From Magallana gigas (lineage: Eukaryota), in contig NC_088855.1 of the NCBI RefSeq assembly GCF_963853765.1, positions 9,300,001-9,364,000 on the forward strand: 64,000 nucleotides of DNA, written 5' to 3'. The notes under the pieces are model-generated. The model was not told the DNA's origin, ran no database searches, and saw only the letters and a program-made list of their open reading frames with translations. Shown here in pieces: positions 1 through 64,000 of this stretch. The position numbers and the translations under genes are program-made. Each line of letters opens with the position of its first letter. Positions within the stretch are counted from its first letter, which is position 1.

Positions 1-11937: not shown

Positions 11938-14900
11938 CGCTTAAAGACAAAATGATACATTTACTTGATAAGCATGATTTTAAGTCGTCTATTCAAATGT
12001 ATTCATACAATTCGGAGGAGAACAGTACCAACAAACTCAAAGATGATATTTTTTAAATACTTTTTCAACTTTTTATTTTGTGATTAGTTTTTCAAGTTTG
12101 TTATAATAACAGACTTTGTAATTTTTTATAAATACAATGTAGAATTCTGTATGGATTGATTCCTTTCTGTGTTGCAGGTTCCGGAATCTTCATTTCTCCC
12201 AAAGGAGTCCTCCAAGAGACGGGATCTGTCGGCCTCAGCCTCGTAGTATGGGCCGCCGGGGGCATGCTATCGCTCATGGGTACGTTCGTCATTTTATTAA
12301 CTGGGTTTTACAATTGAAAAATCCGGTTATTAAAATGGTGAAAATGGCGGGTGGGCGGCTGCCAAAATACCCTCATTGTACGGATAACTCTTCCTACAGT
12401 TATCAAGATAGGAAGTTTTTTTGCAGATTAATTGCACATATATAAGAGATGAGCATATTGCTAGGATTTTGATTTCTGATAATTTATGAAAAAAGTACCA
12501 GCTTTTGAACTTTGTCTTTTTTTGCAAAAAATTGCATATAATTGTACGGATAACTCCTCCTATACTTTTCAGGATAGGAAGTTGTTCTTTTGCAGATCAA
12601 TTGTACATATATTAGAGATGTGCATATTGCTAGGCTTTTGATTTCTAATGATTTCTGGAAAAAAAACCAGCTTTTGAACTTGGTATTTTTTTGGCAAAAC
12701 ATTGCATATAGGATATTCCATTTCACTGGATACGGTAGGCAGTGTTTATCAATTCAGAGTTGAAATGGATTATGGATACAGTTCATATAAAAGAAAACCT
12801 GGTTTGATGTCTTATTGACAACTTTTCACTTGTATTACATGTTTGTGGCATTTCTCATAAAGCATAATTGTGCAAAGTTATGCAATAACACATATTTTAT
12901 TGATATACAAAGTTTCATTCCATTTGATGAAAAGGTATTTTTGTTATCCAATTTTAAAATTAACATGTTTTGTCACCACGGCGCTCGGTAACGTTGAAAA
13001 CCCGACGTCAAGATGACGCACGTACAGCTAATAGAAATCTTTATACCACCCTTAGTCTTTTGTGATTTTAACCATACAATATAAATCGGCACTATATTAC
13101 TTGACGTCAAATTTGTTTGACAATCATGTTTGTTCCTCGAAGTTTTCTTATTTTTACCGCATGTTTCTTCGTTTACAGTAAGAAAATCCCTAAATGTCAG
13201 ATGACGTTGTTTATTCTTTTGACACATAAGATATGTACAGATATGCGACCATCTTTCGTTCTGTTCGATGCCGTGACGTGCCGTTTTTAGTCAATTTTAA
13301 AGAGGACTATATGTCTTTAGTAACTGATATCTGTTCAACAAATCTATGTATCCCGTCTTTATTTGGTACATATAATATCATGACAATTCTTCATTTTAGG
13401 TTTCAATATCATTTGGTTTTAATCCCAATATATGGAGATATTACTTTCAACACAATATTGTTTATTGTTAACAGAGCAATGACGCCGTGCGCCGTTACCT
13501 CATTTTTGCAGGAATAGATTCTAAATAATTCTTAAAAATAAAAGAATATATGAACTTTTATATAAAATAGTTTGAAACAATTGCTAAATTATGTCTACAA
13601 AATTTAGTTATTATATGACGTTAAATAACATAGCTATGACAAAGGTATTTAATCGTAATTTTTGATTGACCCTCGTAGCACTTGCGTTATCTGAAAACAA
13701 GAGAAATATACGTAGTTTTTTTATTGTGCTATACAAATATACATGCATATGCGCATATTCTAAGTGTGAAGGTCCACATCTCTACATATTCTGGTGCACA
13801 TCGCTTATTTGACGTCGCATCTTTGCACTTTCGCCTTTAGGTCGTGAGAAAATACAGATACGAAGGCATCAAGATTGTTGCAACGACAAAGGATTTCGAT
13901 ATTAGTTTCGCATCTTTGCCTTTGCATCTTTACATGTCGCCGTCTTATCTTCGCACTTTTGCTCCGTCGTCTTCGCAATTACGCACTTTTCCCTTTACAA
14001 CTTCGTATTCTTGCATCTTTAATCTAGAGGAAAAAGTGCAAGTGGCCCTATCGGAACACCGTAATGTCTCGGTTCTTACACTGGATAAGACTCGTTTTAA
14101 AATACATAGTACGGCAAACATGATCTTATAGGTTCTAATGGCAAGTCAAGTCTAAATTCTAATACGGTAATTATCTAAATCGAAATCCGATTGTTTTAAT
14201 AACATACAGATAAATCAAGTTCTAGGTAGAGAAAAATTAAACAAATTGTATTTGCAGTATGATTTTCCTTCAAAAGCAAAAAGGCAAATAGGAACTGAAT
14301 GCCCACGGAACAGTGTGCTATTCCTGCACTTTACGCACATTTTTAGTGTTTATCATAAACAGGTGCCCTTTCCTATGCTGAACTGGGAACACTGATCAGC
14401 AAATCTGGCGCCGAGTACCACTACCTAATGGCAGCCTTGGGTCGAGTGGTGGCCTTCCTGTTCGCATGGACCAAGGTCATTATTCTCACTCCCTCCTCCC
14501 TGGCCATCATCTGTCTGACCTTCGCGGAGTATGTCATGTCCTTGATTGAGTTCTGTGGAGAGCCCCAGATACCCAAGAAAATGATTGCAGCCTTGGCAAT
14601 ACGTAAGAATCAAAGTACTGAAGTACCGTCGGGAGTTGATTTTATTGATTATTATCAATTTTAAAATCAACGATATGTTATGCAAATTTTTATAATATTA
14701 ATTCTCGACAAGAATTTCGAGAAAACCCCATATGAATCATGTTGTGTAATATTTCAAGATAGAATTAATTCCATCAAACTGTGCATCAGTTATCGAAATG
14801 TTTCTAAAAATTGTACACGTCTGGATCCAAGCAATATTGAACTCTAGTCTCGTTCAACCAGACGCTCGGCTGTCTCCGTTAATTTCCGACTACCAAGAGA

Positions 14901-17900
14901 GACTCTCTGCTTGTCGGAGATTTACGGAGACAGCCGAGCGTCTGGTTGAACGAGACTATATTGAACTCTAGCGTAGGAATACATGCAACTACAAAAAACA
15001 ATTAAATTGTTCGTACTATATAAAATCTTACTATTTTCAAGGTATTTAAAGATAGTTTTCTTTTGAAAAACAATGGTACAGCATACAGTACACCGAATTT
15101 ATCTGTTATTCTCAAGATCTACGTCTTGTCAGCGGTGATGATTTGTGCTTAGGTCCAAACACTATTTCACTTTCGGTTTGCCAGAGTAATCTTGTGCATA
15201 GGAGAGTTGATTAAAATCAACTCCAAAAATGAGAATTACGGCTGCATTTTTACAAAAACGTAGAAACAAAGTCGTAAATATTTCAGCCTCGTGAACAATG
15301 CATAAAACTATTTATTTTCAAATACAGTATCATGATATCTATATTATGTTTTTTATTAATTTGTCTGAAACAATCATTATTGTCTGATAATTAAAAATTC
15401 AACTCGGTCATGCTTAAGTCGTGAATTTCTCTTGTAAAAACCACCCCATATTAACTCAAACAATTCTTAGAACGAAAAGAAGCATATAATAGGTATAATG
15501 TAAAAACTTTTTTTGAATACATATTTGTTGATCTCGTACGCAGTAACGCTTGCAATTGTCAACTCTTTGGACACGACACTAGCTGCAAGCGTGCAGGTCT
15601 TCTTCACTGGGGCGAAACTCATCGCCCTCGTCATCATCGTCATCGGTGGCCTGATCTGGCTGGGCAAAGGTAACCCCTGCCTGACTTTCATGTTGCATAT
15701 CATCGCCATACTTTATATTTGATATATGTTGTCATAACTTGTAAATATCAATAATAACACAGGAGAAGTGGCGACACTCCAGAAAGGTTTCGAGGGTTCC
15801 ACTAGTTCCCCTTCAGGCATGGCCTTGGCTTTTTACGACGCAATGTGGGCTTACGACGGGTGGTGAGTATCGTTGAACTTTTTACTCCTAACATCCAATA
15901 CTAAAAAATGACGTCGTAATGGGAATTTCTTTCAAAACTTGTAATGAAATTACTTGTTATAGGCATAGTCTGAATTACATAACAGAAGAGCTGAAAACCC
16001 CATACGTGTGAGTAGGTTTGTTGCTTGTACATGCATTACAGTATATAGCTGATCGCCCTTTTCATCACTGACCCAATGAAATGACATTTATGTACTTCAG
16101 GTCGAATGTATGTATATAATAGAGTTTATGTCTCAGACATGATTCGGATATACTGTGATTTAAAATAAAACCAAACACATATCAAACTAGTTTCTATAAT
16201 TTAAAGTGAACAATGCAAAGCTAGCATCACTATTATTTGTAGCTTTTGTAGCATGTGAATGTACGTATAAAATAATATTGAAAAGCTCATCCGTTCTGAA
16301 AATATTGAAAAAAAAATATAATAAAATTAATCATTGATAATTAATGTTTTGTTTGTTAATCTTAACGTGATTTGTCTTACCAAAAGGTCCATTTTAACGT
16401 ACTCTGGATCTTTACTCAGAAACCTTCCCCGAGCCAACGTGCTAGGGGTCCTACTGGTGACCGGTATCTACGTGCTGACCAACATCTCCTACCTGGCCGT
16501 CCTCGGGACCGAGGGGCTCCTCAACTCTAGCGCCGTGGCTTTGGTAAGTTTTTAAAAAAAGTATTTACCCTATAACGTCTCATCTATAGCTAATAACAAA
16601 ACATGATACTTACTAGTGAAGAAGATTGACACCTTATATTATTTAAATACTAACAACATTTACTGTTACCATTATAATTCAAACGTTGATTTTATAATGA
16701 AAAAAAAAATAACAAAAAAGTGGTCCTCCAGAATGACATAATATGAAACGTACTTGTTTAGAAGACGAATGTTTTTCTAAGAATAATGACATTATACGTT
16801 GCTTTTCAAATGCAAAGTTAATGTATATTTTACATGTGTTAGAAGAGAAAAATCCTTGGTGTCTGTTTTTCTTTGTGTATCTTTTTGACGCCACGTTATA
16901 CATTTACTACAACTGTATTCCCCAAATGTTGGATTGTTGTTTTTTTTATATAGTTTTTAGACGCGAAAGAAAAAAACCAGGTATTATAGGATGAATATTT
17001 AATATATATGTACCATTTTCATTTGAAAATATGTAAATCTGGAGCATTTTTCAAAGTAACAAAAACATATCTGATATATTTAAAGTTGTTTGTTAATATT
17101 TTTTCTTTATAACTTCATGATAGGAATGGGGCGAGGTAGTGCTAGGAAAAAGAGTTGCTGTCATCATGCCGCTGTTTGTCATGTGTTCCACGATTGGTGC
17201 TGCTAATGGGACTATGTTTGCTGGAGGCAGGTAAAGTATTTTATCATCTCAAGTGTACATATAATTATACAACCACTTACATTTATAATACCATACGCGT
17301 GTGATATGCTATAGAGTAGTCTGATGTGAAGGGGTACAGAGTTTCTTTGTTTTTGCAGAACACCCCACAAAAAATTGTACGTGGAATTGTGTGATAAAAT
17401 TCGACAGAGGGTATAGAAAGTACTGTTTTCGTTGTAGAACACTGTACGTTGCTGCCCGAGAGAACCAGTTCCCCGAAGTACTGTCCTACGTCAACGTGCG
17501 TCGTGTGACACCAATTCCTTGTATCATATTTACAGTAAGTCTACAGTCAAAGCCGTGCCGAGAAATTAACCACAAGACTATAGAGAATCATTCTGTGGAT
17601 AGGTTCAAATCTATTTGCGAAGATATTTGGTTTTAAGAAAGGATTATGCAAATTCTGTTTTCGCATTGTAATTTGATGTACTAAGGGGTGTAGTCCAAAT
17701 ATTTTTGGCTATATCGTTCGTTTAACTAAGATATTTACTTTGAATTGCGATGTAATTGTTTGTACTAAAGGATCATATCTTTATTTTTACAATGATATTA
17801 TATATACTACTATATATCGTACTAAGGGATCTAGTCTGAACCTATATATTTGATCATATTGATGGTGTTCCGTTGGGACCACTCGCATCTTCTTACCTTT

Positions 17901-20856
17901 GATGCGAGAGTGTGAAAGTGCGAAGACGCAATGTCTTCAACGTTATCATCCGGGCTTCCTGCAATACAAAATCCCCGTAGACATCACATTTCTTAGCATT
18001 ATATTGAAACCTGATAAGCTAACAGGGGCGTTTCGTCTGAGAAATCTTGGAAATTTTTCATACTTTTGAATGAACACCGTTTGAACCCTGAGGTATTTAT
18101 AAATATCATACAATTAAGCAAAATGTAAATACAGGATATCTTGGGACAGAGTATAAATGATTGTATTGAATAAAGGTGCCTAGACTGGCATGTGATAGAA
18201 GTCTGAAGGTGCACAACATTATGGCGGGCATTTTTTTTTATGGAGTATATGCTAATTAAAGTTAGTCATCACTGGAAGAAAGATTTGTGAGAGAACCCAG
18301 TAAAATATGAATGAACTTTCGTAGTAATCACAATGTCTGGCGCATGCGGACCAATGACATCCGAGATCATTCAGCAAACCTCGAGCTAGTACAATACCTG
18401 CATCATATTATATGTCATCAACCAAGATAGAGAAAACAGGTGAGACAAAATTGCGAAAGTGCCTAGGCAAATGAGCAAAACTACTATCGTTCTTTCACAT
18501 TCGCAACTTTGCACTTCTGGCTTCACAACTGTGCACTCTCGCGATTTCACCCAAAAGGGTGAAGGTACCAGGAACCCCAACTGGACACCATACATATCTT
18601 ATTTTTGCATTGTGTGTTGATGTTCTAAAGGATCTAGTCTAAACCTTTCTGCGAAGTCTTTAGATGTATTTAATTTTTTTGTCCAAAGCATTTTGCGTAG
18701 TTATTGGTTCTACATAATGAATTGGTGTTCCCACTATTAACAGACTGTAGTTGCTCTACTGATGTTGATTCCTGGGGATATTGGGAGCCTCATCAATTTC
18801 GTCAGCTTTGCCTCCTGGATGTTCTACTCGTTGGCCATTGTGTCTCTGATCGTATTGAGATTCATCAGGAAAAACGAGCCCAGGCCCATTAAGGCAATGC
18901 CTATTCTCTAATAATTTTATATCTAAGACTATCTCTAATATAAGTTATAAGATTGTGAATTCATCAAGTTTCTTGTTTGCTCAAATTACAGACTTGCAGT
19001 TAAATTTCTCTCACTGATTCACAACTTTACTAATCGTAATACTAGTATGTTTTCATGAAACATAACTGTTAGTCTACCATGGCAATTACTTAGTAACTGC
19101 ATTTCACAGTATAATGCCGTTACTTTTATGTATGGAAATTTATTAGAGAAAAGGTAATTATATACTATATAATCTTTTATGATTCAGTATTTAAGAAAAA
19201 CGTGTACGTAGTGATTGCATTGTTGCTTCAACAAATGTCGCTGTCAGCTTTTTGTTTTTGTTTTTGTTTTTTTTTGCGTTAAATTATTAAATTGATTTCA
19301 AAGTAGTGGTTGATTTCTACCTGTCAGGTCCTTCTTTTATTGTATTGTTTGATTTCCTGAAGTCTTTTTCTTAATTTGTTACATGGTATCTACAGGTTTA
19401 TATTTTAAGGTTGTATGGTCGTATTGTGACGTTTGCCCGCTTGTAAAAATATAATAGAGTATAATTTTATCAATATTTTCTTTTCCGATATTGTTATCTA
19501 ACAGCGTAGCGCAAAAGGTTACAGTATTAACTACGAATCTACAATTAATCAGTTTGAATTTGCTCGAGCTTTCCTTTCAAAAAAAATTTAAAACATCATA
19601 ATGGTCAAATATTGTGAAATTTGAAAATTATAAAACGACGAGCGTATTTTTTATTATGATTATGCACTTTTATCCAAATTAATATCGACAGTTGTCCCAT
19701 GCCACCCCAATGTATTGCTTGATTTCTATATGTATTTAACTTTTATAATGCTTGATTTCTACAGGTGTTTATCCTGTTCCCAATCACCTTTCTGTGTTGC
19801 TCCCTTTACCTGGTCGTGGCCCCCATCATCCAGAACCCCAGACTAGAGTTCCTGTACGCCTTCCTCATCATTATAGGAGGGCTCGTGTTCTATGTCCCCT
19901 TCGTTCACTTCAGAATCCACAAGAGCTGCTTCAGTGAGTCGAATACCGTATCATGCAATACTTTCTATGTACATGTATGGCATAATTTTGTGTAAACATG
20001 TACTGTGCTGGATAATTATGTTAGTGCCAAATTGCGGCAGACGATATAGGTCATTCCCTTCGGGGACTGTAAATACTTTTATTTTAAGTATGTCTCACCC
20101 GGTATAGGTGAGATATTTACTTTTTTGTTTCGAAATTAATATCCCATTGGAAATTTAAATTTTTTATGGGAGAAAAAAGTTTCAAATAGGATGTTCAAAA
20201 AATCCTCTGTAATGAAAGTTGTTTTCTTCAGGAATTTGATAGAGATAAATAGAAGGCTTATGCTAAAGTTTTAGTTTTTCTATTTGTTTACAGTATCTTG
20301 TAGGATACTTTTCAAATTCTACCGAAATTTAATGTTTTTTATTGAATTGGTAGGAAAATAATACAGGTAGAAAAATTTGTCATATGCTAATGAAAAATCA
20401 TTTTTTTAATATAAGAATAACGATTAGTATTTTTCATTAAGAAATTTGATAGAGAGGATAAAAATAACCTGACATATGAGATACCCTGGAACGAAAATAG
20501 TAATGAACTAACCTTGTACTTATAAGTACGTTTAGTAAATCTGATCAAAAGGCTAAACATTAATTTACATGTCGGACACTTTAGCAACAAAGATGATTGT
20601 TTTTAATGAAATCATTATGCAATAGTTCATCTTATAGTATATTTCAGAATATTAGAAATTGCATCTTTGATTTGAGCACAAATGTGACCTTGGCATTGGC
20701 ATAACAATCCGGTAGAGTGTAGTTATCTATTTTGATCGGTATCATTAACATGTTTGATGTGTTTGTTTTTCTTTGTATCTATCAGATCCTGTCACGTTAT
20801 TTGTTCAACTGCTCATGGAGGTTGGACCAAGTTCGTATGTTCCGGACTCTGAATAA
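11755..20856 (+). CDS. SLC7A9: SLC7-family (LAT/HAT light chain) amino acid transporter, b(0,+)AT/SLC7A9-like; 12 coding exons, start-codon exon not fixed
   Basis: Exons 11755-11895, 12178-12279, 14363-14602, 15544-15669, 15763-15862, 15963-16007, 16420-16543, 17124-17230, 17438-17534, 18744-18893, 19765-19933, 20786-20856 (TAA). All phases are compatible; 1472 nt plus 1 upstream nt gives 490 aa. Motifs: [28 protein letters not shown] (position of the heavy-chain disulfide Cys), [20 protein letters not shown]-terminal VQLLMEVGP. In-frame TGA at 11745 means the ATG lies in an upstream exon with a phase-1 donor. Confidence 0.93.
11899..11934 (+). repeat. (AG)18 microsatellite directly after a splice donor
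   Basis: Direct reading; the donor GT is at 11896. Confidence 0.95.
12310..12710 (+). repeat. Two ~166-bp tandem units of a second satellite family (probable HINE remnant) in an SLC7 intron
   Basis: Units start TACGGATAACTC at 12379 and 12546 and are colinear. They are preceded by GGCGGGTGGGCGGC. Confidence 0.7.
14845..14958. mobile_element. 114-bp palindromic MITE with a 10-bp target-site duplication
   Basis: Arms TAGTCTCGTTCAACCAGACGCTCGGCTGTCTCCGT.. and ..ACGGAGACAGCCGAGCGTCTGGTTGAACGAGACTA, flanked by TATTGAACTC at 14835-14844 and 14959-14968. Confidence 0.85.
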
Positions 20857-21082
20857 TTCTCCGTGAACTCACCGTCTATTTTAAATTGGAAATCCATTTT
20901 ACATGATTCAAAACCATAAGATATGTAAAGTCTTACACAATCTGCATTTCTTATAGCTTCTGTATTGTTATTAATTTGTTATTGTTTTTTGTTTTGTTTT
21001 TTTGGGTGGAGTGTTATTTTTGTTTTTATTTTAATTCTATATTCTTGCGGTTTGATGCTAGCCGGTGAAAACGCGGAATTAA

Positions 21083-21591
21083 AGGGATTGGACACGATTT
21101 GTGATAAAAAAAATATTTTATTTTTTATGTATAATATGGTTTACTGGTGCATTTTAAATGATTGACAAAATATTGAATATTAATTTCAAGTTACAAGCGA
21201 GATACAGGGGTGAAAATTGATTGTTTTTTAAACAAAGCTCGAGTCTTACAGTTGTTTACAAAAATGTAATGTAAAGAATAACCATTCCTTAGACAAAATG
21301 ACACGTAACAAACAATTTAAAGTATTTCAGTATCTTCATAGATACTATTATCAACAAAAGAAAGATACATTTGATTGAAACGTACACCAATACTATACAT
21401 ATGTAAAAAGTGACAATTTTCGAGCTTTGTATACAAAATAAAGAAGTGTGAACTCTGTATCTTGCTTATAACTTGATATTTGACTTTCAAGTTTTGACAT
21501 AACATTATAAACTGCTATATTTATCATTATAAACATTAAAAATGGAAAAATAAAATTTGAAATTTTTTAAGACAAATCGTGTCTAAGTCCT
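21083..21591 (-). mobile_element. TTAA-type MITE (Kolobok-type), copy 2, inverted, just 3' of the SLC7 stop codon
   Basis: Same TIR family (AGGGATTGGACACGATTT...AAATCGTGTCTAAGTCC). The interior is the reverse complement of copy 1. Left TTAA at 21079-21082. Confidence 0.8.
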
Positions 21592-23293
21592 CGCGTAAAA
21601 TAAAGAGTCTAAAGTATTAAAGAAGAGATTTCACTTTTATCTTAGTGTGGTTAAGTTAATCGATATCGATATTTTTATCTTATTTTGTCGCAATTTCTTT
21701 ATGTCTGTAAGTGTAGTCATCCTTTATCATAATGTAAAATTCATATGGATACCGCATGAACCTCAGTTATTTGGTTCAAAATTTGGTCGTATAACTTTAA
21801 CATTACTATATTATTGATATATTATTGAGTCTTAGCTTTACAGCCAATAAAACTGTCCATTTTTGTAGACTATGTCTTACTGTATCAAAGACATACGCAG
21901 AGCTAATCAAATCTTGTGGATTTTTTTAAATTTTATACGTACATACACTTTCTCTGACCATGATTGAGATTTATTAATGCGTGCGTATGACATACATGTA
22001 CAGTATATTATGATTTAACTGTGATAACCTGGAGGTTAATTTGAAAGAAAACAAATTATGTGTATAAAACCAAATGAATATTTATATTTATCAAAAAAAT
22101 TATGAAAATACTATTTTTATACCTTTAATATTGGTAGCAAAAAGTAGGTATGATTTATTCAACGATGAACTAGCATTGATCAAAGCAGGAAAAATGTCAA
22201 CATTTAAAATTTTACATAAAGGTAACCTTGATGTTGATGTTGTTTATGATTTAAATTTCAGTCCAATAAATCATATCAACAATAGAGATATGTTGTTGTT
22301 GTTGTAAAACTATGCAGATACGTTTATAAACTGAGTTGTATATAGATAATAAATGTTATTAATAACAAACATGCACAATGCTGACAGTCAAAGACAAATC
22401 TGTTGTTTTTATATTCTATTTATTTATTTTTATATAAAGTAAATATTTAATATCGTATACTGGATCATGCATGCTGTATAATTTTTCATAAGATGATACG
22501 GGCACAAATTATGACATGTGAGTGTCGATAACTCCAACTTAAGGAGACAATGAATTTACTTCGAGAGATCTAGAGATCGAAAGTTGAAAAAAACCAATCT
22601 GGACTTCTTTGTTCTGGTTCCTTTGGTTCCAAAATTATATTAGCCGGAAGTTTATATTTATGACATGTCAGAACAGTCTAACATTTGTATTTTCTACTTG
22701 ATTACTTCAATTTCAACCATACAAAATTTAGTTTTTGATCGATAGATAGATTTTATAGTATTTTATGTTTACAAAAATCACAGAATGGGTCAAATAAAGA
22801 GAGATTTCATATACTGACAGTTTCACAAGGTTTTGAAATTGATCAATTACAAATTACCTATATACCCTTCGAGGGAATCAAAGGGGTAGCGTCAGTTATG
22901 TAATCAACCAAGTAACCCTACGCATTCACTACAGTCGTCAATATAAGGCTGACCATATTTTACGAGTGACCGGTGGCTTGTTGCACAGAGCTACATGTAC
23001 ATGTACCATTTCGAGTTATCATGAGTGAAAACAATGAATTATGTAAAACGGGACCTAGATTTTACTTTAAGAAATTGAAATCAAGAACTCCGAGAGAGTT
23101 ATAGAGAGAAAAAATACACGACAATCATGCCATGTTTTTCTAGCGTCTTATTTTAACATTCATTTCGCTTGCTTCTCTATGCATTGCAAAGTGATGCTTA
23201 TCTCGATAAGATGTACACAAGTATTTATGATCAACTCTTCTGCTTCAACAACTTAATTTTTTATATCCTACTTAAGAGTACAGTCAGAGTCAC

Positions 23294-25148
23294 TCATACA
23301 TAAAAGTTGTATTTCATGAAGTGTAACTGGTGTTCACAGAACTTCCATAGAGGATAACTTGTTTTGTTAAGTTCCTGTGCAGTCATAGGTTCTCCGTGAT
23401 GTGTAACAACTGCATCGATCATCATTATCTAATAAACACAAAAATACTTTTAATGTTAATGATTTTATACACTCCATCTAATAAGTAAAATATACTACAT
23501 GTATCAATAATACATATTTTGATATAAGTTGCAAGGTTTGTAGCTGACCTGATATAGCATTGGTTATAAGTGATCAGTAAATACCACATGCGACAGTGTC
23601 CCCTGTAAGATTCACAGACCATGGTGATGAAAGTTAACATATTAGGTCAACTACAAACCATATTCATCTGTTTATGTCATATAGAATTACAACTAAAACG
23701 TTTAAGAATTCTTCAAGGTCATAGTGCTCATAAGGAATTTACTCTTGTGCACTTAATGTGAAGCGAACGAATGTTTTCTTTTTAAGTGCCAGTGTTTAGG
23801 CAAGAGATTTTGTGTTTGTGTGTATATACAAGGGTCATTCTTATAGTAGTTACAATATTTACACAAAAACGATAATATATATAAACCTTCTACCTCTACT
23901 TTGAACTCCCCGGATGTACTGTGTATGTCGTGCCTCTGTCTGTCTGTCAGTTTGTAGACATGGCACGTATCGTTAGGGGAAACCTTGAAGCTACTTCTCA
24001 TAATAGCAACCCCCTACAAAGGAGTATGCCATCAGGTATTATCATACAGAGAATACTTAGCATGGTTTTTCCAACACATGCAATATACCTTAATTGTATT
24101 TATCACACCTTGCAGTTGTATCCCTCCGTGTATATCACGGTATATAAACAGCAAAACTCCCCATAAAAAATCTCAGCATCGGTATAAGAATATTTCCTTT
24201 GACTATATATAGTTTACTATAAAGGAAATATTTCTCCATGCATATTATAATTCACCTTCAAATTTTTTTACGATATTCTGTCTATTGATTGTTGATCCTT
24301 GTTGATGGAAACATATTTCGTACGTGACATTCTACACACAAGCAATTGAAATAAAACACACAAAATGCCAATTGAGATCACGAATTATTGTTTCCCAATT
24401 TAATTCTACAATAAGGTATAATTCCGTTTATTTCATTGATAGTTATTTTCTTTTGAAACATTATTGTATCATTTTTTCTCTAAAGTCGGCAGTTAATTCA
24501 TATTGATGCGTTTATACAAGTAATAAGAAACCAGTCTTTAAGTATCATAAGTTGATCAAATACCGTCGGGAGTGATCAAATATGAGCCTAATGATAGATT
24601 TGATCACGCCTGATCGTATTTGATCTCCCCCTAGTATTAGATATTTAAAGAATGATCCCTATTACTTATAACTATATAATTTTCAGTTATTGTATGATAT
24701 ATGAAATACTAATGGAAGAAATGTATTGGATTTAACATTACAAAATCCTGTGGAGTAGTGTTATCATTAGGACAATGGAAAATGAAAATATTTAGAGATA
24801 CAACCAACCAGGCTTTACAGATGGCATGGAATGAAAAGGGGCAGATAAATGGGAAAATTTCATGTAGAACGACATACCGGCGCAGGGTCGTACTTGAAAG
24901 TCCAGCCCAATGATAAAAATGGTTCCTGTGTGACATGGACAAAAGTGCAAGATATGACTGAAATTTATAAAATTTTCTCTTAGCAAAACGTCCAAAGTTT
25001 CTTTTTATTTTGTAAAACTGCAAGACTTAGTCTGCAACACTTGCTTGCTATACAATTATCATTATTTTTTTATATCAAGATACATCTTATACGGAAACTT
25101 ACCACTCGCTGAAAGCAATGCGAGAAGAAATGACGGTGTCAAGTACAT
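23294..25148 (-). CDS. Small secreted protein, paralog A (126 aa, 4 exons), BRICHOS-like by inference
   Basis: Exons 25148-25103 (46 nt, G|GTAAGT), 24957-24878 (80 nt, |GTATGT), 24013-23894 (120 nt), 23428-23294 (135 nt, TGA). Protein MYLTPSFLLALLSASVISC-TFVHVTQEPFLSLGWTFKYDPAPGVAIMRSSFKVSPNDTCHVYKLTDRQRHDIHSTSGEFKVEIMMIDAVVTHHGEPMTAQELNKTSYPLWKFCEHQLHFMKYNFYV. Intron phases and the sizes of exons 1, 3 and 4 match paralogs B and C. Confidence 0.85.
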
Positions 25149-25719
25149 AATTCTTCACCTGTTGCGGTTTACTTTATGCACCTGTAGTGACTTATAATTA
25201 CATAAGCAATAGATAACGTCTATGTACATTTCTAGAACAAATCGTGCTTCGACGGTACTATACTATAGACTTCATGTACTTCTTAACCAATCTGTGGGAA
25301 TCAAAACAAACAAACGTGGCCTACAAGATATTTCCATTTCCAAATTTTGTTATCAAATCCTACACTGAGCAAAAGGACATGTATATCCCAGTTTATTTAT
25401 TAAACATATAATTTGCTAAAATTTAATTGCCATTAGATATTACCACATAACATGTTTGATATATAACCATTAAACACCAAGGCTTTTTAGAAAAAAAAGT
25501 GTAAGATCGTTTTCAAAACAATTTAAATAAAGAATTTAACCAATATAGATGGTTTCAATATTTTGTTTCCTTCTTAAAAAGTCCTTTTAACCGTGTAAAT
25601 ATTTTGTCACCAAACGAAAAAAATACAAGTCGAAGCAAAATATTATAAAAGTAAAAATTGACAAAGAAAAAAAAGAATGACGTAACTCTTGTGGGGGAAA
25701 TTTTATTTACAGTTTACAG

Positions 25720-28680
25720 AAGTTACAGAAAACACGTGTGCTTAAGCTTGTTTTAAATTAAGTGGGTGTGTCGATATTACATATCAATTGGCTGTGTACG
25801 GGAGTTTACGTGTGAATTGGGTGATTTAATCCGTGCTACGCATGACTTGGACATGTATAAAGAAGAATTTGGTTTTTTTAAGTTATTCGAAGTTCGATGC
25901 CACTTTGCAACAGACTACGAAAATCTAATTCTATGTCGTCGATGCAGACTACAGAATTCCTGGCTGAAATTAGACACCAGCCTATTGGCGACTCTATTCT
26001 TGTCGAGCCTTCCAATCTTACGGCACCAGGAATTTCAAACACAGCGCCCAACAGACCAGAAGCCACGTCGGTTAATACGTTATTGCTGATACGTGTAACC
26101 TGTTCGAATTCCAAACTTGAGAACCTGAAGGACCAGCTTTCAGCTGGCAATGACTTTGACACTCTTTAGCTTAGCAAATAAAGAAAGAAGTATCCGTTAA
26201 CATTAATCACGAAGGGAACAAAATTAAGTTCCATTTCAATTCAGAAATATTGAGTGACTTACCGAAATTACAGAAACGTTTGTCTGTTAAAAATTCATTA
26301 TCTGCCAGTAATGTTTCTTCTTACATAACCAAGTTATCTAGGAGAAACAAACTCATTCGCATTGCGGACAAGTCTCCGGCCGGTTTGACAACAGTGCAGG
26401 AATATGAAAGTGACGACCTCGCCTCTGACTCGGACGATGAGATGCGCATGCCCCAAGCTGATAACCGTGCACTCCGCACGCTTAGAGAGAGACGGCGCTA
26501 CAAGAAACCCTCTGCAACTGTTTCTACTCCTTCTGACGATCGTAGTCCTGCTCGTACGTCTTTTCAGCGTTCCATTCGTCTTTACACAAAGCAACGAAGA
26601 CAATTCTCGCCATACGATATCTGCTACAATTGCCAAAAATACGGACACTGGAAATCCCAGTGCACAGCGCCTTCAGTCCAGTGTTGACTTTAACAAATAG
26701 ATCTGTAGAGAAATATGTTGATAAAAAAAATCGCTTTTGGATGATAAAATAAAGTTGGTTTTTTAAGCATATTGCTTATTTTGAAAATAGTTCTGTTTGC
26801 AGCAAAGGCGTCAAAGGCAGTCTGGCAAAAAAAAGTATTGGCAGGTATTGGAGCTAGCGAGTTCGTTACTGACATTATAAAAAATGGCTACGTTGTTCCT
26901 TTTCAGAGACCTCCTCCTCTAATGAATTTCAAGAACAACAAATCTGCTCTTGACAATGTTGAATTTCTAGAACAATCTATTAAAGATCGTTTGGAAAACG
27001 GTTGTATAGAAAAAGTTTCTTTTCAGCCTTTTGTTGTCAGTCCACTAACTGTTGCACATAACAAAGGTTCAGGTAAAAAGAGACATATATAAGATTTGAG
27101 CGAATTAAACAATTTTGTAGATAAGAACAAAGTTAAGTTTGAGGACTGGAATGTTGCTTTAATTTTTTTCTTTGTAAACAGCTTACTTATTTTGCTTTTT
27201 ATTGGAAGGGTCAGTATTTATTTATTGTTTCAACGTTTTAGTAAATGGTTTCACTTCCGCTCCATATATTTTTTACAAAATGCTTGAGCCCATTGGTTAA
27301 ACACTGGAGAACCCATGGCTTAGATATTGTTTCATAACTAGACGATGGGCTGGGGTTCGGTAAAAATTATGAAATCACACGGAAAGCTTCAAACAATTCT
27401 CTAATGCAAGCTGGGTTATTGATAAATAAAGAAAAGTCAAATTTTCAGCCCATGCAGTCCATAGAGTGGCTTGGTTTGCTGTGGGACTCGAAGAGTTATT
27501 CTTTATTCATTCCGAACAGAAGAATAGAAGAAGTTCAGTCGACTTTGAATTTTCTGATTAATTCTTTTCCTCATTTTACAGCTCGAGGACTAGCAAAGTT
27601 TGCCAGACAGATATTTAATTATCTCATGCTTATGGTTGTGTTTTCAGCTTAATGACGAGAAATATTTATTTAGCTGTAGAGAGCCGTGGTCATTGGGATC
27701 ATCTAATGAATCTTGCATTTCCAGATTTGGTTAAAACAGAGTATACGAGTGAGAATTCTGGACAAATAACTTGGTAAAAATGAATTATAAACATTTGCTT
27801 GCAGAATCTTTGTCTTCTGAGTTAGTGTTTTCAGATGCTAGCAACGTTGCAGCAGGAGCATATACGGTTGTAGTTGAGGAAAATATCGTACATCATACGT
27901 GGTCAAAATCCGAGTCATTGATGAGCTCTACGTGGAGAGAGTTAAAAGCAAATGATTAAGCATTGAATTACTTTGCAGTTTCTTTATCTGGAAAAGCAGA
28001 AAATGGCACATAGATAACCAACACTGTGTCACAATTGTTCAAAAAAGTAGCACAAAGCCTCATTTACAGAATTTAGCTTTTTACATATTCTCCAAGTGTG
28101 TCGAGTTGGCTACTTCATTTAGCATAGTTTTGATTCCAAAATAGGACAGTCCAAAAGCTGATTATTTATCAAATGTTATTGATTTTGATGATTGGCAAAC
28201 TACTGATGAGTTTTTTTTAATTTATAGACGGCATGTGGGGTCCAAACACAGTGGATCGATTCGCTAGCGCTCAAAATGCTAAATTACAGACTCGGCGATT
28301 TATTTCATTGTTTTAATATTCAAATTCTGAAGCTGTCGATTTGTTTTTACAGTCTTAGCATTTTAAAAATAATTGATTATTCCTCCAATTAACTTAGTTA
28401 GCAGAGTGATCAAGCATACTGCAGAGCTATTGGAAGTCTTTTTGTGCCAAAGTGGCCCTCCGCTCCTTTTTGGACACTGCTGTTCGATGTAAAATTGAAA
28501 TGAAGAGAGAATGTTACTGACGTATTAGAATTTGCGCCATATTTTTATGGCTGAACTGGTGAATAAGAACATAAATATATTTATAAAAGTTACATAAAAC
28601 ACGTGTGTTTGTTTGGAATTAAGTGGGCGTGTGGATATTACATATCGATCGGCTGTTTACGGGTGAATAGGGTGATTTAA
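25720..28680 (+). mobile_element. Degenerate DIRS-order (Ngaro/PAT-like) retrotransposon: gag, RT/RNase H and methyltransferase-like remnants between direct repeats
   Basis: Gag pieces 25897-26687 with RNKLIRIADKSPAG..VQEYESDDLASDSDDE and the CCHC knuckle CYNCQKYGHWKSQC (26622-26663). RT pieces from 26772; the catalytic YLDD reads TAA-CTA-GAC-GAT (27335-27346). RNase H FSDAS...SSTWRELKA at 27771-27959. WGP.TVDRFA and VPKWPSAPFW-like remnants at about 28230-28480. Roughly 100-bp direct repeats at 25720-25829 and 28587-28680. Many stops and frameshifts. Confidence 0.85.
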
Positions 28681-28716
28681 GTGAAAATTAACCTGAATTT
28701 TACTTTACTTTAAATA

Positions 28717-28987
28717 CTAGACTTTGACCCGTGCGACACACCGTCTTGTTGACTTTTACATAACCAAGCTTTAAGCCTACAATAATACTATTAAGGTATT
28801 CAATGTATAATGAGGGAAATAATTAGCGAAGCTTGATTGAGAAAAAATAAAAACAAATTGGTAATATCAAGTACCAATGATGTTTTAAATATATATACAA
28901 AACACAGTACACTTCCGATTAAAGCCGGTTAAGTAAAGTATTAAAAACCCAAAATTCAAGTCTATTATTTTAATATAGTAGTATAGA
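28717..28987 (-). mobile_element. Complete short non-autonomous Helitron (271 bp)
   Basis: The minus strand starts TCTATACTACTATATTAAAATAATAGAC and ends with a degenerate hairpin plus CTAG. It is inserted between A (28716) and T (28988) with no target-site duplication. Confidence 0.75.
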
Positions 28988-29152
28988 TATAAGAACTATT
29001 AGTTCATTTATAAAAACTGTATGATCGCATTGACCACTTACCCACAAACAGCCGTAACAGCTGTTGCATTATTATTAAAATATTCAGTAAAATGATAAAA
29101 AAAAAAGCCAAGGATCATCCCTAGAATAACAAATCGCCCGCTTATACCACAT

Positions 29153-32060
29153 GTGAGTAAATGCCGGTGGTTTCGGACTGTTGTGTTCTATGCGCAAGTG
29201 AAAGCTCGAACTAGATTCAACCTACAAGCATATCTCATGTTAGCGATATGAACCTAAACTAGTTACACTTCAGGTCCCGGAAAATCCAGAGAATTCCGAT
29301 AATAAAATGAAAATTTTAAAAAAGGAAAAACAAAACGGGTTTAATTCCGGTAAAGTAGGACAAATGGTAAATTCGGACAGTATATAATATACTTGAAATT
29401 TAATTCGGACAGAGTCGTAGAAACGTTATTGTTAAAAAGCAGTCAAATTTCACTTTTATTTGGTATGAAGCCTCGATTAAACATAAAGCTTCTGTTTACA
29501 TGCATCTATTTTTCAGTCTTAATTATCTTCCTTTAAGATTTTTAAAATAATATATCTTTTGTTTTTTTATTGCAGGTGTAGGGTCGATGTCCTTAAAGAC
29601 GGGATCAGTAGGGTTAACACGAAACAAAAGAAGAATTTAATATGAATCATCAACAAATTTAATTGATATAAATAGAAATAAAAACAAGTTTTAATTAACA
29701 AAACAAGTTTCAAGCGATGGATCAGTTACAATTTTATGTTATGATACATTTTAATGAATATCATATCATGTTTTCTTGAGTTTTCCCTGCATTTCTTTTA
29801 TCCTCTGTTTCTCTTCTCTTTTTCTCTTTATCTCTTTCTTACGTTCTTCTAGTTTTTGTTTTTTCTCTAATTTCTCCCTCTTTTTTTCCGAAAGAATTTG
29901 TTAAAAGCCGGTGTAATGTAATAGCTTGGCTTTTAGGTTTTTTCTCTGATGTTTGAACGGCGGCGACTGGAGTGAGAATCTGGTCGATTTCGGAATTCCA
30001 AAATAAGGAACTCACTTCTTCGATTTCAGACTCATTTTTATTTGGTCCTTGTATGATATCAATCAGCCCCACGTTAATTAACGTCAACAAATTTTCTGGG
30101 GTTGCAAATTCCTAATAGGTGCTTGCATCTTCTGTCAGTAAAACAGCTGCTGTATTTCAGCAGAGACAGAAATGTGTTTGTGATTGTTGACTTAGAAATA
30201 TTAGGGGTAGTGACAGTATTTTGTGAGACGTCAGATGCTAAACTTGGCAAATAAGCACTAATAGGAATTGCATGTGGGTTAAACGGATAAATTCCGCAAG
30301 CGCGGAAACCACTTACAATATTTTCGCTGGTAACACCATTTTCCCATGCCGATTTAAATAATGAGGGGAAGGTCCACTTGTTGATAATATTTAGGGCACT
30401 TTTTGAGAGGAAATCGGAACAGAATTTGTTGAATGCCTTGTTGAAAGGTCCAAATAGAGACCTGTCCAACGGCTGGAGAAAATGTGTCGTATGTGGAGGC
30501 AGTGCCAGAACATGAATACCTTCCTGTGCCCTAAAAGACCAAGCGTCTCATGAGACCCATGCCGTCAAGGATGGGGAGTTAAGACGTTCGTTCCCGCAGT
30601 TGGGGAGAAATACGTTTTTAAACCATTGCTCTCCCAACTCCTCATCAATACAAGCACGATCATTGAAAGTCCACATCGTATTTCGGGGGCATCTGTTGTG
30701 ATGTAGCCATACAGGGACTTTTTAGTTTTGCCTTTTACAACCAGCATAGGTGGCAGTTTTCGCCACAAGCATTCACACATGCCATCATTGTAATGTTACT
30801 TCGGTCGACCAACAACATTTTTCGCCCCTTTTCGTGCTACTACATTTACAGGAAAGTGTTCTAATTGCTTCCCTGTTTCGTCGGCGTTCCAAATCTTTTG
30901 GGGTGCATTTTTCAGATTCATTTTTTCAATTATTTCCCCAAATCCTCAAAGTACCGCTGTACGACTACCCCATTCAGCATTCTGGCTCTGACAGTGCCTA
31001 ATTTTTCTGGTTTTCTCAAACTGATTTCTGTGTGTCTATGTTTCAAACCATACCACCAGTGTTTAGTGGGTTAGTTGTATCTAAAACAATCCATCTTCAG
31101 TCTTTTGCAAAGAATGCTAGTTCTTGATAGCAACTGTTGACAGGAAACCCATTACAGCAGTCTGATGACATTATTCACTATTCTTTTTTCAATTTCTAGG
31201 GTCAGGGCAGGTTTTCTACCACTGGACGCATAAATATCTGCCTTGCCAGATACACGGTCATGCAGCTTAGATTTTTTAACTTCGAATTTTTCCGCTGCCT
31301 TTTTAACCAAAGGTTTCCAGATTTTACGGCATCGACATCCATTTTCATTTTTTCATAATCGTGCTTTGCATACTTCTGCTGCTGTGATGCAGACTCCTTC
31401 TTTCGGGCCTTATTTCATGCACTGAGGAAAAAAATAATTTAAAAAATATTTTAATCTTTTTAACTATAAAAAGAAGAAAAGCATGTTGATTATTTTTTAA
31501 TTTACTAAATCTGTTTTTTTTTTCTCACTAATCAATTTAATACATAAAATCTCGTAGGAAAGTAACCCTACATAATGTACAAATTTGCCTCTAAAAATTG
31601 TTTTGATGCCCTAATGGCTGTCCGTATTTATATTCCCATGGGAAAAAATTGTCCGTTAAATTCGGACACTAATCAAAGTGCAATTTCTTTATCATATTGT
31701 TTGAAATTATTGTTGGTTGTATAAAAACTCATTTCGATACCTACTAATTTCAATATAAAATACTGTTTTACTGTTTGATAGATTCTACTTACCGAAATTA
31801 CAATTTTTCTTTCGCGGTACGGAGAAGTAAAAATTTTCCAGGGAAGGAAGAAATTTACTAAAAAGACCGATACGGTGATCCTTGCCGAACTTAATTAATT
31901 CAATAATCGGTAAATAAATGTTTGTCTTTCGGAACTTCTTTGTATTTTTCGTAAACAAAGGTACAGAATAAATAGAACAATACATACGATTATAGGATTT
32001 ATTTATGTATTTAAGGCCTAGAGAAATTCTGTCCGAATTTACCGGCATTTACCTACAGTG
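29153..32060 (-). mobile_element. Degenerate pogo-like (Tc1/mariner superfamily, DDE_1) DNA transposon
   Basis: Minus-strand remnants at about 31420-29840: psq/CENP-B-type HTH segments, IWNADETG (about 30885), LDG(H)GSHE with a frameshift (about 30560), LPPHTTHFLQPLDRSLFGPF and SGFRACGIYPFNP. Imperfect TIRs at 29153-29178 and 32031-32060 share GTAAATGCCGGT..TTCGGAC. Confidence 0.85.
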
Positions 32061-34399
32061 AGCTTATTTGGTGTAGTGTAATACAAATATGGTGGACATT
32101 AGATATTATATATTCAGTGAAATGATAAAAAAGCTAAGGATCATCGCTAGAAAAAAAATTCGCCCGCTAATACCGCATCTCTAATTTATTACACTACGCC
32201 AAATAAGCTTACTTGATTTACACAATACACCTTTTTACACCGGTGTACACCCAGTTAAGCTAAACTAAGCGCGCCCTGTATGTTGCATCAAAACAGCACA
32301 TAACACAGGATTCTGACAGTATTTTTCAATTGAAGCATATCGATGCATGTAAAATTTGAAGTTCAATATATACTTGGTAGTGTTGTTCTAGTAGGGTTTT
32401 TATATCATAAACATCGACAGAGGAAAGCCTGGTCGAGAAATAAAATCAAATTAACATACCTTTTAGCGAATAATTGATAAGACTTACATTTCTCCCAGTA
32501 TTTTTTGTTCAACTCTCAATAAATCACACCAAAATACTTTATAAAAGTTCTTAGTTTACTTATATTTTGAATTTGTTTACAATGCTTTCCGATCAAATTG
32601 ACACGGTATTCAACTTTCAGTCATGACGTCATAATTGTGTAAATGTACGTAATACGTATTCGTAAAAAAGAAATTGTCTCCAGTATTTTCTATTTGTTTT
32701 TAGTCTACGTTTAATATTTGAAGATGTGCATCATAACCAAGATTTGTGATTTTATGAAATTACATGCAACTCAAATTCCATATGCTTCCTTAATATTCCG
32801 CGAAAATATACAATCATACATGGGTATAATCATAAAGATTTCATTGAACCCGTAGGTTTGCATCCCTTGTTTTGATTTAACAGTTAATATAATACAGATA
32901 TGTTTATTTTCTTAATAATAGCAATTGCTATTACTATTGTTAAACCATACTTTACCATTATGATTACCTTATAGGGAAACAACTCTGATCTTATATACAG
33001 TACTATTAGCTCGCCAGACATGAAGAATACTTAGATTTATTTGCTTTAAAAGCAAATATATTTAAGAGGTTTACATGACATGAATATGCGTGTAACAATA
33101 TATGTAACATTTTTTAAAATCAAATAGGGCCTAGAGCATTTACATTAAATTTATACCGAAAATTGCCTTTCCCATTTCTACAGTAACCATACCTACAGCC
33201 ATAAATTAATGTTCCCTCGGGAGGGATGTGTGGACTATATTGAATAATCAATTAGGGAATGCAAGTTTATTTATCGTAGTGCTTTACTTGTTTTAAAAGT
33301 TACAGCTTAATAACTTGAGACCGGACAGCTATACAGAAGAGATTAAAAATAACAAAATTTTCTGGTTTTACAGCGAAAATACAGAGGTTTACAAAAAAAT
33401 AAGATTATTTATGATATTCAGATTTATTTCAATGTAAGTCTTCGAATCTACAGTCAGAAACTTAGATTAAATAAATGCTTCTGTCTGAAGGACTATTTAT
33501 GAGGGCTTCTTTATCGTGCTAGCACCTACAGGAACTTTGGATTTAAAAAGAAATATCCATAACATTCGAATTTTAAGTGGTCTGAGGAAATTGTTTGTAT
33601 AAATATTTTTTATATGTTAATTATTAGAAAAAAAATGCATTCAGAACTGTCCCATGCATGGTTAATTTGTGTCCAATCCATAGTGAAATAAATATATTGA
33701 GCAAAAATGACCTTGACATGAAGTTTTTAAATTTCTAAGGCTTATTTTAATTAAATTTTGTATCAAAGCTTACTTCTTTCTCATTATTTTAGGTAGAGGA
33801 TGTATTTTCACTAATTTACAATCAAATGCACAACGTTCAAATAGTGCTTTTGTGTAAAATTTTCGTAACTAAATTTTCAACGATGGCGTATTTAAGGTCA
33901 TTTTACGCAAGCACGTAGCATCGGGAGGGAGGGGGGGGGGCTGCAAACTCTTATAAAATTCGTTTTTGTCAAGGATGTAAATTCGTAGTACTCCTTAAAT
34001 GTTAAATGTACACAAGTGTAAAATTTTTATATTCCAATATTTGACACTGTGTTTTGTTTTTCGCGAGCTATTTTTCTCACCTCGATAGCTAAAATTGAAA
34101 TAAGCAGCCAACAATGTGTATTCATACTGACGTCTAGAAGTTATAGAATTATATTGCATTAGATGTCGCCCTGATTTATATTTTAAAAATGTATATTCTC
34201 GCCAGGTTTACTCTCAATTTCATTACAAATTTAATGTACGTGTAGATACATACAGTCAGATAGAAACAAAGGAAACCCAACGTTAAAGATAGTACATGTA
34301 TCAAACATTGCTTCATCTTTTAGGTTGTAGTCGATTTCTGTATATATTAAATTGGATTAAAGAATATTACAATTGAAATACTTTTATCGGTTTAAAATT

Positions 34400-36086
34400 T
34401 TGAAATTTTTACAATAATTAACACTATGTCGAGGTTAGCGATTGGGTTAGCCTGAAAAAAGTGAATACACTAAAATGACTTTATACAAATGAAAATAATC
34501 ATTTTTTTTTCTTTTTTGTATACTCAGTATTGGTGGCATTAAAAAAGGTTATCACTATGTCGCGGTGAGCGATGGGGTCAGCATGAAAAAAGTGAATTCC
34601 CCAAAAATGACTTTATACGAATGAAAATAATCAACTCTTTTTTCTTCTTCTTTTTTTTGTACTCAATATTGGTGGCATTAAAAAACGGTGTCACTATGTC
34701 GCGATGAGTAATTGGGTCAGCATGAAAAAAGTGAATACCTTAAAATAACTTTCATGATTATTACAAATCAGACCTCTGAATACTCGTATGAAAAAATAGC
34801 CACATGGCACATACAAAGTAACCGGTATTTAAAACGAAAATATTATTTAATCTAATTTAAGGTTAAGGAGGCACTATTTTAATGCGTTTAAAAAGTATAA
34901 TAATGTTATATCAATAAATTCAAATCGATATTTTTAGTATCTGGAAATTAAATCAGAAGTTACAGAATACTTCATGCACGCATTGATTAAAATCAATGAA
35001 TTACACTTTATATTCATAATAAAATAAAACAGATTAATCTTATTACGATTGCCTTAGTGAATACCCTAAAATAACTTTATGCGACTGAAAATAATCAACT
35101 TTTTTTCTTTTTTGGGTACTCTATATTTGTGGTATTGAAAAAAAGCTGTCACTTAGTCGCGGTGAGCGATGAGGTCAGACTGAAAAAAAAAAGTGAATAC
35201 CCTAAAATAACTTTATGCGACTGAAAATAATCAATTTTTTTTCTTTTTTGGGTACTCTATATTTGTGGTATTGAAAAAAAGCTGTCATTTAGTCGCGGTG
35301 AGCGATGGGGTCAGACTGAAAAAAAGTTAATACCCTAAAATAACTTTATGCGAATGAAAATAATCAATTTTTTTTCTTTCTTGGGTACTCTATATTTGTG
35401 GCATTGAAAAAAAGCTGTCACTTAGTCGCGGTGAGCGATGGGGTCAGACTGAAAAAAAAAAGTGAATACCCTAAAATAACTTTATACGAATGAAAATAAT
35501 CAACTTTTTGTTTCTTTTTTGGGTACTCTATATTTGTGGCATTGAAAAAAGCTGTCATTTAGTCGCGGTGAGCGATGGGGTCAGACTGAAAAAAAAGTGA
35601 ATACCCTAAAATTACTATACGAATGAAAATAATCATTTTTTTTTCTCTTTTGGGTACTCAATATTGGTGGCATTAAAAAACTCTATCACTTTGTCGCAGT
35701 GAGTAATTGGGTCAGCCTGAAAAAAGTGATTACCTTAAAATGACTTTCATGATTATAACAAATCAGACCGCTGAATACTCGTATGAAAAAAAAATAGCCA
35801 TATGGCACATACAAAGATTAAAGTCACCGGTATTTAAAACGAAAATATTATTTAATCTAATTTAAGGTAAAGGAGGCACTATTTTAATACGTTTTAAAAG
35901 TATAATAATGTTATATCAATAAATTCAATTCGATATTTTTAGTATCTGGAAATTAATTCAGAAGTTACAGAATACATTTACACAAGAAGACAAGTTACAG
36001 AATACATGCACGCATTCATTAAAATCAATGACTTACACTTTATATTCAAAGTAGAATAAAAAAGATTAATCTTATTACGATTGCCT
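34400..36086 (+). repeat. ~135-bp tandem repeat (8 units) in two blocks, each followed by the same ~310-350-bp spacer
   Basis: GTCGCGGTGAGCGAT-like core at about 34428, 34559, 34697, 35157, 35293, 35426, 35563 and 35693. Spacer 34746-35054 recurs at 35736-36086. Confidence 0.9.
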
Positions 36087-38131
36087 CTACTGCAATCTCT
36101 TCTTCAGTCTAGTCTATTGTGTCCTCAAACCAATCATTCTGAAAAAGGGTAATAACTTTGCATATACAACCAAGTAATTTAAATCAATAATTACTTCAGT
36201 GCCATAGGAACAAAAGGTTGATTAAAAATATAATAGCATACCAAATCCGACACAATTAGGAAATTCTATAACTTGTTCTGGCTTTAAAAGAAGCCCATGC
36301 AATGTACATCATACTATCAATCAATGTAAAATATAGATAAAATTCATCAATATATCTACATGTATATAAGGATTTTTTTTAGATAACTTGAAGTTTACTT
36401 ACTGTCTTGTGTGGAGGAAACTGGGGCATTGGACTGATCAAGTACTAAAGAAAAGTACAAAAATTGACACATACATGTTATTCAAAATCACCAAATAGAT
36501 TTAGAGTTAATCTAAAGATAAATTAAAGTCACTGTCATTACCATCTGAATCTCCACAGGCGTGTACTGATGCAGGGGTACATGATAGCTTATGTCATAGC
36601 AGGCCTACATTTTTTTTTCTTTGCTTGCACATCAAGCTACGATTGATATTGTAAGATATTAAGTTCTATACGCGATAGAAATACATTAAATGCTTTTGTA
36701 CTTACATCGGAATATCGAGTAGTGTGCCTGAATATAGCCATCGTGAATGGTATTCGTGCCTTCTTTTAAATTAGGAGTTTTACATGTGTATACAATTAAC
36801 CGTAGCTGAAAAAATGAGCGCATACATTTTACGCAAATATGTTTGTTTTTTGTTTGTTCAATTTTCTTTGTTATTAATAAATTTTAAAAAAAGAATAGAA
36901 ATATTATGGCTTTATCATTACCAACGGTAGTGGCGTGATCATATCTATAACTGGTGTATCATATTATAGGAAGTAAACTGAAAATAAAATGTAAAGATAA
37001 TAAAGTAAAAAAAAGAAGCGTCCATACATTGTAGCTCATACACCTCGGACAACGGCTGTGAAACTTTTTTCCGTCCCTACACATTATGAGAACTAGAACC
37101 GGAGCGGAGCGTTCACTGTGTATGTCCTTAAATCAAGAAGTGGAACGGAAATCAATACGCTTTTTGTAAGGAAAGAAACCAATACTGACCTTCTAGGTCA
37201 TCGCTCTTGTTATTCGCAATCGATCCTTAATCTTTGTAAAACTCATTCATACATCATTACTACATGTATGTAAATCTTATCTTGTTTTGAAAACATTTAA
37301 GCGTTTATAGTTCATCTTTGGAATTAAATTTGCATCAAATTTGATTTAAGTATATGATTTCTGTGTTAGACCAGTCAATTTAGCTCAAAACTTCGCCCAA
37401 TTAGCCTCAAACTAATTGCAACAAAAGTTTTCTCTGTATGATATCCTACTGATCATATCGAAAATCGACAAAAATCAATCGGCTAGTTTTTGTACAAAAA
37501 TCGTGTAAAACTGGAAAGTTTGTAAAGAACAAGTGCACTTAAGCTATAGAGAATGGGCCCTTTTTCAGTGCCGTTTATATGTAGAAAATATCAACAAATT
37601 GCTTTTTTCTCGTAATAGTTAAGCACTCATGGATATTTCTGATTTATATGCATGCTTAATTTTACCAAAATTAGCATACAATTTAAAAAATTGAGGATTT
37701 TTAAATGCCTATAAATAATCTAAATCCGGAAAAATCGAACCGAACCTACTTGAATTGTGTCTATTTAAATCAGAGGGAGGAGACATTTAAATCAACATTG
37801 CTCTGTTGGTGGATCGATTGGCGCGTTTGCTGAATTATACTTTATGTATTATTTTACGTTTTAAAAAAATCGAATGAAGCTTTGAAATTGCATATTTCCA
37901 TTGTGACAAACAAACATTCCTGACCATACAAAGATGATGGAAAGTGATCTAAAACGTGTCAATGTTTTACAGTGAGCACATTTGACAAACGTTTACCTGG
38001 ATAGAAACCACGTGATTGTTTGACATAATTTATTCCATGCGTGAGTTCAAACATGGGTCACGCATTTAATAGCTTTCGCTTGCTATAGGAAAAATCTTGA
38101 AATTTTCATACGTTTTTCATTTTTTAGGTAC

Positions 38132-38228
38132 CAGCCTAACCGAGTACAAACTTCTTACTTTCACAGGAGTTTTCTAAATGTATAATGCGTATTTTGTCTT
38201 TTCCACAAGTTTGTACTCGGTTAGGCTG
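38132..38228. repeat. Perfect 22-bp inverted repeat with a 53-bp spacer (mini-MITE-like)
   Basis: CAGCCTAACCGAGTACAAACTT (38132-38153) and AAGTTTGTACTCGGTTAGGCTG (38207-38228); AC lies on both outer flanks. Confidence 0.8.
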
Positions 38229-39599
38229 ACAGTAAACAAAGGCTTTAAAATGAATGCCTGTCCTCGATTTACTATACAAAATCACGAATGTCTGCTGACC
38301 CCTACTATGTTTTAAAGCTTCGTGCTTTTTATAAACAATAATTTCAGCGCTAAAACTTGTTAATTCTTATGGAATAGATATCAATAGATAATGTTAAGGA
38401 AAAAAATATGCTTAATTTGATTCTTAATTTTTTCACTTTTTATCGGGGCCCATAAGTGCACTCGTCCTTTTCATGATAAAAAAAACCAAAAGAAGTTCAT
38501 ATGTATGATATAGCTATGTTTAGTTCTTATAAAAAGAAGAAAATTATGGAGAAAAAAACCTTAAAACATGGAAATGTTGGGTTAAAAGTTCTATTTTGTA
38601 AGATAATCAATAAAATCTGGAGAAGAATCATATTTGATTGTAAAAGTCGCATTTTTGTATAATTTTTGGCATCACAATGCAATGATAATCTTTACTTTTG
38701 AGTAAGCATACGAACTTGTGTTAAATAGTTACAATTTTTAGTTAATTTATCAATTAGTTATAGTTGCCAGCTAAAAGTAAAAACAATAAATGTGTAAATA
38801 TTAGTCAGGAAATTTTGTTTCATCAAATTGCCTTCAAATTCATACATCACTGCCCATGACACTTGCCATATGATATATTACAGTTTAAGCCGCGTTTTCG
38901 GCATGAATACCGACGTGTGTTACAGTTGGATTTGCACTTGCAACGTATAATTGCAATAAGTGCAGTTCGAGCAGATTGCTTTGCTGTCTTAATAGGCATA
39001 AGTTTTTCATTGACTATTGACCACCCACAATCACAAGGATCTATCTCGTCTACTCCTATCCATGTTTGGATTTGAAAAAAAAGCTCTTAAGCTTTGATGT
39101 GCAGCAGTTTTAGCTGTTGGAGGTAAAGTGTGTATTTGAATGACTTTTTTGCAAGTTAGAACTATGTTTGCAAACTTTTCATATCCAAGAACGTCAATTT
39201 AAACGACGGGATCACCTCCATACAACAACGTAATTATTTTCTCCTCAGCATTTATGATGTCTTTAATATAAGATATTTAAAAATATATCTTAACTTAGTA
39301 GTATTGTTGGATATAAAACGGAGGATTCCACTGCAGTTTTATTAATCAGGACATCTGCATCTGCTAAGGCATGTTTTGTTTCAATAACATTTGAATACAT
39401 CGTTTTACTCAACATTTCGTTAAGTTCTGTTTATTTTCATTGTTAGCCAAAAATGTTTCCTCCTATGACATAAATGGCGTTCTCTCTGCAAATGTCACTT
39501 TTGTACCTACACTTCTTTTGGTTTGCTTGAGATGCACTGCAATGGTTTGGGGATAAAAATGAATATCTAAAATAAATATTCCAGTAAGTAATAACAAAA

Positions 39600-39671
39600 G
39601 CCCTTGCGAGATTCGAACTCAGGATGTACGGATCACAAGTCCGACACTTTATCCACTCGGCTATGGAGTAC
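39600..39671 (-). pseudogene. tRNA-derived sequence (Thr-TGT-like), tRNA pseudogene or SINE head
   Basis: Minus strand ACTCCATAGCCGAGTGGATAAAGTGTCGGA-CTTGTGA-TCCGTACATCCTGAGTTCGAATCTCGCAAGGGC has A-box, B-box and an anticodon arm, but the acceptor stem does not pair. Confidence 0.55.
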
Positions 39672-41645
39672 GTTACATGTTTATGTCTATAAAATCCTTT
39701 AAAAAAACAAAAGGTTGTTTCGATCAACAGTCAGCCGTTTTGTGATGATGTGTTATTCCACCTTAAATTATAAATATTTCCGTTGAAAGAGTAATTTTTT
39801 TTACCGGCGACAGAATGATTGTACATATCAAGACATTTTTATTGATAATTATTCATACATATAAAACATCACTACAATACTAATTGCAGTATTTAATTCA
39901 AAAATATTTACCGATACTGACAAAATTGTAGGATTCCAAAAAGATCGCCTGCATTGCGGTTATTTCCCTTTTCATAGCTCTAACGTTACATTAAAGAGGT
40001 TTGTTCCTCTGTTTTTGGATAGCTATTTTGTGTCACCTTTATTCTGGAAATTATGCATCATATATTGATTCTACTCATAAAGTCATGTTTTATAATGCCA
40101 ATTAAACTATATTTAAAAAAAATAGTAAAGGAAAAAAAACATATTTACAGAGGTGAGTATGGAACTATATTTTGTGGCGAAAGATTTTGGAAAGGAAATG
40201 GACATTTTTCATAACTCAGTTGTTTTAGAGTACCGTCACTTTAGCTTCCCTTTTTTCAGTGCAAACAAGGGTTCCAGATAGTTTGTGCATTGGGATATCT
40301 TTGTTTCGTTACGACAAACATATTTTTACAATTTTTTAATATTTCTATCGACACATATAAGTAAATTTTACTTATATTTTATTAAAGTCAAGGAAAAATG
40401 AATCCTAATTTTGGCCTAAAATTAGCTTATTTCATGCTATATCTCAAATTTTACATTGTAGATACATACTTTTGGTTTAATTTTCTGAAATTTTTTCTGA
40501 CAAGTTTATCATAATTTGAGAAAAAAGTTTGAAACTTTTAAATAAAGTCATTACATGTTGAATCGTTAATGGATTAAAAAATAGTTTTATCAGTGCAAAA
40601 AGGTCAAAATATTAATTAGGCGAAGAAATTGTTACAATTTTTTTATGATGATTTTAATTTTATTTATTTTAAATAGTATAAATTTGGGTTTATTTCTATA
40701 ATTACATACATGTAGGTATTTCTTGACTAGTGTTATCATATAAGAACTGAAACGAACGTGACCTACACGATATTTACAGTTGTCAGTTTCTTCTAAAAAA
40801 AAAATTACAAAGCAAGTAAGATACATGTATATGCGTAGGATTTATTTTATCGGGGTAAAGCATAGAATTTGCACAAATTTAGCAGCCTTTGTTGATAACT
40901 ACAGTCGTATATATTGTTATTTGATATATTGCTATTGTAGCGTGTTATCAACTGGGTTCATGGAATAGGGTATCATAATATTAAATATTTTCCTTAAGTC
41001 TACCTGGGTATCAATGATTTGTTTTTAAAATAATAATAACTATAGGGTGAGGTGTGTGAACGGAATTTATAAAACTCTATTACTAAAGTTTAACACATTT
41101 GTGGGGAGTTATCGCTAGTAAAGGGAGGAATTGTACAACCACGCAAATGTACCTATCCCCAACGGATACACCCAGAGCGTGAATGGGGATAGAATTAAAC
41201 GAAATATTTTAGTTTAAAGTGGTTTTTAACGATATAAATAAATATTTGGTCTCTATAATTACATGTTTATTCCTGAATAATTTATTTCCCTGCACAATAT
41301 TTTCATTTTGCGAGGGATGCTCCGCTTTACAGTGTCCTTATGTTCTTCAACAGGATGCATACAGAGGACAAGGCACATATAGTTAATATATGTATATATT
41401 AACTATTGCGTATTTAAAAAGGCGTTCAAACTTTTCTCTATCATAAATGCATTGCCATAATTTAGGATTTGGATAAATTAATATGCATAAAAACAGTTCT
41501 AACCAGCCATAAAAGATGCTTTTAGAACTGTATATATGCAATCAGCACCTACAACATGTATATACACAATGCATGTCCATTGCTTATGGGTCTCTATGAT
41601 ATCTTTTCTCTAATTAACAAACGCTGCACAGAGCGGCTGACTTTG

Positions 41646-44600
41646 TTATATATAGAAGTTATATTTCATAAAGTTCAGGTTCTTTTGACAAAATCTCCAT
41701 AATTGATTGCTTGTAGCGTTCAGTTCGGTTGCTGTCATTCTTTCCCCGTGCTCCGTTCTAATTGCTTCATACATCATGATCTGCACAGAGGAAAATGTGT
41801 AGCATATTAAAAATAGCACTTGTAAAATCATCTAATCTATAGAAGCATTACTGTCAAAGTGATGATAGCACTCTTAATGTTAACAACGCTTTAGAAATGC
41901 ATTTCCAATGATCGACCAATATTTGAATGTCAGTGGTAGAGTTATAGGCAAGAGCGTGTTTCCTGTGTTTGTTTACATTCAATTTGGTTTAATGTACCAG
42001 TAAAATTTCATTTTTAAGCGCATTTCTCTCTTTCTCCCTTAAGCTTAGATTTAATAATTCCTAGCTTTAAATACCTTCAATTTAGGTCTTCAACTGGAAT
42101 TTTCACTCAAATGTTCAACATTCAAAGCGTAAACAAAATAGACGTTGGGTTTGCTTACATTACACAGAATTATCTGCTGTGTGCTTCGCTTATATCACGA
42201 AATAGAAAACTCAAAGTTTTGCTGACTATTAGAAATACCCCCTCAACGGCAATTAATTAGAATTTTTTTTAAGTCCAAGGGGCATAACTCTGTCGGAAGG
42301 TGCTCCATCGTATCCAAAATCAAACTTGATATTATCATGATAAATCTTTATTCTAAATTTTATTTCAATAAGTGTGTTAACCTCTGCAAAAAAAAAAGAA
42401 AAGAATGGAAACTGCAAATAATTGGAATTTGTGTAAGTCCAAGGGGTATAACTCTGTCGAAAATTGCTCGATCGTAACCAAAATCAAAATGAAAGGTAAT
42501 AATTATGATAAATCTGTATACTAAATGTTATTTCAATACGGTATGTGCAACCTCTGCGAAGAAAATAAACGGAAACTGTTAGTGGACAGACGGACAGCAG
42601 CAGAGCAATATGCCCTCCCTTCTTCTAAGGGGCCGTAAAGATGGAAAATAATTCTTGACCAAAATCTTGACGATCCCCCATTAAAACAAACGACCTAAAT
42701 GTCAAAACATTATTCTGCAACAAATTATTATACAAAAACAATTTTTCAATTAAGAAATAATTACACTTCGTTACTTAACGCAACTGAACAAGTCGTAGCA
42801 ATTTTTGCATTCATTTGATAAATATTGTCAAAGCAAATTAGGCAAAAAACACAACAAAATAAGCAAACGAGAAAAACAACTCTTTAAAGGGGATTTCATA
42901 TTGATAAGGATATTACCTCTACTCTGAATTGACCAGAGATAGTGTGGATATCGTGTCTCTGCTGGTCTGTCAGCTTGAAGACATGGCACGTGTCATTAGG
43001 CTTTCTTTGGTAATTGCTTCTGGTGGCCGCTATGCCCTTATGAATAATGATAGCAAAAAGTTTATACACCAGAATAAACATGGACACTTTCGCATACTCA
43101 TGCTAAAATTGTTTGCACATAACTGCATTTTCCAGTGTTTTTTTTAATCATTAGTCCAATGTGAGAATTTTGACAGTCTAATATTCTCTTACATGTAACC
43201 ATGATATCATTTTTAACTTGTAATCAAATAAAGAACCTTCACAAGAAATTTTCCAAGGTTTTTATTATTGTCAAATAGGTCTATAGGCAACGTATGTTTC
43301 ATTAAGATATTGTAAAAAGTAATTCAACATTTATACAAATATCTTGGTAAATATATGCATAAGCTTCCCTTCTTATTAAAATATGAGTTATTAAACATTT
43401 ACCGTAGATATTTTCTCAAAATTTAAAACATTTTCTACTTTTTTATCAAGAGAAGATAACTCATAAGAAAAGTTTAAAGTGCAAAATGACCTGCTTCTTA
43501 CATGCTGTCAATCAGGTTAGTTTGGTTTATTTCACTTTCATTGTCATTAAGCAGTAAATATCAAACCAATTAAAGTTTCAAAATTTCATATACATGTACC
43601 TTTAATGTACATTTAAATCTGTAAATGCATGCACACTTTATATATAAAGATTTATAAAATAATATTTAGTCTGTTAATGTTACACAGTTACTTGATTTAA
43701 ATTCCATGTTTATCCCGCACCTGTAAAATTTTCATTTCACTGTGTAAAATCCACACCGATTTCTCAAAATTACACAGATTTAAGAGAGTCGGATGGTCGT
43801 AGACATTTTTAGACTTTATTGATCTCCTTAGGAATGAAATCTTTGTTACATTAAACATGAAAACATCTCCCAATTTAAAGTAAATTTTCGTAAGATTTCT
43901 TTTTAATAAGTACTAGTCTATGGTTAAAATATCATTTCTAGAAATGTTAATGTATACATGTATCTAATACTTTAGGAGACTGGGTGGTCATCAAAATTAA
44001 CTATCAGTTCTACCTTAATTTATTTTAAGTTATTTCTTTAGCTATATAAACTTTATCTTTATATATATTTTATATATCTTTACTTAATGATATAGGTTAT
44101 GGTTTGAACATATTTTATTGCATAAACATACACAACTTGTGTTCGAACCAGTTGTATATGTTTATGCAATTAAATATGTTCAAACCGTAAACTACATTGT
44201 ATATCATTCAGAAAAGAAACATTCTATCTTGAATTCCCCGGGTGGCAGGAAATACAAAATTTACAACATTACAAACTTTTGTGTTTATTGCCACCCGGTA
44301 GATTCAATATTTACAGCATTAGTTTTCCAAGTATTTGAAATGAAAATGAAATGTTTTTTCTATATCTTTTTTTTCTGTATGGTCTAAAATAAATGACCGT
44401 TCAGTTTTCTAAAAAAAAAAACATATTTCAAAATTACTCTGTTATACAGGAGTTTGCATACTCAAATGTTCTCTGATAATTTACCACTAGTATGTCTTGT
44501 ATCAAAATTTAATTTTAGATAAAAAATGCCAGATCCAAAACATGTCAATAAATCAGTTTTAGTTTTATGGGAATTGCCTTTTAATCATTGTAATCCTTTT

Positions 44601-44852
44601 CCCGCGAATCTTTTCTGTGTATTACCTTGTGTTGATCATATTGGAAGATCAAAGCCGCCGCGAAACTAGGGTCACCATGAATGTTGACAAACGTAGCGGA
44701 TATGAAACAAACTGAAATATAAGTATTCACGAAGGCAGTATTGTCAATAGAGTAATGGAAAATTTATTGTGGCATACTCCTTAAGATTAAATTTGAATTT
44801 ACTCACCCCAAATCGTTAAAACTGAAATTAACAACCAATGGTGCATATCCAT
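41646..44852 (-). CDS. Small secreted protein, paralog B (128 aa, 4 exons), BRICHOS-like by inference
   Basis: Exons 44852-44807 (G|GTGAGT), 44711-44626 (AAG|GTAATA), 43036-42917 (AAG acceptor; GAG|GTAATA), 41780-41646 (TAA). Protein MDMHHWLLISVLTIWVCFISA-TFVNIHGDPSFAAALIFQYDQHKGIAATRSNYQRKPNDTCHVFKLTDQQRHDIHTISGQFRVEIMMYEAIRTEHGERMTATELNATSNQLWRFCQKNLNFMKYNFYI. Confidence 0.85.
42270..42640. mobile_element. HINE-like element with two ~160-bp units inside intron 3 of paralog B
   Basis: AAGTCCAAGGGG(C/T)ATAACTCTGTCG occurs twice, followed by the GGACAGACGGACAG microsatellite and a hairpin-like end ATATGCCCTCCCTTCTTCTAAGGGGCCGTAAA. Confidence 0.7.
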
Positions 44853-45959
44853 ACTGACAACTTGGGTTGATGAACTCTTTAGACTGTCAGGAGAATATTC
44901 TCCCTCGGTGATAAGATAAGACCATTCTCGCTAGATTTACACAATAATTTGATGCCAAAAATGGCTGGAGATATAATTATGCATAAATATTTATTGGAAA
45001 TATCCAACAATAGGGAGTCTTCATAGCATAAAAATTTATTTCGTCTTCAATTGTTTGAACGTATTTTATTACTAGATGTTGATAACAAAATGATTAGGCA
45101 AACTATCTGAAATCTTAGATCGCATGAACTCTCCCATAAAATCATCTATTACGCAAAATTATGCTCAATATTTAAACACAGTAGTCTCAAAGGTCGATAT
45201 AGTTTACATGTATTATTTATTGTCAGGTTGTCTTTAATGAAAACAGTATTCAGATATATACTTTATTGTTTTCTTGGACTGTGTATGTTAAAATCGGGGG
45301 TAACAAAACAGGATTTTACAAGTTTAGAAAGTCTATTGTATTTCAGAACTAAAAACTTAGACAAAACGAAATTTTATGGTGTTCCTTATCGACCATTATG
45401 AGACCACCATATAAATACATGGATCCAGTTTTCTTCGGTCTATTGTTTGTAACCCCATAAAGAATAAAGAAAGATTTTTTTTACTCTGTATGTTTTGTGT
45501 TTGTTTGGTTGTTTGTTTGTTTGTTTGGTGTGGGTTTTTCTGGGGGGGGGGGTTGCAATGTAGAATTATAATATTTTACATATTTTTCTTAAAATGTTTT
45601 CACTCTGCATGTAAAATGTACTGTTGTCTTTGAATACACTAAAATGAATACATAGGAAAGAAGAAGTAGAGCAAAAAATTGTTCCTCTAAACAGATACTT
45701 TATATCCTCAACATGTATAAAATAAATAGATCGAATTCTCAACAAAAACCAATTCAACACTTCACTGAAACGTAACCAAATATGAAGTTTTGTTGTCATT
45801 TTGGTGATAAAATAAGAAAATACAAATGAATTGATAAGATAAGATACCGCCTTATACTTTTAAATTAGATTGCTGTAAAGGTACATTTAAGTAAAAATAA
45901 TTGATTTTTTTTAAATTAGAATACTAGTATCCAATAGGATTGGTATTTACAAGGCAACC

Positions 45960-46680
45960 TGGACCTTATCCCGCAAGAGACCGACACATGATCCAGACAG
46001 CACAGATCTAGAGACACATGCTACACATTCGAACATGAAGATGAATTCGATAACAACGGCTCGGAAGCATCTCCAGCTCAATGCAAAGGAAAGACTTAAA
46101 ATCTTTAGAATTATCCACCTCAATCTCTCTCATAAAAGTATTGTAAACCTAAACGTGTATCTTCTCAGTATCAAGTCTTGGACCCACCGCCTTCTTCAAT
46201 GTGGGGCTCTTTCTCGCTTTTGTTCTGCTTCTTCTAACAACGCCGCCGGGATAGCGACATGTTGAACCCGAGCTTGTACGAGCTGTTGCTGCAACATGGC
46301 TAATCTCAGATATTCCAGTGCCAAAGCCATTAAAATTTATTGACCATGCAAGGTAGGGCAATTATTTTAAAATTCTTCGGCCGACCATTATCCGGGCATC
46401 CTACAATGTGTGTAAGATGGCTGGAAACCAGTCTAGCATTGTAGGATGATCGGTAAACACTGTCCGATGTTTGTCCGATGTTACGCCGGCCAAAAAAATC
46501 CCTCTAGAATCGCTCGACGTAATATCATCGGCGGGAGTATGAACGGTCTCTGTACGATTCCTGTTGCTGTGACAGGTGTGTTAACGACTATCTTGCCGAT
46601 GAGGACCGATGTTGGGACATCGCTCACATCACCGATTACCACCGGTCTACGGCGACCGGCCGAGTAATGTGACTAAGGCA
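45960..46680 (-). mobile_element. Truncated PIF/Harbinger-like transposon end with a decayed transposase N-terminus
   Basis: The minus strand begins TTA|TGCCTTAGTCACATT (TWA-type flank). From ATG 46297: MLQQ...*RRRWVQDLILRR.. then, after a frameshift, YNTFMREIEVDNSKDFKSFL, which resembles the Harbinger transposase N-terminus. The other end was not found. Confidence 0.6.
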
Positions 46681-47086
46681 TAAGGGGTGAACAGCATTCT
46701 GGGAAAGTCCATTCCAATCTCCTCAGATATATTGCTTTGTTAACAACCAGTGCCCAATATTTCACCGTTACACTATAATGCAATTTCTTGTTTTCTTGTT
46801 ATTTCAACAGGATGCATATAGATGACAGGGCACATGTATATAAACTATTATTGTGTATTTTAAAAAGCGTTAAAACTTTTTTCTATCATAAATGCATTGC
46901 CATAATTTAGAATTTGGATAAAATAATATGCATATCAACAGTTATAACCAGCCCAAAAAGATGCTTTCTAAAACTGTATAAATGCAATTAAGCACCTATA
47001 TATATATATATATTTCATGTCTATTGCTTATAGGTATCTATGACATCTGTTTAATTAATAAACGGTGCCCAGGGCGACTGATTCTG

Positions 47087-50000
47087 TTACACATAGAAAT
47101 TGTATTTCAAAAAGTTCAGGTTCTTTTGACAAAATCTCCACATTTGATTGCTTGTAGCATTCAGTTCAGTTGCGGTCATCCTTTCCCCATGCTCCGTTCT
47201 GATTGCTTCATACATCATGATCTGTAAAGATAAAAATGTTTTTGTATAAATAAAATTTGACAAAGCAAATCAGAAAAAAACAAACTAATCAAAGAAGAAA
47301 TCATATCGATAATGATTTTACCTCCACTTTGAATTGACCAGAGATAGTGTGGATATCGTGTCTCTGCTGGTCTGTCAGCTTGAAGACATGACACGTGTCA
47401 TTAGGCTTTGTTTGGTAATTGTTTCTGGTGGCCACTATGCCCTGATGAATAATGATAACAAAAAGTTTAAGCACCAGAATAAACATGGACACTTTCGAAT
47501 ACTTATACTAGAATTGTTTGCACATTAACTGCATTTTCAAGGGTTTTTTTTAAATTCATGATGCCACTGTAAGGTTGATTTTATTCGTAATTTGTCGAAC
47601 TCCTCATTGTTATTCTCTTTAACATGATATCATTTTTAACTTATTCTGAAATAAAGAAACTATACACAAGAAATTTCTAAAAGTTTTTATTATTGTCCAA
47701 ATTATAATTAATTGCTGCTTTTATTTACACTGAAGTCTATAGGCAAGGCATGTTTTATTAAGATATTGTAAAAAGTAACTCAATATTTATGCGAATATTT
47801 TGGTAAATATATGCATAAACGTTCTTTGTATTAAAATATGAATTGTAATTTAACAGCGGATATTTTGTAAAAATTTAAAATTTTCTACTTTTCATAAAGG
47901 GAAGATAACTCCTAACAAAATTTTAAAGTGCAAAATAATGGTCTCTTATATGTTGTCGAACAGGCGATTTTGTCACTTTCATTGTCATTTTGCAGTAAAT
48001 ATCTAGCTTATTTAAAGTCTCAAAATTCAAAACACCTTAAATATACATTTAAATCTGTAAACTTACACTTCGATTTATAAGATAATATTTACAGATTTGG
48101 GCGTAAAACTCATGCACTTATTTGTAACTTTCATGTTTTAAATCTGTGAATGTTATACACTTATTTGTTTTAAATTCCACGTATATCCCGCGCCTGTAAA
48201 ACTTTCATTCCACTATATAAAATCTTCACCGATTTCTCTAAATTATACAGATTTAAGAGAGTCGGATGGTCGTAGACATTTTTAGACTTTATTGATTTCC
48301 TTAAAACTGAGAGCTTTGTTTAATTATACAGGGAAACATCTCCCAATTTAAAGTTGAAGTTCGTAAGATTTCTTTATAATAAGTACTAGTCTATGGCTAA
48401 AATATCATTTCTAAAAAATGTTAATGTATACAAATGTACATGTATCTAATACTTTAGGAGACTGGGTGGTCATCAAAATTAACTATCAGTTCTACCTTAA
48501 GGATGACGTTTACTCAGAATGAAAAAAAAATCCACTGATGATAATGAAAAACCAACTATTGTGTGTTATAGACCTTACATGGTAGTGTTATTCTTCACTT
48601 TCAAAAAAGTAGGTCAATGACCTACTTTTTGAGTTAATGACCATTGAATATTTTTGGGAAATTCGAGAAAAATCCATAAAAATTTTACACTATGATTCAG
48701 ATTTTTTTAATTGTGAAAATAATACAAATTGCTCAACTCTTTAACAAATGAAATACAGTTTATGAATGGTAGTGACATTAAATAGATACAAATCATGAAG
48801 TTATCATTCACAATTTCTATAGATATTCTAGTCCGAATTTCCTCTGTCAGTTTTCAAATTACTACCCATTTTTGATTCAATATAACAAAAAACTGAATGA
48901 TGATAATGCTAAAACATTTATAGTATTAAACTAAGTATATTGACCTTTCTCTGCTGGTATAAAATTTATATGAGGTCAATGATAAAAATTTTGAGATATG
49001 GTGTCTTTTATCATTTTTAAGCATTTTTCAATATTTTTGTAGTGTGTGCCATACGATTATCTAAACGAAAAAGCAAGATAAAACCAACAGAAAATATGCA
49101 AAATTTTGTTGACTAACAAATAAAATCTTAACTTTAAATATCATAGTACTACCAAAAATATTTCAGTGGAAAACAGAATCTGAAAAATTTAGTCCGAATT
49201 TCCTGTTTTGCTAAAAGTCAAACTTTGTCGGAACCTAATTCCATAATCTAGTAAAAATATCGATTGTTATATTAATAATAATTCATTTCATAAATACTTT
49301 TTGTATTTAAAACAAATTTTACTCATGAAATTGAACTTTTCAACAATCCGGATTTGAGAACTCAAACCCTGAGTAAACAATGTCCTTAATATCGTTTTAG
49401 TGAATTCTTTAGCTACATATATAAACTATGTCATTCAGTAAAGAAATACTATATCATGAATTCCCCGGGTGACAGTAAATACAAAATTTACAACATTACA
49501 AACTTTTGTGTTCACTGCCACCCGGTAAATTCAAAATTTACAGTATAACTTTCATGTATTTTGAATTAAAAGTTTTAATGTTTTTCTATATCTTTATTTT
49601 CTGTCTGGTCTAAAATAAATGCACGACCATTCAGTTTTCTTAAAAACACATCTCAAAATTACTCTGCTATACGGGAGTTTGCATACTCAAATATTATCCG
49701 ATAATATATCACGAGTATGTCTTGTTTCAAAATTCGAAATTGGAGTCGGTATTATATTAAGATACTGTACATTACATTGTATTTCGTACATATTTTTGTT
49801 GAAAAGCAATATCATTTATAAATGTTGATTATAACCAGGTATGATAAAAGTGTACATTAAATGTAATTAATTGTGATTAAAGGGGAGAGGGGTTAAAATG
49901 CTATAAATAAAAGATAATACATGTACTCGTATATATACATGTGTATTTATTATTTTTGCAAACATTTAACCTTGCGCAATGTAAACATTATGATAGCAAT

Positions 50001-53000
50001 GTCACCACAGGAAAAAAGGGAGATATTGACCACATTAAAATGGTATAGGAAATGTAAGTTAACTATTTGCATAGGTGACACTCAATGGCTCGAACTTCAA
50101 TCTCTAGAAGTTCTTGATTTCTCGAAGTGAAATCAGGGTCCCTTTTTTCTCTATATAACTAAGCCGGCAAATTTACTCTTCATCTCTCGAATTCCGATCT
50201 CTCGAAGTTCTTGATCTCTCGAAGTCAAACCTGAGTCCCGTTATACATATTCCATTGTTCTTCACTCTTGATAACTCGAAATGGTTGCTGTGTACACACG
50301 CGTCTAATTATAGCTCCACGTGGACCTTACTTGGATGGTCGAGTGAACGCCTGGGGGCTAGCGTGGGATTGTTAATTGGTTGATTACGTAAATGACACTA
50401 TCCTTTGCTTCCTTCAAAGGCTAGATAGGTAATTTGTAACTGATCTATTAATTTTAACAACTTGTAAAAGTTACAGTACGCATATATGTATGGTAAATTA
50501 AACTTCTCTTTTATTTTTAAATAATACACTGTGATTAGGAAAAAGTTAAAACTTAACAATTTTTGAAATGAAAAGGAAAACACTTAATAAATAAACGAAC
50601 AACTAAGTTCTGTACTGTTTAAATTGAAGTAATGTAGCAGAAAAAACGAATGAAACCATGATAGACTATCCATCCATGTTATGAAAATAGACTTCCGGCT
50701 ACTGTAATTTTAGAACCAAAATGACTCGAACAAAGATTTCCGGACTTATTTAACTTCCGATCTCTCGAGCTCTTGATCTTTCGAAGTTTAATCATGGTCC
50801 CCTTAAGTTTGAGTTTTCGACATTCACCTTTACACACCTCACAGCCTACTCAATATTCAGGGTCATGAACCCTGGGGAGCATTCATTATTGTCCCCAAGA
50901 GAGACAACTCTTGAAAACGTACATTAACTATAGTCCGTTTCTTAATCTTATTAAAATAAATAAATTGAGAAAAGTTTTCAAAGTATTTTAATTATAAATA
51001 ATACATATAACCATGAGTAAAAGGCATGAAAGAAGTAGATTTATTTATCAAATATAGTAGGCTGGTACATGTACCCGGTGAATATTAAATGTATATTGCT
51101 TGTGGGTACATGTATAAATCTACACAACTACATTCAATTAATAAATACACTGTGTTATGTAAACTGAAAAAAAAATACACAGGTTGTAAGGGATCTTTTT
51201 TAAAATGAATTTTCTTAAAATGAAAAATAAATTAATGAAATTGCACATATCATTCTAAAAGAAAATCATTATACTAATAGACACGAAGTTCAACATAAAT
51301 AAAGTGAGATGGATAGGATATAATGTACAGCAATTTAAGATTTAGATGTCATTTTTCATATGAAAGGTAATTAAAACTCCATACCATTTAAACAATGAAA
51401 AGGTTGCAGAAGGCCTATTTGTATCTAGTTGAATATAATGAAAATAAATCAATGACCTTGTATACATCATTTTAAGAAAAAAAAGAAATAAACATGCTGT
51501 TCAAGAAACTAAAGTGATATATTTTAGGAATCAATAGGATATACTGTACAGCAATTTTAATTATATTTTGGATTTGTTTCCAAACATTGGAATAAAGGGA
51601 AAAAAAACTTTTATAACTTATTTAGATTAAAAAATATTCTTAAAAAATATTAATATTTGTATTTCATGGCTAAATCTGAATATTTTTCTGTCAATTTCTT
51701 CTGTTCAAGAATAAGACCTATCCTTTTATCAGACACTTTTATATATATTATGTCTATTTTCCATTGTAACTAAGTATTTTTTGTTCTGTTTGTATACAAA
51801 ACAGTATATTCAAGGGACTTAGACACGATTTGAGCTTAAAATTCAAAATTTTATATTTCCATTTTCAATATTTAGAATGGTTGATATGGGTATTTTTAAT
51901 GCTTTGTCAAAATTTGAAAGTCAAATACTGAGTTAAAAGAAAGATAATTTTTTTTATATTTTTTGTTTTGTAAACAAAGCGCAAGTCTTGTTATAATTTA
52001 CATATGTGTTTTATTGGTGTAAGTTTAATTCAAATGTTGCTTTTTTCTATTAATAATATCATTTATGATCACATCAAATCAGTTTACCTTCTTTTCTATG
52101 AATCATTTTCTCAAAGAATTGGTAATTTCATACTTTATATTATTTGTAAGCAAACATAAGACTCGAGCTTTGTTTACATAACAATAAATTCTTACCCCTG
52201 TATCTCTCTTATACCTTGACTTCTAACATTCAATTTATGGTCAATTATTCAAAATGTGCAAGTAAATCATTTTATGCATAAAGAAATTGAAAACAAAATT
52301 TTGATCGTGTCCAAGTCCCTTTAAAAAAAACTTGTATAAAATAGTAAGGCTAAATTCCAATTTAAAAAAAAATAGCTGTTTCCAAAAATGTTACATGTAT
52401 ATGAATATGTTATATAAAAACATATGTTAGATGGATGGGTAGGAAAAATACAAATTACCGGTAAGTGCACTCGATAAAAAGTTTGCTGGTTTCATTATGT
52501 GAACACAATTCATCCAGTAACATTTAAAGTTATGCAACATAAATAAGAATGTTATGAATGATGTGTATACAACAAATTCTTCTGTGGTTGGCTCCATAGA
52601 TCTTGAAAAGATGGTGTGAGTTGGTAAAAAGGCAGAATAAGGTTCCATTCTAATCCTCATGCATTCCATTCAAGAAATATTCATTAATGTCATGGTCTGG
52701 AAACTAAAATAGAATAAACATAAAGTGTTAAGAGAATTACATGTAATTTTTGCAAACATTGTGCACTCATCAAATACTTACATGTACATATTCAATGAAG
52801 TTATTTATGTGCTATTACTAACAATGTAATCTTTTCTAATATTGTACATACATGTATTACATCAGTTTGCCATTAATTTTAAACCCAGCTGACAGTTTCT
52901 TTTTGTTATATATACAGCGTCAAAAGATAGTTGCTTCATGTGCATATACTTTCAGTAATTTTAAAAGCCATAAAAACATTTCAGTACTTCAAAACACTTT

Positions 53001-53984
53001 AAATTTGTCAAATGATTTTACAAATGAAATATGTACTAATATACCAGTAAGTCACAAGTGATATATACTTTTTAAAGCAGTACAATGTATCACTTATATG
53101 ACAACATCAGGAAACCTGGCTCAATCAATTCTGCACACACATGATAAATGTAATGAATGTGTAACTTCAATGGTGTAACTTCAAAGATATTTAGATATCC
53201 AGTGGACCGATAGATATTAAATATATTGAACAAAGATCAAAGTCATAAACACTTATGTAACACTTATGTAACATATGATTGTCTGTATGAGTTTCAACTA
53301 TCAACATTCTATGTACACCAAAATATGATTTTGTCAATAACAAAAACTAATCTGAAAAACATATTTCCAGCATAAGAAATTCATGGGATTTCTGCAAATC
53401 CCATTTTCTCAGAGAGTGTAAAACACATCTCTTAAAGTTTATAATATTTTCAAACTCCTGGTATTCCTTTCAGAGGTTCCCACCCCTTAAAATACAGATA
53501 ATCAAGCAGATTTGCAACAAGATGCCCATATAAACCTTTCCCTTTTACACAAGACATTGTAGCTATTTAGATGACCTTGTTTGGCTTTCAATCAACTTAA
53601 ACCAAATATATCTACAGTACATATGGAAGACAAGTTGTAAGTTTATTACATGACAAAGAAGTACCTTCTGGGCTTCAGCAGACATGACTGGGTCATTAGC
53701 AATATCAAATTGACAATATTTTCTATAATCCCGATCTTCAGATCATCTGGAAACCGCAGGTAAATCTGTAGATTAGAAGAAAAAAGATACACTAGCTATC
53801 ATTACAAAGCTAAATGCTGTCATTATCAAAACAAAAGGGTGTGTCCTAGATTACATTTTTTTATGGGCACATGCAGTTTCTGAGACATAGTCAAAACATT
53901 ACCATGATAACAGCTATAACAACTCATTAAGTGGGAAATGACATATAACTATAAAATTTGTTATGGCTTTTCATACTCTCTCTC

Positions 53985-54028
<44 letters not shown>

Positions 54029-54145
54029 ATCTCTCTCAACATCTTTGTCAGCAATATTTCTAGTGCAATGTGGCATTATTGAAATATATATATGGTTCAT
54101 GGAAGCAAGGCAATCAATAACAATTACATGTACACTTTAATTACA

Positions 54146-54176
<31 letters not shown>

Positions 54177-55902
54177 TCTCTGAGTCTATCTCTCTCTCAT
54201 ACTCTCAATCGTATAATGTTATATTTAGATAACAAATGCAGGCCTTTGAATCATAAACACTCTCATCGTTAATAGATGAATAAGACATAAAGTTAACAGT
54301 TTGAATAAAATACAGATATCAAAACCACATGTACTACATGGTGTACATTATACGTGTCGAGGAAATTCTGTATGGAAATGACTGAGAGCATGATTGACAC
54401 AAACTCAATATTCTAGGAAAAACATACAATATTTTCTAACGTATGCTACGTATCAATATGTGTAAAAACTGACTATAATACACCTGCATACACATTTCAT
54501 ACTAAAACATGTCTTTCAAGTCACATTTCACAACGACCATTAATTATCGACATTTTTGTAACATGTGTACTAGACTTAATGCATTGTATGCTTTTAAAAG
54601 AGTTTTTGAGTAGTTTAACAATGTAAGTAAGTATGTTCTTACCGACGAATGACTACTCCTTAGCACGTTTTAGATTGTTGACAAAATCGAGGATTGCTGT
54701 TCAGACTGTTTCATGCTGAACAACATTTAACGAGATAAGGCTAATCACCCCAAACTTCGACTTCACATTAATAAACAATTGTTCTGCAACTTTAAATAAT
54801 TTAAAAGCTTGCCAATATAAGAAACAAAAACTTTTACTTACGTTTTCCATTTAAACTCCTCTCTCGATTTTCACGAGTGTTAGACTGGTCTCATTAAAAT
54901 CCCGAGATATACGAAGTTTTGACTTTCTTGGGTTTTTTCATTCTTTCGTGAATATAAAAATCAGAAAGGTTCCGATTATGCTAATAAGGCTGTGAGGTGT
55001 GCTTTATATAGTACTGAACCATAGCCGTACCATAAAAATAGATTTGTCCGATACACTTCAGTGATTTTTTTCTTCATAAGGTGATTAATTTGTATGTAAA
55101 ATTATAGATTTATATATTAGAGTTTTATTTTAACGTATCAATGTATAAAATTTACAATGTAATATCTATTTTTTCAAATTAATTAAAGGAGGTTGGATCG
55201 TTAACAAATTAATCGTCAGATTAAACAAAAAATCTTAAAACATGGTTTGTTTAGCTATAAACTAGTATTTAGTAAAGAAAAGCATATATCTTACACAACA
55301 CACAACACATATCTTACATGTATCTTTTAACTTTTGTATTTTTTTTATAATTTTATATAGAACTCATCTTTTTAGGAGATCAATTCTGTCTAAAAATGGT
55401 CACAACCATCAAATCCTCTTTAATTCGTGGAAATTAAGAGATTTCAATGTGACACAAATCTATCTTTTGTATATGAAATATCTGAAGACGTTTTAAAAAC
55501 ATTACAATTGTAGAATGAAACGTAGATAATAATGTCTACAATAGGTCATCAGATGCAGAACATGCCGATGAATTAGTTTGTTTCATGGGAATTGCCTTTT
55601 AATCATTTTCATCCTTTTCCCGATTGTTTTTCTGTGCATTACCTTGTGTTGATCATATTGGTAGACCCAAGACGCCCCGAAACTAGGTTCGCCGTGAATA
55701 TTGACAAACGTAGCGGATATGAAACAAACTGAAATAAATAGTATTCACTTAGGCGGTATTGTCAATGGAGTATAAATGGTAAATATTTAGTGGAATACTC
55801 TTTTTAAGATTAAATTTGCAATATTTGATATAATTGATTTTCTTAAATTTACTCACTCCAGATCGCTAAAATTGAAATAAACAACCAATGGTGCGAATCC
55901 AT
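47087..55902 (-). CDS. Small secreted protein, paralog C (128 aa, 4 exons), BRICHOS-like by inference; intron 2 is 8.2 kb
   Basis: Exons 55902-55857, 55728-55643, 47441-47322, 47221-47087, all GT-AG. Protein MDSHHWLFISILAIWICFISA-TFVNIHGEPSFGASWVYQYDQHKGIVATRNNYQTKPNDTCHVFKLTDQQRHDIHTISGQFKVEIMMYEAIRTEHGERMTATELNATSNQMWRFCQKNLNFLKYNFYV. 110/128 aa identical to B by hand count, with synonymous changes and no indels in the exons. Confidence 0.82.
48501..49385. mobile_element. 885-bp non-autonomous TTAA-targeting element (Kolobok-type)
   Basis: TTAA|GGATGACGTTTACTCAG...CTGAGTAAACAATGTCC|TTAA. The empty site is visible in the duplicated segment near 44025 (CTACCTTAA). Confidence 0.85.
50072..50829. 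mobile_element. Degenerate MITE-like element with subterminal (AT)CTCTCGAAGT repeats
   Basis: Clusters of GATCTCTCGAAGT-like motifs at 50085-50280 and 50755-50815; weak inverted ends (AGGTGA.. / ..TTCACCT). Confidence 0.45.
51813..52320 (+). mobile_element. TTAA-type MITE (Kolobok-type), copy 3
   Basis: AGGGACTTAGACACGATTT...ATCGTGTCCAAGTCCCT|TTAA; left flank is TTCA; interior is colinear with copy 1. Confidence 0.8.
53975..54200 (+). repeat. Two (CT)n microsatellite tracts
   Basis: Direct reading at about 53975-54025 and 54146-54200. Confidence 0.9.
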
Positions 55903-56778
55903 TCTGACAACTTAGGGTTGATGAACTCTTGTGAGAAGAATTTTCTCCTTCGGTGATAAGATAAGACCATTCTCGCTAGATATACACAATTTAATGCCAA
56001 AAATGGCTGTAAATAAAATTATGCATAAATAAATATTGGAAACATACAACAATTTTGAGTCATCATTGTATAAAAATGTATTTCGTCTTCAATTGTTTAA
56101 ACGTAATTTATTACTAGATAGTGATAATGATAGTGAAAATGATTACGCAAACGGTCTGAAATCTTAGATCGCATGTACTTTCCAATAAAATTATCTATAA
56201 CACAAAGTTATCTTCAATATTTAAACACAATAGTCTCAAAGGTCGATATAGTTTACATGTATTATTAGTGTCAGGTTGCCTTTAATGAAAACAGTATTCA
56301 AATATATAGTTACGTTATATTCTCAACATGCATAAAAAAGATAGATCAAATTCTCGGTAAAAACGAAATCAACACTTCACTGAAGCATAACCAAATTTAA
56401 AGTTTTATTGTGATTATAATGATAAAATAAGAGAATACAAATCAATTTATAAAATAAAATACCACCTTGTAAATAAAATATTAGTATCCAGAGTGAATAG
56501 AATATGTACATGTATTTACTACGCACTCGGTTTTTTGGAACGCAGTTTTAAGAGAATAATTTAAAATAAAAACAAATTCTATCAATCTGATACCATCTTT
56601 CCCTTCCTTACTAAATGATTTGAAAATAAATTCTTTCGGATTTTGCAAAAGCACTATTTTCCATAAACAACAATTGATAATTTGTACAGAAAAATAAAAA
56701 AATTAGCACTTCTATTAGGGGGTTTGGGTTTTTAGAGCACTTTTTATAAGAGACGTTCAACGATTTCATATATCAGGT

Positions 56779-57098
56779 TTCATCAAATTTCAAGGCACTT
56801 GATGGGCTGAATTGTTTTTATAGCACTACTTATATAAGAGACGTCCTTCCATTAGAAAACTGATAGTTAGTCCCTGTTCATCCAATATCCGAGCGCTAAT
56901 CGGACTGAATTATATTTAAAGCACTTTTCATATTAAAGTTCGATTTAGATATCTAATAGCCGATCCTTGTTCATCCATTTCCGGGCAATAATTGGGCTGA
57001 GCCGTTTTAGATCCCCTTTTATAATTACATGCGTCCTAGGATTACATATCTAACAGTTAGTCACTTTTCATCAGATTTCCGGGCGCTAGAAGGGCTGG
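56779..57098. repeat. Degenerate ~96-bp tandem repeat overlapping the GPCR stop codon region
   Basis: TTCATC..ATTTCC.GGC.CT...GGGCTGA-like heads at 56779, 56877, 56970 and 57067. Confidence 0.6.
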
Positions 57099-58323
57099 TT
57101 TGTTTCTTCGAAGACGACTGCTGGAGGCTGTCCTTCGTCACGGAGGAGGTTGATGTGTTGAAATTTCGAGTAAACGACGACCTTAATGCACCCGGTCCGT
57201 TCCTTTGAAAGAAACCCTTGAACATCGTCGAAAACCTATCGTCTGATAGACCGTAAATAAAAGGGTTGGAAACGTTGTTCAGAAAGATCGTCCACAGGAA
57301 GATGTAATATAGAGCCCCGCCGTAGAAGCCCATGGAACACTCCAGGTTTGGTTGGACGTGTAGGACCAGTGCGAGGGCATCGTGTATCAAGGCATTGATG
57401 AGGTAGACCACAGAGATGATGAGGAACGTCGTTGTTGTCTTCCCGAGTTTTTGCGGTTTCGGTTGCCCCTTTTGGCGGGTTTTGGTCCGGACAGTGGAGT
57501 ATTTGGAGTGACTGTGAATTCTCCGGAGAATGAGGGAGTACAGAATACAGAGGAAAGCCGTCACTATGACCAACATCACGGTCAGGGCGATGTAGTTCCA
57601 TTTAGCGATTCTCATGGTTAGTCGGTCACTTTCCAGGAAGCAGCGCGTTCCCTCAATGTTGTTGATTTGCGTATTGATTTTGGAATTCCCGTAAAGGAGC
57701 GGCGTAAACCAGGAAAATCCGAGAGCAAACACACAGACAAACAGACAGCTTAGTTTTGACTGTTGCTCGGTGAGCTGTTTCTGTAGTGGTCTGCAGACTT
57801 TCTGGAACCGGTCAATGGCAATCAGGACCAAGATCAGGGGGGAGGCGATGTGTACGAAAAACCCAAGGAAGTAGCCTGCTTTACATACAACGTTAGATGG
57901 AAATTGTAACGGATAATATAGGTACAGAATAGCGAAAGGCATCACAAATACACAACTGATCAAATCCAGTAGCACGAGAAAGAGAACGTAGACTCTGTAA
58001 TTGGAAGTCTTGGACCTATTGCGGTATAACAACAGGACACTAATATTTCCTACCAGACTTAGTAACATCTGAAGACTGATGAAGTAAATACCGGGAATAT
58101 TCCGGCGCATGAATTCGGTGTTGATGTCGGACAAAGTAGTTCGGTTATTCCAGTTCCTGTCAAAGAGCCACTGCGGACAGAATAATGCCACTCTCTGTCC
58201 ATGGGTGTGGTTCGTGTGAGAGAAGCTCTGCGGGTCATCAGGTGGGGGGAGGGGCGGGCGGTCAGTTACAAGGAACGGATCCGGATCCGGCGCTGGCATA
58301 TCATGTAGTCCATCAGGGTCCAT
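57061..58323 (-). CDS. Intronless rhodopsin-like (class A) GPCR, 420 aa from the first ATG; peptide-receptor-like orphan
   Basis: Single ORF with seven hydrophobic segments, TM1 GN, TM2 LDL, Cys at the top of TM3, DRF, TM7 NPFIY, and Asn sequons (NRT) in the N-terminus. The track's 58341 start is a TTG; the first ATG is at 58323. Confidence 0.92.
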   Translation of the reverse strand: MDPDGLHDMPAPDPDPFLVTDRPPLPPPDDPQSFSHTNHTHGQRVALFCPQWLFDRNWNNRTTLSDINTEFMRRNIPGIYFISLQMLLSLVGNISVLLLYRNRSKTSNYRVYVLFLVLLDLISCVFVMPFAILYLYYPLQFPSNVVCKAGYFLGFFVHIASPLILVLIAIDRFQKVCRPLQKQLTEQQSKLSCLFVCVFALGFSWFTPLLYGNSKINTQINNIEGTRCFLESDRLTMRIAKWNYIALTVMLVIVTAFLCILYSLILRRIHSHSKYSTVRTKTRQKGQPKPQKLGKTTTTFLIISVVYLINALIHDALALVLHVQPNLECSMGFYGGALYYIFLWTIFLNNVSNPFIYGLSDDRFSTMFKGFFQRNGPGALRSSFTRNFNTSTSSVTKDSLQQSSSKKQTSPSSARKSDEK

Positions 58324-59983
58324 TTCAAATATAAATTCCAAATTTTAACTTTTTAACAAAATATGAAGTCGAAATTGTTCGTGTTCTTCTCTTAAGGCCA
58401 AGTAAAACTTGTTAACAGCGTGATACTTTCTTGAAACAGTCAACAATTTTATTAGATTCGGACGTCAATTTGACAAAAAGATAAAATCAGCATTACTGGA
58501 CCGTCGGTCTAAATGGAATTTAGCGCCATAAAATCTCCATATAAAACAATGACTAACTTATATTTACATGTGATTTATTGCCCCCGGGCATAAAATCTGA
58601 ATGAGCGACAATTACCGCTTATTGACTTGCTTGTTAAACTGGCATTTTTCATTTAGATTATTTCTCGTTGGAAATAAGTAATTATTTTTATAATGGAATG
58701 TTAAGAATATCATTTATGAAATATACACGTTAAAAATACACCAGCGCATTTCATAGTCATGAAATCTGACTAATTAGAGCAGAACTTTAAAATGAAATTC
58801 ACACAAGCCTTATATTGTTTTAAAAGCTTCATATGCAAGCACGCATAACCCTATGCGTGTACATATATCAAATGCATTAAAGAAATTAAATAAACATGCA
58901 AAATAATATGGTGATGGCGGGCTGGGGTGTAAGTACTTTAATCCGTCTTTCATTAACTTGCAAACTACATGTATGCATTTCAAATTGTCATCACTGATCA
59001 AAAAGGCTTGATTCAATATTGTTTATTATGAATTAGTTTTTTCATCGGTTTTCTCAAAATATTCAATGGATGGAATATGCATATGACAGTTATGAATTAT
59101 GGTTTACTCAATCAAAATTCATGTTGTTACAGCACAAAGATCATGACACAATTTCAGATCTTGTAAATGCAACTTTCATCAAGTTAGGGCAATTCGTTTC
59201 TACATAACTACATGTAGCTAATGAACGGGGGATATATGTGTTAGATTTATCTTTTATCAAAATCAAACTCTGATCAAATTATTGACATATTTGCGTTTTC
59301 AATGTTTTTTGTGGAAAGGAGAAGTCAAGGACTCCATGGGAAAGTAGGACGAAATACGTGTATTTATTCCTTGATGGGGAGTGTCATACAATTACTACAT
59401 ACAAGTACACAACGTTAGTTTGTTCATGCCAGAACAAATCCTTAAAAGACTGGCAACCGACCTCTTATACGAAAACCTTTATCGACATTTATGAATGAAA
59501 TGTAAAAATCTTTATTGGTGTTCACACATTTGTACAAGCGCGCACTACTACATTCAGACACGCTGGGTCGTTAAGCTAGGTTCCCCCTCCCAAGACATAT
59601 GTACGGTACTATTATAATATAATTCATTGAAATTGTTTTAATACTAAAAATTTGTTGGAGACACTTGTTTTTAGTTGGTCGCACATCTCCCGTTTGTTTA
59701 CTGTGTATATTTTGAAGCTGATCATTTATTTTTAAACTTTTCTGATTCGTAGAACCGAATTTCAGCAAAACACATATAATCCATTGAAAGTGGAGACCCC
59801 CATATGTAGTCCTGTCTCATTATCGTAATTAGCATTAATATCGACAGAATGACTCCATTAGCCTGAGTCTGTGCATCAATCAAAAAGCCATTTCAACTGG
59901 TATTTCAACATCCTATGTAACTGTTGCTAAAATTGAACGCGTTGTTAAAATTTCGAGGCACGGAGCTTTGGAAACCAACTGTA

Positions 59984-60183
59984 ATGTCTTTAGAGCAGAC
60001 GTCAGAGACCTTCAGAAATGCCGGCTACTACCCGTGTGAGATCGGGGGTTTACCTTGTGAAAAGGAAGAAACGACCAAGAGACACAGTTCCACGTGGTCA
60101 CACCTGTGGGGGGATTTTGTGTCCTCCACCACCCTCCATGGGATCAGATTTATCTTCTACCAGGATACGTACATCATTAGGAG
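59984..60183 (+). CDS. First coding exon of a DEG/ENaC (ASIC/FaNaC-like) channel
   Basis: MSLEQTS...LWGDFVSSTTLHGIRFIFYQDTYIIRR contains the family's pre-TM1 F-x3-TTLHG motif. It ends at a phase-2 donor AG|GCAAGT (consensus GC-AG donor). The remainder of the gene runs beyond the window. Confidence 0.85.
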
Positions 60184-62507
60184 GCAAGTATTTTAAACTA
60201 AAATTGTAAAGATATAATGCTATATATACTTGTCTTCATTGTTATTTCAAATTCAGTTTTGATCCGTGTCTTATTTATGTTGAACGTTAAAGACTAATAA
60301 CTTTTGATACTAATATTTTTGTCGTTTACGCATTCGTTATAATATATAAATGTACGTTTTTTACATTTGCAATGACATGTATGATATATTGGAAACTCCA
60401 AATTTTCATATAAAATAACCAATATAATAATAGTGGATTTTCACTTCTCCGTCATAAATGTTTTCATAGGGCTTGCCTTTGTTTTCTAATAATTTCTCTT
60501 CTCGTGCAGACTAATTAGATATGATTTTTTAAATAGGATTTCGCAATAAATTATAATGAAATCAAATGGAAATTCAGTCGACGGGGAATTCCCGTTCATC
60601 AATTTTATCAGCAACAGATGCCTTGTTGGTTTTTTTTTTATAAAGAGATGATCGCGTGTTATCCTGGTGTTGGTGAGGAACTTGTTGATCTTAAAATCGC
60701 TTAGTAATCTGATCACAGGGACGAGAATTTGGGTTAAAGCGGGCATTACCCAGGCGCAGGCTCCACATAAAACAGTAGTAAAGATAACTAGGTAGAAGTC
60801 GTTAATTTGGGAGTAAGACGGTAATATCGGGGTGATTCAGAAAATATTTGTTGTATAGACTGATGACATTACAATACTAATGCACAGTAGTCGTTCCATT
60901 TTTATCTCTTGGACACACTGACATTAATACAATGCTTACTCCCTGACACTAATACAATGCTTACAATACAATCAATTCTTGCAATTCTAGCACCAGTAAT
61001 GATTATTATAGCATCTTTTTGTGATTAAAAGTATGCTTTTAAGATCAAACCGATATAATTTATCTAAGCTTGGTTTCAAGAAAAATAAGTTGCCATTAGG
61101 TTGATGAATATAGCTGTTAGTGTTACATAAACAAATCAAACATCATGATCAGCGAGGAAGATAGAAGCCACTCAGTCGAATTATTGCACGCATCAGTTTC
61201 TAGATCAAATCATAGCGAATCATGCTTTTTATTGGGGGGCACTTAATGGCAATCTATTTCAGGAACATAAAAGCTTAAACTCAAATAATGTCAAGTTGTG
61301 CCAATAACATAATGACACCATTGTATGGTCATCTTAGTTAAAATACAACGATTGCTTCTAATAGCAATTAGTTTTTGCAATGATAATGACGGTGGTACCC
61401 CATAACAATGCTTATCTACGCTTAGGTATTGAATTTTACTTTCTACAGAGCGGTACATATCATGAACTCGTTCTTTTTTTCACATGAATAAATTTTAACA
61501 ATTTGTTTTAGTTTATTCATGTGATAGATTAATATATAAAATTTGCGACAGATAGACTTAAATTTTATAAGAATACTTAATACAGGCATGTAGCTGGTAG
61601 CGGTTGACATTTACATAATTACCCTATTAAATTCTAACAAAACAATTTTTACCCCCTTTTGTTGGCTGAACATGTAGCCTGCATGTATGCATACAATTCC
61701 AAGAATGTATAAACGATACCCAGATAGATATAACTTTGTATATCAAACCCCCCTTACCAGCTTTAATAGGCGTTGTTCAAGGCTTGTTATGTCCATTATT
61801 TCACTGTGAACGTATTGGTGATAGTGCTATTTGTAATCTGTCATAATTTCCCTTACATACCACAACTTTCATATTTGTGTTATAAAATTAATCCATATAT
61901 AGGCATCATATATTTGAATAATATGTCAAGTGATGTCGATATCCTCAAATATCGATGATTTGATAAGCATTCTTTCCCGATAACTTGTAATGATATTCTC
62001 TGCTTACGAGGATGCATTGATTTCGATTATCTTTATAGTGATCATATTGAAGTATGCAGGCAATGCCAGACATTGAGCTGATTACGAATTGTAAAATTAA
62101 GTTTGTAGTTTATGAAGGACCCAATTCACTTCTACAGAAGTGATTTTCATGAAAATTTTATATGAGTTAGAGTTACTAAAGATATATTAGAACCAATAAA
62201 AAAAAAATCGAATTTGATTTTTAGTAGGGACCATTTAAAAAAAAATGTTTGTATTCTCTTTTTCAATTGAACATGATGGGGGGAAAAGCGTTTTTGTGAG
62301 AGAAAAAAAAAATCTATCCAAATTGAAATATGGCAGTAATATGACAATTTTAAATTAATATCATTTAAATATATAATATAATTAGTTTTTACGTGTTTTG
62401 TAGTGTTTTTAGACACTAGGGTTATGTCGTGAGTTTTTTGGTCGTGTTATTTGGACGCAACTTATTCCATTGTTAGGTTGATTTGAACCCTATTTTTTCT
62501 TTGGTAG

Positions 62508-63258
62508 GCTATTTTAGCCACTTCTGATGTTGTTCTGTTGTTTCTTTGCTAGATTATTTTGGACACCTCTGATGTTGTTCTGTTCTTTTTTTGCTAGATT
62601 ATTTTGGACACTTCTGATGTTGTTCTGTTCTTTCTTTGCTAGGTTATTTTGGACACTTCTGATGTTGTTCTTTTTTTGCTAGATTATTTTGGACACTTCT
62701 GATGTTGTTCTTTTTTGGCTAGATTATTTTGGACACTTCTGATGTTGTTCTGTTCTTTCTTTGCTAGGTTATTTTGGACACTTCTGATGTTGTTCTGTTG
62801 TTTCTTTGCCAGGTTATTTTGGACACTTCTGATGTTGTTCTGTTCTTTCTTTGTAAGGTTATTTTGGACACCTCTGATGTTGTTCTGTTCTTTCTTTGCT
62901 AGGTTATTTTGGACACTTCTGACGTTGTTCTGTTCTTTCTTTGCTAGGTTATTTTGGACACCTCGGATGTTGTTCTGTTGTTTCTTTGCCAGGTTATTTT
63001 GGACACTTCTGATGTTGTTCTGTTGTTTCTTTGCCAGGTTATTTTGGACACTTCTGATGTTGTTCTGTTCTTTCTTTGCTAGGTTATTTTGGATACTTCT
63101 GATGTTGTTCTGTTCATTCTTTGCTAGGTTATTTTGGACACCTCTGATGTTGTTCTGTTGTTTCTTTGCCAGGTTATTTTGGACACTTCTGATGTTGTTC
63201 TTTTCTTTCTTTGCTAGGTTATTTTGGATACTTCTGCTGTTGTTCTGTTCTTTCTTTG
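62508..63258 (+). repeat. 45-bp minisatellite, 17 units, encoding the start of DEG/ENaC TM1 (RLFWTLLMLFCSFFA)
   Basis: Units start at 62508, 62553, 62598, 62643, 62683, 62723, 62768 and then every 45 bp to 63218; units 4 and 5 are 40 bp. Each is preceded by a pyrimidine run plus AG. Units 6-17 form the 62715-63281 ORF. Confidence 0.95.
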
Positions 63259-63277
63259 GTAGAAAATTTGGAAACTA

Positions 63278-63330
63278 CTAGCCAAATTCTGTTCTTTACT
63301 ATATGATATCCCGCGCAAGCGCGGAAATTA
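63278..63330 (-). mobile_element. Helitron-like 3' terminus (hairpin plus CTAG|T); element body extends rightward
   Basis: Perfect GC hairpin CCGCGC-AA-GCGCGG at 63311-63324. On the minus strand it is followed about 30 nt later by CTAG (63281-63278) and then T, the canonical Helitron end and target base. The 5' end was not identified. Confidence 0.55.
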
Positions 63331-64000
63331 ACACTTTCCACATTAATGACACAATGCTTAAATGTTAAACCACATTTATACTGTGTCCAAATTTTTAAAA
63401 TTGTTATATAAACCCATTCTTTAAAATTGAAATTTTGAAAAAAACGAACTGCATAGCTGAATATTTAGCCGAGGGACGAAATTTTTAAACTGAATTTGAT
63501 GATATATACATGTACATGGCCTGAATTTTTTTTTTTTTTTTGCTGCAGCTGAGTGGAAGATGATGAAAATGATTTTAAAACTTAAGCGTGGGTATTTAAG
63601 ACGTCATATCTCTAAATCTTTTTCTTTAAATTTCACTACAATTTTTATCAACGTCCCAAGTGAGAATTTCAGTTGTCAGATCCGAAGTATCTGCCCGATG
63701 GTTAACTCGCCCTATTCTTTCTGCCATGGTGTAAATTAGTAAAACTGCGTTCCGAAGCACCCCGTTGTGGAAAATTATTATAACGATAAAAATTAAAATA
63801 GCATCAATTTGCTACATTTTATTTATTAACTTTTTTATTAACCAAAGATGAATATATGCCCCCGATGCGTGATGTTTTCGTGATGACGTTAATTAGTCAA
63901 ACCGCGTTCTTGATTACCCCTTTCTGGAAAGTATTGTTCCATCCTATCGGCAAAGGACGCACTTCGCTACCTTTTATCTATCAAAACTAAAATCACACAT

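What the first reader, a model, noticed from the sequence alone, without database searches (positions are those of the whole stretch)
23294..55902. Hidden three-gene family of small secreted two-cysteine proteins (BRICHOS-like)
Seen in sequence: three minus-strand genes share exon sizes (46/80-86/120/135 nt) and intron phases (1,0,0). Each has a signal-peptide-like N-terminus, an F/Y-x-Y-D motif, a C-x53-C pair, a conserved KLTD.QRHDIH..SG.F.VEIMM core, two conserved sequons (NDT, N-A/K-T) and a shared KYNFY end. By hand count B/C are about 86% identical and A/C about 60% over exons 3-4, with intact frames, which implies purifying selection. Established: BRICHOS domains have one disulfide with similar spacing and occur in gastrokines and annelid antimicrobial peptide precursors. 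Inference: this is a compact stand-alone BRICHOS-like family with no C-terminal client peptide, possibly acting in mucosa, defence or as a chaperone. The ORF track shows only fragments of it.
Basis: partly seen in the sequence, partly recalled or inferred. Interest (0 to 1): 0.85.

Follow-up and report, generated by a model that had tools for sequence, protein, structure and literature searches.

The report
Oyster secreted BRICHOS-like three-gene cluster
Three neighbouring Pacific-oyster genes, listed in databases only as "uncharacterized", encode small secreted proteins that are probably a stripped-down form of the BRICHOS anti-aggregation chaperone domain with no built-in client; their function is untested.

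Summary
Three minus-strand four-exon genes have exons of 46, 80 or 86, 120 and 135 nt, GT-AG introns and phases 1,0,0. They encode proteins of 126, 128 and 128 aa.

They are not hidden. B and C are letter for letter RefSeq XP_011453321.1 and XP_011453322.3 of Magallana (Crassostrea) gigas. A matches XP_011430266.1 at 124 of 126 residues. All are named "uncharacterized protein". Spliced RNA contigs confirm the six junctions of A and B. No transcript was found for C.

Selection is purifying: B/C dN/dS is 0.28, and A against B/C has pN 0.30 with pS 0.83-0.87. By sequence the family was found only in oysters, with the same intron positions and the same GPCR neighbour.

The BRICHOS reading is partly supported. 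No member matches Pfam PF04089, and my AlphaFold models were too poor to use. However, ESM Atlas feature searches rank gastrokine and proSP-C BRICHOS clusters as the top named hits. The Atlas model of a 50%-identical member aligns to a gastrokine-2 BRICHOS cluster at TM 0.63/0.58, against at most 0.40 for the next rows. The three BRICHOS invariants (Asp, Cys, Cys) are invariant here. The protein ends 13 residues after the second Cys, so it has no C-terminal client.

This scan has already noted other divergent BRICHOS-like secreted families elsewhere in this genome.

The parts
22458..25166 (-). Gene A (M. gigas LOC105330335), transcript extent seen in RNA contigs. The last exon carries a 3'UTR of about 840 nt.
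   Evidence: L008/L009/L010 align in four blocks at 96-100% identity. The protein matches P0001 (XP_011430266.1) at 124 of 126 residues.
25103..25148 (-). Gene A exon 1 coding part (46 nt, ATG at 25148, donor GTAAGT, phase 1)
24878..24957 (-). Gene A exon 2 (80 nt): end of the signal segment, linker and the F-K-Y-D motif
23894..24013 (-). Gene A exon 3 (120 nt): NDTC, first Cys, KLTDRQRHDIH core
23294..23428 (-). Gene A exon 4 coding part (135 nt with stop): second sequon, second Cys, KYNFYV end
40653..44863 (-). Gene B (LOC105346455), transcript extent seen in an RNA contig. The 3'UTR is longer than 1 kb.
   Evidence: L011 aligns in four blocks at 97-99% identity. The protein is identical to P0029 (XP_011453321.1).
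44807..44852 (-). Gene B exon 1 coding part (46 nt)
44626..44711 (-). Gene B exon 2 (86 nt)
42917..43036 (-). Gene B exon 3 (120 nt)
41646..41780 (-). Gene B exon 4 coding part (135 nt with stop)
55857..55902 (-). Gene C (LOC105346456) exon 1 coding part (46 nt)
   Evidence: The whole model is identical to P0009 (XP_011453322.3).
55643..55728 (-). Gene C exon 2 (86 nt), followed by an 8.2 kb intron
47322..47441 (-). Gene C exon 3 (120 nt), followed by a 100 nt intron
47087..47221 (-). Gene C exon 4 coding part (135 nt with stop)

Best explanation
The region holds a tandem cluster of three paralogous, intact genes of the Pacific oyster: LOC105330335 (A), LOC105346455 (B) and LOC105346456 (C). 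A and B are shown to be transcribed.

Each gene encodes a precursor of 126-128 aa. It starts with a hydrophobic segment of about 20 residues that ends in [IVLF]-S-[A/C/G]. I read this as a cleaved signal peptide (inferred). The mature chain is about 107 residues and is a single domain.

[quoted passage not shown] It has the invariant Asp (D41) at the end of a strand. It has one disulfide between C61, in the strand CHV[FY]K, and C115, at the end of helix 2. It has two mostly conserved N-glycosylation sequons, N58 and N105. The bond and the glycans are inferred.

The chain ends 13 residues after the second Cys, and there is no furin site. So it carries no C-terminal aggregation-prone client, unlike nearly all BRICHOS proproteins.

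The most likely mode of action (inferred, untested) is a secreted, ATP-independent binder and chaperone acting in trans. It would trap exposed beta-strand-prone segments of other extracellular proteins on its sheet face. The Asp, and possibly the invariant His/Asp/Glu cluster (H62, H72, D73, H75, H95, E97), would act as a pH or metal switch.

The A-type and B/C-type lineages are old, because they are shared by Crassostrea, Ostrea and Saccostrea. The B/C duplication is specific to Magallana.
For: Gene models and expression:
- Splice sites are canonical and phases are conserved.
- The models are exactly or nearly identical to RefSeq proteins.
- Spliced RNA contigs cover A and B.

Selection and family:
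- Selection is purifying.
- There are only three copies in the genome.
- Family members occur in C. virginica, O. edulis and Saccostrea.
- Intron positions are the same in C. virginica and O. edulis, and the tandem layout beside an orthologous GPCR is shared with C. virginica; O. edulis also has a 7tm_1 GPCR gene upstream of its copy.

Secretory features:
- The mature chain has exactly two Cys in all 11 members checked.
- A/C/G alternate at the putative -1 site.
- The NDT sequon is invariant.

BRICHOS evidence:
- The Atlas feature search with P0009 gave a GKN1 BRICHOS cluster at 0.91 with 197 of 256 shared features, and 16 of 30 hits in that set.
- The domain-only search with P0013 gave proSP-C-like at 0.88 and GKN2 at 0.87 and 0.85.
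- The Atlas model of P0013 (pLDDT 0.73) matches a GKN2 BRICHOS cluster at TM 0.63/0.58 over 89 aa. Unrelated rows score 0.40 or less.
- D41, C61 and C115 are invariant. They correspond to the only three residues conserved across BRICHOS (PMC2751770, PMC10182729).
- The predicted order of elements is beta 35-41 (ending on D41), beta 45-50, beta 60-63 (with C61), helix 68-74, beta 80-84, helix 101-116 (with C115), beta 123-126 (low confidence). This is the BRICHOS order described in PMC9714404.
Against: - No Pfam PF04089 hit at E <= 10 for any of 11 members or for any exon.
- The six-frame PF04089 scan of the genome does not pick these genes.
- The family profile finds no solved BRICHOS sequence.
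- hhalign against an oyster ITM2-like BRICHOS exon lines up the Cys strand, but at a probability of only 0.35%.
- Both AlphaFold2 runs failed (pLDDT 48 and 45). Their fold searches were empty.
- The structural support therefore rests on one ESM model of a 50%-identical paralogue, compared with another predicted model.
- The Asp-to-Cys1 spacing is 20 residues, against 16 in ITM2A (D144-C160, PMC2751770).
- Signal-peptide cleavage, the disulfide, glycosylation and any chaperone activity are untested.
- No transcript was found for gene C.
Confidence: 0.6

Rival explanations
1. An oyster-restricted orphan family of small secreted glycoproteins whose fold is unrelated to BRICHOS. On this reading the Asp/Cys/Cys pattern and the Atlas similarities are coincidental or convergent.
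For: - No HMM-level similarity to PF04089 or to solved BRICHOS chains.
- hhalign was negligible.
- AlphaFold2 could not fold it.
- By sequence the family was found only in Ostreidae.
- The Atlas tool's own calibration says shuffled proteins reach 0.9 in 4-10% of cases.
Against: - Two different members, one of them without its signal segment, both rank BRICHOS clusters first among named hits.
- A structural match of TM 0.63/0.58 stands far above the next rows at 0.40 or less.
- All three superfamily invariants are present, and the element order matches.
Confidence: 0.22
2. A proSP-C-like arrangement. The N-terminal hydrophobic segment is not cleaved but serves as a membrane anchor, and is itself the aggregation-prone client of the BRICHOS-like domain.
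For: - Like proSP-C, the protein ends just after the last strand and lacks a C-terminal region (PMC10182729).
- The best named feature hit for the domain alone is a proSP-C-like cluster at 0.88.
- The hydrophobic stretch is 16-19 residues long and rich in Ile, Val and Phe.
Against: - The stretch before the hydrophobic segment is only 2-6 residues and lacks Lys/Arg in all but one of the 11 members.
- The hydrophobic segment is the least conserved part of the protein, whereas the proSP-C segment is about 96% conserved (PMC2751770).
- [IVLF]-S-[A/C/G] followed by TFV fits the -3/-1 rule for signal peptidase.
Confidence: 0.08
3. A precursor of an antimicrobial peptide, like the polychaete BRICHOS-AMP precursors (arenicin, alvinellacin, capitellacin).
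For: BRICHOS-AMP precursors occur in marine lophotrochozoans (PMC9756803), and the domain here is BRICHOS-like.
Against: - There is no sequence after the domain, no furin site and no Cys-rich C-terminal hairpin.
- The mature chain has only two Cys.
Confidence: 0.03

Closest known systems
Gastrokines (GKN1/GKN2/GKN3; BRICHOS, Pfam PF04089)
   Same: - Small secreted proteins made of a signal peptide and a single BRICHOS domain.
- They are the nearest named clusters by Atlas features (0.91, 0.87, 0.85) and by predicted structure (TM 0.63/0.58).
- They share the invariant Asp and the Cys pair.
   Different: - Gastrokines are vertebrate proteins with a C-terminal region after the domain. That region has two Cys that are strictly conserved in nearly all BRICHOS families (PMC2751770). 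The oyster proteins stop 13 residues after Cys2.
- There is no HMM-level sequence similarity.
- The Asp-to-Cys1 spacing is 20 residues, not the 16 seen in ITM2A (PMC2751770).
proSP-C (SFTPC) BRICHOS, PDB 2YAD
   Same: - It is the only known BRICHOS proprotein without a C-terminal client region (PMC10182729).
- Its domain is also the last element of the chain.
- It is the top named feature hit for the domain alone.
   Different: - proSP-C is a type II membrane protein whose conserved poly-Val helix is the client.
- Here the N-terminal hydrophobic segment is variable and looks like a cleaved signal peptide.
- No sequence match to 2YAD.
OAF (out at first), a remote BRICHOS member (PMC9714404)
   Same: - It was recognised as BRICHOS only through predicted structures and profile-profile comparison.
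- OAF clusters also appear among the Atlas feature hits.
   Different: OAF has a long C-terminal mature polypeptide rich in disulfides, and it occurs widely across animals. This family has no such region and was found only in oysters.
Other divergent BRICHOS-like secreted families noted by this scan in the same oyster genome (s1-380931, s1-361657)
   Same: - Small secreted proteins, one of them encoded by a four-exon gene.
- Listed only as uncharacterized.
- Read as having a divergent BRICHOS core.
   Different: - Those carry His-rich tails or peptides, which this family lacks.
- Profile searches of the whole genome with this family find only the three genes here, so any kinship lies below sequence detection.
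- I did not examine those loci.

Membership tests
BRICHOS (Pfam PF04089) | Significant match to the family profile | tested here: not met
   - No PF04089 hit at E <= 10 for the nine exon translations.
- None for four full-length members or for all 11 members of A3.
- The six-frame PF04089 scan of the genome finds only an ITM2-like exon on another contig.
BRICHOS (Pfam PF04089) | Strictly conserved Asp before the first Cys, at the end of a beta-strand | tested here: met
   - D41 is invariant in 11 members, within W36-x-Y-x-Y-D.
- It ends a predicted strand, residues 35-41, in the second AlphaFold model (low confidence).
- Its spacing to Cys1 is 20 residues, against 16 in ITM2A (PMC2751770).
BRICHOS (Pfam PF04089) | Two strictly conserved Cys, one in a sheet strand and one in helix 2 | tested here: met
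   - C61 and C115 are invariant and are the only Cys in the mature chain of all members.
- C61 lies in predicted strand 60-63 and C115 in predicted helix 101-116 (low confidence).
- They are 54 positions apart, against 59 in ITM2A (PMC2751770).
BRICHOS (Pfam PF04089) | The two Cys form an intramolecular disulfide | not testable with these tools
   This needs mass spectrometry or a structure. No usable model coordinates were obtained.
BRICHOS (Pfam PF04089) | Fold: central beta-sheet flanked by two helices | tested here: met
   - The ESM Atlas model of P0013 (50% identical to gene C's protein; pLDDT 0.73, pTM 0.63) aligns to a GKN2 cluster in which 98% of members carry PF04089.
- The match is TM 0.63/0.58 over 89 aa, and the next non-family rows are 0.40 or less.
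- Both sides of that comparison are predicted models.
- My own AlphaFold2 models were unusable.
BRICHOS (Pfam PF04089) | Profile-to-profile significance against BRICHOS subfamilies (as used for OAF, PMC9714404) | tested here: inconclusive
   The only possible test was against one oyster BRICHOS exon (L007). The Cys strand aligned (DTCHVFKLT against RSCYIMKLD), but at probability 0.35%. No BRICHOS alignment was available by reference.
BRICHOS (Pfam PF04089) | N-terminal signal peptide or signal anchor | tested here: met
   A hydrophobic segment of 16-19 residues begins within 7 residues of the start. [IVLF]-S-[A/C/G] precedes a conserved TFV. SignalP was not available.
BRICHOS (Pfam PF04089) | C-terminal aggregation-prone region or mature peptide after a convertase site | tested here: not met
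   The chain ends 13 residues after C115. There is no RXXR site and there are no further Cys.
Gastrokine subfamily | C-terminal region after the BRICHOS domain, with two further conserved Cys | tested here: not met
   Absent. Conservation of those two Cys across nearly all BRICHOS families is reported in PMC2751770.
proSP-C subfamily | Highly conserved N-terminal transmembrane client helix with a cytosolic propeptide | tested here: not met
   The hydrophobic segment is the most variable part of the alignment, and only 2-6 residues precede it.
BRICHOS-AMP precursors (polychaetes) | Cys-rich beta-hairpin peptide C-terminal to the domain | tested here: not met
   There is no C-terminal extension. 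The family description is from PMC9756803.

The most novel reading that the evidence does not exclude
These are the first stand-alone, client-less BRICHOS proteins. On this reading a minimal 107-residue secreted BRICHOS domain works purely in trans in oyster extracellular fluid or mucus, on aggregation-prone or amyloid-like host or microbial proteins. Its invariant His/Asp/Glu cluster (H62, H72, D73, H75, H95, E97) would add a pH or Zn/Cu switch. That would make it a natural minimal model for BRICHOS chaperone action without a cis client.
Probability: 0.2. Interest if true: 0.65.

Novelty: new variant of a known kind. Interest (0 to 1): 0.42.

Why it matters
BRICHOS domains are studied as anti-amyloid chaperones. 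Reviews state that every known family carries its own aggregation-prone client in the same proprotein, and that proSP-C is the only family whose client is not C-terminal (PMC10182729).

A secreted protein that is nothing but a BRICHOS domain would be a natural test of whether the domain evolved to act in trans. It would also extend the superfamily into sequence space that Pfam does not reach, as happened with OAF (PMC9714404).

For oyster biology, it gives a structural hypothesis for three conserved genes that are at present only called "uncharacterized". The gain is modest for three reasons:
- The genes are already annotated.
- The fold assignment rests on predictions.
- The scan has already met other divergent BRICHOS-like families in this genome.

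Tried and rejected
- **Pfam, exon by exon and on full-length database members.** No BRICHOS hit. The only hits were sub-threshold noise: MRJP, DUF1198 and Adeno_E3_14_5.
- **Family profile against PDB sequences.** Only noise at E above 1.
- **AlphaFold2, run twice.** The full-length run used 11 sequences and the mature domain used 13. Mean pLDDT was 48.2 and 44.7.
- **hhalign against the oyster ITM2-like BRICHOS exon.** Negligible.
- **Search for more copies.** The exon and profile scans of the whole genome find only these three genes. A weak exon-3-like tblastn match at window 13093-13191 (-), E 0.17-1.8, shows no family motifs on reading and is taken as chance.
- **Search for relatives outside oysters.** None by sequence.
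- **Transcript look-up for gene C, by exact protein.** Nothing on record.
- **Literature searches.** Searches for the LOC, XP and UniProt identifiers, the SRA runs, and gastrokine together with Crassostrea found nothing relevant.
- **Readings rejected.** The AMP-precursor reading fails because there is no C-terminal peptide. The pseudogene or chance-ORF reading fails because of the transcripts and the purifying selection.
- **Joined models.** The joined models were built only inside local scripts.
Full report
**What is there.**
Reading the minus strand between 23.2 and 56 kb shows three sets of four short coding exons. I fixed the exon borders from the DNA.

| Gene | Exon 1 | Exon 2 | Exon 3 | Exon 4 (with stop) | Protein |
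|---|---|---|---|---|---|
| A | 25148-25103 | 24957-24878 (80 nt) | 24013-23894 | 23428-23294 | 126 aa |
| B | 44852-44807 | 44711-44626 (86 nt) | 43036-42917 | 41780-41646 | 128 aa |
| C | 55902-55857 | 55728-55643 (86 nt) | 47441-47322 | 47221-47087 | 128 aa |

- All nine introns begin with GT and end with AG, and the phases are 1,0,0 in each gene.
- Intron lengths differ widely: A has 145, 864 and 465 nt; B has 95, 1589 and 1136 nt; C has 128, 8201 and 100 nt.
- B and C are tandem duplicates with alignable introns and flanks (78-84% identity).
These are [FY]-x-Y-D, C-x53-C, the KLTD.QRHDIH..SG.F.VE|IMM core, the NDT and N-x-T sequons, and the KYNFY end.

**How the spliced models were handled.**
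I searched the models exon by exon, by reference. I assembled the joined models only inside local scripts. There I translated them, compared the paralogues and checked identity with database proteins. All full-length analyses used database proteins, by id, that the exon searches had returned.

**The genes are real and expressed, and they are not hidden.**
- An exon-3 search returned full-length oyster proteins. Cluster look-ups then gave their accessions.
- Gene C's model is identical to P0009, XP_011453322.3 [Magallana gigas].
- Gene B's model is identical to P0029, XP_011453321.1 (LOC105346455). That sequence is also XP_052718523.1 of C. angulata.
- Gene A differs at 2 of 126 residues from P0001, XP_011430266.1 (LOC105330335).
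- All are named "uncharacterized protein" and have no precomputed Pfam domain. The window is therefore M. gigas or a very close relative.
- Four short contigs assembled from public sequencing runs carry the uninterrupted reading frames. These are L008-L010 from SRR4419956, SRR8485193 and SRR4419972 for A, and L011 from SRR4419969 for B.
- Those contigs align to the window in exactly the four predicted blocks. They extend the last exons by 0.84 kb (A) and more than 1 kb (B) of 3'UTR. Six of the nine junctions are thus confirmed by spliced RNA.
- Gene C has only the RefSeq model. No transcript with exactly its product is on record.

**Selection and history.**
- B and C are 85.9% identical in protein and 90.9% in coding DNA, with dS 0.24 and dN/dS 0.28.
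- A against B or C is 51-53% identical in protein. Synonymous sites are saturated (pS 0.83-0.87), but pN is only 0.30.
- Whole-genome scans with exon 3, exon 4 and the family profile find only these three genes in 564 Mb.
- By sequence, the family appears only in oysters. C. virginica has four members, O. edulis has three, and Saccostrea cucullata and S. echinata also have members.
- C. virginica has three tandem copies and O. edulis two. Their coding breaks fall at the same residues, about 16, 44 and 84.
- In both species a rhodopsin-type GPCR gene lies upstream of the copies. The C. virginica one is 84% identical to the GPCR at window 57061-58341. The O. edulis one runs off the end of the fetched locus and was not matched.
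- A maximum-likelihood tree separates three types:
  - An A type, which groups M. gigas A with C. virginica LOC111138189.
  - A B/C type, which was duplicated independently in Magallana (support 100/99) and in C. virginica (95/93).
  - A divergent third type (C. virginica LOC111128881 and O. edulis LOC125657923), with no counterpart found in this genome.

**The protein.**
- The first 19-23 residues are hydrophobic and are the least conserved part of the alignment.
- This segment ends in [IVLF]-S-[A/C/G] before a conserved TFV.
- Small residues alternating at that position is what a signal-peptidase -1 site looks like. It also explains why the Cys there is not conserved.
- After that site every member has exactly two Cys (C61 and C115). 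Each has a mature chain of 107-109 residues (about 12.7 kDa) and a pI of 5.8-8.6. The sequon N58-D-T directly before C61 is invariant, and a second sequon near N105 is present in 10 of 11 members.
- Cleavage, glycosylation and the disulfide are inferences.
- 35 positions are invariant. They include W36, Y40, D41, the block N58-D-T-C-H-V, K65-L-T, R71-H-D-I-H75, G79, H95-G-E97, C115 and K123-Y-N-F-Y127.

**Is it BRICHOS? Evidence against, or uninformative.**
- No exon and none of the 11 members reaches PF04089 even at E <= 10.
- The six-frame PF04089 scan of the genome picks only an ITM2-like exon elsewhere.
- The family profile finds no solved BRICHOS chain.
- hhalign against that oyster BRICHOS exon aligns DTCHVFKLT with RSCYIMKLD, which is the right strand, but without significance.
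- Two AlphaFold2 runs on shallow, oyster-only alignments gave pLDDT 48 and 45. The searches made with them returned nothing.

**Is it BRICHOS? Evidence for.**
- The ESM Atlas feature search with gene C's protein puts a mollusc cluster first, probably its own family. Next comes a GKN1 cluster in which 91% of members carry PF04089, with score 0.91 and 197 of 256 shared features. Sixteen of the 30 hits fall in that set.
- I repeated the search with a member only 50% identical (P0013) and without its signal segment. The three best named clusters were again all BRICHOS: proSP-C-like at 0.88, and GKN2 at 0.87 and 0.85.
- The Atlas holds a usable model of P0013 (pLDDT 0.73, pTM 0.63).
  - Its nearest structures are three mollusc "hypothetical protein" clusters (TM 0.70-0.77).
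  - Next is a GKN2 BRICHOS cluster at TM 0.63 by query and 0.58 by target, over 89 residues spanning 31-124.
  - Every following row is 0.40 or less.
- The only three residues conserved across the BRICHOS superfamily are one Asp and two Cys (PMC2751770, PMC10182729). Here D41, C61 and C115 are invariant.
- The secondary-structure elements from the two weak models, taken together, run in this order:
  - strand 35-41, ending on D41
  - strand 45-50
  - strand 60-63, with C61
  - helix 68-74
  - strand 80-84
  - helix 101-116, with C115
  - strand 123-126
- That is the BRICHOS order. It has the Asp at the end of strand 2 and the disulfide between strand 4 and helix 2 (PMC9714404).
- I put the BRICHOS fold at about 0.75. 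Membership by sequence profile was tested and not met.

**What differs from known BRICHOS proteins.**
- Of the five features listed for the family in PMC9714404, three are present or consistent: the N-terminal signal or anchor, the conserved Asp, and the Cys pair.
- Two are absent: the convertase site and the C-terminal mature hairpin.
- The chain ends 13 residues after C115.
- Reviews name proSP-C as the only BRICHOS proprotein without a C-terminal client, and there the client is the conserved transmembrane helix (PMC10182729).
- Here the hydrophobic N-terminus is variable and looks cleaved. The mature protein would then be a BRICHOS domain and nothing else.

**Likely mechanism (inferred).**
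- The precursor enters the ER, the signal peptide is cut before TFV, and the domain folds.
- It forms the C61-C115 bond, is glycosylated at N58 and usually near N105, and is secreted.
- With no cis client, it would act in trans. It would bind exposed beta-prone segments on the sheet face, as other BRICHOS domains do with non-native clients (PMC10182729). D41 would act as the pH-sensitive residue (PMC9627735).
- The invariant His/Asp/Glu cluster is unexplained. A pH or metal switch is a guess.
- Tissue, inducibility and partners are unknown. I could not obtain metadata for the RNA runs.

**Rivals.**
- An unrelated orphan fold (0.22).
- A proSP-C-like uncleaved anchor that serves as the client (0.08).
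- An AMP precursor (0.03, contradicted by the missing C-terminal peptide).
- A chance or pseudogene reading is excluded.

**Novelty.**
- The genes themselves are already annotated.
- Neither their source names nor their precomputed Pfam assignments mention BRICHOS, and no paper in the searched library mentions these loci.
- Earlier notes of this scan describe other divergent BRICHOS-like secreted families elsewhere in the same genome (s1-380931, s1-361657). I did not examine them, and my profile scans do not reach them. They may correspond to the other mollusc clusters seen.
- I class this as a new variant of a known kind and rate it as of moderate interest.

Noticed in passing
window 57061-58341 (-): A single-exon rhodopsin-type GPCR (426-aa ORF, PF00001, E 7e-31) lies just upstream of gene C. 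It is 84% identical to the GPCR beside the orthologous three-gene cluster in C. virginica (L012). There it points away from the cluster, but here it is on the same strand. This suggests a local inversion.
   Followed up: partly
window 26250-28500 (+): Retroelement-like ORFs lie between genes A and B. One is a gag-like ORF with a CCHC zinc knuckle (PF00098, E 4e-6). Further broken ORFs follow downstream, and the two of them that were scanned gave no Pfam hit.
   Followed up: partly
window 30074-31350 (-): A run of frame-broken ORFs that looks like a decayed DNA-transposon transposase. The one ORF scanned had no Pfam hit.
   Followed up: partly
window 41798-42861 and 47222-47321: Intron 3 is 1136 nt in gene B but only 100 nt in gene C. 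B carries about 1.06 kb with no counterpart in C. Conversely, intron 2 is 8.2 kb in C and 1.6 kb in B.
   Followed up: partly
window about 22520-23100 (-) and 50198-50827 (+): Part of gene A's 3'UTR, as seen in the RNA contigs, is 65-75% similar to a stretch inside intron 2 of gene C, in the opposite orientation. This is probably a dispersed repeat.
   Followed up: no
L013:20373-24204 (O. edulis) and C. virginica LOC111128881: A third, more divergent subfamily exists (P0013, P0014). In O. edulis it sits directly downstream of the B/C-type gene. No counterpart was found anywhere in this genome.
   Followed up: partly
window 53940-54230: A (GA)n/(CT)n-type simple repeat, which reads as ERERER and SLSLSL in the ORF list.
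   Followed up: no
G000:C8:5620775-5620891 (L007): The only exon in the genome that the PF04089 six-frame scan picked (27.3 bits). It reads ...AIVDYDKRSCYIMKLD... and looks like an ITM2-like BRICHOS gene.
   Followed up: partly
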